Source: Verrucomicrobiota bacterium (lineage in GTDB: Bacteria; Verrucomicrobiota; Verrucomicrobiia; Limisphaerales; JADLHS01). Taken from it: a stretch of 64,000 nucleotides of DNA. Of this stretch, positions 1 through 64,000 are shown in pieces. The stretch spans positions 131,664 through 195,663 of the forward strand of contig JASGKY010000044.1 of NCBI GenBank assembly GCA_049840435.1, given 5' to 3'. Position numbers and translations under genes: made by a program. The notes below the pieces were generated by a model that worked only from the letters and a program-made list of their open reading frames with translations, was not told the DNA's origin and did no database searches. How positions within the stretch are numbered: position 1 is the stretch's first letter; every line of letters starts with the position of its first letter.

Positions 1-117
1 CGTGGTGCTGTACGTCACGCCGACGCTGAGGCCCATGCGGTTGATCTTGTCCCAACCGCCGACTTCATCCGCCGACTTCTGCGTTTCCAGATCGAAATAG
101 ACAATGTTCTTCGCCAT
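1..117 (-). CDS. Ribonuclease H-like (YprB-type/DEDD) domain protein, 5' part only; runs off the window edge
   Basis: Own translation of the minus strand from ATG at 117: MAKNIVYFDLETQKSADEVGGWDKINRMGLSVGVTYS, with a YFDLET exonuclease motif. Divergent from the mlaE-like gene. Confidence 0.7.
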   Translation of the reverse strand, partial: MAKNIVYFDLETQKSADEVGGWDKINRMGLSVGVTYSTT

Positions 118-200
118 GTGACGGGCGGAAGATTAAGGGGCGCGCTGCACTGATGCGAGTCGCGAATTGACCACGCCCGCGTCGTCGCTACGCTGCCGTC

Positions 201-1052
201 ATGCAGGACGCTGACACGACCATGCTTGCCGCGCCACCGGCGCGCGTGGGGTGGTCGCGCGTTTACACGGAGATCGTCGGTCGTCGCGTCTTCGCGTTCT
301 TGCTGGCGCTGCATGGCATTGGGGCCTTCGCGTTGATCACGCTGGGTGTAATCCTGCGGAAATTTGGCGCAGCCCGGGCGGTCGTGCGGCCATTGGTGGC
401 CCGCGAAATTTCCCGGGCGGGAGTGAAGCTGCTGCCCATGTTCTTGTACACGGCATTAGCGCTGGGGTTTCTCGTCATTGGGCAAACCGTTTCGGTGCTC
501 ACGCGGGTGGGCGCGGCGAATAATCTCCTCGGCGACATCATGGTGATCGTGGTCGTGCGCGAACTGGGGCCGCTGCTGACGGCGTTTCTGGTGCTGGCGC
601 GGGTGGGGACGGCAAACGTCGTGGAACTCGGCACGGCGCGCGCGCTGGGCGAGGTGGAATCGCTCGAAGCACTGGGGATTGATCCGGTGCATTACTTCGT
701 CATGCCCCGCGTCGTCGGCATGGCGGTGGGAATTTTTGCGCTCACGGTCTATTTAATTCTTGGCACGCTGGTGAGTGGTTACCTCTGGGCTTTCGTGCAA
801 GACGTGCCCATTCAGCCGGGCGATTATTTCAATCAACTCGCCGGCGCGCTGACGTATCTCGATTTCGTTTTACTCGCCCTCAAGACGTGTGCGTTCGGCT
901 TCATCATCGCGATCGTGACTTGTTATCACGGCTTGGCGCAGCCGTTGCAACTGGACCAAATCTCCCGCGCCACCGTGCGGGCGGTAGCGCAAAGCGTCAT
1001 CGCCTGTGTGATGCTCGATGCGCTGTTCATCATCGCTTACCTGACGCTGTGA
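201..1052 (+). CDS. mlaE: MlaE-family ABC transporter permease
   Basis: RELGPLLTA, 'ELG...GEVESLEALGIDPVHYFVMPR' motifs; multiple TM segments; followed by an ATPase and an MCE protein. Confidence 0.9.
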   Translation: MQDADTTMLAAPPARVGWSRVYTEIVGRRVFAFLLALHGIGAFALITLGVILRKFGAARAVVRPLVAREISRAGVKLLPMFLYTALALGFLVIGQTVSVLTRVGAANNLLGDIMVIVVVRELGPLLTAFLVLARVGTANVVELGTARALGEVESLEALGIDPVHYFVMPRVVGMAVGIFALTVYLILGTLVSGYLWAFVQDVPIQPGDYFNQLAGALTYLDFVLLALKTCAFGFIIAIVTCYHGLAQPLQLDQISRATVRAVAQSVIACVMLDALFIIAYLTL

Positions 1053-1831
1053 TGAGCGAAACGGCCACCATTTCCACCCAGCCGCCCGCATTTGAAATGC
1101 GCGGGCTCGCCGTCGCCGCGATGAAGAATCCCAACGTCACTGTGGCCAAAGACGTGAATTGGACGGTGCAGTCGGGCGAGTTCTGGGTCGTTGGTGCACC
1201 GCAACATTCGGGCAAGAGCGATTTTCTGATGACGGTCGGTGGACTCATGTCACCAGCGGATGGTGAACTGTTCTTTTTAGGCGAAGCGATGCCGATTTTC
1301 GAGGAAGCCCGCATGCCTCATCGGTTGAAGCTGGGTTTCGTGTTCGACGGCGGACAACTGCTGGGCTCGCTGACAGTGGCGGAAAACATCGCGCTGCCAT
1401 TACGATATCACTCCCGGCTAGGAGCGGCGGAGATCGAGGCGCGCGTCCAGGCACTGCTGGAGCTGACTGAACTGACGCCGTGGGCCAATCTCACGCCAGT
1501 GAACGTGGCACGCAGTTGGCAACAGCGGGCTGGCCTGGCGCGGGCGTTGGCGCTGGCGCCGGAAGTGTTGTTGCTCGACAGTCCGCTGACCGGGCTGGAT
1601 GTGCGGCACACAAGCTGGTGGCTGCAATTGTTGGGTGAACTTTCGCGCGGGCATCGCATCCTGGATAACAAGCCGCTAATCATCGTAGCGACGGCGGATG
1701 ATTTACGACCGTGGCGGCGGCAGGCGAATCGCGTGGCGTGTCTGAGCAAACGCCAGCTTTTGGTGCTGGGGGATTGGAACGCGGCTGACGCCAGCAACGA
1801 AGCCGCGATGAAAGACTTGTTGCGGGAATGA
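1052..1831 (+). CDS. MlaF-like ABC ATP-binding protein with degenerate catalytic motifs
   Basis: ATG at 1052 overlaps the mlaE stop. Walker A APQHSGKS; LTVAENIALPL; 'RAGLARALALAPEVLLLDSP'. Confidence 0.85.
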   Translation: MSETATISTQPPAFEMRGLAVAAMKNPNVTVAKDVNWTVQSGEFWVVGAPQHSGKSDFLMTVGGLMSPADGELFFLGEAMPIFEEARMPHRLKLGFVFDGGQLLGSLTVAENIALPLRYHSRLGAAEIEARVQALLELTELTPWANLTPVNVARSWQQRAGLARALALAPEVLLLDSPLTGLDVRHTSWWLQLLGELSRGHRILDNKPLIIVATADDLRPWRRQANRVACLSKRQLLVLGDWNAADASNEAAMKDLLRE

Positions 1832-1890
1832 GATTGTCCCCGACCCGCGAATTTGAAACTGTGAGCCCAGTTTAACGAAACGAGAACCAC

Positions 1891-3048
1891 ATGGCACTGC
1901 AAGATCTGACTCCGCAATTGCGCACGCGGTTGAATCGCATGGAGCGCGCGGTGGGCGTGTTTGTGCTCGTGGCCGCGGTGCTGTTGCTGGTGGGGTTTGG
2001 GTATTTTTTGAGGAACACCGCCCAGCGCAAAGGTTGGTTTACCCCGAAGTTCAAGTATCAGACTTCGCTCAATAACGCGGCAGGATTAAAGGAAGGCGAC
2101 GCCGTGCGTTTGATGGGGTTTCCCGCGGGTAAAATTCTAAAAATCGAACCCAACGATCCCACTGATTATTATGGCGTGACGGTCACGTTTGAAGTGATGC
2201 AGCCGCATTACGGCTACATCTGGGACGATTCGCGGGTGAAGGTTGGCGCGGATTTGCTGGGGAATCGTTTCCTGGAAATCACCAAAGGCAAATTCGGTGT
2301 TCCCACGATCCGGGAAACCACGAATCGGATGGCGACGGCCATGTTGCAATGGAAATTAATCCGGACCGAACGAAAATTGGTGGAGCAGCAAATCCGGGCG
2401 GCAGAGCCGGAATTGGAAAGCGGCAGTCCGGCGACGTTCAAGTGGAAGGTCAAAGAAACACTTTTGGAAATGGCAGCAACCAATCTGGTGACGTTCTACA
2501 CGAATCTGAACGAGGTCTATTGGTTTGATCCGGACGAATCCCCCGCAGTCAATGAGCGGTTGGAGGAACTCGTGAACAAAGTCGAGGCGGCGTTGCCCGG
2601 AATTCTTGATTTGACCAACAAAGTAAGTGCTGTGCTCGGCAACAGCGCGGCGCTGGCTTCTAACTTAAATGCCGTTGCACTCAGTGCCCAACCCGCGGTG
2701 ACCAACTTTGCTGCGCTCGCGGCGGAGTTGCGCGGGCCGGGGGCGTTGGGCGAATGGGCTTTGGGGACGAATGGGCAGCAAAGTCTGGATGCCGTGCTGG
2801 GTAATGCGAATCTGCTGCTGGCGCACAGTGACACGAATCTGATCGCGTTGATGGAAAGCTTCGGGGAGACCTTGGAGAATCTGGCTGGCATCACGAGCAA
2901 CCTGAACGCGCAGGTGCAGGCGAACACCAACATGCTAAGTTCAATTTCTCAGGCGGTGGTGAACACCGATGACTTGATCCAAGGCTTGAAGCGCCATTGG
3001 TTGCTTAAATCAGCCTTCAAGAAAAAGCCGGCGGCGACTGGGAAATAA
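1891..3048 (+). CDS. mlaD: MlaD/MCE-domain protein with long helical C-terminal region
   Basis: N-terminal TM; 'AAGLKEGDAVRLMGFPAGKI' and 'DLLGNRFLEITKG' MCE motifs; coiled-coil tail. Confidence 0.88.
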   Translation: MALQDLTPQLRTRLNRMERAVGVFVLVAAVLLLVGFGYFLRNTAQRKGWFTPKFKYQTSLNNAAGLKEGDAVRLMGFPAGKILKIEPNDPTDYYGVTVTFEVMQPHYGYIWDDSRVKVGADLLGNRFLEITKGKFGVPTIRETTNRMATAMLQWKLIRTERKLVEQQIRAAEPELESGSPATFKWKVKETLLEMAATNLVTFYTNLNEVYWFDPDESPAVNERLEELVNKVEAALPGILDLTNKVSAVLGNSAALASNLNAVALSAQPAVTNFAALAAELRGPGALGEWALGTNGQQSLDAVLGNANLLLAHSDTNLIALMESFGETLENLAGITSNLNAQVQANTNMLSSISQAVVNTDDLIQGLKRHWLLKSAFKKKPAATGK

Positions 3049-3110
3049 TTTCCCTTCAGTCGCGGCAACGATTTCCCCGCACAGACGTGAGCTTCACACG
3101 CCCGCACAAG

Positions 3111-3281
3111 TCAGAGTTGCACCAGCAAGAAGATCAGACCGCCGATGCACAGGGCGAAAAATCCCACCACGACCCCGTCCACGAGGCCAAAATGGGACTG
3201 CGCCGAGTGATTGGCGGGCAGCAGCGACGGTTTCACGTATTCGCCGCTCTTCCGGCTGACTTTGAATGCCAATGTAGCCAT
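3111..3281 (-). CDS. Small (56 aa) single-TM hypothetical protein
   Basis: AGGAGG Shine-Dalgarno-like sequence just before ATG at 3281; [22 protein letters not shown]...; C-terminal hydrophobic helix. Confidence 0.55.
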
Positions 3282-3454
3282 GCCTCCTGTTAAGCACAGC
3301 GCGGGCCAGCCAGCCCGCCGAGCAGTTGGGGATACTGGTCGCAGGAACAAGGCGAAGTTTTGGAAAGGCAGTCCCGAGAATTGACACTTCTGAGGCGGTT
3401 CGAACTTTGACGGGTAGTGCTTGCGTGTTGTCGTCCTGCCCGCAAAAATCCGGG

Positions 3455-4078
3455 ATGCAAGCAGATGGCCCTCTGAAAAAGCTGCTCCGGAGTCTGAACG
3501 CCGTGCGGCGCGGCGCGGTGAATACTCTCTGGCGCGCCGAGGCGCACTGGCGTGGGCTGGAACTGGGCCAAGGCGTGATTCTCAATGGGCGACCCTACTT
3601 TCAACGTGTCCCTGGGTCGCGGATTGTTTTAGGGGAACGCGTCTGTTTGAATACTTCGCTGCGCAGCAATCCCATCGGTTGTTCCCGACCGGTTTCATTG
3701 GTGACCATGCGGGCCGGGGCGGAGATTATTTTAGGCAAACACGTGGGACTTAGCAGCACGGCTATTTGTGCCGCCGTGCGAGTGGAGATCGGTGAGGGAA
3801 CATTTGTCGGCGCGGACTCCTACATTTTTGACAATGACTTTCATTCGCCCGTTGGAGAATGGCGCTGGGGGCCGCCAGCGCAGGATAACCCCAAGCCTGT
3901 GATCATCGGGCGCGGTGTTTTCATCGGGGCGCGGGCCACGATTCTCAAAGGCGTGACCATTGGCGACCGGGCGATTGTTGGGGCTGGCGCAGTTGTGACC
4001 AAAGACGTTCCGGCCCGCCACATCGCGGTGGGCAATCCGGCGCGTGTGTTTCCCAATCCGCAACTGGCGTCTGCCTGA
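3455..4078 (+). CDS. Hexapeptide-repeat (LbH) O-acyltransferase
   Basis: 'DNDFH...[39 protein letters not shown]...AVGNPAR'. Start taken at ATG 3455. Confidence 0.9.
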
Positions 4079-4086
4079 TCTTCGCC

Positions 4087-5265
4087 ATGGCTGCAAAACC
4101 TTTGACCGTCGCGTGGATTTCAGATTTCCCGATTGAGTGGTTGCTGGAGATTCCTGAAGCGCTCCGCCACCTGCCCCGCCGGCATCCGGCTACTTGGGCG
4201 ATGGTGTTGCTGGCCGAGTTGCAAAAGAACCCCGCCGTGCGCGTGCATGTCCTTCTGTTGCGTGGGCGAATTGCACACGACATTACGTTCGAACAGAACG
4301 GCGTTACATTTCACGTGCTCAAGGCGAATCCCAAGTTGCGCCTCGCGTCTTTTTTCTGGCTCGACACGTTAAAAATCCGCCGGGCCTGCCAGCAGATTCA
4401 GCCCGACGTCGTCCATGCCTGGGGCAGCGAGAAGGGCGCGCCGCTCATCGCCCATCGGATGCGGTATCCGTATGTGATGACCATTCAAGGCTTGTTCGCG
4501 TGGTACAAGGAGCGGATGAAGCTGCCGCCGTATGATCGCTTCGTAGAAATCATCGAACGCCTGAGTCTGGGCCGCGCGCCGGTGGTGACGACTGAATCGA
4601 CCTTCGCTGTAAAATTTCTGCGGGACAAGTATCCCGCCTTGAAAATTCATCAGGCCGAACACGCGCCGAACCAGGCGTTCCATCAACTCCAGCGGCGGCC
4701 TCAAGCTCGGCCGGTGCGGTTCATCGCCGTGGGCGGGCTGGGGCAGCGCAAAGGCACGGACCTCATTCTGACCGCGCTCGAACAACTGCGGGACGAGTTG
4801 GATTTCACGATGACCTTCATCACGAATCCAAACACCGCTTACGTGGCGTCATTGCAGTCACAGGTGTCCGCCGCCACGTGGCAACGCATCGAGTTCAAGT
4901 ATCACCTGTTGCCGCCGGACGTGGCGAAGGAACTTGAAACGGCCACGCTGCTCCTGATGCCAACGCGCGCGGACACCAGCCCCAACGCGGTCAAAGAAGC
5001 CGTGGTAGCCGGCCTCCCGGTGGTGGCGGCGGAGATCGGTGGCATCCCGGATTATGTCGTGCCAGGCCAGAATGGCCTGTTGTTTCCAGTCGGGGATCGG
5101 GACGCTTTCGTGCAGGCCTTGCGGACGGCTTGCCAGCATCCGCTGTTCAGCCGGGGCGAAGTGGCAGCCGCCACGCTGGCCGCTGAGCGCGAGTATCTTT
5201 CCCCGGCGCTGATGGCGAAGAAATTTCTCGCCGCCTACGAAGCGGCAGTTGCGACAGGGCGCTGA
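4087..5265 (+). CDS. Glycosyltransferase family 4
   Basis: PDVVHAWGSE, RKGTD, 'DTSPNAVKEAVVAGLPVVAAEIGGIPDYV' GT-B motifs. Confidence 0.92.
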   Translation: MAAKPLTVAWISDFPIEWLLEIPEALRHLPRRHPATWAMVLLAELQKNPAVRVHVLLLRGRIAHDITFEQNGVTFHVLKANPKLRLASFFWLDTLKIRRACQQIQPDVVHAWGSEKGAPLIAHRMRYPYVMTIQGLFAWYKERMKLPPYDRFVEIIERLSLGRAPVVTTESTFAVKFLRDKYPALKIHQAEHAPNQAFHQLQRRPQARPVRFIAVGGLGQRKGTDLILTALEQLRDELDFTMTFITNPNTAYVASLQSQVSAATWQRIEFKYHLLPPDVAKELETATLLLMPTRADTSPNAVKEAVVAGLPVVAAEIGGIPDYVVPGQNGLLFPVGDRDAFVQALRTACQHPLFSRGEVAAATLAAEREYLSPALMAKKFLAAYEAAVATGR

Positions 5266-5280
5266 TTCAAGGTTGCAGGG

Positions 5281-5466
5281 CAAGTCGCCTGGTGCGTTGC
5301 GGGTTGGCGCGGAACATTGGTTAGGGAGAGTTCGCCGACAGCATGAGTGGGTAGGGTGTGACATCGGTAAAATTGATATAAGTCGTGTCGTTTGCGTTGA
5401 GCCATGGGAGAACGAAACTGCGCCTTGATGGCGAACGCCCAGCGCTTTGAGCCATCCGGCTGCAAC
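5281..5466 (-). pseudogene. Decayed remnant paralogous to the PQQ-like beta-propeller gene at 9363-10514
   Basis: Minus strand reads LQPDGSKRWAF (cf. ALRPDGTKRWEF) and ANSP*PMFRANPQRTRRL (cf. ANSPWPMFRANPQRTGRL). Nucleotides 5282-5336 closely match about 9378-9432. Confidence 0.75.
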
Positions 5467-5646
5467 TTGCGCAATGGTCGGTCGCGTGTTGATGAACTTA
5501 TAATCTACAAGACTGGCGCTGTTCGATAACCCCTCAATCGCAAACTTAGACGTAATCACTCCCCATGCAGTCATTACCAGCAGGGTCGATTTGATCCGCA
5601 GCCTGACAGATCTCTCAGCCTGCAGATATTTTACCGCGCGTCATGC

Positions 5647-6435
5647 TCAGAACGATTTAGTTTGTCGAACGCCAACGGCAAATAGGGATGTGCCAGTGGT
5701 TAGCAATCCCTTCAAGGCGCGGTGTTCTTCCCAACGATAAAGCAGGCGCATGAGCACCGGCGCCGGCCAGGTTGGGAGGCGCAGGTAATCAGCATACTCT
5801 TTAGGTTGGGGGGCGGCGTCTTGCTTTGAGCGCATGCGTTTAAGCACCGGAACCATCCAGCTGCCCCACCAAAAGACTTTCTGGAGTGCGAAGCCAGTGT
5901 TTTCAAACGCAGCCTGTAAAGTCGCGGGGACGTAACGCTTGCGATGTCCTTGGATGGCATCGAATTCTGTAAAAAGTTCTGGCAAGGCCGGGACACTGAC
6001 CACAATCAAGCCACCGCTGCGGACGAGTGAGGATACCTGGCGTATTGCGCCTTGGTCGTCGTCCAGATGTTCAATCACATCCAGCAGGAGCGCTGCATCG
6101 TAGGCCCCCAAGGCCGTTTGCGGAAGTGGTTGATTCAAGTCACACTCATAAATTTGCCGATGCGGGTGATCAATCAGTTCCAAAATCTGACGAGAAATAT
6201 CTAACCCTTGGGCTTGGTAACCGCATTTTTCCAAATGATCCAGATTGATGCCCCATCCACAGCCCACATCAGCAATTTTTGCCGGTGGCAGGATTTGGTG
6301 GGTTTTCAAAACCTTTAATGCCAGTTTTGCGCGGGCGGTCCACCATGGATGCTTTCGGACGACGCCGAGTGTTTTCACCAATGTCTGTTCCGGCATGAAA
6401 TCGTCCGCCGGCCCTTTCGACCAGGTCGTAATCAT
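5647..6435 (-). CDS. Class I SAM-dependent methyltransferase
   Basis: ADVGCGWG, LLDVIEHLDDD, VSVPA...GHRKRY. ATG at 6435 overlaps the GT2 stop (ATGA). Confidence 0.9.
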   Translation of the reverse strand: MITTWSKGPADDFMPEQTLVKTLGVVRKHPWWTARAKLALKVLKTHQILPPAKIADVGCGWGINLDHLEKCGYQAQGLDISRQILELIDHPHRQIYECDLNQPLPQTALGAYDAALLLDVIEHLDDDQGAIRQVSSLVRSGGLIVVSVPALPELFTEFDAIQGHRKRYVPATLQAAFENTGFALQKVFWWGSWMVPVLKRMRSKQDAAPQPKEYADYLRLPTWPAPVLMRLLYRWEEHRALKGLLTTGTSLFAVGVRQTKSF

Positions 6436-7433
6436 GGCTGGTTTATGCGCAGTGGTTGGTTGGCAGGCGAGAACAGCCCGAAGGTTTTTTGGACAATCCA
6501 TCGGGGGCGATGTTTGACTTCCGTGTAGATGCGACCTACATACTCGCCAAGGCAGCCGAGCAATAAGAATTGCATGCCGCTCAAAAATAGTAATCCGATG
6601 GCGATGGCAGCCCACCCAGGAAGCTCGCTAGCCTTGTGTCCCATGAACTCAAAGTTCGCAAGCCGCCAGGCCAAAATAAAGCTGCCCAACAGAATGGAAA
6701 CAAACAGGGCTAAAAAACCGAAATACAAAGAGAGTCGTAAGGGAAAAGTGGAAAAGGAAAAAATTCCATCCCCCGCCAATTTCAAAAGCTTTTTGAAAGA
6801 GTATTTCGTTTCTCCGGCTTGGCGGGCCTCGCGTGCGTATTCAATACCGGTCTGGCGAAAGCCAGACCAGGCGCGCAAACCACGTAGGAAGACGTTGCGC
6901 TCCGGTAGTTGACACAGGACGTTGACCACCGGACGCTTCATCAGGCAAAAATCCCCGGAATCCAACGGAATATCGATTTCAGCGATCAATTTTAAAATAC
7001 GATAAAAGGCTGCGTACGCGGAGCGCTTAAAAATGTTTTCCTTGCGCTTGCGGCGGATGGCGAAGACTACATCGTAGCCTGCTTGCAACTTCTGGAACGC
7101 ATCAAAAAAAATCTCCGGTGGATCTTGCAAGTCGGCATCAATGATTCCCACTGCTTCGCCTGTTGCGTTGGCCAAACCGGCAGAAACGGCGGCTTGATGG
7201 CCAAAGTTGCGGGAAAACACCACCACTTTGAAGCGGGCATCTTCCCGGTTCATCATTTCTAGCAAATGCGCCGTTCGATCAACTGAGCCGTCGTCCACCA
7301 ATATCACTTCCCAAGTAACGCCCAGTTTGGGGAGACATTCCAAGAGGCGATCTTTTAGTTTTGGCAGAACCGCTTCCTCATTGTAGCAAGGAATAACTAG
7401 GCTGAAATCGATTGTGGCGGCGGCTGGTTGCAT
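6432..7433 (-). CDS. GT2 polyprenol-phosphate glycosyltransferase (GtrB/ArnC/DPM1-like)
   Basis: VIPCYNEE, VDDGSVD, FSRNFGHQAA, IDADLQDPPE, two C-terminal TMs, GEYVGRIYTEVKHRP. Confidence 0.93.
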   Translation of the reverse strand: MQPAAATIDFSLVIPCYNEEAVLPKLKDRLLECLPKLGVTWEVILVDDGSVDRTAHLLEMMNREDARFKVVVFSRNFGHQAAVSAGLANATGEAVGIIDADLQDPPEIFFDAFQKLQAGYDVVFAIRRKRKENIFKRSAYAAFYRILKLIAEIDIPLDSGDFCLMKRPVVNVLCQLPERNVFLRGLRAWSGFRQTGIEYAREARQAGETKYSFKKLLKLAGDGIFSFSTFPLRLSLYFGFLALFVSILLGSFILAWRLANFEFMGHKASELPGWAAIAIGLLFLSGMQFLLLGCLGEYVGRIYTEVKHRPRWIVQKTFGLFSPANQPLRINQP

Positions 7434-7443
7434 GATTCGGTTT

Positions 7444-9030
7444 TTATGGAGCAACTGTTTGTCTCTCTGGTGGGATGTGATAGAGATAGAAGTGCCGGTC
7501 ATTTGCAAAATCGAAATGTTTGTCGTGCTTGGACCTTCGTGCAATTCGTTGCGCGTACCAGCTGAATGTTTTGCGGATAAGCGGATTATCGAGATAGGCT
7601 GGTTGTGTGGATACCGCGACTAATGGCCAGCCTCCACTTTGCGGTGCGGACGTGAGCAGCAGTGTTTGGGAACGGGAGGGCGTCAGTTCGATTAGATTAG
7701 TCATGACCACGATTCGCCGGTCCGCATGGACTGCGAGGACTCCTGCCTGTGCCGCCATTTCTGCGTCAAAATCAGAAAATAATGCCACTGTATCTGTCCT
7801 GTCAGTATGAGCTAAAACAAAGCGGGAAACTTCAATCTTACTGGCGCTGTAGGCGCGCTGGGCGAAGACAATCGCGAAAGAATGCAAAAGACAAAGCCCG
7901 CCCAAACTAACGTAGGCGAAACAACGCTGGCGCGATAAAGAAACCGTAGGGGGGGGGCGTATCGCACACTGACGTGTAGACAGCATGAGATGCAAAGTAA
8001 AAACCAGTCCTGGTAACAGCATGGTAACGGCCATCCAAGGATGGTGGCCAAAGTAATTTCGCAGCGTGAGTACCCCAGCTACTGCAGTCAAGATTGGAAG
8101 CCAGATTTTTATTGAGAGGGGGCTCTGTGTCCGACGTGCGCTGATGAATGCAACGCCCAAGGTTGCCAGCAAAGGCAGCAATCCCAATGCGTTGGTGAAA
8201 GTAATCCGGGCGATTGCTTTGGCCAGGGTCATGCCAAGACCGTAACCTGAGCTTCCCCACATGTAACTTCCGATAAGTCCGCCGCCTGCTTCTGCGGCCA
8301 CCGTCGGAGCAGGAATTGTTTGGGAGGCGTGGAGTTTGTCCCATACAGAAAGTCCCAACACCATCGCGGTGCCCAACCCGGCAACGATTGTATATGTAGC
8401 CAAATTGCGGCGCGCTATGCCATGAGAAGCCCAGACGGTGACAAAGACCATGGCATGTCCGAAGGCGGAGGTCCAGTTTAGCGCTGAATACAACAAAGTC
8501 GCACTGATTAACAGTGTCAGTTGTCCGGCGTTCAAGCGTGGATGACGCATGAGCGGTAGTACCAACGCAGCATAGGGGATAGTGGCATAGAGTGAAATTG
8601 CATTGGGATCCCGGTAAGCCGGATAAATCGTGTAGCCAGGACATAGCACTGCCAATGCGGCCACGATCCAGGCAATCCGCCCGTTCCCGATTAGAGATTT
8701 GGTGGCCCCGAAGAGCAGCAGGCTGAAAACTAAGTGAAAAGCCAGTTGGTCGTGTCCGGTCCAAGAAAAGAGTTGTTCGATCAAGTAGACAGGATAAAGA
8801 CTCGCGGCGCGATGACCGGCGTACACTTGCGGTGCTTCTAGCACCTGGAAACCACCCGGGTTGGTGACCATTTTTCCTCCCAACGTAGCCCAGCCGTATT
8901 GTTTCCAATTATTAACGGCTGCTTGAGTCCAGGTGGAATATTCCGCATGCCCTGCTAATCCAAATAACCCAGTGAGGACAGCCAAGAGCAACAGAATTCC
9001 AAGAACTGCTCGGCGAGTTTCGGGTTTCAT
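7444..9030 (-). CDS. Multi-pass membrane protein, probably GT-C-type glycosyltransferase
   Basis: About 11-12 hydrophobic segments, periplasmic loop after TM1 (YAGH), soluble C-terminal tail; directly upstream of a GtrB-like GT2. Confidence 0.55.
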   Translation of the reverse strand: MKPETRRAVLGILLLLAVLTGLFGLAGHAEYSTWTQAAVNNWKQYGWATLGGKMVTNPGGFQVLEAPQVYAGHRAASLYPVYLIEQLFSWTGHDQLAFHLVFSLLLFGATKSLIGNGRIAWIVAALAVLCPGYTIYPAYRDPNAISLYATIPYAALVLPLMRHPRLNAGQLTLLISATLLYSALNWTSAFGHAMVFVTVWASHGIARRNLATYTIVAGLGTAMVLGLSVWDKLHASQTIPAPTVAAEAGGGLIGSYMWGSSGYGLGMTLAKAIARITFTNALGLLPLLATLGVAFISARRTQSPLSIKIWLPILTAVAGVLTLRNYFGHHPWMAVTMLLPGLVFTLHLMLSTRQCAIRPPPTVSLSRQRCFAYVSLGGLCLLHSFAIVFAQRAYSASKIEVSRFVLAHTDRTDTVALFSDFDAEMAAQAGVLAVHADRRIVVMTNLIELTPSRSQTLLLTSAPQSGGWPLVAVSTQPAYLDNPLIRKTFSWYAQRIARRSKHDKHFDFANDRHFYLYHIPPERQTVAP

Positions 9031-9362
9031 CTGGCAAATCGTAATTTGTAACGCCGGGAGGTTAATGTTTCGTTGCAAAAACAATCAAGGTCGCAATCGC
9101 TTTTTCACTTCATATTGCAACGGTACAACCCAGTTTCAGATTTGAATGACGGCTTTTGAAGCCAACTAGCCACCCGTCAATTGGCCGGTCTATGGTTGTA
9201 GAGATCTGTGTGCGCATTCAGGACTAGGCGTGGCGATGCGCCCCTAACGTTGGCAGATTTGCTTGCTCAAATAAGGGGAGGCAAAATGCCTATGCTTTGT
9301 CAGGGCGACGACGAAGGCCAGAAGCAGTTGCCGAGTCGATGCGTAGAGGCCGGCTCACTGTA

Positions 9363-10514
9363 TCAGTATTGCTTGGTGAGTCGTCCTGTGCGTTGCGGGT
9401 TGGCGCGAAACATCGGCCATGGAGAATTCGCCAAGCGCGGCATGCCCTTAAAGGCATGGAATCCCAAACCATCGCTAGCCGCATAAGCCGTCCCATCGCT
9501 GGTTACCACAGGTGAGGTGTGGATTGCCGTGCCGAGCGAGTGGTGCCACAGCCCTCCCCCTCCCCGAGCGAAGATGCAAAGGAACAAATCTGTTCCGGCA
9601 GTAAACACGAGGTTGCCCTCCAACGCCACCGGGGTCGTTACCTGCCAATCCAAGGTGCGAAACCCACCCGGACTCAGACTGCGTTGCCACAGAAATTCTC
9701 CCGCGGCGGAGAATTCACAGTGATTGGTGTTTACGTCAACATAGACGTTCCCTTCTGCACCGAGCACCGGGGACGCCGCTGTGATGCCGCCCGTGTGACG
9801 TTTCCAGCGTATGGTACCAGTGTCCGTGAGGGCGTAGAGATTTCCATCCGTCGAGGTGAAATAGACCGTGCCATCCGCGCTGAGCGCCGGGGACGATAGG
9901 ATTGCGCCGCCGGTGGCGAACTCCCAGCGTTTCGTGCCGTCCGGACGCAACGCGTACAACTTCCGGTCATGCGATCCAAAATAAATTCCGCCGTCCGCAG
10001 CAATGGCGGCCGAGGACGTGATGGGGCCGGCGGCGGCAAATTTCCAGCGCACCTGCCCGGCGGCATCGAGCGCATAAAATTGTTTGTCCCAAGAGCCGAA
10101 ATAAATCGTTCCGTCCATCCCGAGGGCGGGCGAAGCATCCACCCACCCACCGGTTTTGAAACTCCAGCGCAGCTTGCCATCCGTGGCGACCGCATAAAAT
10201 CGGTGGTTGCGGCAGCCGAAGTAAACCGTGCCTTCCGAGCCGATGGCCGGCGTCGAGGCGATTTCAAAATCAGTTGCAAACACCCAGCGTTGCGAGCCAT
10301 CTGGATTCAATGCAAAAAGCTTTCCCGCGCCTGCTGTCACGTAGATGTTCCCGCCCGAATCCAGCGCGGGAGATGATTCATTATGTCGGCCGAGCGTGAT
10401 CGTCCAAATGTTGGTGGGAGGGGGCGTCAGAACTTGGTCTGCTGGGAGCGCTGTGCTCGCACCGAGGAAACTCAACCCCGCCATCAACCCGCCCAACCGT
10501 ATTGATAAGTTCAT
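9363..10514 (-). CDS. Secreted PQQ-like (BamB-type) beta-propeller repeat protein
   Basis: Signal peptide; repeats of SSPAxxxDGxxYFGSxDxxLYALxxDGxxRWxF; C-terminal SPWPMFRANPQRTG. Confidence 0.9.
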   Translation of the reverse strand: MNLSIRLGGLMAGLSFLGASTALPADQVLTPPPTNIWTITLGRHNESSPALDSGGNIYVTAGAGKLFALNPDGSQRWVFATDFEIASTPAIGSEGTVYFGCRNHRFYAVATDGKLRWSFKTGGWVDASPALGMDGTIYFGSWDKQFYALDAAGQVRWKFAAAGPITSSAAIAADGGIYFGSHDRKLYALRPDGTKRWEFATGGAILSSPALSADGTVYFTSTDGNLYALTDTGTIRWKRHTGGITAASPVLGAEGNVYVDVNTNHCEFSAAGEFLWQRSLSPGGFRTLDWQVTTPVALEGNLVFTAGTDLFLCIFARGGGGLWHHSLGTAIHTSPVVTSDGTAYAASDGLGFHAFKGMPRLANSPWPMFRANPQRTGRLTKQY

Positions 10515-10823
10515 GAGCCTTATGCCTTCAGTTTTTCGCTGCTGTCGCGCTTTGATTCATTTGGCCGAAAAACAGACCGTCAACCGCGCCTCGCAGCCAG
10601 CGGACTAGCAGCGTGTCGAAAGCCGCGCCGCAAAACAACTTCATCGACAGGCAAGGATTCGCTGTCGCCCTTCATTTCACAAGGCTAAGTTCCGACGTCC
10701 GCGCGACCGGGCGCATCTCAGTCAGCTACAAGCAGTCTCGTGTTGGTGCGATGATGCTAGTGTTCCGAGGCGAAGGTGTTTCCCTCACTGGACAACCACT
10801 CAGGTGCTTGACATGCTGCGCGA

Positions 10824-11639
10824 ATGAAGAAGTTGAATTTTGGCTGCGGCAATCGGTTTGCCAAAGGCTGGGTGAACATTGATTTTCATTCCCAGCACCC
10901 GGAAGTCCAACGCGTCAATCTCCTGCAAAAGTTCCCTTTTGCTGACGGTAGTTTTGATGTGGTGTACAGCAGCCACGTCCTGGAGCATTTCCCGTTGGCC
11001 ACCACGGAAGGAATCCTGCGGGAATGCCATCGGGTCTTGAAGTCGGGGGGGATTGTTCGCACTGTGTTGCCAAGTTTGGAATTCACCTGCCGCGAATATG
11101 TCAAAATTCTCGACGAGGTTGCGTCTTCCGAGTTAGCCCGGCGCCAGCATGAGTGGATCGTTCTGGAATTATTGGATCAACTGACTCGCACCAAGCCTTC
11201 CGGTTTAATTGCTCCCTTCCGGCGAAAACTGGAGGCGACCAACGATCAGGAATTGATTGCCTATGTCCAGTCGCGCACCGATACCATTCCATGGGCGCCG
11301 GCGGAGCAGGTCTCCTTCGGGAACAAACTCCGTTCGCTGACTTTTGGCAAACTGCGCACCAAGTTGGTCTATTGTTATGTGGATTTGATCAAGGCGTTGC
11401 TGCCTCCCAGCCTGCGGGCCACGCTGGTTGACGACACACGTATTGGCGAAAAGCACAAATGGATGTATAGCCCATATAGTTTCGGTCTGGTGCTCCAACG
11501 GTGTGGCTTTGGGCAAATCAAGTCCTTGTCGGCCTCCGAATCGGACATCCCGGATTTCAATGCCGATTTACTCGACATGGAAGCGGATGGGAGAATTTAC
11601 AAGCCTGGCTCTATTTTCTCAGAGGCCAGAAAACCTTGA
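10824..11639 (+). CDS. Methyltransferase type 11 domain protein
   Basis: KLNFGCG...GWVNID, FDVVYSSHVLEH, ECHRVLKSGG, GEKHKWMY. Confidence 0.9.
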   Translation: MKKLNFGCGNRFAKGWVNIDFHSQHPEVQRVNLLQKFPFADGSFDVVYSSHVLEHFPLATTEGILRECHRVLKSGGIVRTVLPSLEFTCREYVKILDEVASSELARRQHEWIVLELLDQLTRTKPSGLIAPFRRKLEATNDQELIAYVQSRTDTIPWAPAEQVSFGNKLRSLTFGKLRTKLVYCYVDLIKALLPPSLRATLVDDTRIGEKHKWMYSPYSFGLVLQRCGFGQIKSLSASESDIPDFNADLLDMEADGRIYKPGSIFSEARKP

Positions 11640-11821
11640 CCGCCGCAGTGAACCCTGCATCTAACTCTGCGCCGAGACAGCTGCTTATACAACTGCGTCA
11701 CAAGCTGAAACATGTGCTTCGCTCAGTGCTCAACTGCTTGTGAACAGCGATTTCTAGCACCGCGCGGGTAAGTGAGCTGGACTCTCCTTGAACTCTTGTT
11801 TTTTGTGCTTATCATAGCGGC

Positions 11822-13156
11822 GTGAGAAGTGGATCTCCATTGGGTGTGGCGGCAGGGATTATCTCAGCCTTATTCTTTATTTTCACCCCCCGGCTCCACG
11901 CAGAGGAGACCAATCTCTTAGAATCTTTAAATCTGTCGCTTCCACGGTTTTGGAACGCCATGGAATCCCGTCCAGGTCCCGTTTCGGTGGTTGCCTTTGG
12001 GGACAGCCTACAGGTACCGCATCGATCATTGTGCCAGTACCTATTCGCCTCATTGGTTTCCAAGGCCGGGCAGGCGGGACACTCGTTTTCTTGGCCGCCT
12101 TCAATTTCGAATCCGGATCTGGCTGGTGGAGCGTTTTGGACTCCATTCGCGGCTGTGGATGATTACTGGTGGATGCAGTATCTGATGATGCCCCCGCCGG
12201 CTATTGTGGCTTGGCGTAATCAAAGTCAGGTCAGTGGAGCGACATTATGCGATTTGATCGGGCTCTACTACTGCGTCGGGCCAGAGGGGGGGCAAATGCA
12301 GGTTGATGTTGCCACGAATGGCGGGGCTTGGTTGCCATTGGAGCTTTTAGATACTTATCGCGAAACAATTGAGACGCGATACGCTCGGTGGCAGTTGCCA
12401 CTCGGATATTACCAGATGCGGGTGCGGTCATTGACCGGAATCACGAATCGGGTGTTGGGGCCGGAAATGCTGAACTCGCATAGTAACGGTATCAGCACAG
12501 CCTATCTCTGGAACGACGGCGCGAATTTGAAAAGTATTCTCTCTTTTTCACCCCAAATCTTAGGCCCAGTGTTTTCGAACATTCACCCTGATCTTATAGT
12601 TTGGCACATGAAGGAACTGGCTAACCTAGGGGAAGTTACCCTGAGTAACGAACTGGAACGGCTAGAGGGATTCTGGAAGACAGTCGCGCCGGATGCTGAG
12701 GTGGTCTATATCGGGACGCCCTATGAGGCTATCGATTCCACCAATGTTCATACCGTAATACAGAACCGGTTGGTCCGGGATCTGGCCCTGCGTACGGGGC
12801 GTTGTTACGTGGATTGCATGACGCCGTTTGGTAGCTTTGCGCAGATGGTGACGAATGGCTACTTAGACGACGTAGTTCATATTAGTAATCCCGGTTACGC
12901 ATTCATGAACACCTTGGTTTGGGATCAACTGTGTTTTGAGGCGCTTCGTCAGGACCGGCGGCTAATGGCTCGAGGCACGTTGGCAGCACCGGTGCTTTCA
13001 TTTCAAAGTTTCACCAATATTGAGCATGTACTTCAAACATCTTCGAATCTCTCGGATTGGAGTATTGTGACCAGTTTGCAAGGTGATGGAACGCGAAAGG
13101 CAGTCACCAATCCGCCGGCTCATTCCCCAGTTTTTTATCGAATGCTGCTACGGTAG
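11822..13156 (+). CDS. Secreted SGNH/GDSL-hydrolase-like protein with C-terminal 'SSNLxxW..FYR' domain
   Basis: Signal peptide; VAFGDSL (block I); DDVVH (block V); tail LQTSSNLSDW...VFYRMLLR. Confidence 0.8.
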   Translation: MRSGSPLGVAAGIISALFFIFTPRLHAEETNLLESLNLSLPRFWNAMESRPGPVSVVAFGDSLQVPHRSLCQYLFASLVSKAGQAGHSFSWPPSISNPDLAGGAFWTPFAAVDDYWWMQYLMMPPPAIVAWRNQSQVSGATLCDLIGLYYCVGPEGGQMQVDVATNGGAWLPLELLDTYRETIETRYARWQLPLGYYQMRVRSLTGITNRVLGPEMLNSHSNGISTAYLWNDGANLKSILSFSPQILGPVFSNIHPDLIVWHMKELANLGEVTLSNELERLEGFWKTVAPDAEVVYIGTPYEAIDSTNVHTVIQNRLVRDLALRTGRCYVDCMTPFGSFAQMVTNGYLDDVVHISNPGYAFMNTLVWDQLCFEALRQDRRLMARGTLAAPVLSFQSFTNIEHVLQTSSNLSDWSIVTSLQGDGTRKAVTNPPAHSPVFYRMLLR

Positions 13157-13259
13157 GCAATTGCACCGCGTCGCCCATTTTATGATTCGTTTCGGTCTAC
13201 ATCACAGCTATTCCGCCAACATGGCTTCTGGTGTGTCTCGCGGGTGGCCCATTGACCCA

Positions 13260-16200
13260 ATGGCCCTTCTCTGGAACTTCTGGCTGGAGTGTCGTTGGCG
13301 ATACGACCGGAAAGCGCGGCGGCTTGTCTTGCTGGCGATATGGCTGGGCGGACTAATTGCAGCGGTATGCTTTTCATCGAGTGCGGTGGCGGCTGCTAGC
13401 GTCGAGCGTTACAGCTTTCAGGAGGACTTCTCCTTTACGGAGAATACGGCGAAGTCTATTTGGTCTTATCGGTTTCAGGCCAACGGCGTACCCGACAACA
13501 CTGCGCGTGATGGGCAATACGAATTGATGCTGGATCCGGTGGATAGCCCGACTAGCTACAGTCCGAACTCCAAGACTGGATGGTGTGATAGCGCAGGTTT
13601 CAACGGCACAGTCGAGATGCCGCAGGTGATTAAAAACGTCGCTACCTATGTCAATGACGGTATTCCTCCCAAAGAAGTAGTCGTTCACCCAGACAGAAAT
13701 CAAATCGTGGTGGTTAGTTGGCTAGCTCCGAGATCTGGGACCATCAAGGTCAGTTTTGAGTTCACAGATTTGGTGGTGTACAGAATCGCCGGATTACGAT
13801 GATGGAGTGACGTGGTTTGTGGACGTTGGTGATGCCACCGGGAACTTGGCGTCCGGACTTCTACAGCCGGGAGCTTCGACAGGCAGCCTCACCCGCACGA
13901 ACATTTCTGTTGTGGCCGGCGACCGGGTGCATTTTATCGTGGGGCGAAGCGGAAACTCTTTGGAGAAGAGCTGGTTTGACACGACCGATCTGAAGGCTGT
14001 GATTGAATATACTGATACGCCAGCGGCTATTGTTGCTACTCCGTCGGCGGCTTTCCCCCTGACCTACAATTCCAGTACGAACGAATGGACGTGTGTCTAT
14101 CAAGCAAATGGTTCGCCGAATAATCTGGCGCGGGACGGCAATTATGAACTGCTATCGCAACGAACCACTTCGTTTTTTGGGCTGACCAATGTGGTGGGTT
14201 GGACGGATTCGGGTGGCTTGCCGGCGGTCATGATTAACACCAACTATACCGTGACGATTGGGGCATCCGGGCTCAAGCTGGAAGCTTTCGAACTATTGTT
14301 GCACCCAGCTCCGAACCAGTTAGTCGGAATACAGTGGCTGGCCCCCCAGTCTGGGCGGGTGTCTATTCAATTTCAGTTTGATGATTTGGACTGGGGTGGC
14401 GGAGATGGTGTTGATTGGTATCTTCAACAACCCCGCCTTGGGCAGGAGCTGGCTCGAGGCTCAGTTCATTTGAGCAGCTCTGGCCGGCGTCCTACCACCA
14501 TCGATGTCATTGCAGGAGAAAAGTTGTGTTTTTTGGTCAGTCCGAAGGGAGCGGATCACACCTATGATTCCACCAAGTTGTGGGCTCATATCCAGTATCA
14601 AGAGCCGTTGACCGTAGCGCTGGCAGTTTCTAATGAAACGGTGCAGGTAGCGCGAGTGACTTGGGGGTTTCCGGGCGATCAACAGTTGTTCCGGTCTGGT
14701 GACGTCAATGGACCTTGGTACACCATTGCAGACACAAAAATCGGTTTGAGCGGAACGATGGCCCTCAATTACTGCTTTGAGGAATTGCCGTGTGGCCGGG
14801 GGGCTTTCTTCAAACTCAATTATGCTGGTACCGAGCGCCCAAAGCTATCCATGGATGGCACTTTGTTTAGCGCAAATTTTCTCGAGGGGATTCCGCCGAA
14901 TTTTCTCAATGTTCAGGTGGGCGACGTCACTTTTGCCGAATGGAAGACGAACGCGCTCTTAACCACCAGCTCGACCCCATTGGATACGAACCGGACAGCG
15001 GTGGTGTATGTATGGAACGATCCGTCTGGTCTAGAGATTTCATGTGAGGCTCTGTGTTACGCCGACTTTCCAGCAGTGGAGTGGTTGATGTGGGTTAAGA
15101 ACAACGGCGTCAGCAATTCACCTCCGTGAAGAATCTGTGTCCCCTCGACGCTATCTTCGTAGGTGCGCCCGATAGCACTCTCAGCCTCCACAGTTCGGTC
15201 GGAGGGCAACAGTCCCGAGAAGCTTTCCGTCCGGAAACAGAAGTTATAAGTGAAGGCACCAAAAAACGCTTCGGAACACCCGTGGTCGATCCAGTGAGCA
15301 GGTCTTGCCTTTTTTTGATCTTGAATCCGGACAATCCGGCGTGGTTTTCGCCATCGGTTGGTCTGGGCAATGGCAAGCCGAACTCAATGGAATCTTGTCA
15401 CGAGAGGTGCGTGTGCAGGCGCGACAGGAATCACTTAATGTGAGGCTGCGACCAGGTGAACAGATTCGCAGTCCGAACATGCTGCTGTTGACATATACGG
15501 ACGGGCGCACTGCGGGGCTTAATACATTTCGTCGCTTCATGAGCCGCCACGTGTATCCACAGAATACCAACGCGCAAATTCCGGGCCTTCAGATGAATTC
15601 TTGGTATGTGTATGGCGACAACGGCTACCCTCCCATCAACGAAACCAACTTGGTGCACTTGCTGGAGGCGTATCGGGCGCTGGACATTGATACCGTTGTG
15701 ATTGATGCCTGTTGGAACGGCGAATCTTGGTGGGGAGATGCGGGCAATTGGACACCAGCCACCAACCGCTTTCCCAGAGGGCTAGCGCCGGTGGGACAAG
15801 CTGCCACCAATCTGGCGATGCGGCTTGGGCTTTGGTTTGAATTAGAGAAGGCCGCCACGGGGACGGCCGCGCTTCGGGAACGCCCAGAACTCTTTTTGTC
15901 CGCACTGGGCTTCAACTGGGCGCTGCTTAACTTGGGAAAGCCTGCCGCACGCGAGTGGTATGTCACCAACCTGAACTATTACCTGACCAATACTCCGCTC
16001 GGTTATTTCAAGCATGATTACAACGTAAATCCCAAGCTCTTCTGGCGCGCTCAAGATCGCGAAGATGGGGTGGGGCTCACAGAAAACCTCTATATTCAAG
16101 GCCTGTATTCAACATTGGATCAAGTTCGAGCCTTGCATCCGGAGGTGGTTTTTGAAGGTTGTTCCAGCGGTGGGCTGCGGATGGATTGGGAAATGTTGCG

Positions 16201-16764
16201 CCGAGTCGATTGCTACTTTAAGAGCGATCTGTGGTTTGATCCGTTGGGTCACCAATGCCACATCATGGGGACAGCGCATATCTCTCAGCCAACTGCCTGC
16301 TAACTCCCTTTAAAAGTCTCGACCCAGATCCGTATGCTTTTCGCAGTCAGCTTGGAGCGGCTATGTCATGTGGTTGGGACCCCGACAGTGTAGACTATGA
16401 CCCCGTGCTGGTGGCGGATCGGGTGCGGGAATACAAATCTCTGCGTCATCTCTTTCAGGGAGATTTCTATCCGTTGTTCCCTCATTCAACCAGCGAGACT
16501 GTGTGGGCGGGCTGGCAGTTCCATCGAGGTGACTTGGGCGAAGGCATGGCCGTGGTCTTCCGTCGGTCTTCCGCGGCTAGCAGCATCACTGCCATAACTC
16601 TCAACGGGCTGAAGGCGGGGGCGAACTATGAATTTGTATGGGTAGACGAGGGTGTGACCAATCAGCTTAGTGGCGTCAGTTTGAGCCAGCCCCTGACGGT
16701 GACGCTCACCAACCGACCGGGCTGCAGCGCTGCTGTTGTATCACGAAGTGGGGCCTTGACCTGA
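13260..16764 (+). CDS. Large secreted multidomain GH36 alpha-galactosidase, broken by about 4-5 frameshifts
   Basis: Consecutive overlapping ORFs 13083-13802, 13756-15129, 15126-15443, 15305-16303, 16255-16764. GH36 motifs VIDACW, GLWFELE, YFKHDYN, FEGCSSGGLRMD, GDFYPL. Signal peptide plus two N-terminal beta-sandwich repeats. Confidence 0.8.
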
Positions 16765-17705
16765 TTTGGCCGCTGCGGGCCGACTTCGACCGCGTGTGAG
16801 TACAGCGAGGGCGCGGTGAAACATGCGAGCGAACCGGGCGGGATTGCATTGGGTGAGGTCGAGCGCGATCAGTCGGACGAAGAGTGCCGGTCGCACCCAG
16901 ATCAGGCAGTCCAGCGCCCCTGGAATAGTCCGGTAATGTCCGCGTAGGCAAGCGCGTTTCTCGGCCCGGCTCAGAATGGGTGACGCTAGCACCGCCTCAG
17001 GTAGATGTACGCAACCCACTTCGATTCGCTGGTCTGCCCAACTGATGTCGGGGCCGGCGTTGATTTTTCGGCTGGGTAGCACGCATCCAGGAAGGTCCGC
17101 CACAGCCGCCATCAGCAGGCTTGTGAACCAGAACAGGGATGAAAACGTCTGCTTGGACAGCTGGGGTTGCAGCCGATCTGTGCGAATCACATTCGAGCTG
17201 ATCAGCGTGAACCAGCGGAAGTAGTCCCCGAATACGTTGCGGCTGCGTTCGGCAAAAACCGGCGCGCTTGGGCAGCGTGACAATGTGGGACCATCGGGAT
17301 TGGTGAACTGATGCGGGAGATGAATCCAAGCCAGCTCGGGATGGCTGTCCAGACAAGCCAGGATTTCTCTCAGCAGTTCAGGCTCGAACAGGTCGTCGTC
17401 GCTGAAAAGCCACAGATATTTTCCCGGGCTTGCCCATACAGCCAAGCGAGGTGCAGGCTCATGCCATAATTGATCGGCTGATGAATGATGCGCAGGCGAG
17501 GTTGACTAGGGAGCGCATTTAGAAAGTCACGAGTGCTGTCCGTAGAGCCGTTGTTGGAAATGATGAGTTCAACGCGCGGAGTGGCTGCTACCAGCGGCAC
17601 TAACATCGCCAACAACTGGCGCAAATACTTTTCGCGATTCCAAGTGGGCACGAGAATGCTCAGAAGCGGTCGCTCGGAAGCATCTTGGTCTTGTTGGTTA
17701 AGCAT
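16741..17705 (-). CDS. Glycosyltransferase family 2, frameshifted near 17440
   Basis: LLSILVPTWNR..ISNNGSTD in ORF 17370-17762 continues as GKYLWLFSDDD in ORF 16741-17445. Confidence 0.85.
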
Positions 17706-17710
17706 GAAAG

Positions 17711-19128
17711 TCAGTGAGACGGGTTCGTCATTTTGGGTTGTAGGAGGGAACGCATATCCCAAAAACGCTGCCAGTATGTGTGCCGGTCAGTGCCCAAGCT
17801 GCGCAACCCTCGCCACACTACCCACCAGTTGTTAAAACTTAACTGAACCAAGCCTTGCGCCGCAAGCATGCCCCAAAAGCCAAAACTAGGAGTTAATACG
17901 AGGCTGAGTGCCACCACCGCCCCGCCGGAAATTAGTGCCGGCCCAAGGAAGGGATTTAAATTTTCGGTCAGCACCAGGGCGGCAAAGTGGCCGTGATGCT
18001 GTTCGGCGAGATAAATCGCGAGCAGCAGCAGGAGCGCCCCGGTCGGTAGCAGGCTGGTTTGGGAGCCGATCCCACGTGAGCAAAGTAGGCCCCAAGAAGA
18101 TCAACCCAATCGCACCCGCAACGAAGGTAGCGAGATAGAAACGAACCCGGTCCGCAAACAAAACGGCCACGGCTGTTGTATCGCCGCGCGCCCGAAGGAC
18201 ATTGATCAAAGGCAGTTTGACCTGAACCCAAACGCCACTGAACTGCGTCAGTATCAAAACAACGTTGAGGCTCAGAGTGTAACTTCCCAACTGCCCAAGA
18301 TCGAGCAGGGCGCTTCCAATCAATGTGTTGGCTTGCAGAATCAGGTAGGCGCCGAGGCTGACGGCTCCCAGTCGCCAAGAATTGGGCCATAGCACTTTGA
18401 TCAAGTCCCAGCGTATCTGCCCTTGCTCCAAAACGGCCTGGCTCAAAAAGCGCCGAAAAAGAACACACGTTGACACCCGCATAATTGTGCCCGATACCAG
18501 TGCCCCAGCGACCAACGACCAAATGCCACCGCCAAGAATTAGTCCGGTGATACCAATCACATAATTGGCGGCTTGGCCGACTAAGATGGCTTGTTGCGCT
18601 TGGCGCACGCGATTGATGCCATTGAGGAGCGCCATCCAATAGCCACCCCAAAAAGTGACTAACAAGCCAATGGCATATACTGCCCAAGCCGCGCGTAAGG
18701 AGGTTGAATTTGCTAGGTGGGCCGACTTGTGAGCAATCCACCATTCGCCCGCCGTCAATCCCAAGCCAAATGCCCCCAGTCCGACCCAGCGATAATACTG
18801 TCGCATGGTGGCCACCAAATCTGCCAATAGCGGGTAGTTAGGCTGTGCTTGAACGGTAGGATCAGACTTGGCCACTCCAAAAGGAAGTAACTTGGCCGCT
18901 CCCGCCCACGCAAAACCGGCGGCGCGCGTGACGTTTTGGGCAAACCCAAGATCAAGCTGATAAAACAGATTGGTCAGTGCCAAAAAAACCCCCCACAAAC
19001 CAAGCTCCTCCGCAGGTAGTTTCCGGCTGATAAGCAGGAACAACCCAATGCTGCCCAAAAGCCGGGTGCCCATGGAGACAAAACTCCACATTTCGGGGCT
19101 GTGCCAAAAGGGACCGAATAGATCGCAT
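17711..19128 (-). CDS. Wzx-like O-unit flippase (MATE-like), frameshifted
   Basis: Many TMs, 'LPAEELGLW..F', 'QLDLGF'. C-terminus in ORF 17711-17974 (ENLNPF..). Probable start MRSIRSL at 19128 with a homopolymer indel. Confidence 0.8.
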
Positions 19129-19145
19129 GGAAACAGGCGAGAAAA

Positions 19146-20009
19146 TTATGCGGCGCTGGGCGGACCATTCTTTGGAGTGGTCACCGCGGGCACATAACGC
19201 ATGATTTCGTTGGCGCGATACGGCACAGCCCCAGGAATCAGCCGCCCTTTTGCGTTCCAAACCCGCCACCAATGTTCAGCGAAATCGCGAAGACTCTGCG
19301 CCTGACCGCAGGCCAAATTCTCAATTAACGGGTTACCTGGTTGCACATCCGTTCGCGTTACCGCGGCAACAAACGCCGCGGCGACTTGTTCCACCGGAGT
19401 GAAGACGCGCACCTGTTCACCCAAAGTCATCGGGAAATCTTCTCCGGCCAAGGCGGCCTTGCGCAAGGCAGGCCAGAAGCGTGGGATCGCCTCGCCTTCG
19501 CCGTAAACGTGAAACGGGCGCAACAGAACCAGTTCGAGTCCGCGATCCACGGCCAAACCTAAGGCAGCCATCGTCGCGGCCGCCTTGGAAGCGTGATAAG
19601 GACCGGTTGGCAACAGCGGGGCGTCGGCTGGAATAAACTCCAGTTGTGCTGCCGTGCTGCCATACTCAAAACAGGAGCCGGTGATGATAAAACGTTTTAC
19701 CCCAGCATTTGCTGCTTGCAGCCACAAGTTCAGACTCTGCTCAACATTGACCTGGAAAAGTTTTTCCCATTCCAAGTTTTGCATGCTGACTCCTGCGGCG
19801 GCGAGGTGGATCAGGACATCGCAACCTTTCAGGGCAGCACGCCAATCGTCTGATAATGCGCCATCCACCCAAGCAGGTTGAGTCGGCAGGGGGATTTTCG
19901 GTCGATCACTCGAATAGCGTAGCGCTGTAACGATATGTCCTGCAGCCAGTGCTTGTTTGACGACATGGCTGCCAATAAAGCCAGAACCGCCGGTGATGAA
20001 AATCTTCAT
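19146..20009 (-). CDS. NAD-dependent epimerase/dehydratase (4-ketoreductase-like SDR)
   Basis: MKIFITGGSGFIG, GSCFEYG, YHASK. Confidence 0.9.
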   Translation of the reverse strand: MKIFITGGSGFIGSHVVKQALAAGHIVTALRYSSDRPKIPLPTQPAWVDGALSDDWRAALKGCDVLIHLAAAGVSMQNLEWEKLFQVNVEQSLNLWLQAANAGVKRFIITGSCFEYGSTAAQLEFIPADAPLLPTGPYHASKAAATMAALGLAVDRGLELVLLRPFHVYGEGEAIPRFWPALRKAALAGEDFPMTLGEQVRVFTPVEQVAAAFVAAVTRTDVQPGNPLIENLACGQAQSLRDFAEHWWRVWNAKGRLIPGAVPYRANEIMRYVPAVTTPKNGPPSAA

Positions 20010-20289
20010 ATTTGGGTTTGGACTAAGTGGTCGTGGCTTTAGAGTGTGGGACAACCTTGGGGAGTAAGCTGAAGTTTTGACTCATTTTACCGGAGTAGAG
20101 ACAGGGTCAGTTTTGTGGCAGATGTGATGACATATTGTGGGGTAGCAACGAATAAGCGAGGATGAACGCCAACTCGTATCATGATGCGATACACATCGAT
20201 CAAGTTGCCAATCATCCAAAATACCACTGAATTATGTTTGCTTATTTGGATGAATGCTAGAGGGCTTAGGTGTAACATTGGAGAGGACA

Positions 20290-22012
20290 TCATGTTCCTT
20301 CCATTTCCTTGGGCTTGGACAGTGGCTCCATCTCGGTGATTGGACGTCCGAATGCCATTTTAGGATACACGTTTACTGTGCTGGCAATGTCTATCTCCAG
20401 CAGCATGGGAGCGAGAGGGTTTTCCCACAGCCATTGCAAAGCCGCTGCGACTTCGTCGGAATGTTGTACTCGCCGGGCTGGAATATTGTAGGCGGCTGCA
20501 ACCTTGACAAAATCTGGGGTGGAATAACCCCACATTGTGGATTGGAACCGGGACTCGAAATAACTCTCTTGGAATTGGCGAACCATGCCGTGACAATGGT
20601 TGTTTATGACGATCATTTTCAGCGGTAGTTGATTGCGCCAGACCGTTTGTAGTTCTTGAATGTTGCACTGAAATGCCCCATCGCCAGCAATGACCACCAC
20701 CGGTTGTTTGGGGCAAGCCAAAGCTGCACCAATGCCCGCTGGCAGCGCAAAGCCCATGGACCCATGCCACCAGAAGTTAGGAAACGTTGTTGCGCGTTCA
20801 ATTCCAATGATTGGGCGGCCCACATCTGGTGTTGGCCAACATCTACTACATAAGCACAGGCTAAGGCCGAAGCTTGAGATAATGAGTGCATAAACTCATT
20901 GGGATTCAGTCCAGAGACTCCGGTGCATTCATTCACATCCGGCCATTCCTGCCGTTTCGCCGTCAATTGTGTCTGCCATTTTTGTCGGTTTGGTAGTTGG
21001 AATTTCGGGAGTTGCTTGATTCCAGCAACCAAGAAGCCTTTCAATTGGCAAACCACCGATTCACAACCTGTGACCCGGTTGTTGATTTCGCCCGCATCAC
21101 AATCCACGTGAAAGATAACGCGTTCGCCTTTGAAAGCCTGTGTTTCTGATCCTGTTTGTCGCACATCAAGTCGACTGCCGAGTACCAACAGGAAATCTGC
21201 AGTCCCCACGGCCCAATTGGCCCAGCGGTTTCCATAGCTTCCAATCATTCCCACACGTAGCGGGTGATCGTAAGGCAATACATCCACTCCCATAAGGGAA
21301 TGGACCACTGGAATTCCCGAGCGCTCGACAAATGCTCGCAGTTCTGGTGCTGCCAATCCCGAGCGGACTCCACCTCCTACCAGAATCAATGGCCGTTGAG
21401 CACGGCCCATCTGAGAACCTAGGTGGTTCCAAAAGGCTTCATCTAGTAACGTGGGCGATTGAGAGGACGATGTTGTGGTTGGAGCAGGGCAAATTTCTGC
21501 GCGTTGGATGTCCATTGGCACATCCAACAGAACGGGGCCCGGCCGGCCGCCAGTAGCAAGTCGGAAAGCTGCGTCAAACAAATTCGGGATTTCTTCTGGA
21601 GTGTGGAGCTTCCACGCTGCCTTGGTAATAGGCGTTGCCATACTGACAATATCTGTTTCTTGAAATCCCAGTTGGCGGATTGGGCGGCTGCCTTTCTGTT
21701 CGTGTCGATTTACTTGGCCGGTAATAAACACCGCTGGTGAGGAATCAAAATAGCAACTGCCAATGCCAGTCAGAAGATTGGTGGCACAGGGCCACTTGTT
21801 GCGAGAGCTACACCCGGCACGCCGGTCATCCGGCCATACGCATCGGCGGCAAAAGCTGCGCCTTGCTCATGATGCATGCTGACAACCTGGATTTCTTGAA
21901 GCCGGCCAAATGAGTCAAGCAGGTGGGCAATCATGCCTCCGGACAACTCAAAGACACAGGTGACGCCTTTGCTCTTCAAAAAATCAACAATGTAATCAGA
22001 GGCTTTCATCAT
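20290..22012 (-). CDS. Thiamine-pyrophosphate-dependent acetolactate-synthase-like enzyme (YerE-like), 2 frameshifts
   Basis: HHEQGAAFAADAYGR, ATSGP, ITGQV, GRPGPVLLDVPMDIQ, DVGQHQMW, GDGAFQCNIQELQT...NN across ORFs 21770-22012, 20619-21731, 20290-20823. Confidence 0.88.
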
Positions 22013-22134
22013 TATTCAAACACACTTCATTAATCTTAAGAAATGAAATGCGCGGCTGTCGAGTACCGCAACCCAGGTTGTGAAGAATTTTTTGCAAATT
22101 TAGCAGGTCATTCACGATTGGATTTTAGTTTGCG

Positions 22135-23554
22135 TCATCGTTTCAAACTGGTTGCAATTTTCGTCACCGTGGTGATGACATAGTCCAGCATCGCTGTCGT
22201 CAGTCCCGGATAGGTGCCGATGAACACGGACTCGTTCATGATACGGTCAGCGCCGACAAGATCGCCGACCACCCGGAACGCCGCCGGATTATCTTTCTTG
22301 AGCTGCACGAATGCCGGCTGGCGCAGCAGATTTCCGCCGAAGAGCATCCGGTTGCCGATCTTGGCCTCGTCAAGTGCCTGGGCAAACTGGCTGCGGGTGA
22401 ACTTGCCGTTGGGCCGCACCATCATCATGAAGCCAAACCACGAACAATCGGTGCGATGGCCGGAAGTGTCCCATGTGAAACCGTCGCTTTTGCTCCAGCC
22501 GGTGGCATGCGTGGGCAGCATGAAATCGAAAAATTCTTCCAGTCCCGCCAAGCCGGCCCGGAGCGTGTTCCAGTTGTCCATACGGGCTTGGACGAAGGCG
22601 GGCAGTTTCTTCAGCTGCTGTCGGCCGATGGCGGCCTGGCGGATTGAGTGGTTTCAAGTTGTAGCCGAGATGGCTGTAGATGTATTTGTGGTCGTAACCT
22701 TCGGGTAATTCCCCCAGTTTCCAGCCGAAGCGTTTGTGACAGGTGTTATCCTTACCGCTGGCGCACCAGCAATCGCGACCCCAATCACGGAAACTTTCCA
22801 CCAGGACTTTAAGCTTCATGTCGCGCACGATGTTGACTGCGCCGCCTTCGCCCATCGTCAAGTGATGCGGCGGATAAAAGGATTGCGTGGAAAGATCGCC
22901 AAATGTGCCGGTCAATTGGCCGTCATAACGGCAGCCCAGCGCATCGCAGTTATCTTCAATCAACCACAGGTTGTGCTGGCGACAAAATGCCGTGACTGCG
23001 GCAAGATCGAAGGGATTTCCAAGTGTGTGCGCCATCATCACCGCCTTGGTTTTGCCGGGGACGAACGCAGCCTCAAGTTGATCCACGCGCCCGTTCAGCG
23101 TGACCGGATCATTGTCAATGAATACGGGCACAAGGCCGTTCTGAATAATGGGGACCACCGTCGTGGGGAAGCCTGCGGCCACCGTAATGACTTCGTCGCC
23201 GGCGTTCAACCTGCGGTCGCCGAGCTTGGCGCTGGTGAGCGCGGTGATGGCCAACAGGTTGGCGGAGGAGCCAGAGTTGACCAGCAGGCTGCGTTTGGCG
23301 CCGAGAAAGCTACCGAGTTCTTGTTCGAAGGCGTCACCTTCCGGTCCGAGCGTGAGCCAGAAATCCAGCGTGGCGCTCACGGCGGCTTCCACTTCGTCCT
23401 CGGTGAAAACCCGGCCCGCATACGGGACGGTGGTTTTGCCGGGCGCAAAAGAGTTGGCGTTTTCCGTTCCGGGTCGGTTGGCGCGGTGCATGAGCGCCGA
23501 GTATTCGCGGGTGAGCCGGAGGATTTCAGCTTTGAGTTCGACAGGCGTTGCCAT
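22135..23554 (-). CDS. rfbH: CDP-4-keto-6-deoxy-D-glucose 3-dehydrase (RfbH/DdhC, E1), frameshifted near 22640
   Basis: [77 protein letters not shown]. Confidence 0.92.
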
Positions 23555-23625
23555 TTTGTCCGCCTAGTATGCGTTCCGGCAAAACCCGTCTCAAGGTGTT
23601 TTAATCTGGAGTTCTTCCCAGCCTT

Positions 23626-24522
23626 TCACTCGGACCGGCGTCGGGCGAAATACGCGCTGCCCCAGCCCCAGAGCAGGCCGAGGAGCAGGCCCGCCAGATG
23701 CGCCGTATTCGCGACCCGTCCCATTGCGCCAGTCATACACAACACCAGCCAGATTATCATGATGATCCAGCTCTGTGGATCCAGGCCGACGCCCGAGGCT
23801 GGATCTTTCTTGCCGCGTAGCCAGACAAATCCCGCCAATCCATAGATTGCGCCAGACATGCCACCCACGTAACCCGGGCCGGAGACGAGATACTGCGCCA
23901 CCATCGGCAGCGTTCCCGTCACGATGACCAGCGCCGCCAAGGTGCTGACCCCTCGTCGTGCCTCGATCATGCACCCAAGTTGAAACAGCCACATCATATT
24001 GAACACAAGGTGCAGCGGCCCGAAATGAATGAAGATGGGGCTGAGCAAGCGCCAGTATTCGCCCGCGCGCACCTCGGGCAAAAATGTTCCATTGGCGCGC
24101 TCCGGGTCGGCTAGCACCAGCTTACGTACGAATTCGTAGTCGTAGCCGAGCTTGGACAGGATCGCCACCACGACGCACAGCGCGATCAGTCCGTAAGTCA
24201 GCACGCCGACCCCGTAGCCGCCAAACTTCGGGAAAACGTTGCGCCGAGTCCGCAGCCGTTGCCGGTAGTTCGCCAAGTCCTCCGCTTCGGCGGCTTTGAC
24301 CTTTGCGGCTTGGGCCCGGGCGGATTGAAACTCGGGCGCTTCGGGGTTGGCGCGGAAGCGCTCCAGTCGCGCCTTGGCGTCGGAGACGTGCTCCTCGTCG
24401 TTGATCCACACGATCCACACCCCGCCATCTTCCTCGATTTCATTGCGGATTTTGTGGGCGACGAGGTGGTCGGCGAAGGTTTGCGCCTGCGTCTCGTTGG
24501 AAAGCTGTCCAATGGCTCTCAT
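23626..24522 (-). CDS. glpG: Rhomboid intramembrane serine protease (GlpG-like)
   Basis: [40 protein letters not shown]; GlpG-like N-terminal cytoplasmic domain. Confidence 0.88.
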
Positions 24523-26576
24523 GCCTTGCGCGCCTTGGAAGGCTGTTTGCGTTTGCCGCCCTTGGAATAGCTGATCCGCGCCGCCGCACCGGGTGAAGCC
24601 GCGGCCACACCATCCACCGTGCGTTTCAATTCCTTGATCTGATCGCGCAATAACGCCGCTTTCTCGAACTCCAGATTGTTAGCAGCGACGAGCATCTCTT
24701 CCTCAAGTTCGCGGATGGTCTCTGTGACATCGAAGTCCGCGCCCGATTCACGCAGCAAAGCCACCGCCTTGCTTTCCCCTTGATGTGCCGAGGTGGACAA
24801 GCTCTCCTCCACCGCGCGTTTCACGCTGCGCGGGGTGATGTTGTGCTCGGCGTTGTAAGCAAGCTGGCGTTTGCGGCGATACTCTGTGACCGCGAGAAAC
24901 TTCTTGATACTGTCCGTCATCACGTCGGCGTAGAGGATGACTTCGCCGTTGAGATGCCGGGCCGCGCGACCGGCGGTCTGGATCAAACTCGTTTCGCTGC
25001 GCAGAAAACCTTCCTTGTCCGCATCGAGAATCGCCACGAGCGAAACTTCCGGCAGATCAAGCCCTTCGCGTAGCAGGTTGATACCGACGAGCACGTCGAA
25101 CTCACCTTTGCGCAGCGCGCGCAAAATCTCCACGCGCTCGATCGCATCAATCTCACTGTGCAGATAACGCACATTGATGCCAATGTCGCGCAGGTAATCA
25201 GTCAGCTCCTCCGCTGTTCGCTTGGTCAGCGTCGTTACCAGCACGCGTTCCTTCAGCTCGGTGCGCTTGCGGACCTCCTCCATCAAATCGTCAATCTGAC
25301 CCTTGAGCGGCTTGATCGTGACCTTAGGGTCAACCAATCCAGTGGGTCGCACGACCAGTTCAGTGACCTTCCCTTGTGCCCAGCCGATCTCGCGCGGCGC
25401 GGGCGTGGCGCTGACGTAAATCGTCTGCGGCTGCATCGCTTGGAATTCCAGAAAGTTCAACGGGCGATTATCCAGTGCGCTCGGCAGCCGGAAGCCGTGA
25501 TCCACCAACACCGTTTTGCGTGAGCGATCGCCTTCATACATGCCACCGATCTGCGGGACACTGACGTGCGATTCGTCCAATACCAGCAGGTAATCGTCCG
25601 GGAAGAAATCAATCACCGTCGCGGGCCGCGAGCCAGGCGGGCGATTCGCGATGTGGCGGGAATAGTTTTCGACCCCAGAGCAAAAGCCCATCTCCTCCAT
25701 CATCTCGAGGTCGTATTCCGTGCGCATCTTGATGCGCTGCGCCTCGAGCAGCTTCCCATCGCGCTCGAACTCCGCGATGCGCGTGCCGAGTTCTTCGCGG
25801 ATAGCGAGGATGGCGCGCTTCATCTTTTCGTTCGTCGTTACGAACTGCGTCGCCGGGAAGATCATCGTGTTCGCCGGCTTCTCGGTCTGCTCCCCGGTCA
25901 ACGGCTCGAACACCGTGATGCGTTCGATCTCATCGCCGAAAAACTCGATGCGCAATGCATCCTCGCGTCCTGCCGGACAAAGCTCCACGGTGTCGCCGCG
26001 CACGCGGAATTGCCCGCGTTCAAACGTGATGTCGTTCCGCGTGTATTGCAGGTCCACGAGCCGCGACAGCAATTGTTCCCGCGACAACGCCTGCCCGACG
26101 TGCAGCGGGATAACCATTTTCTCGTAGTCTTCCTTGCTGCCCGTGCCGTAGATGCACGACACGCTCGCCACCACGATGACGTCGCGTCGCGCGAAGAGCG
26201 AACTCATCGTCGAGAGCCGCATCCGCTCGATCTCGGCGTTCACGCTCGAATCTTTTTCGATGAACGTATCAGTGCGTGGGATGTACGCCTCCGGCTGGTA
26301 GTAATCGAAGTAACTGACGAAGTATTCAACCGCGTTGTTGGGAAAGAAACTTTTGAACTCCGCGTAAAGCTGCGCCGCCAGCGTCTTGTTGTGCGAGATG
26401 ACCAGCGTGGGTTTGTTCACGTTCTTGATCACATTGGCGATCGTGAACGTCTTGCCTGAACCTGTGACCCCGAGCAGTACCTGATGTTTCGCGCCCGCCA
26501 GCACGCCTTCGGTCAGCTTCGCAATCGCTTGCGGTTGATCGCCGGCGGGCGGGTATTCGGATACGAGTTCAAACAT
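24519..26576 (-). CDS. uvrB: Excinuclease ABC subunit B
   Basis: [49 protein letters not shown] domain. Confidence 0.98.
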
Positions 26577-26748
26577 CGTCAACGAACGTAGGAGTCGTGG
26601 CATCCAGAGTCAATCCGGGCCGCCAAATTGCTCCAAGCCCACTTACCGAAAGACCGCGACGGGGCAAGGTCCTGCGTGGTCGGCACATCTGTATTCAACC
26701 CCGCGCTAGGTAAACAAACGAAAGGCGGGGGAACTCGTAACCTGAAGC

Positions 26749-29041
26749 TCACGGCCATCTCAGCCGGTGGAAGCAGGCGGGGGCATTCGTGCTTATTTCT
26801 ATCCAGCAGTCAATCGTCCCGCCCGGACCGGCCACGAGGTTGGTGTGGCTCACCCAGTTCACCAAGTTGGTCGAAGTCTGGAGTGTGTAGGTCAACCCAG
26901 CAGTGCCGGAGGCGTGCAGCCGGAACTGACCGGGCGCAGCCACCGAGTAGCTGGTGAACACCGGGGGCGGGGGCAGAAATACCGTCACAACCCGATTGGC
27001 CTGGACCGTATTGCCGCTGGCATCGGTCACGTTGTAAATGTTCGTGTAGCTCCCAGTCACGCTGAAGTTCACGGTATTCGTAATCACAATCGTGCCGGTC
27101 AGATCGCCCGCACACAGGTCGGTGGCGGTCGCACCGGGATCGGTGAAGGGAGCGCCCACTGCGTGTAGGAGGGGATTGTCTCCGAGCAGAGCCAGGACCG
27201 GCGGCTGCGTATCCACTATTACCACCGTTCGGGCGGTGGTGACCACTGCACCGAGGGCATTGGTGGCGTTGTAGGCCAGATTGTAAACACCCGGCGCGTT
27301 CGGGTTTACTGCGCCGCTCACCGACAGGGCAAGATTCAACAGGTAAACATCGGTGGGAATCGTGGCCTGGCCGTAGTTATTGAATCCCCAGCCGATGGCC
27401 GTTCCGTCGCCTTTGAGCGCCAAGCTCTGGAAATTGCCCGCTGCCAGTGCCACCACGTTGGTCGCACTGACTGGAATCGTGGTCTGGCCATAGCCGTTGT
27501 ATCCCCAGCCGACGACCGTGCCGTCCCATTTGATCGCTAGGCTTTGAAAATTGCCCACTGCCAGCGCCACCACGTTGGTCGCACTGACTGGAATCGTGGT
27601 TTGGCCGAAGTGCGGGAATCCTGAGGTTCCCGGTCCTCCTGCGCCCCAGCCGACGACCGTGCCGTCCCCTCTGAGCGCTAAGCTATGATAATGGCCCGCT
27701 GCCAACGCCACCACGTTGGTCGCACTAGCAGGAATTGTGGCCTGGCCGTAGTTTGGAAAGTCCGATGTTCCCAATCCGCCCGCGCCCCAGCCAACGACAG
27801 TGCCGTCGCCTTTGAGCGCCAAACTGTGTAAAGCGCCCGCTGTCAGCGCCACCACGTTGGTCACACTGGTGGGAATCGTGGTCTGGCCGTAGTCATTGTT
27901 TCCCCAGCCGACGACCGTGCCGTCAGCTTTGAGTGCCAGGCTGTGATAACGGCACGCTGCCAGCGCCACTAAGTTGGTCGCACTGGCGGGAATCGTGATT
28001 TCTCCGTAGTCGTCGTTTCTTCCCCAGCCAACGACTGTGCCGTCAGCTTTGAGCGCTAGGCTGTAAAATTCACCTGCCGCCAGCGCCACCACGTTGGTCG
28101 CATTGGCAGGAATGCTGGTCTGGCCCTCGTCGTTCCTTCCCCAGCCGAAAATCGTGCCGTCTGCTTTGAGCGCCAAGCTGTAAAGACCGCCCGCCGCAAG
28201 CCCGACTGGCGAGGCGCTCAACTTCGCACCCGGATCCATAAAGGCCACGTGACATTCGTTAGTCAGCGGACTGGGACCATTAAGCGCAATCAATGGCGAC
28301 CAGTTGGATGGTAGACGCCACGGGCGATTCAGCAATACACCATTGAGGTGATTGGTGGTGGCGTCGTAGGCAGCAATGCCCGCTGCCTCGTCAAACCGGT
28401 AGCAGGCCACCAGGCCGAGTGCGGTGGCAGTCACGGGCTGGAACATATAGTTGGTGATGTCCGCCCGGCTGCGGGCCACGTTCCACACGCGGACTTCTTC
28501 CAGCATCCCGGCAAAGTGGTTGGAGAGATTCCCGGAGTCGTTATACGCGGCACCGATGGTGAAGGGAGCACCCGAGACGGTCAGATTGATGCCATTGGTC
28601 GTGGTGCCGAGCGGCAGGCCGTTGACGAAGAACTGCGCGTTCGTCGGGGAGAGCACCACGGCGACATGGCACCATTGCCCCGTGGCGCCAGCGAAGGAGA
28701 CGGTCTGGTAACTGGCCCCGTTCCACAACCCCAGCGCGTTAGTGGCGAGGTCAAGGCGGTAGCGGGTCTGCGCGCTGGTTGGCCTACCCGCTGGCCAGCA
28801 GGCAGGCGTGGCCCGCCAGCATTCGGGGATTCATCCACAACTCAATCGTACCGTTCGTCAAATCCAGCGCCGGGACAGGCATCACGGAGACCTGATCATC
28901 CACGCCATCGAACGACAGAGCCATAGCGAAGCCTGTCTGCGCCGATGCGGGCTGGTTGATGAACCAAGTGGTACTAACGACCATTGCGACCCCAAGTAGC
29001 CAACGCCCAAGGGTGCATGAAAACAATCGATTAATTTTCAT
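26749..29041 (-). CDS. Secreted surface protein: LamG-like domain, RCC1 repeats, DUF5011/Ig-like domains and C-terminal 'STNLxxW' domain; frameshift near 28780
   Basis: Signal peptide and ALSFDGVDD in ORF 28784-29041; WCHVAV..F.G.LEEVRVWNVARS; HSLALKxDGTVVGWG repeats; FTDPGATATD; LQTSTNLVNW...FHRLRWP. Confidence 0.85.
27360..28200 (-). repeat. Intragenic RCC1-type tandem repeats (about 7 units of roughly 117-141 bp)
   Basis: Recurrent gccaccacgttggtcgcact / ccccagccgacgaccgtgccgtc segments encoding ATNVVALAAG..HSLALK.DGTVVGWG. Confidence 0.85.
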
Positions 29042-29186
29042 ATCCCAAATCTGATCTGATTCTTCCGATTCTCTGGCAACTTGGCAATTCCCTGCGAATA
29101 GTCAGCTGCTGTTGGGTGTTTTACATGGATATTCAGAGCAGAGCGAGGCGGAAAGACCGTCAAACTTCACGCGGTGTGAATCCTGT

Positions 29187-30092
29187 TCAGCGCACCTTTG
29201 CGTCGCGTGGGGAAGCCGCTTTGACTGCTGTTAGAAACTTTGCTGCCGCACCAGACATTTTGGCGGAATCGTAAACCGCGCCAAGTTGCACCGGTGGTGG
29301 AGCTGGTGCGAGCGGGCGGAACTTCAACTTTGAACCCGCGAGCATTCCCAAACACGCCGGACCGATGACAAGGCCGCGACCGATGCCTGCTGCCGCAATC
29401 AAACTTGGGGCACTATCGTGTTCCTCAGCAACGCGCGGCTTGGCGTTGGCTGTGGCGAAGAGTTCCTTGAGCATGGCGTGATACTCGGGGTAATCAGCGC
29501 GGGCGTAGGCAACTAACGGTTCATTCGCGATTTGCTCCAGCTTCACTTCTTTGGCACGTGCGAGCCTGTGGTTGGGCGGCACGCCGACGCAGATCGGATA
29601 ACTCTGAAGTGGTTCATACTTCAGTCCGTGCAAAGCATCTTTCTCCGGTTGAGCGACGAGGCTGAGGTGCAATTTACCGTCGCGCACGCCGCGCATCATT
29701 TCTTCGCTGGAAAGGTCGTGCAACTTCACATGAACGCCCGGCGCGACGTTGTGAAAGGAATGCAACGCCGATGGCAGTAATTCCACTGTGAGAGACGGCG
29801 CGTAGCCGACGTGGATTTCGCCGCGTTCACCGCGCGCGACGCCGCGCACCAACTTCACAGCTTCGTCGGCACGGTCCAAAACGGCTTTGGCTTCGGTGAG
29901 GAAGGCGTTCCCCGCCTCGGTGAACTTCACCGCGCGTTGGGCGCGTTCGAAGAGTTGCACGCCGAGTTCGTCTTCGAGGTCGTGGATCTGACGACTAAGC
30001 GCGGGTTGCGCGACGCGGAGCTTCTGCGCCGCCTTGGTGAAGTTTAGCAAGTCGCCCACAGTAGCGAAGTATCGGAGGTGTCGCAGTTCCAT
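29187..30092 (-). CDS. LysR-family transcriptional regulator (BenM/CatM/AlsR-like)
   Basis: MELRHLRYF..NFTKAAQKLRVAQPALSRQIHDLEDELG HTH. Confidence 0.95.
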   Translation of the reverse strand: MELRHLRYFATVGDLLNFTKAAQKLRVAQPALSRQIHDLEDELGVQLFERAQRAVKFTEAGNAFLTEAKAVLDRADEAVKLVRGVARGERGEIHVGYAPSLTVELLPSALHSFHNVAPGVHVKLHDLSSEEMMRGVRDGKLHLSLVAQPEKDALHGLKYEPLQSYPICVGVPPNHRLARAKEVKLEQIANEPLVAYARADYPEYHAMLKELFATANAKPRVAEEHDSAPSLIAAAGIGRGLVIGPACLGMLAGSKLKFRPLAPAPPPVQLGAVYDSAKMSGAAAKFLTAVKAASPRDAKVR

Positions 30093-30100
30093 GGGTGAAT

Positions 30101-30117
30101 GATACCTTTAAGGTATC
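30101..30117. promoter_or_regulatory. LysR recognition box (ATAC-N7-GTAT palindrome)
   Basis: GATACC TTTAA GGTATC inverted repeat in the divergent LysR/pirin intergenic region; matches the T-N11-A, BenM/CatM-type ATAC-N7-GTAT box. Confidence 0.8.
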
Positions 30118-30179
30118 GTTTTGCGAGCATCAAAGTATTGGGCGGAATTCATGGCACGGGGTAATCATGTTCTCAAAAT

Positions 30180-30881
30180 ATGATGACCATACGAAAATCC
30201 GATGAACGCGGCCACGCCGATCATGGCTGGCTGGACAGCTTATTCAACGTTTTCCTTTGCCGAGCTATTATGACCCGGCGCACATGGGTTTCCGTCAGCT
30301 TGCGCGTGATCAATGATGACCGCATCGCGCCCGGCGGCGGGCTTCGGTATGCATCCGCATCGCGACATGGAGATCATCAGCTACGTGCTGAAAGGCGCGT
30401 TGGAGCACAAGGATTCCATGGGCAACGGCCGCGTGATCAGCCCCGGTGATTTCCAATACATGGCCGCCGGCACAGGCGTGTTGCACAGCGAATTCAATCC
30501 GTCCGAGAAGGACCGAAACGCATCTGTTGCAGATCTGGATTCGCCCGGACAAAGGCGGCGTGAAGCCGCGTTATGGCGAGAAATTTCGCCAGGCGAAGCC
30601 GGCGGGGCAATTGAACCTCGTCGCGAGCAAGACGGGTCGCGACGAGTCCATCGCGATCAACCAGGACGCCGGACCTGTTCCTTGCCCGGTTGAATGCGGG
30701 CGACACGGTGGAACACGCGTTGCAGCCGAAGCGTCATGCGTGGGTGCATGTGGCCGAGGGCGTGGTGGAGTTGAACGGCACGAAGTTGAACGCGGGCGAT
30801 GCCGCGGCGGTCAGCGAGGAGCAAAAGTTGCAACTCAAGGCCACCGGAAAAGCTCAAGTGCTGCTGTTTGACTTGAACTGA
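30180..30881 (+). CDS. Pirin family protein (YhhW-like), several frameshifts
   Basis: [57 protein letters not shown] spread over 4 overlapping ORFs. Confidence 0.88.
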
Positions 30882-30961
30882 ATCTGCGCTATGGGTGCGT
30901 CCGGTCAGGGCGCACCCGAATCCAAAAATTTAAACAAACTGAAACTTAACTTTCTTGAACT

Positions 30962-31541
30962 ATGAGGTACTGTTTCCATCATCTATCATTCCGGTGGCGG
31001 TCATACCACCAAACTCGCTGAAGCCGTCGCCAAAGGCGCGGCTTCGGTGGCGGACGTCAAGGTCAATACCATCGCCATCGACGGCAAAGACATCGTTGAC
31101 GGTCGTTACAAGAACGACGCGGTGATTGCGCAACTCGACGCGAGCGACGCGATCATTTTCGGCAGCCCGACCTACATGGGTGGGCCGAGCGGGCAATTCA
31201 AGACCTTTGCTGATGCGACCGGCGGAAGCTGGTACGGTCAGAAATGGAAGGACAAAATCGCCGCCGGGTTGACCGTTTCCAACAGTCCCAGCGGTGACAA
31301 GTTCAGCACCCTGCAATACTTCCACACATTGGCCATGCAGCACGGGATGATCTGGGTCGGTTTGGGCGAGTTGCCCTTGCAACCCAATGGAGTGAACCGC
31401 GTCGGCAGCTTCGGGGGCGCGATGGGTCTGGCGGGACAGGAATCACCGGAAGTTGCGCCAAGTGAAGGCGACAAATTGACCGGCGAAATCCTGGGCCGTC
31501 GGGTCGCACAAACTGCGAAGCGCTGGAAAGGCGAGGCTTGA
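30962..31541 (+). CDS. WrbA-like flavodoxin family NAD(P)H:quinone oxidoreductase; frameshift right after the start
   Basis: Removing one G after ATG gives MSTVSIIYHSGGGHT; DAIIFGSPTYMGG, WKDKIAAG, QHGMIWVG. Confidence 0.88.
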
Positions 31542-31542
31542 T

Positions 31543-31788
31543 ATGAAGCGCGGACTCCAAATCATCGCTGCAGTCGTCGCGCTTGGCGTGGTGATCACAT
31601 GGGCCAGCTTCGGCGCAAACCGCGGCTGGACCAAAACCGAGAAGCCCATCAAGGTCTTGGACGAAGTAACCGGCATCGAAGGGATCACTCAAGAGAAAGG
31701 CTTCTGGCCCGGGGTTGATTTCCTTGGCGCAGGATTGTTTGGCGCAGGTCCTCGCTGGCATTTCCTTTTTGTTCCGTTCAGCATCTAA
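31543..31788 (+). CDS. Small membrane hypothetical protein
   Basis: Two hydrophobic segments, 'GANRGWTKT..DEVTGIE..F.PGVDFL'; sits in operon position between WrbA and YceI. Confidence 0.6.
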   Translation: MKRGLQIIAAVVALGVVITWASFGANRGWTKTEKPIKVLDEVTGIEGITQEKGFWPGVDFLGAGLFGAGPRWHFLFVPFSI

Positions 31789-31820
31789 TTCACAACATCA
31801 ACAAAACCAAAAGCACTAAA

Positions 31821-32435
31821 ATGAAAAACAAACTCATCACAACACTCGCAGTTGCGGCATTGACCGGCGTGGCATTCGCTGCTCCGCAATCATTCGACTT
31901 CAAAGATCCCAAAGGCGTGAACACCGTCACGTTCAAACTCGATGCCCCACTCGAAGCCATTGATGGCAGCGCCAACGGCGTCGGCGGTTCAGTGGAATTT
32001 GACGCCGCGAATCCCGCCGCGACTACTGGCAAGATCGCCATTGCTGCTGAATCGTTGACCGTTCCAAACCCCATGATGAAGGAGCACATGCATGGCGGTC
32101 AGTGGCTCGATGTGGCCAAGTTCAAGGAGATCACCTTTGAGGTAAAGTCGCTTAAAAACGTGAAAACCCAAGACAACGCAACTGCGGCAGATGTCACGGG
32201 CAGCTTCACACTTCATGGGGTGACCAAAGAAATCACAGTGCCGGTCAAGATTACGTATCTGAAGGACAAGCTGAGCCAGCGTGTTCCGAATCAGCAAGGT
32301 GATTTGCTGGTCCTCCGCTCGACTTTCACGATCAAGCGCACGGATTATGGTATCAATCCCGGCGCGCCGACTGACAAAGTTACGGACGAAATCGAGTTGA
32401 AACTCAGCATCGCCGGGGCTTCGCCAAAGAAGTAA
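31821..32435 (+). CDS. YceI-family polyisoprenoid-binding periplasmic protein
   Basis: Signal peptide; 'EHMHGGQWLDVAKFKEITF', 'GSFTLHGVTKEI', 'IKRTDYGI'. Confidence 0.92.
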   Translation: MKNKLITTLAVAALTGVAFAAPQSFDFKDPKGVNTVTFKLDAPLEAIDGSANGVGGSVEFDAANPAATTGKIAIAAESLTVPNPMMKEHMHGGQWLDVAKFKEITFEVKSLKNVKTQDNATAADVTGSFTLHGVTKEITVPVKITYLKDKLSQRVPNQQGDLLVLRSTFTIKRTDYGINPGAPTDKVTDEIELKLSIAGASPKK

Positions 32436-32454
32436 TCCAATTTTGTAACCACCC

Positions 32455-32485
32455 CCGCCGCTGGAGCAATCCGGCGGCGGTTTTT
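32455..32485 (+). terminator. Rho-independent terminator after yceI
   Basis: CCGCCGCTGGA-GCAA-TCCGGCGGCGG followed by TTTTT. Confidence 0.85.
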
Positions 32486-33293
32486 ATTCCGGTGCGCCCA
32501 CCCCGCGAAATTCCCTCAGGTAACGCAGTGCCACGCGGAGGTCTTTGGGCAACGGCGCCGCAATCGTCACCGGTTCATTGGTGGTCGGATGTGGCACGGT
32601 TAATTCCTGTGCGTGTTGGGCGACGCGGGCGAGCAGCGGACGTTCTTCCCGCCCAGGTTTCAAATAAAAGTCTTTTTTCAGCCGCGACAACCACAGCGGT
32701 TTTCCGCCGTAGAGCGTATCGCCGATGAGCGGGAAGCCGGCGTGTTTGAGATGGATGCGAACCTGATGCATCCGGCTGGTGATGGGGCGGCAGGTCAAAG
32801 CGGTGTAACCGGAGAATTTTTCCGCCACATCGAAGAGCGTCTTGGATTTCTTTCCTTCCTTGGGATCAATTCGCATCTGGCCGGGGCGAAACGCATCGGG
32901 TGCAATTTTGGCGATCATTTCAAAATGATCCGAAGAGGGCTCTCCAGCGATTATAGCGAAGTCGGTCTTGGTGGGCTTGTCGGTCCCAAAGGCGTTGGCT
33001 AGGGCTAGGAATGCTGGTTTGTTCTTGGCGAGCAACAGGACGCCGCTGGTCTCAAAATCCAACCGGTGTGCGTTGCTGAGATAAGTGAGGTTGCGCTTGG
33101 TGGCCCAAGGTTTCTGGGCGGCGATGCCGTCGTGCAACAGCCGTATCAAGTTTGGGCGCTCCGCATCGTTACGATCTGGCGAAGTCAGCACCCCGGAAGG
33201 TTTATCGAGGGCGAGCAGATGCTCATCCTCGAACAGGACGGGGATTTCCCAGAATTCCTTCGTGGCCGGGGCCAAGAGTTTGATGACATCCAT
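32484..33293 (-). CDS. RluA-family RNA pseudouridine synthase
   Basis: LDKPSG, HRLDFETSG, MHQVRIHL..G.PLIGD.LYG. Confidence 0.93.
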   Translation of the reverse strand: MDVIKLLAPATKEFWEIPVLFEDEHLLALDKPSGVLTSPDRNDAERPNLIRLLHDGIAAQKPWATKRNLTYLSNAHRLDFETSGVLLLAKNKPAFLALANAFGTDKPTKTDFAIIAGEPSSDHFEMIAKIAPDAFRPGQMRIDPKEGKKSKTLFDVAEKFSGYTALTCRPITSRMHQVRIHLKHAGFPLIGDTLYGGKPLWLSRLKKDFYLKPGREERPLLARVAQHAQELTVPHPTTNEPVTIAAPLPKDLRVALRYLREFRGVGAPE

Positions 33294-33335
33294 AAACCAA
33301 CGGTTGCCCGCCGACCTGATCCGGATGCAGGCGGG

Positions 33336-35010
33336 TTACTGGCCCGCCGTGCCTTGTTGCATCTGCGCCTGTTTTTGTTGGAAATAGGGCAGCGTGCGGA
33401 AGGCTTGCTCGGCTTCGCGCTGAAACCAGGCATTGAAGGCTTCGCTCCGGCGCACTTGATGGACGCTGCGGGTGAACGCGGGCAGGTTTTCGCGTAGCTT
33501 GGTTTCATCAATCGGCAGTTTGGTCCGAACGTAAACCACCGCAGCACCGTCGTTGCTCGGTAACACTTGGCCGACTTGGCCGGGGGTGGTTTCAAACGCT
33601 ACACGTTTGAGATAGGAGAGTTCGAGTTGATACTGTACCTTCCGGTACATTGGTGCTGCTCAAAGAAAACGGCGACAGTGTCACAGGAGTGACTCCAAGC
33701 GGTTTGCACAGATCAGAAAAATTCTTGCCCGCGGCGAGACCGTTGGTGGCAATAGCGTGGAAATCCATGGCCAGCTTCTGGGCTTTCGTGGCTGCTTCGA
33801 TAAAACGATAATCAGACGTTACCTTTTCGCGGATTGATTCAAAGTCCGGCTGCTGGCTGGGCAGACGCTTGTTGAAGGCGACCACATAGACCGTGTGTTC
33901 CCCGACCAGCACATCGTCCAGCGGGTCTTCTGCGGTGAGATTGTAGGCCCGACGGACGAAATCGCCGCCGACATCCAGTGCAGCCGGGGCTTCGTTGCGG
34001 GAGAAGGGCGCGGTGACTTCAGGTTTCAACTGGGCCTGGGTGGCCAGCATGGTGAAGGCTTCCGAGGTCAGCGGGGCCTTGCTGACGGCTTCATACAACT
34101 GATTGTCAAACTTGCGGGCGGTGGCCCCGGCCAATTGTAACGCGGCGCGACTTAGCAACTCTTCGCGGATCTTGGTCCGGGCGGCTTCCGGCGTGGCGCC
34201 AAACTGGGTGAAGTTGGTTCCCAATTCGAGCATGTTGTTTTCCAGCATCTCGTTCAAATTGGTGAATTCCGAGGTGGCTTGGGCGAGATAATTGGAGACG
34301 GGAAACCGCACGAAGCTGAGTTGCAACCGTTCTGGAAGGCGATAGCGCGCCTGCTGGTTGGTGTAAAACTCAGCGATTTTGGCCGGGGTCACTTCGATGG
34401 AAGCCAGATTGTTGGAGGCGTGGAAGAAAGCCACCTGAGCGGCGACTTCCTGATGATCCCGCCGATACAACGCCTCGATTTCCTGCGGTGGAACCAATTG
34501 GCCGCTCACGCCAATCGTGGAGATGAGCTGCTGGATGGCGATATCGTTCCGAACAAAACGTTCGAAGTCACCCAAGGTCAGGTGTTCGCGCGCCAGAATT
34601 TGTTTTTCAAACTCCGCCAAGGGTACCGGGTTGCCGCGGTTGATCATGCGCAACCGCTCACTGGCGGCTCGGGCGGCTACGTCGTCGCTGATATGGATAC
34701 CCATTTCCGCGGCTTTCTGCATGATCAGAAGGCGATTGTAGGTTTCCCGTTCGATGTCGAAGTTGGGGATGGTGCGACCGCTGCCCGGGAACCGCGCCAG
34801 CGGCAAAGAAGTGATAGATTTGCACTTCGCGGCGTGCCTCATCATACAGGGAGGGGGTGATGACTTGACCATTCATCGTGCCATAATTGCTGGCTACCCG
34901 GCTGCCATCCATCTTTGATGTGCTAAAACCCACCAGACGAAGGTGATGATAACCGCCACGATGATGACCCACCACATGGTTTGCGAATGCTTCCGAATCG
35001 TTCCAATCAT
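33336..35010 (-). CDS. PpiD-like periplasmic chaperone (SurA N-terminal domain), frameshifted
   Basis: Start MIGTIRKHSQTMWWVIIVAVIITFVW; YGTMNGQVIT; LLIMQKAAEMGIHISDD; split over ORFs 33592-34872 and 33336-33650. Confidence 0.78.
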
Positions 35011-35143
35011 AAAAAATTTGGCTTAAACAAGGGCGCAAACGCTAACCGGCTTTGCCTGACCCGGTCAAACGCAAAAAACGGTCGTGTGCGTCGACTGCCA
35101 GCTTCGGATTGACTTCCCGGCGCGGCTGCCAAATCTTCGCCCG

Positions 35144-35632
35144 GTGTCAGAATTGCTTTGGTTTGTGGCGCATACCAAGCCACGACGGGAAAAGAAACTT
35201 TTAGAGTTTTGCGAGCGGCAAGCCATCGCCGTAACCCTTCCGTGCTACGCGTCTTCACACAAATACCGCGGCAAATCCGTTGTGTTCCAGAAGCCGTTGT
35301 TTCCGGGCTACCTCTTTTTGCAGCTTCGTCTAGGGGAGATTGCCACCGTCCGCCAGAATGATCACGTTGCCAACCTGCTCGAAGTATTCGATCAAGCTAC
35401 CTTTGCCCGGCAGCTCTTCGAAATTCTTCGCGCGCTCGAGTCCGGGTTGGAAGTTCGGCTGGCTCCGACCATCGAATCCGGAACGCAAGTACGCATCCGA
35501 TCCGGTCCATTGCAAGGCGTTGAAGGCTTGGTCGAGTATCGTCAGGGCCACACCACTGTCATTCTCCGGCTTGATTTCATCAATCAGGCGGCAGCTGTCC
35601 GCATGTCAGTGGAGGAACTCGAAGTCATTTGA
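35144..35632 (+). CDS. NusG-paralog transcription antiterminator (RfaH/UpxY/LoaP-like)
   Basis: WFVAHTKPRREKK, PLFPGYLF (NGN domain); GTQVRIRSGPLQGVEG (KOW). GTG start at 35144. Confidence 0.9.
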   Translation: MSELLWFVAHTKPRREKKLLEFCERQAIAVTLPCYASSHKYRGKSVVFQKPLFPGYLFLQLRLGEIATVRQNDHVANLLEVFDQATFARQLFEILRALESGLEVRLAPTIESGTQVRIRSGPLQGVEGLVEYRQGHTTVILRLDFINQAAAVRMSVEELEVI

Positions 35633-35714
35633 GTAAGGCAGGAATTTTTTTGACGTTTTTTTTCACGCCCGCTTGAAGTTTTTGGCGCGGCAGGCTTTAA
35701 CTTCAGAATTTCGC

Positions 35715-35743
35715 TTGGCAATTCGCGCGCCGGGAATTACAAC
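35715..35743 (+). promoter_or_regulatory. Putative sigma70 promoter for the riboswitch leader
   Basis: TTGGCA-17 nt-TACAAC about 45 nt upstream of the riboswitch P1. Confidence 0.45.
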
Positions 35744-35786
35744 CGTGGCGCTCTTTGAAAGATACGGGCCGCAAGCCCGTCAGTGT

Positions 35787-35991
35787 TGTCATCAAATGCA
35801 GGGAACGCCGTGAGATTCGGCGACGGTTGCGCCACTGTATCGGATTACGAACTCCCAGAAGCCACTGCGGGTCACGCAAGTGCGGGCCGCGGGAAGGCGG
35901 GAGTGAGGTTTGAAGTCCGGAGTCAGGATATCGGTTTGATGGCACTCGTCCGCTCGCTCCAATTGGAGCGGGCACTTCTCCGCAAAGAGAA
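35787..35991 (+). ncRNA. Cobalamin (B12) riboswitch
   Basis: AGGGAA..GTGAGATTC..CGGTTGCGCCACTGTA; AGCCACTG..GGGAAGGC; B12 box GAGTCAGGA; closing stem TGTCATCAAA (35787-96)/TTTGATGGCA (35935-44); L5 TTGCG complementary to CGCAA in hairpin TTCTC-CGCAAA-GAGAA (35976-91); BtuF-like gene downstream. Confidence 0.93.
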
Positions 35992-36034
35992 GGATGAGGC
36001 CAGCCCATCACGCTGTTTGTGGTGGGACTCGTTT

Positions 36035-36078
36035 ATGCCTTCATTTTCGTTTTGCGGAAGATGAAGGCGTTTTTGTTT
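36035..36078 (+). terminator. Riboswitch expression-platform intrinsic terminator
   Basis: ATGCCTTCATTTTCG-loop-CGGAAGATGAAGGCGT followed by TTTTGTTT, between the aptamer and the first CDS. Confidence 0.8.
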
Positions 36079-36227
36079 AAAGCCGAGGTGACAAGGTCGA
36101 GGGCCGTAAGGGCTCGACTTCGCACTTTGCCCCTCACATTTCGTCGTTTTTCTTCCGCGCTGGTCTCTCTGAAACCAAAACCCATTCCGGCCGCCATCCG
36201 CGTCCGGAACTCAGCAGAAAGATCAGT

Positions 36228-36911
36228 ATGAAAAAGCTCCGTTCGTTTCGTTCGTTATCGCTGGCCGTCGCCAGCGGGTTCGTCATTTTCTCCGCCTCCG
36301 CCGCCACGTTTGATGACGTGCAATACTGGGTCGGCTCCGGTGCCAACAAAGCGGCCTTCGTCATTGATTGGAATGATGGCAAATCCGCCGAATCGCTCCT
36401 GTGGGGCTATCGTTGGGATGGAGCCGCGACTGGGTTGGATATGTTCCAAGCTGTGGTTAATGCTGATTCACGCCTGTATGCACATGTCGGCAGTTACGCG
36501 TGGGGCACAGCGATTCTTGGCATCGGCTTCGACCTGAACGGCAACGGTAACTTTGGTGTGACGCCAGCACTGAGTTTCAACAGCGGCGGATTGTTCAGTT
36601 CCACCAGTCCGAACGATGCGCGTGTCTCGGTGGAAGCCGGCGATCACTATGTTGAAGGCTGGAACACTGGCTACTGGGAATATTTCAACAAATCTAGCGC
36701 TGTGGACGCTTGGGCTTCGGCAAGCGGGGGTATCACTGACCGAGTGCTTACCGATGGCGCATGGGACGGATTGAACTTCAACCTCGGGTTCGCTTGGCCT
36801 GGGGCTACCCCCAGCGAACCGATCGCAGTCACAGCTGTGCCTGAACCCAGCGCGCTCGCGCTGATTTCCCTTTCCGCACTTGTGCTGACATGCGCCCGTC
36901 GCAAACCATAA
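36228..36911 (+). CDS. PEP-CTERM surface protein, putative cobalamin-binding
   Basis: Signal peptide; C-terminal [24 protein letters not shown]; first gene under the B12 riboswitch; YW.Y...G....L.DG segment recalls DUF4430/transcobalamin-like domains (from memory). Confidence 0.85.
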   Translation: MKKLRSFRSLSLAVASGFVIFSASAATFDDVQYWVGSGANKAAFVIDWNDGKSAESLLWGYRWDGAATGLDMFQAVVNADSRLYAHVGSYAWGTAILGIGFDLNGNGNFGVTPALSFNSGGLFSSTSPNDARVSVEAGDHYVEGWNTGYWEYFNKSSAVDAWASASGGITDRVLTDGAWDGLNFNLGFAWPGATPSEPIAVTAVPEPSALALISLSALVLTCARRKP

Positions 36912-38368
36912 TTTGCGCCCTGGGACTGGTCGGCGTGCTTAACGCGTCGGCCAGTCCGTTCGCCACGGAAGTCGTGCGTGCGTCCGGCACGTTCGGTCCG
37001 GTCCCGTACCATGATCCCAACTCGGTGCTTCGGGCGCCGGCAACGTCGTTCCGCGATTTCTTCGGCGTCACTGCCCGCGTGAAGTTGGTGGAAGCGGCCT
37101 ACTACTTGGCGTCGACCAATACGGGGTTGCTCACGACCAATCTCATTCTCACGGTGGGAGCGGGGGATGAAATCATTGTGCGCTTTGATTCGCCGATTCA
37201 GGATGATCCGGCCCATCCATATGGCGTGGACTTGCTCGTGTTTGGTAATGCCTTCTTCACCCCAAACCAGTTCGTCAACGACAACACCGACATGGGAGCG
37301 TGTGTTCTCAACGGCCCAATTTTCTCCGAGCCGTTGAAAGTTTCCGTCAGCCCCGGATTCACCGGTCAGCTCGGCGAAATCGCCAATGATCCCGACACGT
37401 GGCCATGGTATCGCTACGACAACGGTCCGTTTGCGGACAGCGCATTTCCCACGCAAGCTTATCAATGGAATCGTGCGACGACGAATTGGTCGAGTCAGCT
37501 CATGGATTTCACCAAGCCGGTGAATCCTGCCCTGCAATCCCTCTTTACCGCTGGCGGCCTCACGGCGGCGGACGGTATTGATTTGTACGCTGGCGCGGGC
37601 GGTGGCACGGGATTCGATCTGCGCGAATCCGGCTTTGCGTGGATTCAATACGTCAAAGTTGAAGGCGTTGATCCGGATTTCAGCGATGGCGAGGTGGATG
37701 CTTTCGCTGCCGTGCGTTCGATGCACATCGGTGACACGCTATCCATCGCGCCGGAAAACCTTGCGCGCAACACCGCCGTCTTGTTTTTCCAGAACCCTAG
37801 TGCGGAAACTGAAACCACCGTTTCGCTCGCATTCGCTGCGGTCAGTGGCCTAGCGCAAGTTTTCACCGCGCCGCTGACGAACTGGAGCAGCTTCGCCGCA
37901 TTGCCGGGGACGGTGCGTACGGCGGTGCAATTGAATTTCACCCCGCTGCTCGGCACCACGCCAGTTACGTTTACCGCTGACCTTGCGTTGTCCGCAGGCA
38001 CAAATTATTTCGGCAATGGGAGCGACCTGCTGGTACTCCAATCCAGCGGCACGAACTGGACCGCGCGGCCGTTCACTTATCACAGCACTAATCAACAGGT
38101 GCGGGTCGCGGGACTCACCAATTTTTCTGCGTTCGTGGTTGCGCAGTTTACTGCCCCAACTTTGCAACTGGCGGCCAACGGGGCAGATTACAACATCCGC
38201 TTTACGCCGGTGGCGAGTCTGACGCACACGCTGGAACGTTCCACCAACCTGATGCATTGGTCGGCGCTGGGTTCCTTTATTGCGAGTAACGCGTTGCCCG
38301 TCGTTCTCACGGATGACGCCGCGCCGACTACCAAAGCTTTTTACCGTGTAAGGCTTGATCAACCATGA
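36890..38368 (+). CDS. Secreted protein with BtuH-like domain and C-terminal 'STNLxxW..FYR' domain
   Basis: Signal peptide; LTVG...IIVRFD.PI.D...DLLVFGNAF...SEP..VSVS...GFDL...YVKV resembles Bacteroidetes B12-locus surface proteins (from memory); tail [10 protein letters not shown]...AFYRVR. Confidence 0.7.
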
Positions 38369-39192
38369 CGATGTCTGTCGCGAGTCGAAGGACAAACGTC
38401 GAGGGCCAGCCAGCCCTCGTCCCGCGCGCTTTTGGCCCTCGATCGTCGACCTTCGGCCATCGACTCGGTGCCTTCACGCTCATCGAGCTGCTTGTCGTCA
38501 TTGCCATCATCGCGATGCTGGCGGCGCTGTTGCTCCCGGCACTGGCCCGTGCCAAGGCCAAAGCCAAACACACTCAGTGCCTCAGCAACCTTCACCAGAT
38601 GGGCCTCGCTGCGCAGATGTATGTTGGCGATCATGATGGTTTGTTTCCTGTCGCCTATTATGCTGCGATGGAGAATGGCCTAATGGTTTCTTACGCGTGG
38701 GATTTGACCACCATTGAAAGCAGTCCGAAACAGGTCGTGCCCGGTGTGCTCTGGCAGGGGCAAACGGCGATGGCCATTCATCAATGTCCGGCATTTACCG
38801 GCGGAGCGAATTGGGCCAGCGACCCGTTCACGGGCTACAACTACAACACCAGCTTCCTTGGCCACGGCCAGTTTGAGAACATTCCCGAGCCCGCCAAAAT
38901 TGCCGCTGTGAAAAATCCCGCGGCCACCGCGCTTTTCGGTGATGGTGGTTACTCCGCTGGTGCGAATAAATTCATGCGCGCGCCATGGCCAAATCCCGGC
39001 GATCAAACCTTCAGCGGCCGCTGGGCGGGCACCCAGGCGTTCCGGCACCAAAAGCGCACCAGTGTTGCTTGGGTGGATGGTCACGTTGAATCGTGGCGAC
39101 ACCGCTTCGCTGACAACAAAAATGGCGCAGCGAACGTCGCGCCCGATACCGGGTTTCTCTCGGCCGATAATTCGCTCTATGATCTCGAGTGA
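38365..39192 (+). CDS. Prepilin-type N-terminal cleavage/methylation protein (DUF1559-like, H-X9-DG motif)
   Basis: [59 protein letters not shown]. Confidence 0.92.
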
Positions 39193-39568
39193 TTCCAGCA
39201 TAGATGCGGCGCAGTGTCCGCTGTGTGGCCGGGCTAACGAGTGTCAGCTCTGCTCCGTGGCGGCTTACAAAGGTCCGTGCTGGTGCATGAAAGTGACAAT
39301 TCCCGAGGCCTTGCTGGCGCGCCTGCCGGCAGAACTGCGGAACAAGTCGTGTATTTGTCGTGCGTGTGTCATGGAATTTCATCGCGCCAAGGAAGGTGAA
39401 GTCGCCGGGTCAAAGATCCGGCCCGGCGACTTTTATTTCGACAACGGCCTGATGGTTTTTACCGCGGAATATCATCGGCGGCGCGGCTACTGTTGCGGCA
39501 ACAACTGCCGCCATTGCCCCTATCAGCCCGACCCGATGAAACTCACGTTTGCTCCGACCGCTGCATGA
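39179..39568 (+). CDS. Cysteine-rich CWC domain fused to a DUF5522-like domain
   Basis: [11 protein letters not shown]....GPCWC...SCICRAC followed by [35 protein letters not shown] at 39179 overlaps the pilin-like gene end. Confidence 0.82.
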
Positions 39569-40347
39569 TGAGTTCAACCCCGCAACGCATCGTCTGTCTC
39601 TCGGCCGAGGCGGCGGATTGGCTCTGGCGACTGGGAGCGTGGGACGCGGTGGTGGGTGTAACCGCCTACTTTGAACCACCGCCCAGCGCGGCGTCCAAAC
39701 CGCGCGTCAGTGGTTTCAGTTCCGCGAGCCTGACGCCTATCTTACAATTTTCGCCCGACCTCGTCGTCACGTTCTCCGATGTGCAAGCCGGGATTGCTGG
39801 CGCGCTGGTAAATCACGGTGTTCCCGTGCTGGCGACCAACCAACGCACCCTTGCCGAAGTCGAAGCCACGCTAGCGTTGCTGGCGCGCGTGGTGGGGTGT
39901 GAAACTGTCGGAGAAAGACTTCGGGGCGAATTTCGGGAGAAGCTATCACCCGTTGTCGTTGCTGCCCGACCGCGGGTATATTTTGAAGAGTGGGATAATC
40001 CACTAATCACGGGCATCGCGTGGGTGAGTGAGTTGATCGAGCGGGCTGGTGGTATGGATGTCTTTGCAAAACTACGGCATCAACGCGCTGCGCCCAGCCG
40101 GGTCATTTCTCCTGAGCAAGTGCGCGTCGCTAATCCTGAAATAATCTTGGCCTCTTGGTGCGGCAAGCCCGTGAACAAGACCGTATTTCAATCACGCCCC
40201 GGTTGGATGGAAATCTCCGCCGTGCGGAACGATCGTATTTATGAAATTCCCAGCGCAGACATTTTGCAGCCGGGATTTCGGCTTATTCAGGGCTACGAAG
40301 CCATGAAGCAATTCATCAAAGCGTTTACGCCCCAACCTGCCGCTTGA
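39565..40347 (+). CDS. BtuF-like cobalamin-binding protein (no signal peptide evident)
   Basis: PQRIVCLSAE..LGAWDAVVGV, PDLVVTFSDVQ, RPRVYFEEW, PEIILASWCGK, AVRNDRIYEI..DILQPG; translationally coupled. Confidence 0.87.
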   Translation: MMSSTPQRIVCLSAEAADWLWRLGAWDAVVGVTAYFEPPPSAASKPRVSGFSSASLTPILQFSPDLVVTFSDVQAGIAGALVNHGVPVLATNQRTLAEVEATLALLARVVGCETVGERLRGEFREKLSPVVVAARPRVYFEEWDNPLITGIAWVSELIERAGGMDVFAKLRHQRAAPSRVISPEQVRVANPEIILASWCGKPVNKTVFQSRPGWMEISAVRNDRIYEIPSADILQPGFRLIQGYEAMKQFIKAFTPQPAA

Positions 40348-41707
40348 TCGCGTCGCAGATGTCTTTGCTCCATTTTTCCAGCACGGCTTGTTGCGGGCCT
40401 TCGATGAGGAGACGCGCTTTTGGCTCGGTACCGGAATAGCGCAGCAGCACGCGGCCCCCGGCGGGTTTTACATCAGCTTCCGCTTTTTCCACGAGGCCGA
40501 GGATGCCATCGAGTTTCTCGAACGGAGTTTTTTCGCGCACTTTGACGTTAGTGACGAGCTGTGGGAAGCGCGTCCAGCACTTGGCAAGTTTGCTCAGCGG
40601 TTTACCGCTAGATTTCATGATGCGCAGCATCTGCAACGCGGCCACGAGGCCGTCGCCGGTCGTGCCGTAGTCGCGGAAGATCAAATGCCCGCTTTGTTCG
40701 CCGCCAAAGTTGAAACCACCGCGCAGCATTTCATCAATAACCAGTTTGTCGCCTACGCCGGTGCGGATCACCTTGCCACCGGCTGCGTTGATGGCGGCAT
40801 CGAGCCCGGCGTTGCTCATCACGGTGGAGACGAGCGTCTTTTCGGCAAGCGTGCCTTGCGCGAGCATGTCGAGCGTGGCGATGGCCATGATGTCGTCGCC
40901 GTCAATCAGTTCGCCTCGTTCGTCGCACATGATGACCCGATCGGCGTCCCCGTCGTGAGCGATGCCGACATCGGCGCGGAATTCCCTCACGAGTTGGCAA
41001 AGGCGTTGCGGATGCATCGAACCGCAATCTTGGTTGATGTTTTTACCGTTGGGCGTGTCGCCAAACACCATGACCTCAGCGCCAAGTTCGCGCAGGACGC
41101 AAGGGGTGGCCTTGTAGGCCGCCCCGTTCGCGCAATCCACCACGATGCGCATTCCTTCGAGCGTCATGCCGCGCGGGAAACCGGCTTTGGCAAATTCAAT
41201 GTAGCGTCCGAGCGCATCCGCAATACGCACGGCCCGGCCGATTTCTTCGGCAGTGGGGCGGATGTTCTCAATCTCACCGCTGAACACGAGGTTCTCAATG
41301 CTGGCTTCGATCTTGTCATCAAGCTTGTAGCCGTCCGCGCGGAAGAACTTGATGCCGTTGTCGGCGTACGGATTGTGGGACGCAGTGATGACAATCCCCG
41401 CGTCCGCCCGCAAGCTCCGTGTCACATACGCGACGCCCGGTGTCGGCAGCGGTCCGACGAACAACACGTCCACACCCATCGAGAGGATGCCGGAGGAGAT
41501 GGCGTTCTCGAGCATGTAGCCGGAAAGCCGCGTGTCTTTGCCGATGACGATCTTGTGGCGACCGTGACCGCGCGCTTCGGATTCAAGGTTTTTGAAGACG
41601 TGGGCGGCGGCGCGGCCAAGTTTCAGGGCCGTTTCGGCGGTGACGGGTTCGACGTTGGCGGTGCCACGGACACCGTCCGTGCCGAAGATTTTCTTGGGTT
41701 TGCTCAT
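40325..41707 (-). CDS. glmM: Phosphoglucosamine mutase
   Basis: FGTDGVRG, GKDTRLSGYM, TASHNP, DGDADR, GGEQSGH, RYSGTEP. Confidence 0.97.
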   Translation of the reverse strand: MSKPKKIFGTDGVRGTANVEPVTAETALKLGRAAAHVFKNLESEARGHGRHKIVIGKDTRLSGYMLENAISSGILSMGVDVLFVGPLPTPGVAYVTRSLRADAGIVITASHNPYADNGIKFFRADGYKLDDKIEASIENLVFSGEIENIRPTAEEIGRAVRIADALGRYIEFAKAGFPRGMTLEGMRIVVDCANGAAYKATPCVLRELGAEVMVFGDTPNGKNINQDCGSMHPQRLCQLVREFRADVGIAHDGDADRVIMCDERGELIDGDDIMAIATLDMLAQGTLAEKTLVSTVMSNAGLDAAINAAGGKVIRTGVGDKLVIDEMLRGGFNFGGEQSGHLIFRDYGTTGDGLVAALQMLRIMKSSGKPLSKLAKCWTRFPQLVTNVKVREKTPFEKLDGILGLVEKAEADVKPAGGRVLLRYSGTEPKARLLIEGPQQAVLEKWSKDICDAIKRQVGA

Positions 41708-42141
41708 GGGTTGGGTTTGGGCGCGGAAATAATGATTTTCGGTTCGGGTTTTGGCGGGGGGGTGACCTGCACTTCGGTTGGCTCGAAGCGTACAACGGTG
41801 ATGCCGTTGGGGACTGCAACGTCCAAGTGCTGGCGAAAACTTTGCGTGAGGTCAGCGGAGGTGAGATCGGCGAACACGCGGATTTCGCGTTCGACCAGAC
41901 GTCCGACGGCGCCGGGACGGCCTTTGATCGTGACGTTTACAGTGGCGGGTTCGATCCGAAAGGTGCGCACGTCGGCCGTGCCGGAGACAATCTTGACCTC
42001 CAGATTGATGAACATCCGTTCCGTCTGGCCTTGCTCGGCGCTGAGGGCTTTGATCGTGAGCCAGATGACGATGGCGAGTGCCAGTGAAAGCAATTTCCAG
42101 CCGAAATTACGAAAGAGCAAGTTGCGCGAAAGGTCGGCCAT
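41704..42141 (-). CDS. cdaR: YbbR-domain CdaA regulator
   Basis: NFGWKLLSLALAIVIW N-terminal TM and a single YbbR-like domain; lies between cdaA and glmM. Confidence 0.85.
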   Translation of the reverse strand: MADLSRNLLFRNFGWKLLSLALAIVIWLTIKALSAEQGQTERMFINLEVKIVSGTADVRTFRIEPATVNVTIKGRPGAVGRLVEREIRVFADLTSADLTQSFRQHLDVAVPNGITVVRFEPTEVQVTPPPKPEPKIIISAPKPNP

Positions 42142-42143
42142 GT

Positions 42144-43010
42144 TTATTTGCCCCCCCCTTGAGAAGTGGAACGGGTTTCGGTGCGGGTAATGACAGCAGT
42201 ATCGGATTTGTGCGTTTCGTTTGGGCGCAGCCGTAACCAGCCGAGTACACCGCGGGCGCGGGTGGGCCGGACAATCACTGAGGTTAGAAACGAGCGTAAT
42301 TCTTCGATGCTGATGCCGCGGACCAGCTGCCCTTTGTAGGCGTAGGAAATCGCGCCACTTTCCTCGGACACCACAACGATTGGCGCGTCGGTTTCTTCAC
42401 TCAGTCCCAGCGCGGCGCGATGGCGGGTGCCGAGAGATTTGTTCAAGTCTGAGCGTTGCGTAAGCGGAAAGATGCACGCGGCGTAAGCGATCCGGTCCCC
42501 CTTGAGGATCACCCCGCCGTCGTGGATGGCGTTGTTGGGGAAGAAAATCGTTTCGAGCATTTCGGGCGTAGCTTCGCAATCAATCACGATGCCCGATTCG
42601 ACCGCTTCGTAGAGCTGGATGGATTGCTCGATGGCGATGAGGGCGCCGATGCGGACTTCGGCGAGGCGTTCGCAGGTGCCGACGACGACTTCGATGTTTT
42701 CCCGTTGCTCGCGGACGGTGGAGAAGAGGGGGAGATTACCGAGTTCACCCAACATGCGGCGGATTTCCGGTTGGAAAATGATGACCGCGCCGAGGATGAG
42801 CACGAACGAAGCATTGCCCAGCAGCCAGCTTAAGACTTCGAGTTTCAGGAGCGCGGCCGCGAGCGTCGTGGCGAGCAGCAGGATAGTGAACCCGATCACC
42901 ACCGGCCAACCCCGGGTGCCCCGGACGAAGCGTGTGGCCAGATAGATGCCCGCCGCGAGGATGGAAATTTCCAGCGCGGGCCGCCAAACGTCCTGAATGA
43001 GCTGCCACAT
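42144..43010 (-). CDS. cdaA: Diadenylate cyclase
   Basis: Three N-terminal TMs, FQPEIRR, GALIAIE, HDGGV, GTRHRAALG, VSEESG. Confidence 0.95.
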   Translation of the reverse strand: MWQLIQDVWRPALEISILAAGIYLATRFVRGTRGWPVVIGFTILLLATTLAAALLKLEVLSWLLGNASFVLILGAVIIFQPEIRRMLGELGNLPLFSTVREQRENIEVVVGTCERLAEVRIGALIAIEQSIQLYEAVESGIVIDCEATPEMLETIFFPNNAIHDGGVILKGDRIAYAACIFPLTQRSDLNKSLGTRHRAALGLSEETDAPIVVVSEESGAISYAYKGQLVRGISIEELRSFLTSVIVRPTRARGVLGWLRLRPNETHKSDTAVITRTETRSTSQGGGK

Positions 43011-43849
43011 TATTTCTGTTGATCCAAAATTGCTTCCGTCACGCGGATGGCTTGGACGGTTTCGATCACGTCATGTGTCCGAATTATTTGCACTCCGGCG
43101 GTTATTGCCAGACACGCACACGCCAGCGAGCCGGGTAATCGCTCCGCTATATTCGCCCCGGTGAGCGCTCCGATGAAGGATTTGCGCGAAACTCCCAGCA
43201 ACACCGGGCGCTCCAGCGTTGTAAAACTCCGCAACGCGCTGAGCAACTGCAAATTGTGTTCCAGTGTCTTGCCGAATCCAATGCCGACGTCGAACACCAC
43301 TTGGTCCGCGCTGACACCAGCCGCGTTCAATCGTTCCATCCGGTCGCAAAAAAACACTTTCACTTCGGCGACGACGTCATCATAGACCGGGCGCGCCTGC
43401 ATTGTCTGCGGCAAGCCTTGCATGTGCATGGCTACATAGCCAGCCCCGGTTTCCGCGACGAGCTGCCACATGGCTTCGTCTTCGCGGTTTGCGGCGATGT
43501 CGTTCACAATGCTTGCTCCGGCGGCCAGCGCGGCCCGGGCCACGGCGGGCTTCATTGTATCAATCGAAAGCGGCACCTGCGTGCGCGCGACCAATCCTTC
43601 GATGACCGGGATGACGCGGTCTAATTCTTCCCGTTCGCTCACCGGAGCCGCGCCAGGGCGCGTGGATTCACCGCCGATGTCGAGGATGGCCGCACCTTGC
43701 TGTGCTAAATCCAGCCCGTGCGACACCGCTGCATCCGTGTCACAGAACCGACCGCCATCGGAAAACGAGTCCGGGGTGATATTCACGATACCCATGACGA
43801 GTGTAGGGCGTGGAAACCGGAATTCAAATTGGCGGGCGCGGAATAGCAT
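43010..43849 (-). CDS. folP: Dihydropteroate synthase
   Basis: MGIVNITPDSFSDGG, DIGGESTRPG, SIDT, GIGFGK, GVSRKSFIG, RTHDV. Confidence 0.97.
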   Translation of the reverse strand: MLFRARQFEFRFPRPTLVMGIVNITPDSFSDGGRFCDTDAAVSHGLDLAQQGAAILDIGGESTRPGAAPVSEREELDRVIPVIEGLVARTQVPLSIDTMKPAVARAALAAGASIVNDIAANREDEAMWQLVAETGAGYVAMHMQGLPQTMQARPVYDDVVAEVKVFFCDRMERLNAAGVSADQVVFDVGIGFGKTLEHNLQLLSALRSFTTLERPVLLGVSRKSFIGALTGANIAERLPGSLACACLAITAGVQIIRTHDVIETVQAIRVTEAILDQQK

Positions 43850-43896
43850 TTAGGGCAACCAAGAACACAGACTGATGAGCACGCATGTAAACCAAT

Positions 43897-44284
43897 TTAC
43901 TTTTTCCGTTCGATAAGTTCGATCTCATACCCCTCCGGCGCGTCAATGAACGCGAAGACCGTGCCGGTTGAAGTCGTCGTGGGTTCGTCGGAGTATTTCA
44001 TCCCGTGCTTGGCGAGGTGTTTCTCAAATTCCGCCAGACTATCCACCTCAAACGCCAGATGTGTCAGATCAGCTTGGACCTGCACGGATTCACTGCCCGG
44101 GAAATGGCACAGTTCGATCAACTCCTCGCTTTCCGAGGCTTTCATGAACACCAGTTCCGAACCGCGCCGGGGATTTGTGGCGTTTGACCTCCAACAAACC
44201 AAGAATGTCGCGATAGAATTTTACCGTGCGTTCGAGGTCGTTTATCCGGTAGCGGGTATGCAAAAGCTTTCTGGCCAGACTCAT
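43897..44284 (-). CDS. VOC/glyoxalase I family protein, frameshifted near 44170
   Basis: LLHTRYRINDLERTVKFYRDILG in one frame; HLAFEVD..FAFIDAPEGYEIELIE in the next. Confidence 0.88.
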
Positions 44285-44388
44285 GATCACAGGATAGCGG
44301 GAAGTACTGAGCGCGAAAAGCTGGTTTTCCGGCGGGATTTCCCGTTGCGCCAAACGGTGGCTGTCTCTAGTCTCGGCCAGTCATTCTC

Positions 44389-46017
44389 ATGAAGCGCGCG
44401 TTGCTTGGAACGAAAAGGAAGAAGGCCACTCCGGCCCGGAAGCCTGTTTCCAAACGCCCGAAACCGGGAAAAAAATCCCCGCTTGCCAGAAGCAAGGCCA
44501 AAAAGTCCCTGCCAGTTCGGAAGTCGCCCGCGAAGACCGCCAAGGCCAAGAGCGTTCCGCTGCAGATGGCAAAAGACAAAGCCGCTATCCCTAAACGTCA
44601 GGCTATTTCTAAGCCCAAGGCGGCCACGCCGGCTGCCGCTCGAAAACTGAAACGTGCGGTTGCGACGCAAGCAACGGCTGTCTCTCCCGCGGGCGCGTCT
44701 GCAAAACCGCGGCCTCAATCGAAGATTGCCCGCAAAACCCGCCACAAGCCCGCACCCGCAGTGGTTTTTACGGTCGAAGCCGACGAGGAACTCGCCATGC
44801 CTGCAACTGTTTTGCCACAACCTCGAGTAGCTGATCGTAAGGCTGCTCGAAATCCCGTGCCCCAAAAACAGCATCAGACGACGGCGGCACCACTGATTGC
44901 CGTTCCATCCTTCTTGCTCGAAGGCGATGAGCCTAGTCATCCGGAAGTTGGCGGTCCGGGGGAAAAATTTTCCCTTGGTCCAACCGTTTCCTTGGAGCAC
45001 CTCAGTGAAGCCATCGCGCCGTTACCCGAGGCGTACGGCACGGGGAAACTTTTTCTCACGGCCCGCGACCCGCACTGGCTTTATGCGCATTGGGATTTCA
45101 CGCGCGAGGAACAGTTCCGCCACAATGCGCGCTCAGAGGATCGCCATCTGGTCTTGCGGGTTCATCCAGTCGCGCCTGCCGCGAAGCCGGTGGCGGAATA
45201 TCACGTTCATCCCGAATCGAAGCATTGGTTCGTCCATGTCGAGCGCGCCGGCGAGACTTACACGACCGAACTCGGTTACTATCAGCCGGGCCGCAAATGG
45301 CAGTCGCTGGCGTTCTCTACGCCGCAGCGCACGCCGCCCGACAACATCTCCACCGACTCGACGGTGAAGTTCGCTACCATTCCGGCGGAACTTTCGTTTG
45401 AGACCATGCTCGGTTTGCTAAAAGAGACCGCAGGCGAATCTGTGGCGACGAGCACACCGTTGGCGCATGTCGTGGATCAGATCCGCCCCCGCGCCCGGGA
45501 ACACTTTCCGAAAACCACCGCCGCTGGCGGCGACTGGACCTCGGAACAAGAGCAGGCGTTAGCAGGCGTGCTTGCCGCGGATCAGGCCGGGGTGGCATTG
45601 CCCAGTTCGGAGGAATTTGTTGCGGAGAAATCCTGGCCGGAGTTCGCTTTCAACTTTGAAACCGGCGAAGCCGCCCCGCTTTCCGCGCCCACATCTTACG
45701 TCTCCTCGTTCTTTGGTGGCGAAGAGTCGAAGGATTTTTGGTTCAACATCAACGCCGAGCTGGTGATTTATGGCACGACCGAGCCCAACGCCACCGTCAC
45801 GTTCGCCGGGAAACGGGTTCAACTGCGGTCCGACGGTTCGTTCCGCTTTCATTTTGCCTTACCAGACGGTCAATTTGAACTGCCCGTCACGGCTGTTTCT
45901 GCCGACGGCACCGATGGGCGCGCGGCAGAGCTAAAGTTCCTGCGGGGCACGGAGGTTCGCGGTGATGTCGCAGCTGCACCCGCTGATCCAGCGTTAAAAC
46001 CGCCCCCCGGCGCCTGA
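44389..46017 (+). CDS. DUF4912 domain protein with Lys/Ala/Pro-rich N-terminus
   Basis: LPEAYG...LTARDPHWLYAHWD; ELGYY; FWFNINAELVIYGTTEP.A.V...DGSFRF; upstream of GH57. Confidence 0.85.
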   Translation: MKRALLGTKRKKATPARKPVSKRPKPGKKSPLARSKAKKSLPVRKSPAKTAKAKSVPLQMAKDKAAIPKRQAISKPKAATPAAARKLKRAVATQATAVSPAGASAKPRPQSKIARKTRHKPAPAVVFTVEADEELAMPATVLPQPRVADRKAARNPVPQKQHQTTAAPLIAVPSFLLEGDEPSHPEVGGPGEKFSLGPTVSLEHLSEAIAPLPEAYGTGKLFLTARDPHWLYAHWDFTREEQFRHNARSEDRHLVLRVHPVAPAAKPVAEYHVHPESKHWFVHVERAGETYTTELGYYQPGRKWQSLAFSTPQRTPPDNISTDSTVKFATIPAELSFETMLGLLKETAGESVATSTPLAHVVDQIRPRAREHFPKTTAAGGDWTSEQEQALAGVLAADQAGVALPSSEEFVAEKSWPEFAFNFETGEAAPLSAPTSYVSSFFGGEESKDFWFNINAELVIYGTTEPNATVTFAGKRVQLRSDGSFRFHFALPDGQFELPVTAVSADGTDGRAAELKFLRGTEVRGDVAAAPADPALKPPPGA

Positions 46018-46032
46018 AGTTCCCGCACGTTA

Positions 46033-46130
46033 GTTCTTCTCTTAAACTTAAGCTTCGTCTTAATCTTAAGCGCAGTTACAGCCGACAAAGCACAGCCGAG
46101 TAAGTTTAAGGAAAAGATCAAGATCACGAC
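46033..46130. repeat. Inverted pair of degenerate hexamer arrays
   Basis: gttctt ctctta aactta agcttc gtctta atctta ... gagtaa gtttaa ggaaaa gatcaa gatcac; CTTAAACTTA (46041-50) is the exact reverse complement of TAAGTTTAAG (46101-10). Confidence 0.7.
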
Positions 46131-46138
46131 CTGAACCA

Positions 46139-47712
46139 ATGAGCGGTTACCTTGCCATCATCCTTCATGCGCATCTGCCGTTCGTGCGACATCCCGAGCA
46201 CGAAAAATTTCTGGAGGAAAGTTGGCTCTTTGAGGCCATCACCGAGACCTATTTGCCGCTGTTGCAAGTCATGAACGGCTGGCAACGCGACGACATGAAT
46301 GCGCGCCTGACGATGACACTGTCGCCGACGTTGTGCGCGATGCTGCGGGATCCGTTGTTACAGCAACGCTACGCCAAGCATCTTGACGATCTCATCGTGC
46401 TTGCCGACAAGGAACTCAGTCGCACGCATTGGGAGCCGCGATTTCAGGAGCTGGCGAAGATGTATCACACCCGCCTCACCGCCACGCGCCTGTTCTATCA
46501 ACAACTCGGAGGCGACATCATCGGTAAGTTTCGCCGCTTGCAGGATTTTGGCCTGCTCGAAATCATCACCACCGGCGCGACGCACGGGTTGCTGCCATTG
46601 ATGGCGAATCACCCGCCGTCCGTCCGTGCGCAGATCCTCATCGCCCGCGATCAATATCGTGAGTGCTTCGGTTGCGATCCGCGCGGCATCTGGTTGCCAG
46701 AGTGCGCCTATTTCGATGGCGTGGAGGCTTATTTGCAGGAGGCCAACATCCGTTGGTTCATTGTGGATTCGCATGGCTTGCTGCACGCGCATCCGCGTCC
46801 GCGCTACGGCGTGTTCGCGCCGGTGTTCACGCCGAACGGCATCGCGGTGTTTGGACGCGACATGGAATCGTCGCGCCAAGTCTGGAGCCGCACCGAAGGT
46901 TATCCTGGCGATGTGCGGTATCGCGATTTCTATCGCGACATCGGGTTCGACTTGGATTTTGATTACGTGAAGCCGCATTTGCCGTCGCCGGAGCATCGTG
47001 GTTTCACTGGCCTCAAATATTACCAGATCACGGGTGGTGATGCGCCCAAGCAGCCCTATGAACCCGCCACGGCTGCCGAAGCCGTTGCCGCGCATGCGGC
47101 GCACTTCCTCAAATCCCGCGTCGAGCAAGTTCAGGAACTGGGGGCCATTCTGGATCGCCCGCCGCTCGTCATCTCGCCCTACGATGCCGAGCTATTTGGC
47201 CATTGGTGGTATGAAGGTCCGGAGTTCCTTGATGTCTTCGTGCGCAGGGCGTATCACGATCAAAAGGCCTTCGAGCTGATCACGCCCGAACAATATCTCC
47301 GTCGCCATCCGACGAACCAGATCGCCACGCCGGCCGCGTCGAGCTGGGGAGAGGAGGGTTACTATCGGGTCTGGCTCAACGAGAAGAACGAGTGGATCTA
47401 TCGTCACCTGCAAATCGCGCAGGAACGCATGACTGAGCTGGTGAAGAAATTTTCCAAACCTGATGCGCTTCAGGAACGTGGTTTAAAGCAGGCCGCACGC
47501 GAACTCCTCCTCGCGCAGGCTAGCGACTGGCCGTTCATCCTCCGTACCAACCGAGTCCTGACTACGCCCGCAAGCGGGTCAAAGCCCACCTACTCCGCTT
47601 TAACGGACTCTATCATCAACTCACCACCGGAAAGATTGACGAGAAGTGGCTTGCGGTAATTGAGGCCCGCGACAATCTTTTCGCCGACGTGAACGTGAGT
47701 TATTGGGCCTAG
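46139..47712 (+). CDS. GH57 1,4-alpha-glucan branching enzyme (DUF1957), frameshift near 47550
   Basis: LHAHLPFVRH, EAITETYLP, GIWLPECAY, YDAELFGHWWYEG, LLAQASDWPF. Shifted frame continues DYARKRVKAHLLRF...DNLF to TAG at 47712. Confidence 0.92.
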
Positions 47713-47775
47713 CGCAGAGCACGGGTGGTCGGCGGAGCGTCCCCCCGGAGTCTTATGCTGCGAATGCGTTCCCGG

Positions 47776-49095
47776 TTAAATCACCGTGTTGTCCGGAATG
47801 GAAGCGCCCTTGGGAATGACCACGATGCCGTCGCGGATGAAATACAGCGGATGATCCACGTTCTCTGGCTTGCCCACGGGTGAGATGACGACGTTGTTGC
47901 CGATGCGGGCGTTCTTATCAATGATGGCGTTCTCGATCTTGCAGTTTGTCCCGATGCCGACGCGGGGTTTGCCGGCGCGTTCGTGTTCGGTAATGGATTC
48001 CTTGGATTCGAAATAATCACAACCCAGCGCTACAACCCGGTTCAGTTGCGTGCCGGCCCCAACGATCATGCGCAGGCCGATGATGCTGTTGCTGATCTTG
48101 GAGGGGTTGATGATGCAGCCGTCTGAGATGACCGCGTGATCAATCTGTGCGCCGTTGAGCTTCGATCCGGGTAGAAAACGCGGGCGGCTGAAGATTGGCG
48201 CGCTCATGTCGAAGAAATTGAACTTGGGCAATTCTGCCGCCATATCGAGATTCGATTCGAAGAAAGCGCGGATTGTGCCGATGTCCTCCCAGTAACCTTG
48301 ATAGATATGCGAGCAGACACGGTGCGTCTCGATGGAGCGCGGGATGATGTGCTTGCCGAAGTCGGTCAAATCGTTGTCCAGCATCTTGCGGACGACTTCG
48401 CGGTTGAAGACGTAGATGCCCATCGAGGCGAGGAAACATTCTTCGCTGCCTTCAATCTCAAGTTTGGAATACCAATCTTGCGGGAGGCGCAACGAATCCT
48501 GCACGGCGGTTTCCTTGGGTTTCTCGACAAAGCGGATGATGCGGCGGTCTTCGGCAATCTGCAGGATGCCCAGCGCGGCGGCTTCTTTGCGCGGTACGGG
48601 AATCGTGGCAATGCTCACGTCGGCGCCGGTTTCGCGATGCTCGGCGATCATGCGCCGGAAATCCATGCGATACAATTGATCGCCACTCAGGATGAGCAGG
48701 TATTCGAAGTCGTGATCAAGGAAGTGAATGAGATTTTTGCGCACGGCGTCCGCTGTGCCTTCGTACCACGACGTGTCGGCGAAGGTCTGTTGAGCCGCGA
48801 GGATTTCTACGAACCCGCTGGAGAATTGGTCGAACTTGTAGGACTGCGAGATGTGGCGATGCAGCGACGTGGAGTTGAACTGGGTCAGCACGTAGATGCG
48901 GCGAAAGCCCGAGTTGATGCAGTTGGAGATCGGCACATCCACGATGCGATACTTGCCCGCGAAAGGGACGGCTGGTTTGGCGCGATCCTTCGTCAGCGGA
49001 AACAACCGGGTCCCCTGCCCGCCACCCATGATGACGCAAAGAACGTTGCTAGTGTTGAGGGATTGGCGGGTGATGCGACTGGTGTTGGATGACAT
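47776..49095 (-). CDS. glgC: Glucose-1-phosphate adenylyltransferase
   Basis: GGGQGTRLFPLTKDRAKPAVP, WYEGTADAVR, LSGDQLY, FVEKP, ASMGIY, YWEDIGT. Confidence 0.97.
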   Translation of the reverse strand: MSSNTSRITRQSLNTSNVLCVIMGGGQGTRLFPLTKDRAKPAVPFAGKYRIVDVPISNCINSGFRRIYVLTQFNSTSLHRHISQSYKFDQFSSGFVEILAAQQTFADTSWYEGTADAVRKNLIHFLDHDFEYLLILSGDQLYRMDFRRMIAEHRETGADVSIATIPVPRKEAAALGILQIAEDRRIIRFVEKPKETAVQDSLRLPQDWYSKLEIEGSEECFLASMGIYVFNREVVRKMLDNDLTDFGKHIIPRSIETHRVCSHIYQGYWEDIGTIRAFFESNLDMAAELPKFNFFDMSAPIFSRPRFLPGSKLNGAQIDHAVISDGCIINPSKISNSIIGLRMIVGAGTQLNRVVALGCDYFESKESITEHERAGKPRVGIGTNCKIENAIIDKNARIGNNVVISPVGKPENVDHPLYFIRDGIVVIPKGASIPDNTVI

Positions 49096-49232
49096 AACAG
49101 TTGGTGCCTGTTGCGGTTCGGTTGGATGCTAGGACAGTCGTCCGACGCGCTGCAAGCTTCAAGCGACATCTCTTCCTCCCCCGAAGAGGTGACAGGCTCG
49201 ACAAACAGCGCTCGGCCTCTATGCTGCTGACG

Positions 49233-49841
49233 ATGGCATTTGAATCCGATTCCCCGCTCGATCAACTCTGGAAAAGTTATGGGCGCGTCTTTCAGGATTT
49301 TGACGATCACACGCTGGGTCGGTGGCTGGCGCAAACCCTCGGCCAGCTTGAGGGCAAATCGTGGCGACTCTCCCATCCGCTCGTCGGAGCGTATCGGCTC
49401 GGTGCGCAGCTCGGGCACGAACGCCAGATCTGGCACAAGCGCATGGCTACGCCGCCCGCGGCGTATTGCGAATCCCCCTGTTGCCGCGCGCCCATGCTGC
49501 CGTTGCTGACCCGCGATGTGCGGGAATCCGGTCTCATTTGTCAGCATTGCAACGAAACGCTCGTGCCCTTCAGTGAGCTGCCGGCGGAAATCTCCGGCGC
49601 ACTCGGTGATTGGGCTGCAGATTATGAGCCCATCCATGCCGTGGCTCATTGGGATGACCGCCAGCGCCGCGGTCCAGGTAACTACGACCGGGCCTACGAA
49701 AACGCTGCGCAACAAGCCGAGCAAATGCTCGCCCGTGCTGGCTCGGACCTTGCGCCCAAGTTGCTGGAATTTTATGCCGCCATCATTTGGGAGGATCAGG
49801 ACGAATGCCTCGAGGTTCGACCAGAAGATGTTCGGATGTAA
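49233..49841 (+). CDS. Hypothetical protein with putative Zn-ribbon
   Basis: Long ORF with typical codon usage; 'SPCCRAP...LICQHC' Cys pattern. Confidence 0.7.
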   Translation: MAFESDSPLDQLWKSYGRVFQDFDDHTLGRWLAQTLGQLEGKSWRLSHPLVGAYRLGAQLGHERQIWHKRMATPPAAYCESPCCRAPMLPLLTRDVRESGLICQHCNETLVPFSELPAEISGALGDWAADYEPIHAVAHWDDRQRRGPGNYDRAYENAAQQAEQMLARAGSDLAPKLLEFYAAIIWEDQDECLEVRPEDVRM

Positions 49842-49942
49842 TCCAACAGCGCGGCTAAGAGTTTGCTTTTCTTCCCCGTAGCACCGTGCTAATCAAGCTG
49901 GTGCGAGCCATTTGGCCCGAACCCTCAACCCCTGTTGCATCT

Positions 49943-50617
49943 ATGAAAATTGATCGTCTGTTCAAGTTTGCTGCTGCGCTTTTGTTTGCTGGTTTGCTGA
50001 CCAGCTTTACCGGTTGCGCCAAACGCGGTTATCATACCGGCGAACGTACGGCTACCAACCTTCAGGCTATGGCCACAAAAGTTGAAATGGCCGGTCGCCA
50101 GATGGACATCGCCGTCACCGAACTCGACAGCCTCGTCAACAGTCCACAACCCGATCTGCGGCCACAGTTCGATCGGTTCTCCGCGGCCGTCGGCCAGTTA
50201 AGCACGCTGGCTACCAATCTCGCCAAGGCGGGGACCGAGCTTCAATCCCGCAGCAGATTGCACGCGGAGAGCTGGGATAAGGAGTTGGTCGCCATTCAGA
50301 ACGAGGAAATTCGTGCCAGCGCCAAAGCCCGAAAACAAGAAGTCGCCAGCCGATTTGAAAACGTGCGTGCCGCCTGTCAGTCTGTGCAAACGGCAATCGG
50401 GCCAGTGCAGTCAGACCTGCTCGACGTGCAGCGTTACTTGAACTCCGACCTCACGATGGGTGGTCTGAGTGCCATCAAAGACACCGCTACCCGGGTGGGG
50501 CGTAATGCTGGGCCCGCGCGGGAATCTGTAACCAAACTGGTGACCGAGCTGCGCGGGCTCGGCGTGGCCATGGCGCCGCAGAACAGCGCTGCGCCAGCGC
50601 CAGCTGCGGTGAAATAA
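49943..50617 (+). CDS. Lipoprotein, DUF2959-like helical protein
   Basis: Lipobox FTGC after a hydrophobic stretch; coiled-coil body. Confidence 0.7.
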   Translation: MKIDRLFKFAAALLFAGLLTSFTGCAKRGYHTGERTATNLQAMATKVEMAGRQMDIAVTELDSLVNSPQPDLRPQFDRFSAAVGQLSTLATNLAKAGTELQSRSRLHAESWDKELVAIQNEEIRASAKARKQEVASRFENVRAACQSVQTAIGPVQSDLLDVQRYLNSDLTMGGLSAIKDTATRVGRNAGPARESVTKLVTELRGLGVAMAPQNSAAPAPAAVK

Positions 50618-50656
50618 GCCGGTCCGATCTGAAACGGGAGTGGATGGCCGGTGGGT

Positions 50657-51785
50657 TCAATCCCCTTCGTAGTGTGGATGTACGCGGGTGCCGTGAAGTG
50701 GCGCGGGGCGTAAGTCCACTTCCAGGCCTTTCCAATTCTTGCGCCCGAACTTGTTCAAAAACCCAAGCCGGTAGCGCCAGGACATGCCCCAGAACGGATT
50801 GTTCGTCGGCCAGAATGAAATGAAGTCCAACTTCGCCTCCTTGGCCATCTCGATGGCACGGGCGAGATATTCGGGTTTGTCGTTCCAATTAAAGAGCAGG
50901 TATTTCCATTCCAGCACAGGGTTCGTCAGGCCGCGTGCATTGCGATACGCCGCCATCTGCTTCATCGCGTCGTACGCCTTGTCGAAATGGCCGCGGTGCA
51001 TGTATTTCTCCGACATCTCGTTGGTGATGCCGTGAACTGAAAAAAAGATATGATCAAATGTCAGTGCCGCCTCCCGCTTGGCGTCCGTGTTCAACAGCAC
51101 TCCATTTGTTGAGGTGACGATGCGCATGGCGGGATTTTTCTGTCGCAACATCGCCAGCTCCGGCCCGATTGTGGGAGACAGGAACGGTTCGCCGAGGTTC
51201 AGATAGAACAACTGCCGCATGCCGAGACGTTGGACGAGGTCGCCCATCTTCTCCATTTCGCTGAACGGCATGGTGAGCTGTTTGTTCAGGCGCAAGCCGG
51301 CGGCATTTTCGCGGGCGCATCCGGTGCAATCCACGTTGCACTTGACCGTGTTCTCCAGGAGCATGCCGCGATAGGGCAAGCGCGGCTTGGGTGGCGTGCG
51401 TGGAGATTCCGGTGGCAAGCGTTTCAAGTCGCCGCAGCGGGCGCAGATTGGAATGGGCATTTTACCCTTTGCCAGCTCATCCCGGAAATGCTGCGCCTTG
51501 GGGCCGAAAGAAAACCTCCTCGAACGTGTTCTTCTTCAGATCACCGATCTGACCCAGGCCTTCGTAGTCCTGACAATTGCACGCAACGGTCTGGTCGCTG
51601 TTGATGGTGATGTTGTATTCAGAGACGCCGTCCAACGCGCCGCAGGTGTAACCGCGTCCTGAGACTTTGGCCTGCGCTTCCAGTTTCCAGACCATCAGCT
51701 TGCGATAGAAATCGCTTACGACCCAGTTGAAGCGGCGCTTCGGCGTGGTGCGTTTGCCGTCGGACTTGGGAACAGGAACAGCCAT
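50657..51785 (-). CDS. Radical SAM protein with N-terminal SPASM/twitch domain, frameshift near 51500
   Basis: C..L....ITINSD.TVAC.C.D....IGDL...TFEEVF...C..C, then ENTVKCNVDCTGC (CxxxCxxC), NLGEPF, STNG. Confidence 0.85.
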
Positions 51786-51844
51786 GCTTAAAGTCTCACT
51801 GGCAAAAAATGAGCGGGCAAGTTTCTTTTGCGCGGTAGCGTGGT

Positions 51845-52729
51845 TCAGGCCAGCCCGAGATTCTTTAGCACCCGAACGGTTGAGGCTGCCTTGTTCAGCG
51901 TGTAGAAATGCAAGCCCGGCACGCCCGCCTTGAGCAGCGCTTCGCATTGTTTGGTGCAATACTCGATGCCGAACTCCGCCGCTGCTGCGTCATCCTTGCT
52001 GACCTTTTCCAGTTGGGCGTCGAGTGCGGCGGGAATCTTGGCGCCGCAGACTTGCGAGAACTTGCGGATGCCTGGCGCGCTGACGACGGAGATCATGCCC
52101 GGCACGAGCGGCACGGTGACCCCGAGCTTTGTGAGGTAATCCCGGAACTCAAAATAGTCCGTGTTATCAAAGAACAACTGTGTGATGACAAAGTCCGCGC
52201 CGGCATCAATCTTCTGCTTGAGCCGTTGCCAGTCCACGTGCTTGCCTTCCTTGCACGCGACGTGACCTTCGGGAAAGCCTGCGCAGCCGATGCTGAAGCC
52301 GTTTTGCTCACGGATGAATTTCACGAGTTGTGATGAATACTCGAACCCGCCGGGCGTGGGCTGGAATTCGCCGCCGCCGGGTGGGTCGCCGCGCAGGGCG
52401 AGAATATTTTTGCAGCCGCTTAGTTTGATTTTCTGCAACAACTCGCCGACCTGTTCGCGTGTGTGGTTGACGCAGGTCAGATGCGCAAGCGCGGGGAGTT
52501 GGTGTTCTCGCTGGATGCGATCCACGATCATCAATGTCTTGTCCCGCGTGCTACCGCCCGCGCCATAGGTCACAGAGCAGAAATCCGGCTTCACTTCCTT
52601 GAGCGTCGGGATGTGTTTTTCGAGCAACGCTCTGTCGCCTTCTTCCGTCTTGGGCGGGAAAAATTCCAACGAGACGACCGGTTTTCCGGCGGCGCGCTTG
52701 GCGGCATAGATGTCACGAATCAATTGCAT
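51845..52729 (-). CDS. metF: Methylenetetrahydrofolate reductase
   Basis: SLEFFPPK, SVTYGAGG, AHLTCV, LALRGDPP, ITQLFFD, LHFYTLN. Confidence 0.97.
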   Translation of the reverse strand: MQLIRDIYAAKRAAGKPVVSLEFFPPKTEEGDRALLEKHIPTLKEVKPDFCSVTYGAGGSTRDKTLMIVDRIQREHQLPALAHLTCVNHTREQVGELLQKIKLSGCKNILALRGDPPGGGEFQPTPGGFEYSSQLVKFIREQNGFSIGCAGFPEGHVACKEGKHVDWQRLKQKIDAGADFVITQLFFDNTDYFEFRDYLTKLGVTVPLVPGMISVVSAPGIRKFSQVCGAKIPAALDAQLEKVSKDDAAAAEFGIEYCTKQCEALLKAGVPGLHFYTLNKAASTVRVLKNLGLA

Positions 52730-52806
52730 GGGCGGGGACTATGCCGCAGATCGGGGGGAAAACCAAGTCCGGGGATGCACCAAATCCGCTGCAGACCAGG
52801 AGCCAT

Positions 52807-52836
52807 AAAAAAACGCCGGACGCTTACGCCCGGCGC
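52807..52836 (-). terminator. Rho-independent terminator after the PEP-CTERM gene
   Basis: Minus strand: CGCCGGGCG-TAAG-CGTCCGGCG-TTTTTTT. Confidence 0.8.
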
Positions 52837-52860
52837 TGGAAATCTTCAAAAAATTCAGAT

Positions 52861-53574
52861 TCAATTGCGGCGATGTCGCAGCACGATCAGCGCAAAGCTG
52901 CCCAAAATACCGAGCACCATGGCAGACGGTTCGGGAATTGGTTGCGCGGAAATCGTGATGCCGTCAAAGAAGCCATAGCTGGCGTCATTGTTCGCGCCAG
53001 TGGTGGTCATGCCCAGTTGCAAGGTGAACGTGCCGGGCGCGCTGGTTCCCCATTGCCACGAATTCCAAGCGGGAGTTGAGGAGGGCAAAGCGAGCAAATT
53101 GACCGACGGTCCTGAGGTGGCATCCCATAGAGATGCGATGAGATGGCCTTCGGAATCGAGCACCCGCACCCAAGCGGTATCATTGGGTTGATTGTCCCCA
53201 TTGAAGAATGCGGCCAACCCGGACAGCCTTTCGCCCGGATTCAATGTGAAGCTTTGGCTGACAGAAAAGTTATACGTCTCATTACCTAGGAAATTTGCAT
53301 TGGCGCGCGAGTTGAGGGTCAGGAAGCGACCGCCATCTGCAGCGAGCATGCTAGGGTTGAAACCCAAGCCACTACCCCAAGTGCTCATCGTCCGGGCCTG
53401 ACCGGCCGTCCGGCTGAAGGGCTCCGTCGCGCTACTGCCGGAATCGCTTTGAAACGTCCAGCCCTGCAGATTCCAAGATTCAAAACTGCCGTTTGCCACG
53501 GCTGCACGCACCACTCCCGGAGCCGTCAGCATGGCCAATCCGATACCCAGGGAGATCATAAAACGGGTTTTCAT
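52861..53574 (-). CDS. PEP-CTERM protein
   Basis: Signal peptide from ATG 53574; NGSFES..L.GW; C-terminal IPEPSAMVLGILGSFALIVLRHRRN. Confidence 0.9.
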   Translation of the reverse strand: MKTRFMISLGIGLAMLTAPGVVRAAVANGSFESWNLQGWTFQSDSGSSATEPFSRTAGQARTMSTWGSGLGFNPSMLAADGGRFLTLNSRANANFLGNETYNFSVSQSFTLNPGERLSGLAAFFNGDNQPNDTAWVRVLDSEGHLIASLWDATSGPSVNLLALPSSTPAWNSWQWGTSAPGTFTLQLGMTTTGANNDASYGFFDGITISAQPIPEPSAMVLGILGSFALIVLRHRRN

Positions 53575-53664
53575 ATCGCGCTCCAAACTCCACCAAACCC
53601 GCAACTCTGCAACCAAGGGTGAACCCGAATCCGCCATCCGGCCGATTTCGGACAAAACGCCGGG

Positions 53665-54283
53665 TCAGGCCGCCGGAGCGGCAAGCTGTGCCAGCAGTTG
53701 CGCCTGCAACTGTGCCACGCACGCGGTTACGTTGAGTTGGTCGGTGCGCAACTCTACTTCCGCCGCTTGGGGCGGTTCGTAAGGGGCGGAAATGCCCGTG
53801 AAGTCCTTGAGTTCGCCAGTGCGGGCCCGGGCATAAAGCCCCTTGGGATCGCGTCGCTCGCATACTTCGAGCGGTGAATTGACGAATACTTCCACAAATC
53901 GGCCTGCCTGCGCCGCGGCCCGGGCGCGATCCCGGTCGCGACGATACGGCGAGATCAACGCCACGATGCAAATTAATCCCGCGTCCGCAAACAGCCGGGC
54001 CACTTCGCCCACACGCCGGATGTTTTCCTGCCGATCCTCGGGCGAGAAGCCGAGGTCGGCACACAAACCGCGTCGCAAACAATCTCCGTCCAGTACCACA
54101 GACCGCTCGACCACTCTGTTGCAGTTCAAGTTCCAAGGCCCGCGCAATCGTTGTCTTGCCCGCCCCGCTCAAGCCAGTCAGCCAGACGACGCAGCCTGTC
54201 CGCCCCGTAATCGTCTCGCGTCTGTGGATTTCTTGCGGATTTTCGACTTCTAACTTTTGACCTCTGACTTCTAACTTATTCAT
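53665..54283 (-). CDS. cysC: Adenylyl-sulfate kinase, frameshift near 54100
   Basis: [13 protein letters not shown] in one frame; [43 protein letters not shown] in the next. Confidence 0.92.
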
Positions 54284-57152
54284 CCTGCCAGTCCTTGAGT
54301 CGTTGATTGGCCACAGCTGTTTGAGGTGCGGCTGTTACACTGTTTGTGAGGAATGCCTGATAATACAGAATCATGGCATTGGTATCCCGTTCGTGCCACG
54401 CAATGCTGCCAAGACCAAACAGCGCGCTTGGTGCAGAAGCTGGATGGTTCAGTAGTTTTTCATAATCTTGCCGCGCGTCTTCCAGCTTCCCGGCTCGCAA
54501 AGCGGCGATGGCCCGGAACAACCGGGCGCTGGGACTAGTCGGCTCCAGCACTAGTGCTTGGGTCAATGTGCTTATGGCTGCCTCGGCTTGGCCGGCCCGA
54601 AGTTCCGCGTGGCCTTTCTTGATGATCCATTCCAAGCGTTTTGGATCTCGCTGCCACAACACCTCGCGCCATTTTAGTTCGTTACTAAACAACCCCGCAT
54701 TAGCCAGGAAATCTGCGGCCCCAAGCAGCACCGGAGTTTCAGTGCGGGGCGCTGCTGCAACCGAATTTATCAGGGCAACGGCGGCGTTGGTCTGGCCCGT
54801 TCGCCACAATGAAGTGGCCCGCGCTTGTAGCCATTGCGCTCGCGCCGGGCCTTGGAGTCGAGTGGTCGGAAGGACAGTTTCTTCCGTCAACGCCAGTGCG
54901 GCAGCATAATTACCCAGCAAGTTTTGGCACTGGGCCTGCGCCAATTGGGGGGCGATCCAATCCCCTGCTAGTTCCGCGCTGCGGGCGAAAGCTTCTAATG
55001 CTTGGCGCGGATTATTGGCGGCGAGATACATGCGGCCCGAATGAAATAGGAACGTTGGTTCGTCCACCGGACCGCAGCGACTGATGACCTCGGCCCACCG
55101 ATCGTAACGGCTGAGTTCTTTTGGATGCGTTTCGCGTAGCCATGCCAGGGTCAGTCGGTTTGTAATGCCGCGCTGGTGGCGGGTGGCAAATTCCAAGTTG
55201 ATAAGTGCGGTGAGGTTGTCGGGGTCAAAGGCCAGTGCGCGGTGAAACCAGAATGTAGTTTCCTCTTTCAAGCCTGCGCGCTGTGCCAGCACACCCCAAT
55301 GATTCAGCACTTTTGAATAAGCTCCCGCTAGCAACGCAGCGGTTTCATTGGCGCGACTCGATAATTTGAACGCTTGGACCGGAGGTTGCGTCCAGCGTTT
55401 CGTCTGGTTCTGATTGGTTTCAAACTGTTCTGCCCGCGTTGCTAACTCATTGGTCCAGCGCGCCTGCCAGAGCTGTTCATTGGCGGCGATTGTTTGAGTG
55501 GTGGTGGGGTGAGTTAGATTTTCAGGCGAGCGGGACTCCAGTTGTTGGACCCAACCATGCGGGGTCGCCGTGAAGGTTTCGAAAAAAAAGCCGGAGCTGG
55601 GCTGCAGATAAACCACCGGCTCGTTGGTGGCGATTTGTCGCACCGCGGCGAGCAACTGAACTGCCCGCAAAGCTTCGGTGCGATTGGTGCCGATCATATC
55701 AGGCCAGCGATCACCGTAGGTGCGGCGCAAGTGGCGATGGTAGCCCGACCGCGGCAGCGACGGGGTATCCACCAGCAAAACGTCTTGCGCCCGACCTCGG
55801 GCTGCCAATTCCGCCTGGGCCAGAAGCAGCGATGTCGTATCATCGCTTAGTACCGTCACCCGTCCGGCGGGCAGATCATCGCAGAGTTGCCGGGCGAATT
55901 CTCGTAGCGCCCCGCCGTTTGTCAGGCGGACGTTGTGGAAGTTTTTCCAGAGTAAACCCGCTGGCAGTAATACCAGCAAAATCAAGGCGACGGCAGCAGG
56001 CCATTTCACTTGGCGCCGGGCTTGTGGCTTTTTTCCAAATAACAGCAGGTAGCCCGCACAATGTCCCGCTACCAACGCCCACGTGTAATGGTAGAGCAAC
56101 AGCGGGGTGCGCAGTTCGACTTGACGCGGAATGATCGTGGCGTTCAGCGCCAGCCACAGCGCTGCGAGGAACAGCAACGCGTGGGTGAAGTGCCCGCTGG
56201 CTTTGGCAAAAAACACGCCCACATGGGTATCGTCCGCTAGTTGCACAGTGTGCGAACGCCACTTCACTGCCAGTAACAGGAATGGCAGCGCTGCGGTCAG
56301 CACCAGCAAGCGCAGCGCGGGCAGGTGGAAAATTTGCAGCGCCTGCTTTTGTACGCCCAATTCAAATTTCAGCGCCGGCCAGAAATTTAAAGGCTCCGGT
56401 GACGTTGCCCATTGCAGCATGGGCACAAGCAAATACAGGCTGAGTCCAGTTAGTGCCGCGCCGGTCAGGCGGAGCAGAAATTGGCCGTTGAGACATTTGC
56501 TGTAGCCCTTCACCCAGATGACAGCGGCGGCGAACGCTGGCAGGTAGCCGATCAGAAGCCAGCTATCCGTCATGCCGAGGGCGTAAGCCAAGGTGGCGCG
56601 ATAAAGCCACGAGTCCCGAGGGTCGAGGCGAAACTCCAGCACGCATCGAAACGCGACCGCGAAACACAGCAGGCTCAACATTTCGCCGCTCGCTGCCGTG
56701 GCATGCTCCCAAAAACCCAGTTGCAACCCGCAGATGGCCGTTGCAAACACTGGTGGCAGCCAGGCGAGTGGGCCGGTCAGGAGTGCGGGATTAGCCTTAT
56801 GTTTCCAAGCTGGGCCATCGGGGGCGACATCGTGTTGAAGCATCGCCACTGAGCGCGCGAGTTGGTGCAAAACCCCGGCAGCGACTCCAGCGGTGAGGAG
56901 ATTGGCGAGCCACGGCAGCCACGCCGTTGGTAAGAGTTTGAGTGGTGCGAATGCCAACAGGGTTAGTGGTCGCCCTAATCCTGGCTGCGGCCACCAGCCT
57001 GACCCGCGCGTCAGGGTTTCCAGACTGTGCAGTGCCAGCCAGTGATTTAGTGTGCTGCAATAGAACAGCAGCGCCGTGCCACCAATCAACCAGGACAGCG
57101 ATCGGGCTGGTTGGAGTGCTGGCGATGGGGCGCTGGATTTGTTGGTCATCAA
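54276..57152 (-). CDS. DUF2723 (TMEM260-like GT-C) membrane protein with C-terminal TPR repeats
   Basis: N-terminal multi-TM region with 'FWEHATAASGE' and 'SLYLLVP'; long soluble C-terminus with TPR-like helices. Confidence 0.7.
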   Translation of the reverse strand: MMTNKSSAPSPALQPARSLSWLIGGTALLFYCSTLNHWLALHSLETLTRGSGWWPQPGLGRPLTLLAFAPLKLLPTAWLPWLANLLTAGVAAGVLHQLARSVAMLQHDVAPDGPAWKHKANPALLTGPLAWLPPVFATAICGLQLGFWEHATAASGEMLSLLCFAVAFRCVLEFRLDPRDSWLYRATLAYALGMTDSWLLIGYLPAFAAAVIWVKGYSKCLNGQFLLRLTGAALTGLSLYLLVPMLQWATSPEPLNFWPALKFELGVQKQALQIFHLPALRLLVLTAALPFLLLAVKWRSHTVQLADDTHVGVFFAKASGHFTHALLFLAALWLALNATIIPRQVELRTPLLLYHYTWALVAGHCAGYLLLFGKKPQARRQVKWPAAVALILLVLLPAGLLWKNFHNVRLTNGGALREFARQLCDDLPAGRVTVLSDDTTSLLLAQAELAARGRAQDVLLVDTPSLPRSGYHRHLRRTYGDRWPDMIGTNRTEALRAVQLLAAVRQIATNEPVVYLQPSSGFFFETFTATPHGWVQQLESRSPENLTHPTTTQTIAANEQLWQARWTNELATRAEQFETNQNQTKRWTQPPVQAFKLSSRANETAALLAGAYSKVLNHWGVLAQRAGLKEETTFWFHRALAFDPDNLTALINLEFATRHQRGITNRLTLAWLRETHPKELSRYDRWAEVISRCGPVDEPTFLFHSGRMYLAANNPRQALEAFARSAELAGDWIAPQLAQAQCQNLLGNYAAALALTEETVLPTTRLQGPARAQWLQARATSLWRTGQTNAAVALINSVAAAPRTETPVLLGAADFLANAGLFSNELKWREVLWQRDPKRLEWIIKKGHAELRAGQAEAAISTLTQALVLEPTSPSARLFRAIAALRAGKLEDARQDYEKLLNHPASAPSALFGLGSIAWHERDTNAMILYYQAFLTNSVTAAPQTAVANQRLKDWQDE

Positions 57153-57401
57153 ACCGCGACAGTAGGGGCGAGTCAGCGCGGGTTGGCAAGTCGGCAGTCA
57201 AGCGGCGCGGAGTTGTCGCGCACTTGAAGGAGGTAGTTTTTTTTAATGTAACCTTAGTCAGGGCTAAGCCCGAATCGGAAGATTCACGGTGAAGTAGAAG
57301 TAAATGCTTCACCCGTTGGACTATTTTAGAAGCTAATCTCAATCCCAACACGACTGAGGCACTGTTGCGTTTCGTTGTGCTGCCAGCAATCAGATGTTTG
57401 A

Positions 57402-59123
57402 TCAGGTGTTTGGGGCGAGCGCCGTCCATTTTCCGCGGATGACCGCGCGCACTGATGGGGACAGCGGCGGCAGTTTGTTGGGGTCCAGAAAATTGCTGTC
57501 GAAGTACCAGTTGCGGTTGGGGGGATTATAGATGTCGTAGGCGGTGCCAGTGCCGAGCCAAGGTGCGGTCGCTTGTTTGCTTTGGAACAGAACCACCATC
57601 GAGCCATTGTAAGTGAGAGTTTTGCCGCTCCAATTTTCGAGGAAGCGCGGGAAGTTCTCCACCCCGCCACTGTAATGATTATTCCCGGTTTCCACGATGC
57701 CGGCCAGGAACGCCGCGTTTACAGTCGTGTCGCTGGCGTTCCGGTTGCCGAGAGATTTGGAGCTATTTCCGTCACTCCAGGCCCCCGACAGAATATTGAT
57801 TGCGTCGGCGATCAAGGCGGCGGGTTTGGTGGTGGCGGTATTACTGCTCCCCACTGCGGTGCCGGAGGCGTTGTAGTGGCCTTGGACGTACAGCGGATTG
57901 GGAGTGGCGACTGTCAGCCCGGAAGGCGGCAATGTGTCCCCATTGATCAAGCGGATGGCTGTGGCGGTGGTCGAACTGGTGGTACGCTGGTCCGCCACGT
58001 AAACCGAGGTGATATCTCGTTTGAGCGCATTCTTGAGGGCGTTGTTTGTGGTGGCATTCCACGTGTTAAGTTTTTTGACGTCAATTTCCGTCACCTTCAT
58101 GGTTTTACCTTCGCGCTTATCGTAGAAGCTTTTGGTGGTGCTGACAAAATTGCTAACGGAGTCCCATTTCAGGTTGGGGCCGTTGCCGTTGCCGACTCCG
58201 CCTCCGCGGACGTCCACGCTTGAATCGTTCACGACGATCACGAGATCGGCGTTGTTGTAAAAGCGTTGTTTGCCCATCTCTGTATTGACGGATTCGTTGT
58301 TTGGAGGGATTTCCACAATTTTTCTTAATTCATCGGGGGTGTTGGCGGCGCCGATGGGAATCTGCAAGGTCATCACTCCGCTATCGTGGTCGGATTTGAA
58401 GCTGACGCTGCCGCCACTCCGCACCGAGGGATCGCCCGGTTTTTTATCGGGAATGATTTCACCCGCGCTCGTGACGTCGCCACTAAAGGTGAGCTTGGCG
58501 CTGGGTTGCAGATAGATTTGAGCGTTGCCGTGGGTGCGGCCGCCAATAGTCATCTGGGCGCCGGGATTCACTTCCATATCCAGATTGTAGAAAATGGCGA
58601 ATTGGAAGATGGGGATGAGCGCCAACTGCACGTCTTGCTGCACCGTGCCACTTAACTTAACAGCCGCGTCCAGGTCCAGCGCGTTGGCGGTGATCCGGTA
58701 GGTGGCGGCGTAGCCTTTCAGGCCTTTATATTGGGAAATCAATGGCGTGCCATCGGCCCACGCCGCTACGACATCAACAGCCACTTCATTGTCCTGCTTT
58801 TTCCCGTTGCTGAATTTGAATTTGTTCCAGTGTGCGTTTTCGCTCCCTTTGGGCACGCGCGATTTGTAGGTGGGCACCTTGCCATGTACCACGGCCGCGC
58901 CTTGTTTGGCAAAGTCTGTCGCCAGTTCGGCGATGACTTTTTCTGTGGCTGCCTCCGCGGCGGCAACGGCGATGGAATGGCGCACCGCCCGATCGTTGAG
59001 GTTGGCGGTGGTGCTGGTCCATTGCATGGTGCTCGCCAGAATCAACAGACTGGCCGCCGCCAACACCATGACCACAAGCAATGCCGAAGCATTTTGCCGG
59101 GAGCGCCGAATCCATGTTTTCAT
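57402..59123 (-). CDS. PilX/HpsA-like large minor pilin
   Basis: N-terminal 'S|ALLVVMVL' PilX-type helix, AAEAA; PIFQFAIFY; C-terminal SGGVENFPRFLENW...YNPPNRNWYFD..LPP. Confidence 0.75.
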   Translation of the reverse strand: MKTWIRRSRQNASALLVVMVLAAASLLILASTMQWTSTTANLNDRAVRHSIAVAAAEAATEKVIAELATDFAKQGAAVVHGKVPTYKSRVPKGSENAHWNKFKFSNGKKQDNEVAVDVVAAWADGTPLISQYKGLKGYAATYRITANALDLDAAVKLSGTVQQDVQLALIPIFQFAIFYNLDMEVNPGAQMTIGGRTHGNAQIYLQPSAKLTFSGDVTSAGEIIPDKKPGDPSVRSGGSVSFKSDHDSGVMTLQIPIGAANTPDELRKIVEIPPNNESVNTEMGKQRFYNNADLVIVVNDSSVDVRGGGVGNGNGPNLKWDSVSNFVSTTKSFYDKREGKTMKVTEIDVKKLNTWNATTNNALKNALKRDITSVYVADQRTTSSTTATAIRLINGDTLPPSGLTVATPNPLYVQGHYNASGTAVGSSNTATTKPAALIADAINILSGAWSDGNSSKSLGNRNASDTTVNAAFLAGIVETGNNHYSGGVENFPRFLENWSGKTLTYNGSMVVLFQSKQATAPWLGTGTAYDIYNPPNRNWYFDSNFLDPNKLPPLSPSVRAVIRGKWTALAPNT

Positions 59124-59141
59124 ATCGTCTGAGGGGTAAGG

Positions 59142-59741
59142 TTATTCCAACGCTCGGCGGGTAACTTTGGTGCGCACTTGATAGTAGTCGTAGATGAAAC
59201 CGTTTCCGCTGCCTTGATTTCGCACGAATTGTAGGTTCAGCCCAATCACCCGGTTGTTAAAATTGTTCGATAGAACCTGTCCAAAACTGTCTTCTGAAGT
59301 GAACACCAGTTGATTGGTCACCGAGCGAGCCATGATGATCTCTGTGCCGTCGCTGGTGTATCGCTTTAGTATATCATCGTCTGTATCGCAGAAATAGCGG
59401 ATGAATTTGTTCGTCGCTTCCTTGTCTGGATAAACCTCCAGCGCATTGCCTTCCTGTCGCTGGCCAAAAGGGACTTCCGCGAAATTTGTCGCGTCGCCCG
59501 TGCCGATCCGGACTCGTCCGGCCGTCCGAATGTCTGCAGCAACCTTGCTCAAGGTGTTGCGGGCGTCGTTGCTCGCCAACAACTTCATTTTGACGGTCAT
59601 GTCATAGCGCATGGAAAAAATGTGCAGGCCCATGAAACCCGCCAGCGCTAACCCAAAAATGACGCTGGTCACCATGACTTCCGGCAACGTCATGCCCAGC
59701 GCTCCCCGCCGCCGGTTAGGATTTGCAGCATTCAATTTCAT
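59142..59741 (-). CDS. Prepilin-type protein (PilW-like)
   Basis: Class III signal RRGALG|MTLPEVMV. Confidence 0.85.
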   Translation of the reverse strand: MKLNAANPNRRRGALGMTLPEVMVTSVIFGLALAGFMGLHIFSMRYDMTVKMKLLASNDARNTLSKVAADIRTAGRVRIGTGDATNFAEVPFGQRQEGNALEVYPDKEATNKFIRYFCDTDDDILKRYTSDGTEIIMARSVTNQLVFTSEDSFGQVLSNNFNNRVIGLNLQFVRNQGSGNGFIYDYYQVRTKVTRRALE

Positions 59742-60190
59742 TGGTCAGGGGCCCGGTAGGTCGCGGTGGTATTCGTGAACAAGCCGCGGGCGCGAAAATG
59801 CCAGATGCTTTCCACGCGGATCATTTTTAAGGGTGGGTCTGCCGAAACATTTGTGATGAAAACGAAGTTAGTCGTGTAAGTGACGTTTGTTCCGGATTGC
59901 GGCACATCCAGGATTTCGACCGTAGGTGGAAAGTTGGCAGCTACCAGCATGTCCACCGCCGGGGCGGATTGGGTGTCCCACTTGGCGGCGCGGGCTGTTT
60001 CAAGGCGTTGCGAGGCGGAAGCCTGTGCGGCCAAATGATAGGCCGACCATTCAGAACGATTGGCAGAATGCACGTAACCGAGCAAGATCCCCCCAAACAC
60101 CATCCCTCCAATGGTAAGCGAGAAGACCACCTCAACCAGCGTCATGCCTGCTTGACTGCGCCTTTCAAAAAGGCGGCGGTGAACTTTCAT
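59738..60190 (-). CDS. Prepilin-type protein (PilV-like)
   Basis: RRSQAG|MTLVEVVFSL; ATG at 60190. Confidence 0.85.
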   Translation of the reverse strand: MKVHRRLFERRSQAGMTLVEVVFSLTIGGMVFGGILLGYVHSANRSEWSAYHLAAQASASQRLETARAAKWDTQSAPAVDMLVAANFPPTVEILDVPQSGTNVTYTTNFVFITNVSADPPLKMIRVESIWHFRARGLFTNTTATYRAPDQ

Positions 60191-60224
60191 ATTAATTCGG
60201 CCCCAATCTCCAGAACTGAGTTTT

Positions 60225-60320
60225 AGCAACTCAGATGCCGGAGCGCCCCCGCTGCTGGTCACTCACCCGCCCGTCACCTAAAGTGCGACATCCATTGGAA
60301 GTTTTTGGACATCATGTCCA
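60225..60320 (-). promoter_or_regulatory. sigma54 -24/-12 promoter with upstream palindromic enhancer
   Basis: Minus strand CCGGCATCTGAGTTGCT (GG-N10-GC) at 60225-60241; inverted repeat TGGACAT-C-ATGTCCA at 60306-60320. Confidence 0.65.
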
Positions 60321-60434
60321 TTATTCGGGCTCGCCCTACAACCTGCTCTGATTGGCGTGGTTGTATTCTTTAAGAGACGTGTCGCTTGCGGCAGGCATTA
60401 TCCGAACGCGATGAGAAAAAAGGCGGTAAAACAC

Positions 60435-63400
60435 TCAAACGGGTCGGGTGATGTCTTGATTACGTTCGGTGCATTGTTGCTGTAACTCCCGCTCCCGCAG
60501 CCACGCGAAGATGACCGGCGTGACGATCAGAATGTGAATTAAACTGCTCACCATGCCTCCGATTACGGGTGCGGCGAGTGGCTTCATCACTTCTGCGCCC
60601 TGACGATGACTCCACATGATCGGCAGCAAGCTCGCCACGATCGTCGCTACCGTCATGACTTTCGGGCGCAGGCGTAGGCGAGCGCCGTCTTTCACGGCTT
60701 GAATCAAATCTGCGCCAGTGAATTTTTCGCCAAGCTCTTCCATCCGCTTCTTCAACGTCTCTTCGAGATAGACCACCATCACGACGCCCGTCTGCACCGC
60801 CGTGCCGAAAAGTGCGATGTAGCCGACCCACACCGCGCCGTTGAAATTGTAGCCCAGTAGTTTTTGCAGGAACACGCCGCCGCTCAACGCGAACGGCACG
60901 GCCAACAACACATGCGCCGCCTCCGCCGCGCTATGATAGACCATGTAGAGCATGATGAAGATGATCAGCATCACCGCCGGAAACACGAGCTGCATAGTCT
61001 GGGCGAACCGGCGTTGATTCTCGTATTCGCCGGTCATCGAGTAGGTCATGTTGCCCCAATTCATCTTCTTGAGCGCCGCCTCCACATCCGCCACGAAGCC
61101 GCCCAGGTCGCGGTCTTGTACGTTCGACTGCACATAAGCGCGCAACCGACCGTTCTCGCTGGCGATTTCATTCGCGCCGACCTCACGCATGATTGTCGCT
61201 ACCATCGCAAGCGGGACGTAAGCCGCTCCAGAACCTGTCGGAGCGCTCGCAACACCGGCTTTCGCTCCGCCACCCGCGTTCATTCCGCCGCTCATGCCAC
61301 CACCAGTAGCCGCGCCGCTTGAAGCTGTTGACGCTCCGCTTCCCATGCTGGTTTTGGTGGCGATCAAGATGCGCCCGATCTTCTCGATGTCATCGCGTTC
61401 ACCGCGTTCGAGTCGCACTTGAATCGGATACCGCTCGCGCCCCTCGATGGTCACGCTCACATTCTTGCCACCGATGGCGACTTCTATCGCGTCCAGCACA
61501 TCGCGGGCACTCAAGCCGTAACGTGCCATCGCGCGACGATCTACCTTCACGTTCAAATACGGCTTCCCTTGCACACGCGACGGCGAAACTCCCGCTGCGC
61601 CAGGAATCTGTTTCACCACCGCCTCGACCTCGAACGCCTTCTGCTGGATCGCATCGAGGTTGTCGCCGTAAATCTTCACGCCCACCTGTGCACGGATGCC
61701 CGTGTAGAGCATCAGGATGCGGTTCTCGATCGGCTGCAGGAACGCCGGCACGTAACCCGGGACGACCTTCATCTTCTCGGTCAATTCGGCCTTGAGCTTC
61801 TCGACCGTCATGCCTTCGCGCCACGTGGGGTTGCGCACTACGCGCGGCAATTTGATGAAACCCAGCACGGTGCGGTTTGTGGAAATCCACTCCGGTTTGA
61901 GCGTTATGGTGGTCTCCAGCATCTCCGTCGGTGCGGGATCAGTCGGCGTCTCGAAGCGGCCCAGCTTGCCGGCGACCGTCTCGATCTCCGGCACGCCCGC
62001 CATCACCTGATCCTGCCACGCCATCACGCGCTGGATTTCCGTGAGGCTCGTCTTCGGCAGCAACACCGGCATGTAGAGCAAACTACCCTCGTTCAACGGT
62101 GGCATGAACTCCTTGCCGAAGCCTTGGACCAGATTCGCCGTGCGCGACCAACCGGCATTGCGAAGGCTCGCCGTCCACTCGCGCGGCAAACCAAATGCCA
62201 TCAACAGCGCCGAAGCCAAAAGCAGGGCTGCCGCGCCGATGACCGTCTTGCGATGCTTTAACGCCCAGTTCAACACCGGATCGTAGATCTTCAGCAGCAC
62301 GCGCATGATGATGTTCCTGTCCTCCGCGTGAAACGGCCCGCGCACGAGCAAACTGCATAGCACCGGCACAACCGTCACCGCCAGCAGTGTTGAACCCACC
62401 ATCGCGAACGTCTTGGTCCATGCGAGCGGATGGAACAGCTTACCCTCCTGCCCCGTCAGCGCGAACACTGGCACGAACGCGAGGATGATGATCGCCATCG
62501 CGAAGAAGATCGGGCGACCGACCTGTTTGCAGGCTTCTAGCGTGACTTGCCAAGTTTCCGTTGGTGTGAGCGGACGTTTCTTCTCCTCCTCTGCGCGCTC
62601 GCAATGTCGGATGACATTTTCTGTTACGACGATGGCCGCATCCACCAGCACGCCGATGGCGATGGCGATGCCCGTCAGCGACATGATGTTGCTCGTAATG
62701 CCGAATTCCTTCATCAGCAGGAACGAGATGAGGATCGAGATCGGCAGTGGCAGCGTGACGATGAGGATGCTGCGGAAGTGCCAGAGGAAGATGATGTGCG
62801 CCAGTGTCACAAGGATAATTTCCTCGACGAGCGCGTGCTTGAGCGTGTCGATGGTGCGGTCAATCAGCGTGCTGCGGTCGTAGAACGGTCGGATGGAAAT
62901 GCCGGGAGGCAAACTCGGCTCGATCTCCGCGATGCGCGCCTTCACGCGTTCGATCACGGCCTTGGCGTTCTCGCCCATGCGCATGACCACTGTGCCGCCG
63001 ACGGCTTCCCCGCCATTGACGTCCAACGTGCCGCGGCGGAAATCACCGCCGATCTGCACGGTGGCGATGTCTTTGAGATAAATCGGCGTGCCGTCGTTGA
63101 GCGACTTGAGCGCGACCAACTCCAAGTCTTCTGGATTCTCGACCAATCCGATTCCGCGCAGCACGAACTCCGCGCCGTTCTCCTCAATAACTTTGCCGCC
63201 GACGTTAAGATTGGCGTTCTGCACCGCGCCCATCACTTCGCCGAGCGAGACGTTTGCAGCCCGCATTTTCGTGGAGCTGAGTTCGATCTGATATTGCTTC
63301 ACGAAGCCGCCGATGCTCGCGACTTCCGCCACGCCCTGCACGCTGGCCAGTTGATAGCGCACATGCCAGTCCTGCACGGCGCGAAGTTTGCCGAGGTCGT

Positions 63401-63866
63401 AACCACCACCGGGCGCTTTCGCAGGATCGACGGCAAGGTAGTATTGATAGACCCAACCCAAGCCAGTCGCGTCCGGACCGAGTTGCGGTTTCACGCCTTC
63501 GGGCATGCTGGCTTGGAGATAATTCAACCGTTCCAGCACGCGCGTGCGGGCGAAGTAAGTATCCACGTTCTCTTCGAAGATGATCGTCAGCAGCGAGAAG
63601 CCGAACATCGAAGTCGCACGAACGTCCTTCACACCAGCGAGCCCTTGCAAGCCGGTCGAGAGAGGGAAGGTGACCTGATCTTCGACCTCCTGCGGACTGC
63701 GGCCCATCCAATCTGCATAAATGAGCACCTGATTTTCCGTGAGGTCGGGGATCGCGTCCACCGGCGTGCGGAACACCGCGCGCACGCCCAGCGCGATGAT
63801 CATCAGCGCCCCGCACAGCACGAGGAAGCGGTTCTTGAGACTCCACTCAATGATACGTTGGATCAT
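60435..63866 (-). CDS. cusA: CusA/CzcA-family heavy-metal efflux RND permease (CusA-like)
   Basis: DAIPDL.ENQV, GPDATGLGWVYQY, AIGVLVDAAIV, EGKLFHPLA, EFMPPLNEGSLLYMP, RLRPKVMT. Confidence 0.93.
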   Translation of the reverse strand: MIQRIIEWSLKNRFLVLCGALMIIALGVRAVFRTPVDAIPDLTENQVLIYADWMGRSPQEVEDQVTFPLSTGLQGLAGVKDVRATSMFGFSLLTIIFEENVDTYFARTRVLERLNYLQASMPEGVKPQLGPDATGLGWVYQYYLAVDPAKAPGGGYDLGKLRAVQDWHVRYQLASVQGVAEVASIGGFVKQYQIELSSTKMRAANVSLGEVMGAVQNANLNVGGKVIEENGAEFVLRGIGLVENPEDLELVALKSLNDGTPIYLKDIATVQIGGDFRRGTLDVNGGEAVGGTVVMRMGENAKAVIERVKARIAEIEPSLPPGISIRPFYDRSTLIDRTIDTLKHALVEEIILVTLAHIIFLWHFRSILIVTLPLPISILISFLLMKEFGITSNIMSLTGIAIAIGVLVDAAIVVTENVIRHCERAEEEKKRPLTPTETWQVTLEACKQVGRPIFFAMAIIILAFVPVFALTGQEGKLFHPLAWTKTFAMVGSTLLAVTVVPVLCSLLVRGPFHAEDRNIIMRVLLKIYDPVLNWALKHRKTVIGAAALLLASALLMAFGLPREWTASLRNAGWSRTANLVQGFGKEFMPPLNEGSLLYMPVLLPKTSLTEIQRVMAWQDQVMAGVPEIETVAGKLGRFETPTDPAPTEMLETTITLKPEWISTNRTVLGFIKLPRVVRNPTWREGMTVEKLKAELTEKMKVVPGYVPAFLQPIENRILMLYTGIRAQVGVKIYGDNLDAIQQKAFEVEAVVKQIPGAAGVSPSRVQGKPYLNVKVDRRAMARYGLSARDVLDAIEVAIGGKNVSVTIEGRERYPIQVRLERGERDDIEKIGRILIATKTSMGSGASTASSGAATGGGMSGGMNAGGGAKAGVASAPTGSGAAYVPLAMVATIMREVGANEIASENGRLRAYVQSNVQDRDLGGFVADVEAALKKMNWGNMTYSMTGEYENQRRFAQTMQLVFPAVMLIIFIMLYMVYHSAAEAAHVLLAVPFALSGGVFLQKLLGYNFNGAVWVGYIALFGTAVQTGVVMVVYLEETLKKRMEELGEKFTGADLIQAVKDGARLRLRPKVMTVATIVASLLPIMWSHRQGAEVMKPLAAPVIGGMVSSLIHILIVTPVIFAWLRERELQQQCTERNQDITRPV

Positions 63867-63876
63867 ATCGCCTCGC

Positions 63877-64000
63877 TTAGGGTTTCACTTCTGACCCGCA
63901 GTCTAGCATCTCCTTGCCAAACCACGGATTGTGCACCTCGGGTTGCAGTTGAATCCAATCCGCCCGATTTGGCGCACCCGGAAAAGCGTCTTTGGTCATC
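63877..64000 (-). CDS. C-terminal end of an upstream DUF3347-like / CusB-associated protein (partial)
   Basis: Own translation: MTKDAFPGAPNRADWIQLQPEVHNPWFGKEMLDCGSEVKP*, with an NPxFGxxMLxCG motif. Confidence 0.7.
   Translation of the reverse strand, partial: MTKDAFPGAPNRADWIQLQPEVHNPWFGKEMLDCGSEVKP

Follow-up and report, generated by a model that had tools for sequence, protein, structure and literature searches.

A Thr-Asn motif selected in exported proteins of a Limisphaerales bacterium and purged from pore-threaded passengers: a candidate acceptor signal for periplasmic glycosylation

Results

Exported proteins encoded at the locus are rich in Thr-Asn

The window, i.e. the whole 64-kb stretch of DNA analysed here, encodes several exported proteins in which the dipeptide Thr-Asn (TN) is unusually frequent. 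In 18 exported ORFs, TN occurs 83 times compared with 30.2 expected when T and N content is taken protein by protein (Poisson p 2e-15), while NT occurs 24 times; in 12 cytoplasmic ORFs, pooled, TN occurs 7 times with 7.4 expected. The MlaD-family periplasmic protein (1891..3048, + strand; Pfam MlaD) carries 8 TN in 385 aa compared with 2.0 expected, with computed codon-pair coordinates 2320, 2479, 2500, 2614, 2701, 2767, 2833 and 2926 on the + strand, and all of these sites fit the context rule described below. Moreover, 120 homologues of this protein contain 838 TN versus 269 expected, and six of the 8 sites are found in 107-120 of the 120.

Family matches identify a GH36/melibiase-like protein in three ORF pieces (13756..16764, +) with 14 TN (6+6+2), a LamG/RCC1/Ig-like exported protein (26749..28728, -) with 17 TN in 659 aa, none of them rule-breaking, a SurA/PpiD-like piece (33592..34872, -) with 5 TN in 426 aa, and the PilW-like (3 TN) and PilV-like (4 TN) pilin-type proteins (59142..60262, -), in which all sites fit the rule. 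Two further exported proteins, putatively labelled SGNH (11822..13156, +; 7 TN in 444 aa, 3 rule-breaking) and BtuH-like (36890..38368, +; 9 TN in 492 aa) in the first-pass annotation, have no Pfam or NCBIfam match. A membrane protein of GT-C fold that carries TPRs and an alpha/beta lobe in the periplasm (54276..57152, -), a TMEM260-like paralogue as judged from its structural model and homologues, has 10 TN, of which 9 are periplasmic, beyond the membrane part.

The pattern is not universal. TN is absent from the PEP-CTERM protein at 36228..36911 (+), which belongs to a class avoiding TN and SN in this genus, from a second one found by family search at 52861..53655 (-), and from YceI, and the PilX-like protein (57402..59123, -) has 1 TN with 4.0 expected and is possibly an avoider, its deficit not being significant alone. 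The first-pass annotation had counted TN by hand and had noted these exceptions; our recount agrees with it for every exported protein and reproduces its low cytoplasmic counts (one each in UvrB, GlmM and GlgC, none in MetF, FolP and LysR).

TN is enriched genome-wide on the outer side of the membrane

Among all 400 dipeptides, TN ranks first in enrichment in the signal-bearing proteins of the genome. It had been reasoned beforehand that, were T and N composition the only cause, TN would be about as frequent as NT. This does not hold: in 971 signal-bearing proteins TN occurs 3109 times versus 1818 expected (observed/expected (O/E) 1.71) and NT 1486 times (O/E 0.82), and an excess of about 1.7 times chance is found in the export-signal proteins of the source genome and many relatives. 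TN O/E is 1.06 in 833 cytoplasmic-like proteins, export classes being in-house heuristics rather than SignalP predictions. In a motif-defined cytoplasmic set TN occurs 215 times versus 177 expected (O/E 1.21), and in the raw no-signal class O/E is 1.47, values of 1.02-1.13 being reached only in bins classed as cytoplasmic by a T/N-free composition classifier. A rule-fitting site is present in 616 of the 971 signal-bearing proteins. The ATN/ANT ratio in DNA is a rough guide only, as 959 of 2922 matches are in frame and the out-of-frame ones confound it; several other DNA pattern pairs were dropped as motif proxies owing to their GC dependence.

Such an excess could in principle reflect a structural preference for turns or helix caps, or codon-pair bias, either of them propagated through repeats and domains shared among paralogues. 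Consistent with this, a repeated C-terminal domain is very rich in TN (3.33), one off-frame reading reaches 1.24, and some sites in the model of the GT-C protein lie at helix starts. By contrast, the excess persists in 452 proteins without paralogues (O/E 1.82), survives local shuffles, is otherwise confined to the coding frame, is alike in helix-like and strand-like windows, and goes along with ordinary Thr codon use; moreover, exported proteins of seven other genomes contain 175 TN versus 190.8 expected.

The enrichment follows membrane topology. In nine sensor kinases the observed and expected TN numbers are 17 and 7.1 outside versus 5 and 7.1 inside, and in four Ser/Thr kinases they are 9 and 3.6 outside versus 2 and 2.7 inside. 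In 169 exported orthologue pairs T and N are retained jointly with an odds ratio of 11.0, compared with 1.4-3.4 for 12 control dipeptides, while 184 cytoplasmic orthologue pairs show no such effect; N is retained slightly more often than T (0.88 vs 0.81). In a comparison with G017 that used a broader class and no local-identity correction, TN was retained no better than the controls (54 of 150, 0.36 vs 0.42). Altogether, TN behaves like a recognition motif under selection outside the cytoplasm.

TN and SN are purged from pore-threaded passengers

In 120 homologues of the TpsA family, which are two-partner-secretion passengers, we found 18 TN versus 871.5 expected and 128 SN versus 1109 expected, while TD, TQ, NT and T-x-N are unaffected. 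In a column-wise test, which is uninformative at fixed sites (MlaD, 778/772), TN (10/115) and SN (63/153) were the lowest 2 of 293 dipeptides. PEP-CTERM proteins (n=46) likewise have few TN (21/57.5) and SN (27/59.3), and the PEP-CTERM exceptions noted at the locus turn out to be active avoidance, which favours the motif idea. Avoidance is lineage-specific: six outgroup TpsA proteins are only mildly low in TN (0.66) and SN (0.87), and 83 PEP-CTERM homologues of mixed origin have TN 66/71 and SN 85/81. Autotransporter-repeat proteins, sought as a control, numbered 0 in the genome samples.

Although the mildly low TN in outgroup TpsA would suit a structural or codon bias, a structural preference cannot account for a roughly 50-fold purge of both TN and SN that leaves rule-breaking sites alone. 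In addition, one domain shows neutral TN use in PEP-CTERM homologues of mixed origin but a 3.8-fold excess where it is joined to the C-terminal domain of this lineage. We therefore regard structural or codon bias as largely refuted and very improbable as the explanation.

Enrichment and avoidance define one sequon

Enrichment and avoidance together give a single sequon, (T>S)-N-X(not P)-Y(not D/E/K/R/G). With Pro directly after Asn the TN enrichment falls to 1.1, and among the TpsA leftover sites, of which 102 of 159 break the context rule compared with 30% expected, Pro after Asn is common; TNP sites conserved in 17 of 24 cases lend the Pro rule no support. The first-pass annotation had proposed TN, or more broadly [ST]N, as the acceptor motif. 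For TN, the proposal is supported by outer-side enrichment, joint conservation, neighbour rules and the purge from pore-threaded passengers. The broader version holds in part: SN is avoided where TN is avoided, but it shows no positive selection (O/E 0.83).

The STT3/PglB/AglB sequon of N-glycosylation is N-X-S/T, and a preference for Thr over Ser is typical of oligosaccharyltransferases. The motif described here is similar in that Asn lies near a hydroxy residue, Thr is preferred, Pro after Asn is disfavoured and only exported proteins are concerned; however, the hydroxy residue is at -1 here and at +2 there. N-X-S/T without a preceding T (2904 vs 2908 expected) and S/T-X-N are both at chance and were rejected as sequons. 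STT3 (PF02516) was found in 0 of 1 genome (83% complete) and 0 of 5 genomes (95-97% complete), where a remote form could escape the profile, and to our knowledge no other GT-C family glycosylates Asn.

Asn might nevertheless carry the glycan, with the preceding Thr or Ser as the recognition hydroxyl and a non-STT3 GT-C transferase, either a TMEM260-like protein with a shifted Asp or another one, as the enzyme. The effect of Pro matches the N-X rule of oligosaccharyltransferases, in which Pro after Asn is disfavoured according to the available part of PMC12871550; neither Asp nor Gln substitutes for Asn, Asn is the slightly better kept residue, and the catalytic Asp of the best-fitting candidate appears shifted from where the human O-transferase has it. 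That candidate nevertheless comes from an O-transferase family, and together with the STT3 and N-X-S/T results this makes N-linked transfer rather unlikely. Thr as the acceptor is the reading that we prefer.

A full-length TMEM260-like protein is the best-fitting candidate enzyme

A full-length TMEM260-like gene lies outside the window on contig C59, and a candidate DPM1-like synthase is encoded on contig C20. The product of the TMEM260-like gene matches PF11028 (E 1e-25) and the structure of human TMEM260, 9RQL (E 3e-12; E 7e-14 for the homologue from G053). Human TMEM260 (GT117, PF11028; PDB 9RQL/9RQM/9RQN) O-mannosylates IPT domains, acts on extended chains at Thr, with Ser tolerated, and recognizes a long degenerate sequon with Gly at +3 and a hydrophobic residue at -1 (PMC10214176; bioRxiv 10.64898/2026.03.17.711096, 10.64898/2026.09.21.753134), which differs from the TN rule. 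The bacterial full-length protein shares with it the GT-C module, the Rossmann-like lobe and the TPRs, and equivalents of D52, H67, R264 and Y267 align, with conservation of at least 95% across 55 homologues; R355 is not retained. A conserved Asp aligns one position off the catalytic base D441, in a weak alignment segment. Bacterial TMEM260-like proteins have 930-1600 aa, and literature searches found no substrate for them.

Within the order, PF11028 was detected in 30 of 30 genomes. Outside the order, the motif ratio is at least 1.4 in 9 of 68 genomes with PF11028 versus 0 of 132 without it, a co-occurrence that rests on few clades with non-independent kin; PF11028 carriers outside the class have a median ratio of 1.11, and B. 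thetaiotaomicron carries PF11028 too. Exceptions occur both ways. Samples of four genomes with a TMEM260-like gene have no TN excess (G019 29/31, G027 48/48, G183 25/28, G035 8/21), while G006 has one (532/288) and no full-length TMEM260-like gene was found in its 96% complete assembly; the usual neighbour gene was likewise not found, and the absence may therefore be an assembly gap. At 71 loci, the neighbourhood of the full-length gene includes ECF sigma factors (35), GrpE-like (19) and DnaJ-like (17) proteins, named by reading the sequences, and no glycan pathway.

Other candidates were rejected. The C9 PMT_2-like protein (40 of 60 chosen genomes) is missing from 5 of 5 genomes of family f45 and from G037 and is present in low-ratio families; TIGR03663 (35 of 60) is missing in G025, G030, G034, G037, G059, G089 and G179; the TMTC-like protein (34 of 60) is missing in G021-G023, G025 and G030; and PF08409 has no match in the source genome. 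In total, the TMEM260-like protein has the best distribution fit of five candidates, with exceptions.

Sequence statistics reveal recognition rather than chemistry, and another enzyme could glycosylate the motif or modify it, e.g. with phosphoglycerol, phosphoethanolamine or an acyl group, or a periplasmic chaperone or retention factor could bind it tightly and block secretion through the pore. The exceptions to the TMEM260-like correlation favour this explanation, as does the presence in the genome of additional GT-C-like and Wzy_C proteins outside the profiled set. The three profiled alternatives, however, are missing from several motif-rich genomes, and Bacteroidota O-glycosylation, as far as the available part of PMC12871550 describes it, likewise uses a short hydroxy-residue motif with neighbour rules that is confined to the non-cytoplasmic side. 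We consider another enzyme or a binding factor unlikely, and continue with the TMEM260-like protein as the preferred candidate.

The paralogue in the window lacks the donor-binding motifs

The model of the GT-C protein in the window (pLDDT 86.8) aligns with Pmt1 (Z 17.6, rmsd 4.7, 332 aligned). Foldseek and profile searches gave only TPR proteins among the matches listed, TMEM260 was not among the matches listed for the model by VIA-align, and the family profile search with this protein, labelled DUF2723 in the first-pass annotation, gave TPR matches only; PF11028 was detected in 14 of 58 homologues. Four of its periplasmic TN sites are conserved in 39-55 of 56 homologues. The donor-binding D52 and H67 motifs are absent from this protein and from four other paralogue-type proteins examined, and the paralogue is therefore not the likely catalyst but likely a substrate, and it may be an accessory subunit. 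Its TN sites lie in loops, at helix ends and in mid-helix, which fits the reading of an unfolded chain. G017, G019 and G027 do not preserve the linkage of its gene to pilin genes.

Discussion

Our data demonstrate selection for TN in exported proteins and its loss from pore-threaded TpsA. We suggest that TN likely serves as the acceptor signal for general protein glycosylation in the periplasm, probably by the C59 TMEM260-like enzyme, a reading that, taken whole, we hold to be evenly balanced. The strength of its parts varies. From the sequence statistics, the mark is very probably covalent and bulky and probably a glycan; if it is a glycan, Thr rather than Asn would more likely than not carry it, and we lean slightly towards the TMEM260-like protein as the enzyme. 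Whereas the motif itself is observed, glycan, carrier residue and enzyme are what we infer from it.

In the proposed mechanism, the probable transferase, the full-length TMEM260-like GT-C enzyme, would act on unfolded chains as they leave Sec and attach a lipid-carried sugar to the Thr, less often the Ser, of (T>S)-N-X(not Pro)-Y(not D/E/K/R/G). In proteins of the periplasm and those anchored in membranes, sites would be gained for the sake of stability or folding; passengers of TpsB pores would shed theirs, since a single glycan would obstruct or misfold the chain. In a bolder version, which we judge improbable, the TMEM260-family enzyme would glycosylate proteins in general at a new sequon and would here have changed to N-linked transfer, with the Asn of T-N as acceptor and no STT3 involved; the mark would be so efficient as to act as a sorting gate, and proteins bound for outer-membrane pores would be purged of the motif.

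The closest parallel is the general O-glycosylation of Bacteroidota, for which the available part of the review PMC12871550 gives the motif D-(S/T)-(A/I/L/V/M/T), calls it the sole known bacterial O-glycosylation motif, reports an O-linked Man-Rha-GlcA core glycan and a transferase not yet identified, and does not mention Verrucomicrobia. Judged by that text, both systems have a short motif in which a hydroxy amino acid adjoins Asx, enriched in one lineage's non-cytoplasmic proteins and borne by a large share of exported proteins, with TN similarly confined to non-cytoplasmic proteins and loops. By contrast, Asn follows a strongly preferred Thr here whereas Asp precedes S/T there, and the Bacteroidota motif, rejected as a sequon in the present genome, is not enriched (1016 vs 1138 expected, O/E 0.89). 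Literature searches, largely of open-access papers, found neither a T-N sequon nor any account of glycosylated proteins from Limisphaerales or Kiritimatiellae.

Looking for forbidden words in passengers that thread through pores may be a general route to undiscovered sequons, and a tag with a two-residue core on unfolded chains could be of use in glyco-engineering. Bacterial TMEM260-like proteins gain a concrete peptide substrate for assay and, by analogy, a TMEM260-like protein may be a candidate for the missing Bacteroidota transferase. The available part of PMC12871550 describes one motif-directed bacterial O-glycosylation system only, in Bacteroidota; if our reading is true, TN would be a second sequon, recognised by its positive selection as well as its near-total avoidance, and general glycosylation would extend to the abundant Verrucomicrobiota of soil, freshwater and marine habitats, namely Limisphaerales together with part of another class.

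TN is enriched in exported proteins

Genes of the 6.0-Mb, 83% complete assembly (G000) to which the window (C44:131664-195663) belongs were called with a purpose-written hexamer gene caller, giving 4711 genes. Export and membrane classes come from heuristic signal and membrane classifiers, so that these labels are approximate, and expected dipeptide counts were derived from the composition of each individual protein. The first-pass annotation had reported hand counts of TN per ORF, every one of which we reproduced, and an excess in exported proteins, which is borne out in the window: its 18 exported ORFs contain 83 TN versus 30.2 expected and 24 NT, and its 12 cytoplasmic ORFs contain 7 TN versus 7.4 expected. 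Among the 4296 proteins of at least 100 aa in the genome, TN has the highest observed/expected ratio of all 400 dipeptides (7450/4838, 1.54), with NT at 0.84 and T-x-N at 1.02. The motif had been proposed as TN or [ST]N; SN is not enriched (0.86 genome-wide), but it is depleted alongside TN in proteins avoiding the motif. The suggested proteome-wide comparison of TN with NT also favours the excess: in 971 signal-bearing proteins TN is at 3109/1818 (1.71), exceeding NT in 536, falling below it in 156 and tying in 279. In 833 cytoplasmic-like proteins, the ratio is 1.06 (TN above NT in 230, below in 192, tied in 411). Less clean results came from a motif-defined cytoplasmic set (n=203), at 1.21, and from all proteins lacking a signal, at 1.47 before secreted-like fragments were set apart. 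Cytoplasmic proteins of the relatives G006 and G017 gave 97/102 and 51/52, and those of further related loci 90/114.9.

The excess persists in the 452 proteins that lack both paralogues and repeats (1.82), survives comparison with local shuffles over 10, 20 or 40 residues (3109 versus 1855-1927), is not matched by the other five reading frames (0.86-1.24), and occurs in windows of helix-like (1.91) as well as of strand-like (1.60) sequence; Thr codon usage before Asn is that before other A-starting codons. Moreover, it follows membrane sidedness. TN is at 17/7.1 outside and 5/7.1 inside in nine sensor kinases, at 9/3.6 outside versus 2/2.7 inside in four Ser/Thr kinases, and at 1.49 outside and 1.12 inside in loops of polytopic proteins, while 56 homologues of the window's GT-C protein have 333/78.8 in the periplasmic part and 19/21.2 in the membrane part. 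We conclude that the TN excess is real, strong and general in the lineage.

A ~70-aa C-terminal domain with an F-Y-R end, shared by 108 G000 proteins, is the most TN-rich element (211/63.3); F-Y-R-type C-termini lie at 13156 and 38368 of the window. Split genes or out-of-frame tails were found at window positions 13083-16764, 20290-23554, 33336-34872, 46139-47659 and 53480-54283, affecting among others GH36 (in pieces), DegT-like, PpiD-like, GH57-like and APS kinase genes; a second GT-C/TPR paralogue is broken into two ORFs, and contig C33:3422-7574 shows the same splitting. Such widespread splitting suggests uncorrected indel errors of the assembly rather than true decay. Several retrieved loci (L117, L126, L129-L131, L163, L173 and others) are titled Bifidobacterium or Akkermansia, yet carry Limisphaerales-type genes; these titles are probably wrong.

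TN sites follow a context rule

With positions counted from Thr, Pro at +2 abolishes the excess (1.1), and the TN ratio is 2.1-2.7 if +3 is P, V, I, M, F or W and 0.7-0.9 if it is K, D, R, E or G. N-X-S/T without Thr in front is at chance (1.0), and D-S/T-hydrophobic is not enriched (0.89). Exported proteins were paired with their orthologues in G006 and G017 (169 pairs, every pair being counted in both directions). In these, the T and N of TN are retained or lost jointly (odds ratio 11.0, versus 1.4-3.4 for 12 controls), and in poorly conserved stretches either residue is retained at roughly twice the rate of T or N outside TN. For TN in the 184 cytoplasmic pairs, the odds ratio of 4.3 lies inside the control range (1.9-7.6). 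Rule-fitting sites were retained in 172/287 cases and TNx[DEKRG] sites in 19/43 (background 0.44); TNP sites were retained in 17/24, and thus the Pro rule gains no support from conservation. A cruder comparison showed no gain in G017 (0.36 vs 0.42) and a modest one in G006 (0.53 vs 0.43). Six of the eight MlaD TN sites are present in 107-120 of 120 homologues.

Two protein groups avoid TN and SN

The avoidance of TN and SN is the strongest evidence for the motif. The G000 two-partner-secretion passenger TpsA (PF05860) has 0 TN and 0 SN versus 17.2 expected, and the FhaC/TpsB homologue encoded directly upstream has 8 TN versus 4.2 expected. The best 120 of 1549 TpsA homologues, of which those named are from Verrucomicrobiota, contain 18/871.5 TN and 128/1109 SN, although these homologues resemble one another, with a mean identity of 62% over the second half, and do not represent 120 independent observations. 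Of their 159 leftover sites (overlapping, read over whole sequences), 102 break the rule, versus 30% expected. With column frequencies fixed, in the 103/120 of length 1250-1500, TN (10/115) and SN (63/153) are the lowest two of 293 dipeptides; TD, SD, TQ, NT, NS and gapped pairs occur at normal levels. Six TpsA of Proteobacteria and Desulfotalea, some clipped at the locus end, have TN at 0.66, NT at 0.61 and SN at 0.87, so that the fold accounts for a mild dip only. Smaller sets point in the same direction (Tat-motif proteins, 8/14; SN in autotransporter-repeat spans, 6/29). At C43:157662-166068 (L225), genes read from their sequences as ExbB-, ExbD- and TonB-like come after the TpsB-TpsA pair, a coupling unusual for two-partner secretion.

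In 46 PEP-CTERM proteins of G000, TN (21/57.5) and SN (27/59.3) are the two most depleted dipeptides, and ten from G006 and G017 repeat the depletion (3/11.8, 2/13.3). By contrast, homologues of the window's PEP-CTERM protein drawn from an all-taxa library gave 66/71.0 and 85/81.4 for the 83 with a PEP tail, and 34/8.9 TN for four in which the C-terminal domain of the lineage is fused on. Four TMTC-like GT-C genes of G000, with TPRs where complete, adjoin PEP-CTERM-like genes (C2:74103-76307; C29:12300-21393, L217) and contain hardly any TN; a separate route for glycosylating the TN-avoiding proteins is one possible role.

The motif is patchy across the phylum

The motif is strong over a large part of the order and in part of a second class of Verrucomicrobiota, and absent from the other Verrucomicrobiae sampled. 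The ATN/ANT DNA ratio, worked out by hand, is 1.37-1.64 in 18/18 genomes of the genus and 0.81-1.89 across 12 other families of the order. In exported sets from 40-800 kb per genome, TN is at 1.85 (G006), 1.63 (G017), 54/27 (G059), 14/8 (G230), 22/15 (G025) and 9/3 (G053); at 26/16 in G024, but with NT likewise high; and at 30/25 (G056), 23/20 (G037), 22/19 (G078), 26/28 (G093), 17/16 (G042), 29/31 (G019), 48/48 (G027), 25/28 (G183) and 8/21 (G035). Rule-fitting TN is under chance in G027 (32/52.3, p 0.002) and leftover sites in G024 tend to break the rule (20/39); read post hoc, these may be lineages that kept the enzyme and avoid the motif. In exported proteins of G027 (L034-L038, L187-L196), T-x-N is raised (71/48) and rule-fitting TN reduced to 32/52, which may reflect a shifted sequon or, with ~110 pairs tested, chance.

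A TMEM260-like protein is a candidate enzyme

STT3 was not found in the genomes profiled (G000 and five others). G000 has three matches to PF11028 (TMEM260-like), and the window's 958-aa protein (54276..57152, minus strand) is a fourth, degenerate relative: it has a GT-C fold (Z 17.6 to Pmt1, 17.3 to Pmt4, 15.6 to PglB), an alpha/beta lobe and TPRs, and lacks donor-binding motifs. Its gene follows a minor-pilin cluster here (window 54276-60262), lies directly behind cusA in G017 and behind other genes in G019 and G027; these different neighbours suggest insertion of the pilin block. On C59, a 1576-aa protein retains equivalents of human D52, H67, R264 and Y267, with the catalytic-loop Asp displaced by one position and R355 lost (residue roles from bioRxiv 10.64898/2026.03.17.711096).

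PF11028 occurs in 30/30 genomes of the order (29 above cut-off) and in 68/200 outside it, with only 2/66 in the same class. Using the DNA ratio of TN-x-[IMV] to NT-x-[IMV] as proxy (1.50 in G000), values of at least 1.4 occur outside the order in 9/68 carriers versus 0/132 non-carriers, and of at least 1.25 in 15/68 versus 2/132; the medians by family are 1.12 for carriers (25 families) and 0.94 for non-carriers (22). PF11028 thus looks necessary for the motif, but not sufficient, and the contrast hangs on few clades. Counting against a TMEM260-like enzyme, four carriers show no TN excess, the full-length gene was not detectable in G006, and the human TMEM260 sequon is unlike the TN rule.

Three other GT-C candidates, those profiled, were rejected because they are missing from motif-rich genomes; G000 has five more. 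It also has one DPM1-like synthase, identified by motif only. In G006, an ORF of 468 aa whose signal resembles that of a lipoprotein (C27, L226:1483-2889) corresponds to the periplasmic lobe of the TMEM260-like protein only, without membrane part or conserved Asp, and in G000 a 466-aa TMEM260-like ORF (C14:6933-8333, L224) is membrane-only, with the His motif kept and the first Asp motif absent.

Nature of the modification

The mark would be a bulky, efficient modification put on unfolded chains. O-glycosylation of Thr is the chemistry we favour, because the best-fitting family is an O-transferase and because the closest bacterial analogue also couples Asx to the acceptor hydroxyl (PMC12871550). 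TMEM260 acts on extended peptides (bioRxiv 10.64898/2026.03.17.711096) and prefers Thr while accepting Ser (bioRxiv 10.64898/2026.09.21.753134); human TMEM260 is also treated in PMC10214176. The glycan may instead be N-linked, on Asn, with which the exclusion of Pro directly after Asn is consistent. Among the papers listed by our literature searches there was neither a T-N sequon nor any glycoproteome from this lineage; bacteria go unmentioned in the main text of the first preprint, and the TMEM260 preprint supplements may treat bacterial homologues.

In total, these observations show a periplasm-side, order-specific and rule-bound motif that resident proteins have gained and that has been purged from a passenger threaded through the outer-membrane pore, and from sequence we predict that TN is most likely a new glycosylation sequon.

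Follow-up and report, generated by a model that had tools for sequence, protein, structure and literature searches.

The type A CTD of the T9SS (PF18962, Por_Secre_tail) is a small beta-sandwich that ends many unrelated signal-peptide proteins and has undergone lineage-wide expansion. PEP-CTERM/exosortase tails (PF07589, TIGR02595, and PF09721) are a second kind of C-terminal sorting module, and dockerin type I (PF00404) is a third, composed of EF-hand helices. For T2SS substrates, PMC12369372 describes the Ig fold of VesB as a graftable signal read by a PDZ domain of GspC and the Fn3 domain of PelI as binding OutC. Together, PMC12369372 and PMC7949064 present V. cholerae VesB, Dickeya PelI, and Pectobacterium Pel3 as carrying portable export information in an FN3/Ig-type fold. 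Here we compare with these systems a domain of approximately 75 aa, called the tail below, that ends three proteins encoded in a 64,000-nucleotide stretch of DNA (the window) from a Verrucomicrobiota bacterium.

A six-frame motif scan indicated exactly three matches to the tail motif in the window, each 41 to 45 residues upstream of a stop codon, and all three were scored at 29 to 58 bits by an HMM derived from the genome. The first match ends a 444-aa SGNH-type exported protein (11822 to 13156, + strand), the tail of which (copy 1; 12950 to 13156, + strand) spans residues 391 to 441 at 29 bits. The second ends an ORF encoding LamG, RCC1, and two Ig (PF16403) domains (26749 to 28728, − strand), and its tail (copy 2; 26749 to 26976, − strand; residues 585 to 659; 58 bits) was modelled as a six-strand beta-sandwich with a pLDDT of 94. 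The third ends a 492-aa exported protein with a passenger of about 260 aa (36890 to 38368, + strand; copy 3 at 38144 to 38368, + strand; residues 419 to 489; 48 bits). The tails align pairwise with E values of 6e-4 to 1e-5 whereas the passengers do not (best BLAST E values of 0.027, 0.9, and none), bearing out the preliminary description, which saw one domain common to three unrelated proteins. The tail was kept in 16 of 16 homologue rows of the SGNH-type protein among the matches listed, one row being the window's own protein; PF13472 was found on 2 of the 16, such that the SGNH label is backed only via homologues. Across 32 orthologues of copy 3, the Y and R of the FYR motif were invariant, and L-E-R, W, and F were conserved at 90% or more. 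Signal peptides had been assigned to all three proteins, and the exception is the LamG/RCC1 ORF, which has lost its N terminus to a frameshift: the signal peptide, together with the start of the LamG domain, sits in a separate upstream 85-aa ORF one frame off the main one (28784 to 29041, − strand). An indel of the assembly or of the strain likely explains the frame break, because two related contigs, about 88% alike, have one base fewer at 28785 to 28787.

Genome-wide, the HMM matched 215 tail copies in 208 ORFs, 188 of which lay at the C terminus no more than 10 aa from the stop, and no reversed-sequence decoy matched at an E value of <0.1. The other 27 matches lay elsewhere, so the terminal position put forward earlier is a strong bias and not a strict rule; non-terminal copies included 7 N-terminal and 11 internal-only ones. 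The FYR motif was located 3 to 6 residues from the protein end in 148 of 160 tails, the final residue was proline in 109 of the 188 terminal tails versus 7.6% of other genes, and a membrane helix was found within the last 60 aa of none of the 188. Tail-bearing ORFs reached 2,765 aa in this genome and 6,497 aa in another (G060). A signal-peptide heuristic gave 86 + 43 of the 188 tail genes versus 275 + 73 of 800, a comparison too noisy to show enrichment clearly. The assembly of this genome is 83% complete and rich in frameshifts, and the window's strain was present in none of the sequencing runs searched (best share, 0.15). More widely, of 40 genomes from the order 39 had the tail, as did 81 of 200 from the phylum. 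Among public sequence clusters, 87,518 matched the tail HMM at an E value of ≤0.001, some being cross-hits to FN3. All 30 feature matches in the ESM Atlas were unnamed clusters with no Pfam family, and the three shown were mostly from Verrucomicrobiota where the phylum was known. One glucanase/chitosanase domain matched by PDB sequence (E value of 9e-6) was rejected as a full copy and counted as partial, as it covered only profile positions 12 to 65, without the FYR strand. The tails had no family match in Pfam or NCBIfam, and no description of the domain was found in a literature search that left most subscription papers outside its reach. We conclude that the tail is not an already catalogued family.

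Comparison by hhalign aligned the tail with strands A to F of FN3 domains with a probability of 96.4 and an E value of 1e-9, the FN3 set having been chosen using the tail HMM. Independent structural matches (VIA) to FN3 structures were obtained at Z scores of 6 to 7; the best VIA match was an Ig domain of SiiE (Z of 7.7, rmsd of 2.2, 66 residues aligned), followed by FN3 domains, and none reached a Z of 8. The hhalign alignment stopped at template column 82 of 106, and the FN3 structure matches ended at residue 74 to 77 of chains of 90 to 97 residues. Moreover, the tail occurs in tandem arrays of up to 8 to 10 copies, and because the tandem spacing is 70 to 89 aa in 200 of 256 intervals there would be no room for a strand G. 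A single-sequence model of a five-copy array was of low confidence (pLDDT of 56). We conclude that the tail is probably a six-strand FN3-type fold, predicted to end before the last (G) strand. The tail is thus homologous to bacterial FN3 repeats over strands A to F but differs from them in stopping after strand F, in having a conserved W and F-Y-R that are particular to it, and in being mostly single and terminal. Descent from FN3 stalk repeats (hhalign, 96%) would suit a structural end-cap or spacer that stabilizes stalks or shields them from proteases, with no targeting role, and the terminal proline could resist carboxypeptidases. We nevertheless consider an end-cap highly unlikely, as enzymes and very small passengers of a single domain (for one 142-aa protein, 115 of 120 homologues) also carry the tail, which sits exactly at the site where other phyla put sorting tails.

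Passengers that carry the tail in one genome carry other C-terminal modules elsewhere. The passenger of the protein at 36890 to 38368 ended in the tail in all 31 closed genes from Verrucomicrobiota and in 3 other records, in PEP-CTERM-type tails in 26 of 80 loci by pattern (PF07589 matching 5 of 7 tested), and in Dockerin_1 in 7 of 10 tested genes of Phycisphaerae, Planctomycetota, and Chloroflexota, 3 of them above the cut-off. This genome itself contains at least six adjacent pairs of PEP-CTERM and tail paralogues, 29 to 56% identical, and 48 PEP genes detected by pattern plus exosortase matches exist alongside the tail; none of the 48 has both the tail and PEP-CTERM on one protein. Autotransporter-repeat (PF12951) genes had 33 ends, 3 of which run off contigs, and the 30 readable ends comprised 25 tails, 1 weak tail, 2 barrels, 1 PEP-CTERM, and 1 with none of these. 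Thus, the tail shares position and passengers with PEP-CTERM but is a soluble folded domain with neither membrane helix nor basic tail, and it takes the place of dockerin type I on the same passenger with an unrelated fold, all-beta sandwich versus EF-hand helices. The swaps give good support to the suggestion in the preliminary description of a lineage-specific targeting tag parallel to PEP-CTERM. We conclude that the tail is a likely surface-targeting label because it sits where relatives elsewhere carry known anchors or export modules.

A label of this kind could act in export or in attachment. We favor the reading, with a probability of roughly 45%, that the tail is a folded, portable label for export to the surface or medium by secretin-based (type II/type IV filament family) secretion. 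A possible, more tentatively held alternative is that the tail serves in non-covalent docking at the cell surface, as dockerin or SLH domains do: general secretion would export the cargo, and the tail would hold it on a polysaccharide, a partner protein, or a surface scaffold, possibly with a donor strand completing its open edge. The exchange of the tail for dockerin or PEP-CTERM modules, both of which are anchors, is consistent with docking, as are the regularly spaced tandem arrays, the N-terminal and internal-only copies, and the lack of a strictly required machine. Docking is harder to reconcile with replacement of the autotransporter barrel on 25 of the 30 readable PATR genes, which need outer-membrane passage, with the tight C-terminal spacing and nearly universal single copy of the tail in this genome, and with the finding that no scaffold or receptor gene recurs next to tail genes. 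The same tandem arrays, which resemble a binding module, and dockerin, a swap partner that is itself a docking module, speak against the export label, as do PEP-CTERM paralogues that would get to the surface without a tail.

Copy 3 lies in a cassette headed by a cobalamin riboswitch (35777 to 35953, + strand; RF00174, 67.3 bits). The same cassette encodes a PEP-CTERM protein (36228 to 36911, + strand) that is not homologous to its tail-bearing neighbor at 36890 to 38368 (BLAST E value of 0.14); a DUF1559-type prepilin (38365 to 39192, + strand; PF07596 and PF07963) and a periplasmic binding protein (39493 to 40347, + strand; PF01497), likely BtuF-type, lie downstream. The label "BtuH-like" given earlier to the tail-bearing protein found no database support, and B12 uptake fits only its cassette context, namely, the riboswitch and the downstream PF01497 gene. 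A prepilin gene followed 24 of 188 tail genes, compared with 10 of 782 controls and 2 of 48 PEP genes. A dedicated tail-pilin partnership was rejected, as 15 of 19 Planctomycetota loci, all tail-free, likewise have a pilin gene after the passenger, and the pilins compared look orthologous. H-X9-DG pilins were richest in families f17 (27 of 32) and f24 (13 of 17), and no tail was found in either. We conclude that the prepilin orthologue tracks the passenger, whatever its tail.

The preliminary description also drew an analogy to the T9SS, which stands for the role of the tail only. Strong terminal bias, a small beta-sandwich, and hundreds of diverse, often very large cargoes would all fit a T9SS-style C-terminal signal that is read and cleaved by a dedicated, unrecognized non-secretin outer-membrane translocon. 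Against such a signal, none of 43 tails matched PF18962 in Pfam at an E value of ≤1 or the T9SS sorting-domain models of NCBIfam, and PF18962 had no match anywhere in this genome. Neither SprA, PorV, PorU, nor PorP was found in the 83% of the genome covered, PorV alone having a positive control, and PorP gave no match in five genomes. No T9SS CTD was among the top 50 fold matches of the tail, a result that does not exclude one, and no giant barrel candidate stood out by eye among large tail-less ORFs or predicted barrels. Unlike the T9SS CTD, moreover, the tail is FN3-derived, and a cleaved T9SS-style signal is disfavored because copies are also N-terminal, internal, and tandem. We consider the dedicated translocon improbable. 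Cleavage by a sortase-type enzyme is probably absent as well, because copies in those positions are kept.

Secretin systems were compared with the distribution of the tail. This genome has five secretin matches. GspG (PF08334) was present in 81 of 81 tail-positive genomes of the phylum, and all 29 GspG-less genomes lacked the tail; the co-occurrence is weak, however, because GspG also occurs in 90 of 119 tail-negative genomes and the genomes are related to one another. The canonical T2SS (C58 operon) was rejected as sole route, as seven tail-rich genomes of the order lack canonical GspG (best E value of >1e-10) while having other secretin systems, and the C14-type secretin was rejected likewise, being absent from seven other tail-rich genomes of the order. 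With a PilM query from the C14-type system, only 3 of 200 genomes of the phylum showed clear orthologues. Tail-poor genomes, too, have a second T2SS-like system (C20/C28) and a PilMNOPQ locus (C36), G207 and G229 both having the C20 and C36 loci and G207 the C28 locus. Within the 40 genomes of the order, only two lacked both accessory secretin systems, and these were also the ones with 0 and 2 tails, an association noted post hoc. CsgG had one strong match in this genome, weak matches in G238 and G234, and none in G207 or G229. The protein at the GspC position of the C58 operon had no Pfam match, PDZ included, and as a query it was uninformative, matching nothing outside this genome. We conclude that the tail does not require any one accessory secretin system.

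For the favored export label, Sec would first export the cargo by its N-terminal signal peptide, which inspection by eye showed in intact genes. A secretion component would then bind the folded tail, perhaps through the near-invariant W, the F-Y-R, and the open edge at the site of strand G, and the cargo would exit via a secretin. In this view, a passenger with PEP-CTERM in place of the tail would be tethered to the membrane, and one with an autotransporter barrel would export itself. The proposed role resembles that of the Ig/Fn3 determinants of the T2SS, whereas the VesB, PelI, and Pel3 domains are substrate specific and the tail is one family on approximately 190 cargoes, without strand G. 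Two further observations count against the export label: the longest tail-bearing ORFs, in this genome and G060, are large for the T2SS, and the distribution of the tail follows no one machine.

Polysaccharide degradation is a major activity of Verrucomicrobiota, and the papers found do not describe how the many large enzymes that they use outside the cell get across the outer membrane. A bolder proposal, which we think unlikely as it stands, is that the phylum has an unrecognized export programme of T9SS scale, in which each genome would equip up to several hundred enzymes and adhesins with an FN3 tail that lacks strand G, and this tail would be caught by donor-strand addition to a component common to interchangeable secretin machines. 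If true, the tail would stand in for autotransporter barrels and PEP-CTERM anchors, and type II-like secretion would have its first portable address label that spans a whole family. With a single HMM, about 190 proteins of this genome can be marked as likely secreted or surface located, along with tens of thousands of public clusters, and the tail needs a family model under either reading because annotation pipelines miss it entirely. As an anchor, the tail would be a new surface-display module; as an export label, it would open to testing the old question of how the T2SS chooses its substrates.

A six-frame motif scan of the whole window returned three matches, each 41 to 45 residues ahead of a stop codon, in genes at 11822-13156 (+), 26749-28728 (−) and 36890-38368 (+). 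The C-terminal tails of the three products align and the remainders of the proteins, here called passengers, are unrelated, as the preliminary description had proposed in assigning a common tail to three unrelated proteins. Its signal peptides on all three stand except for the main open reading frame (ORF) of the LamG-RCC1-Ig protein encoded at 26749-28728, where the signal peptide lies in a separate ORF upstream, one frame off. The frame break is likely an indel, because one base at 28785-28787 is absent from two related contigs, and the assembly is rich in frameshifts. The SGNH-type label of the 11822-13156 product holds through homologues only (2 of 16 carry PF13472, including one attributed to Limisphaera ngatamarikiensis), and the product of 36890-38368, earlier called BtuH-like, had no family match and loses that name. 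Homologues with named sources indicate that the window's genome belongs to Verrucomicrobiota and probably to Limisphaerales.

An iterative search seeded by the three tails among 50,350 stop-to-stop ORFs of the window's own genome gathered about 200 proteins. At E < 1e-3 a core HMM detected 215 domains, spread over 208 ORFs, with no matches to reversed decoys, and 188 of the 215 lay within 10 aa of the stop, consistent with the C-terminal bias expected earlier, although the 160 terminal copies from which the HMM was built favor terminal matches. The tail W was conserved in 93% and the R of the final [FY][YF]R in 88%; the last residue was Pro in 109 of the 188 terminal tails, none of which had a membrane helix within the last 60 aa. 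By heuristic labels, the 27 non-terminal matches comprised 7 N-terminal, 11 internal-only, 3 near the end, 1 FN3 and 5 internal copies in proteins also ending in a tail. That the tail is a cleaved signal in the style of T9SS is improbable, as N-terminal and internal copies fit such a signal poorly. T9SS markers were not found in the genomes searched, with a positive control for PorV only and the window's genome 83% complete.

In the order, a profile of 43 tails matched 39 of 40 genomes. In the phylum it matched 81 of 200, where no more than 28 candidates were scored for each genome and divergent variants may have been missed. The same profile matched 87,518 public clusters; among the best 150, which are biased to repeats, 122 were tail-ended, some held 8 to 10 copies and others were FN3 cross-hits. 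Tail counts are lower bounds, because divergent F[LC]R[LV]RA endings (contigs C24:338142-333361, C25:165016-160022 and C11:35083-39264 of the window's genome) have HMM scores that are weak or absent. Pfam and NCBIfam models did not match the tail, all 30 of its ESM Atlas neighbors were unnamed, and no description was found in a search of openly accessible papers; the accessible parts of PMC3482391 and PMC9957290 hold nothing on it. We conclude that the tail defines a real, very large and uncatalogued family of the targeting type. A 142-aa protein from the same genome (locus L046:223-651, contig C47) consists of a signal peptide, a glycine-rich IDW-T-DGGGG module of about 60 aa and a tail. Homologues of comparable length number 6,013, and the tail was kept in 115 of the best 120. 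Two large T/N/S-rich proteins (C57:50327-43047 and C13:148748-154327) lack the tail and end in a different shared-looking pattern, ..G.[VI]LQ......G.....G......, possibly a second tail family.

The AlphaFold2 model of the tail has six strands (pLDDT 94). Its best structural match was an Ig domain of SiiE (Z 7.7), followed by FN3 domains at Z 6-7; none reached Z 8, and each match alone is middling. Matches to FN3 chains of 90-97 residues ended consistently at residue 74-77. Alignment by hhalign to bacterial FN3 repeats, a set chosen with the tail HMM, gave a probability of 96.4 and reached no further than the strand-F motif, at column 82 of the 106-column template, and in tandem arrays 200 of 256 copy intervals spanned 70-89 aa. 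Taken together, the FN3 matches, the hhalign end point and the tandem spacing indicate that the tail is, by predicted fold, an FN3 derivative without strand G, the open edge of which may accept a strand from a partner.

The main new evidence is that the tail is swapped with other endings. Relatives of the 36890-38368 passenger are encoded at 248 loci; among the best 80 of these, the tail ended 31 of 31 closed Verrucomicrobiota genes and 3 records with other labels; 26 ended by pattern in a PEP-CTERM-type sequence (Desulfobacterota, Armatimonadota, Myxococcota, Omnitrophota and Planctomycetota), and 10, judged by eye, were dockerin-like. Pfam confirmed PEP-CTERM in 5 of 7 relatives tested, and Dockerin_1 matched 7 of 10, 3 of them exceeding the cut-off. 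In the window's genome, PEP-CTERM genes adjoin tail genes with a common passenger (for example C61:15315/16090, 45% identical; C8:144415/145243, 39%; C61:52881/52042, 52%; C20:239613/238889, 56%), and no protein there carries both. The tail is not a member of the PEP-CTERM family, nor of the T9SS family, and the earlier proposal of a targeting tag parallel to PEP-CTERM is well supported by alternative tails on the same passengers. Autotransporter-repeat (PF12951) genes had 33 distinct ends: 25 tails, 1 weak tail, 2 autotransporter barrels, 1 PEP-CTERM, 1 with none and 3 running off contigs. One genus (g6) had the tail in 0 of 16 genomes and barrels in 16 of 16, and some genomes of one family (f37) had both. 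Tail exchange between homologues served as the same kind of evidence for GlyGly-CTERM, as far as the available part of PMC3237569 goes. That the tail is purely a cap is very unlikely, as swapping would be left unexplained. A surface docking module is a tentative but close competitor: the tail swaps with dockerin and forms tandem arrays, and docking would not need a single machine.

Five secretin matches were found in the window's genome: a full T2SS (C58), a second T2SS-like set (C20 with C28), PilMNOPQ-type loci (C36 and C14) and a further match (C59). GspG was present in 81 of 81 tail-positive genomes of the phylum, and the tail was absent from all 29 genomes without GspG, but GspG was also present in 90 tail-negative genomes and related genomes are not independent. 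Canonical GspG and the C14-type secretin occurred together in 24 of the order's 40 genomes; 7 had canonical GspG alone, 7 the C14-type secretin alone and 2 neither. The last two, G207 (0 tails) and G229 (2 tails), are small genomes that retain the C20 and C36 systems, and the either-or pattern, recognized post hoc from this pair, is a hint rather than a result. In another genome (G238), two tail genes directly continue the C14-type operon.

The secretin of the C58 operon occupies two ORFs (L050:12253-13518 and 13346-14758), with N0-N domains on one, the barrel on the other and a signal-peptide-like start on both; the split is likely natural, because secretin ORFs of only about 380-430 aa recur in many genomes of the order. 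In several genomes of the order, secretin domains also occur in giant open frames of 3,900-4,260 aa (G233:C5, G201:C16, G222:C8, G206:C162, G230:C147 and G231:C3). Only 11 ORFs of the window's genome passed a crude outer-membrane-barrel filter, from which frameshifts may hide some, hinting at few TonB-dependent receptors.

Of 188 tail genes, 24 had a prepilin gene starting no more than 600 bp downstream, as did 10 of 782 controls drawn by a noisy heuristic (Fisher p 5e-11). The 36890-38368 gene lies behind a cobalamin riboswitch, with a PEP-CTERM gene on one side and a DUF1559 prepilin gene on the other, and a prepilin followed all 34 tail-bearing homologues of this cassette. Homologues from Planctomycetota, all of them free of the tail, were also followed by a prepilin in 15 of 19 cases, and such pilins are abundant where the tail was not found. 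We therefore reject a dedicated link between tail and pilin and conclude that the prepilin tracks the passenger or cassette.

The riboswitch cassette (35777-40347) encodes a PEP-CTERM protein, the tail protein, the DUF1559 prepilin and a PF01497 binding protein. Tail gene and prepilin are kept as a pair across Verrucomicrobiota, as are passenger and prepilin in Planctomycetota, and this conserved pairing suggests a pilin-linked B12 capture module. The window's genome has 111 prepilin-type ORFs, 72 of them DUF1559-like, and a minor-pilin set of three genes (174, 199 and 573 aa) at 57402-60262 (−) of the window has counterparts at C14:46242-48901, C33:18177-21039 and C53:17155-20182. Published work has already described the expansion of such pilins. 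For Verruconatronum, 67 copies are reported, along with a suggestion that alginases leave the cell by T2SS (PMC13274419); for Planctopirus, the reported number of DUF1559 paralogues is 68 (PMC10632474).

We favor, at a probability of roughly 45%, a folded label, portable between proteins, that directs export by a secretin-based route, because the tail replaces the export barrel on most autotransporter-type passengers, because secretin systems were the sole general route found and because Ig/Fn3 domains of other systems carry graftable T2SS information, according to the accessible text of PMC12369372 and PMC7949064. The data show where the tail lies, its predicted fold, how widely it occurs and its exchange with other endings, whereas recognition of such a label, its route and retention are inferred. 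We conclude that the tail is a novel variation on known C-terminal sorting domains, one that may be recognized and routed by secretin systems.

Follow-up and report, generated by a model that had tools for sequence, protein, structure and literature searches.

Behind a cobalamin riboswitch in a Verrucomicrobiota genome, we found an operon whose exported proteins and type IV pilin-like protein take the position in which the gene for the outer-membrane receptor usually lies, and which is therefore likely to represent an undescribed B12 import route. In the textbook scheme, import of B12 across the outer membrane is carried out by BtuB and TonB. Judging from gene content, sequence relationships and structural models, we lean toward the reading that the operon encodes a pilin-dependent system for capturing B12, which would substitute for BtuB. 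Here, the exported proteins would bind B12 at the surface, and a dedicated pilin, using shared pilus or type II secretion machinery, would carry B12 or a partner loaded with it through the outer membrane.

Organization of the operon and its gene products

The window, that is, the whole analyzed stretch of 64,000 nt, contains a single Rfam match, a cobalamin riboswitch aptamer (RF00174) at positions 35777..35953 of the plus strand (cmscan, 67.3 bits, E 1.9e-14), which exceeds the gathering threshold of 31.5 bits. The sequence and a ViennaRNA fold predict an expression platform at ~36035..36078 (+), where an intrinsic-terminator-like hairpin of 12-14 bp is followed by a U-run. Five ORFs on the same strand lie downstream, each overlapping the next head to tail, and glmM follows in convergent orientation. 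These findings, including the RF00174 comparison that the initial annotation had suggested, confirm its description of a riboswitch with terminator ahead of five overlapping genes. The operon holds no BtuB, BtuC or BtuD, no TonB receptor under this riboswitch, and no assembly or motor gene for a pilus. For BtuB and BtuC, the annotated absence extends to the window as well, as none of the 11 TonB-barrel matches of the genome, nor its one FecCD match, is located on the contig of the window.

Gene 1 (36228..36911, +) encodes an exported PEP-CTERM protein of 227 aa in which the PEP motif, transmembrane helix and basic tail are all present (VPEP, a hydrophobic stretch and RRK). The Pfam PEP-CTERM score is borderline (20.0 bits, just below the cut-off of 20.7), and that of TIGR02595 is just above its cut-off (16.1 against 16 bits); an exosortase is encoded in the genome (PF09721, 141.9 bits). 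A direct PDB sequence search with the gene 1 alignment returned nothing meaningful. Foldseek analysis of the AlphaFold model (pLDDT 91.5) placed cobalamin-carrier beta domains or a bacterial look-alike, 3U7Z, at ranks 1-9, with a best E of 0.032 and no match at E<=0.001. Against isolated beta domains, the probability was 0.96-1.00 and the TM score 0.67-0.74 at 6-12% identity. The domain, at residues ~27-200, is thus predicted to have a fold similar to that of the beta domain with which transcobalamin and intrinsic factor bind B12, and the gene 1 product is a likely candidate for a surface B12 binder. A first guess that it is BtuH-like was dropped because the predicted fold favors the transcobalamin beta domain. 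The likeness to transcobalamin, intrinsic factor, haptocorrin and 3U7Z is one of predicted fold only; unlike the transcobalamin-type carriers, gene 1 has large insertions, a PEP-CTERM anchor and no alpha domain. Homologs of gene 1 occur in Bacteroidota loci with TonB receptors and BtuG-type genes.

Gene 2 (36890..38368, +) encodes an exported protein of 492 aa, which consists of an N-terminal domain (~22-278), a beta-sandwich middle and a C-terminal FYR tail (~421-492) ending in STNLMHW...FYRVRLDQP. It has no Pfam or NCBIfam match at E<=0.1, and direct PDB sequence searches gave nothing meaningful. However, gene 2 is linked to a sister family, A5, by hhalign at 99.9%, and A5 matches the BtuH domains 8BLW (E 1e-5) and 7BIZ (E 0.017), while hhalign of gene 2 with one BtuH protein gave only 5.6%. 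The N-terminal domain is, by way of A5, predicted to be distantly BtuH-like, with an alignment to BtuH too weak for mapping B12-contacting or Ca-binding residues. In an Atlas comparison, the model (pLDDT 80.8) reached a TM score of 0.51 to a Bacteroidota YncE cluster. The earlier suggestion that the exported proteins capture corrinoids therefore gains from the predicted resemblance of both to known B12 binders, gene 1 through Foldseek and gene 2 through A5, and two new B12-binding domain families may be indicated. The FYR tail, common to ~187 proteins of this genome, points to an undescribed C-terminal tail and would act as an export signal.

Gene 3 (38365..39192, +) encodes an H-X9-DG/DUF1559-type prepilin of 275 aa. 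Both N_methyl (25.5 bits) and DUF1559 (PF07596, 28.4 bits) score above the Pfam cut-offs, the latter over profile positions 3-43 of 268 only. The literal H-X9-DG motif is present (H228...D238 G239), and the NCBIfam matches do not include TIGR04294, which alongside PF07596 denotes the DUF1559/H-X9-DG prepilin-like proteins. The N-terminal helix gave matches to type IV pilins of known structure and to GspG; for the C-terminal domain, sequence comparison found no relative with a solved structure. The soluble part of the protein spans ~60-275. With other DUF1559/H-X9-DG prepilins, for which the papers returned by our literature searches give no function, gene 3 shares the class III signal, the GFTLIELL-type helix, the H-X9-DG motif and dozens of paralogs per genome. 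It differs in that its subfamily is single-copy (460 bits, against at most 110 for the paralogs) and tied to B12 loci. A riboswitch precedes the pilin ortholog in 41 of the 43 metagenome loci with at least 4.5 kb upstream (re-checked with Rfam in 11/11) and in 7/8 genomes of other classes, in which the best BtuB-model score is 80 bits; in some loci cobU/cobT/cobS and btuR adjoin it. These sequence data support placing the gene 3 pilin in a B12-dedicated subfamily. Two B12 pilin types group as one split with a tree support of 0.21, and a common origin of both could not be shown.

The remaining genes had been annotated as parts of the system and proved to be optional. Gene 4 (~39179..39568, +, start codon inferred) is a fusion of Cys_rich_CWC (E 7.7e-15) and DUF5522 (E 3.6e-19) that is found in 15/36 complete cassettes of relatives, and its product is likely an optional cytoplasmic metal-binding protein. 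Gene 5 (39565..40347, +), a BtuF-like class III binding protein, has a counterpart in 2/36. It matches Peripla_BP_2 at E 3e-27 and the BtuF model with 37 bits against a cut-off of 234. Since no hydrophobic stretch precedes the first conserved strand in gene 5 or eight homologs, whose N-termini were read by eye, it appears to lack a signal peptide and, despite the BtuF-like fold, does not correspond to an exported BtuF; its product is likely an optional cytoplasmic corrinoid binder.

Cassette and TonB receptor across Limisphaerales

The comparison covered this genome and 60 relatives in the order Limisphaerales (61 genomes). MetH was found in 57/61, including this one, and CobS in 0/61; the host needs B12, and its own synthesis was rejected on the absence of CobS, the cob gene looked for. 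Tabulating the genes behind the 57 riboswitch loci of the relatives, which like the metagenome loci are non-independent samples, gave 36 with an FYR protein and an H-X9-DG pilin, 7 with a cassette truncated where the contig stops, 7 with a TonB receptor, 5 with nrdA and 2 that were uninformative. The cassette is thus conserved, as the initial annotation had anticipated, and its link to B12 holds both from riboswitch to cassette and from pilin ortholog to riboswitch. Close homologs are also encoded by Pedosphaera parvula and Limisphaera, for which cultures exist. Receptor and cassette alternate behind the riboswitch, some at the same glmM-flanked site: glmM is convergent downstream in 3/7 receptor loci and 9/43 cassette loci, in addition to the window.

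BtuB is the best model for 4/6 complete riboswitch-headed receptors. Orthologs of the riboswitch-headed receptors occur in 6 and 2 of the 61 genomes, and in none whose riboswitch heads a cassette, including this genome. No match to the BtuB model TIGR01779 at E<=1e-25 was found in 28/43 cassette genomes, one of which, G017, is 95% complete in 2 contigs. The receptor-bearing genomes mostly lack the binders; one, G030, combines a riboswitch-headed receptor with a match to a type-2 FYR protein.

Of the annotated replacement of a TonB/ABC importer, it is the TonB half that is supported. No specific replacement of the ABC importer is apparent, since only 5/61 genomes, and 0/8 receptor-bearing ones, show a BtuC-type permease. 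In this genome, whose assembly is 83% complete, FecCD has no match at E<=1e-20, and the sole, weak match is a Zn/Mn ABC-3 permease. A separately regulated btuBFCD was set aside as an explanation on this ground and because what follows the other riboswitch in this genome is an alpha/beta pair of ribonucleotide reductase genes.

Composition varies around the pilin. Binder domains and anchors swap between loci while the pilin is constant, the PEP-CTERM gene is absent from 15/36 complete cassettes, and 15/36 are reduced to one FYR protein and the pilin. The three sorting routes that had been proposed are real as motifs yet incidental, since a given binder domain may come with PEP-CTERM, FYR, dockerin or no tail, depending on the locus, and they were rejected as a defining feature of the system.

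Proposed route of B12 and its alternatives

In the proposed route, B12 would repress transcription at the terminator. Exosortase would anchor the gene 1 product, and surface binding of B12 is predicted for the products of genes 1 and 2. Once processed, the pilin would join a pseudopilus or pilus as one of its minor subunits, and retraction of this filament through a secretin would deliver B12 to the periplasm. The roles of the BtuF-like and CWC proteins would be cytoplasmic. The pilin itself might be a B12 binder or a subunit of the uptake machine. Besides the exosortase, the genome has 5 secretin matches and 15 T2SSE-family ATPase matches.

The pilin could instead be an adaptor for export or display of B12-binding proteins, with B12 entering by an unregulated TonB receptor or a porin. 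Within the order, pilin type co-varies with the type of the adjacent FYR protein (type 1 with BtuH-like, type 2 with lectin-like), and type II secretion of enzymes has been suggested for a substrate-induced pseudopilin in Verrucomicrobiota (PMC13274419). Other TonB receptors are also present in 15/43 cassette genomes, with BtuB-model scores of 93-174 bits, and in this genome (best score 139 bits). These scores overlap those of two riboswitch-headed receptors (G043, 135 bits; G037, 117 bits), which leaves room for an unregulated receptor elsewhere. However, export needs no private pilin, because only 35 prepilin genes have an FYR neighbor, against ~187 FYR proteins, and the type 1 pilin persists when the tail of its partner is PEP-CTERM, dockerin or none. 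The adaptor reading is also at odds with the 28 cassette genomes without a BtuB-model match and with the scarcity of binders in receptor-bearing genomes, unlike Bacteroides, where binders come together with BtuB (PMC8941943). We regard it as rather unlikely.

Two further explanations appear improbable to us. The cassette may be a surface sink or adhesion device that hoards B12 or attaches to B12 producers, with entry by a separate general route. Surface B12 reservoirs in Bacteroidota (BtuJ1 preprint 10.1101/2025.07.01.662609; PMC12751083) and pilus-mediated attachment in Akkermansiaceae (PMC13174399), as described, are in keeping with this; nonetheless, it leaves unexplained the alternation of cassette and TonB receptor at one riboswitch and the cassettes of one FYR protein and a pilin. 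Alternatively, the pilin may stay in the inner membrane with a periplasmic C-terminal domain and act in passage across the inner membrane instead of BtuF/BtuCD. In favor of this reading, one could cite the rarity of BtuC-type permeases, the BtuF-like protein without a signal peptide and the Pfam label of DUF1559, 'SBP_bac_10'. Against this, 8/8 receptor-bearing genomes lack FecCD, but their riboswitches are not followed by a pilin. The pilin thus goes with a missing BtuB and not with a missing BtuC; in G323, moreover, an ABC-permease-like gene (read by eye) follows the counterpart of gene 3. Either would surprise us.

Known systems and pilin pairing genome-wide

The closest parallels to the proposed pilin-dependent capture differ from it in their parts. 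The Btu loci of Bacteroides thetaiotaomicron, in which BtuB is accompanied by the surface binders BtuG, BtuH, BtuJ and BtuK (PMC8941943, PMC12751083), share cobalamin-riboswitch control and several interchangeable exported B12-binding modules, here predicted. The distantly BtuH-like domain of gene 2 and the occurrence of the gene 1 domain in Bacteroidota loci add to the likeness. In contrast, the cassette lacks BtuB, BtuG and BtuCD, its constant part is a type IV pilin-like protein, and its anchors are PEP-CTERM, FYR or dockerin instead of lipoprotein or T9SS tails. The Akkermansia mucin utilization loci MUL1/MUL2 likewise couple nutrient uptake in Verrucomicrobiota to pilus-like proteins, a dependence that in our case would follow from gene content; as described (PMC12418764, PMC13174399), they involve another pilin family (MUL2A, archaeal-type), a polymer substrate and a core locus, whereas the cassette would serve a small cofactor with one member of a large paralog family under a riboswitch. 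Our literature searches, which excluded subscription journals and supplements, found no paper describing this cassette, and a search combining type IV pili, vitamin B12 uptake and DUF1559 returned none.

Most sampled Limisphaerales, an order common in the environment, need B12, show no CobS and place the pilin cassette behind the riboswitch. Because the riboswitch names the substrate, the cassette offers a single-gene handle, open to cheap assays, on the large uncharacterized DUF1559 family. It also bears on nutrient uptake in Verrucomicrobiota and similar phyla with few SusC/D-type systems.

Pairing with FYR proteins extends beyond B12. In this genome, 23/47 DGH-pilins adjoin an FYR gene, compared with 77/1695 length-matched genes (4.5%), and 12 further prepilin genes with such a neighbor complete the 35 given above. 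A tentative extension, which we hold with less than even confidence, is that H-X9-DG/DUF1559 pilins would be the subunits that confer substrate specificity on a general import system of the outer membrane, independent of TonB, in PVC-type bacteria. One shared pilus/secretin machine would serve B12, heme-like, iron-like and many glycan loci, and a pilin with its exported binder (FYR-tail or PEP-CTERM) would select the nutrient; if true, such pairs would be the functional counterpart of SusC/SusD pairs. The FYR-adjoining pilins lie in glycan, heme-like and iron-like loci.

The riboswitch operon and its distribution in Limisphaerales

The initial annotation described a cobalamin riboswitch with terminator ahead of five overlapping genes, and this is borne out by an Rfam match (35777-35953), a terminator-like hairpin with a U-run between riboswitch and ORFs (~36035-36078), the five overlapping downstream ORFs (all + strand), and family scans. 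The scans gave a borderline PEP-CTERM match for gene 1 (36228-36911), no family for gene 2 (36890-38368), N_methyl and DUF1559 for gene 3, the pilin (38365-39192), Cys_rich_CWC and DUF5522 for gene 4 (~39179-39568), and Peripla_BP_2 for the BtuF-like gene 5 (39565-40347). Named homologues occur in Pedosphaera parvula, Limisphaera, and Limisphaerales MAGs, which makes the host a probable member of this Verrucomicrobiota order. Directly 5' of the riboswitch lies a UpxY/RfaH-like NusG paralogue (35084-35632) with no polysaccharide operon behind it. The sole other B12 riboswitch of this genome (G000; 6.0 Mb assembly, 83% complete) scores 106.5 bits and heads a ribonucleotide reductase alpha/beta pair, so labeled from reading the translations (G000:C5:30485-34839); the same link is found in five relatives.

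Tabulation of the genes behind B12 riboswitches, as the annotation had proposed, revealed that the cassette is conserved in the order. The riboswitch is present in 55 of 61 genomes (G000 and 60 relatives) and is single copy in 49 of these. Outside G000, 57 of 59 matches were fetched, the other two lying at contig ends. Thirty-six of the 57 loci head a protein with the C-terminal FYR tail plus an H-X9-DG prepilin, seven a cassette gene truncated where the contig stops, seven a lone TonB receptor, and five nrdA, while two are uninformative. Of the 36 complete cassettes, 21 include a PEP-CTERM-type first gene, 15 CWC, and two a BtuF-like gene. Type 1 cassettes, the window's kind, occur in 8 of the 61 genomes and type 2 cassettes, with a weakly lectin-like domain in the FYR protein, in 41; the two were not found together in any. 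MetH was detected in 57 of the 61 genomes, CobS in none, and FecCD (BtuC-type permease) in five, with no FecCD in the eight receptor genomes. A full five-gene cassette is also present in L004, a record titled uncultured Bifidobacterium whose organism label looks wrong. In relative G030, a weak riboswitch match (36.6 bits; L086, G030:C778) precedes genes that differ from those seen elsewhere in the order, possibly bin contamination.

Predicted binder folds and the FYR tail

The gene 1 model, built from an 87-sequence alignment (pLDDT 91.5), has a predicted transcobalamin-beta-like fold. The nine top-ranked Foldseek matches comprise intrinsic factor, transcobalamin, and bacterial 3U7Z, with probabilities of 0.96-1.00 and TM of 0.67-0.74 over isolated beta domains; the best E was 0.032 and no match reached E<=0.001. 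Bacteroidota account for 5 of 11 genome loci encoding a gene 1 relative. All three annotated Bacteroidota loci contain a TonB receptor, two a DUF5074 (BtuG-type) gene, and one a protein matching the BtuH structures 8BLW and 7BIZ.

The gene 2 model (pLDDT 80.8) shows two beta-rich domains plus an N-domain that is less certain. This N-domain aligns to the PEP-CTERM family heading many relatives' cassettes (hhalign 99.9%), and the profile of that family has as its two best PDB matches 8BLW (E 1e-5) and 7BIZ (E 0.017), both of them BtuH-domain chains. Direct comparison gave less than this route via the PEP-CTERM family: gene 2 had no PDB match and scored 5.6% against one BtuH protein, a broadened profile reached E 1e-4 to 1e-8 against 82 Bacteroidota ORFs, and in the Atlas a Bacteroidota YncE cluster matched at TM 0.51, with closer neighbors in Armatimonadota and Planctomycetota. 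BtuH2 is a picomolar B12 binder required for efficient uptake (PMC8941943).

The last 70 residues of gene 2 (38150-38368; L.W...G..Y.LQ.STNL..W......FYR) recur at the C-terminus of ~187 G000 proteins (187 ORFs by iterated HMM), and the window's copy had no match in Pfam/NCBIfam. The tail is a candidate lineage-specific sorting domain, perhaps analogous to the T9SS CTD.

The pilin and the alternation with TonB receptors

The cassette is real, conserved, B12-linked, and alternates with BtuB, and its constant part, the pilin, matches no described system. A reciprocal test covered the best 80 of 148 metagenome loci encoding pilin relatives, some of them near-duplicates, using a profile from our own riboswitch set. 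Among the loci of these 80 with >=4.5 kb upstream, 41 of 43 have a riboswitch-profile match upstream of the pilin, and no same-strand ORF in the 80 matched the receptor profile. Distant loci rechecked with Rfam passed in 11 of 11. Binder domains of distant loci end in PEP-CTERM or dockerin or have no tail, and adjoin cobU, cobT, cobS, or btuR. Among 300 genomes sampled from the whole phylum, with eight candidates scored per genome, the pilin was found in at least eight from other classes, downstream of a riboswitch in seven of the eight; their best BtuB-model (TIGR01779) score was 80 bits. Placed in one tree together with 61 G000 prepilins, the type 1 and the type 2 pilins each form one clade (0.997 and 0.999) and jointly one split with support of only 0.21. 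At L116:5351-8437, a B12-type pilin and a BtuF-like gene stand behind a gene that by eye is AraC-like, with riboswitch and binder absent upstream; a further locus, L119, likewise has no riboswitch.

Of six complete riboswitch-headed receptors, four score best with the BtuB model, though under its cut-off, and two are another TonB type. Their orthologues occur in 6 and 2 of the 61 genomes and in none whose riboswitch heads a cassette, most genomes compared being incomplete and related to each other. Convergent glmM lies downstream in three receptor loci, nine cassette loci, and the window, and receptor and cassette therefore share a chromosomal site in those cases.

Our favored reading, of moderate confidence, is that B12 limitation would switch on transcription, surface-anchored binders would capture corrinoids, and a dedicated pilin, as part of a shared pilus or pseudopilus, would deliver B12 across the outer membrane in place of BtuB. 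G000 encodes exosortase, secretins, and assembly ATPases. Against replacement of the receptor, 15 of 43 cassette genomes and G000 have other TonB receptors with TIGR01779 scores of 93-174 bits, a range that includes the scores of two riboswitch-headed receptors (135 and 117 bits); the other 28 of the 43 had no match at E<=1e-25. G030, which combines a riboswitch-headed receptor with a type-2 FYR match at another place, counts against exclusion; in frame length that match is similar to the copies of G039 and G036 that stand apart from riboswitches. That the pilin is an export or display adaptor, with B12 entering by a hidden receptor, is a rather unlikely alternative. We regard a surface sink or adhesion device as improbable, and give an inner-membrane role of the pilin just as little weight. 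The CWC protein and the signal-less BtuF-like protein likely act in the cytoplasm. CWC is also known from a cbi cluster of Sulfurospirillum (PMC7755780), lies after one receptor and in an nrdA locus, and is therefore a general corrinoid-locus accessory. Our literature searches, supplements aside, turned up no description of a pilin cassette under B12 control; PMC13398666 and PMC12751083 treat other binder families.

Prepilin-FYR pairs elsewhere in the genome

By crude ORF calls in G000, 23 of 47 DGH-motif prepilins lie <=600 bp from a same-strand FYR gene versus 77 of 1695 length-matched ORFs (10,000 permutations gave a mean of 2.1 and a maximum of 9). FYR neighborhoods are also enriched for other prepilins (12/48) and PEP-CTERM genes (11/48). 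Twenty of the 23 pairs were fetched (19 loci, nine with glycoside-hydrolase-type domains), and 63 chosen proteins, 59 from these loci and four from the FecCD locus, gave no match to TonB-receptor families. Other studies report an alginate-induced pulG-like pseudopilin with 67 homologues in Verruconatronum (PMC13274419) and pilus genes needed for Akkermansia mucin uptake (PMC12418764, PMC13174399).

In L090 (G000:C2:77900-87500), a prepilin and an FYR-tail DUF3344 protein precede MotA/ExbB and a CobN/Mg-chelatase-like gene that the assembly breaks into pieces, all divergent from cbiMQ/ABC and nikR. The locus resembles one for heme or metal uptake that carries the pilin pair, and none of its scanned proteins is a TonB receptor. 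L101 (G000:C43:180100-186600), with an FYR protein and prepilin followed by DUF4920, PepSY-TM, an ABC ATPase, and DUF4857, appears iron-uptake-like. In Bacteroidota, heme- and iron-uptake loci of this kind contain TonB receptors. At G000:C5:35458-39405, a prepilin precedes, by eye, an exported His-rich protein, a heavy-metal-associated domain, and SCO/CusF-like genes, possibly a copper-uptake version of the module.
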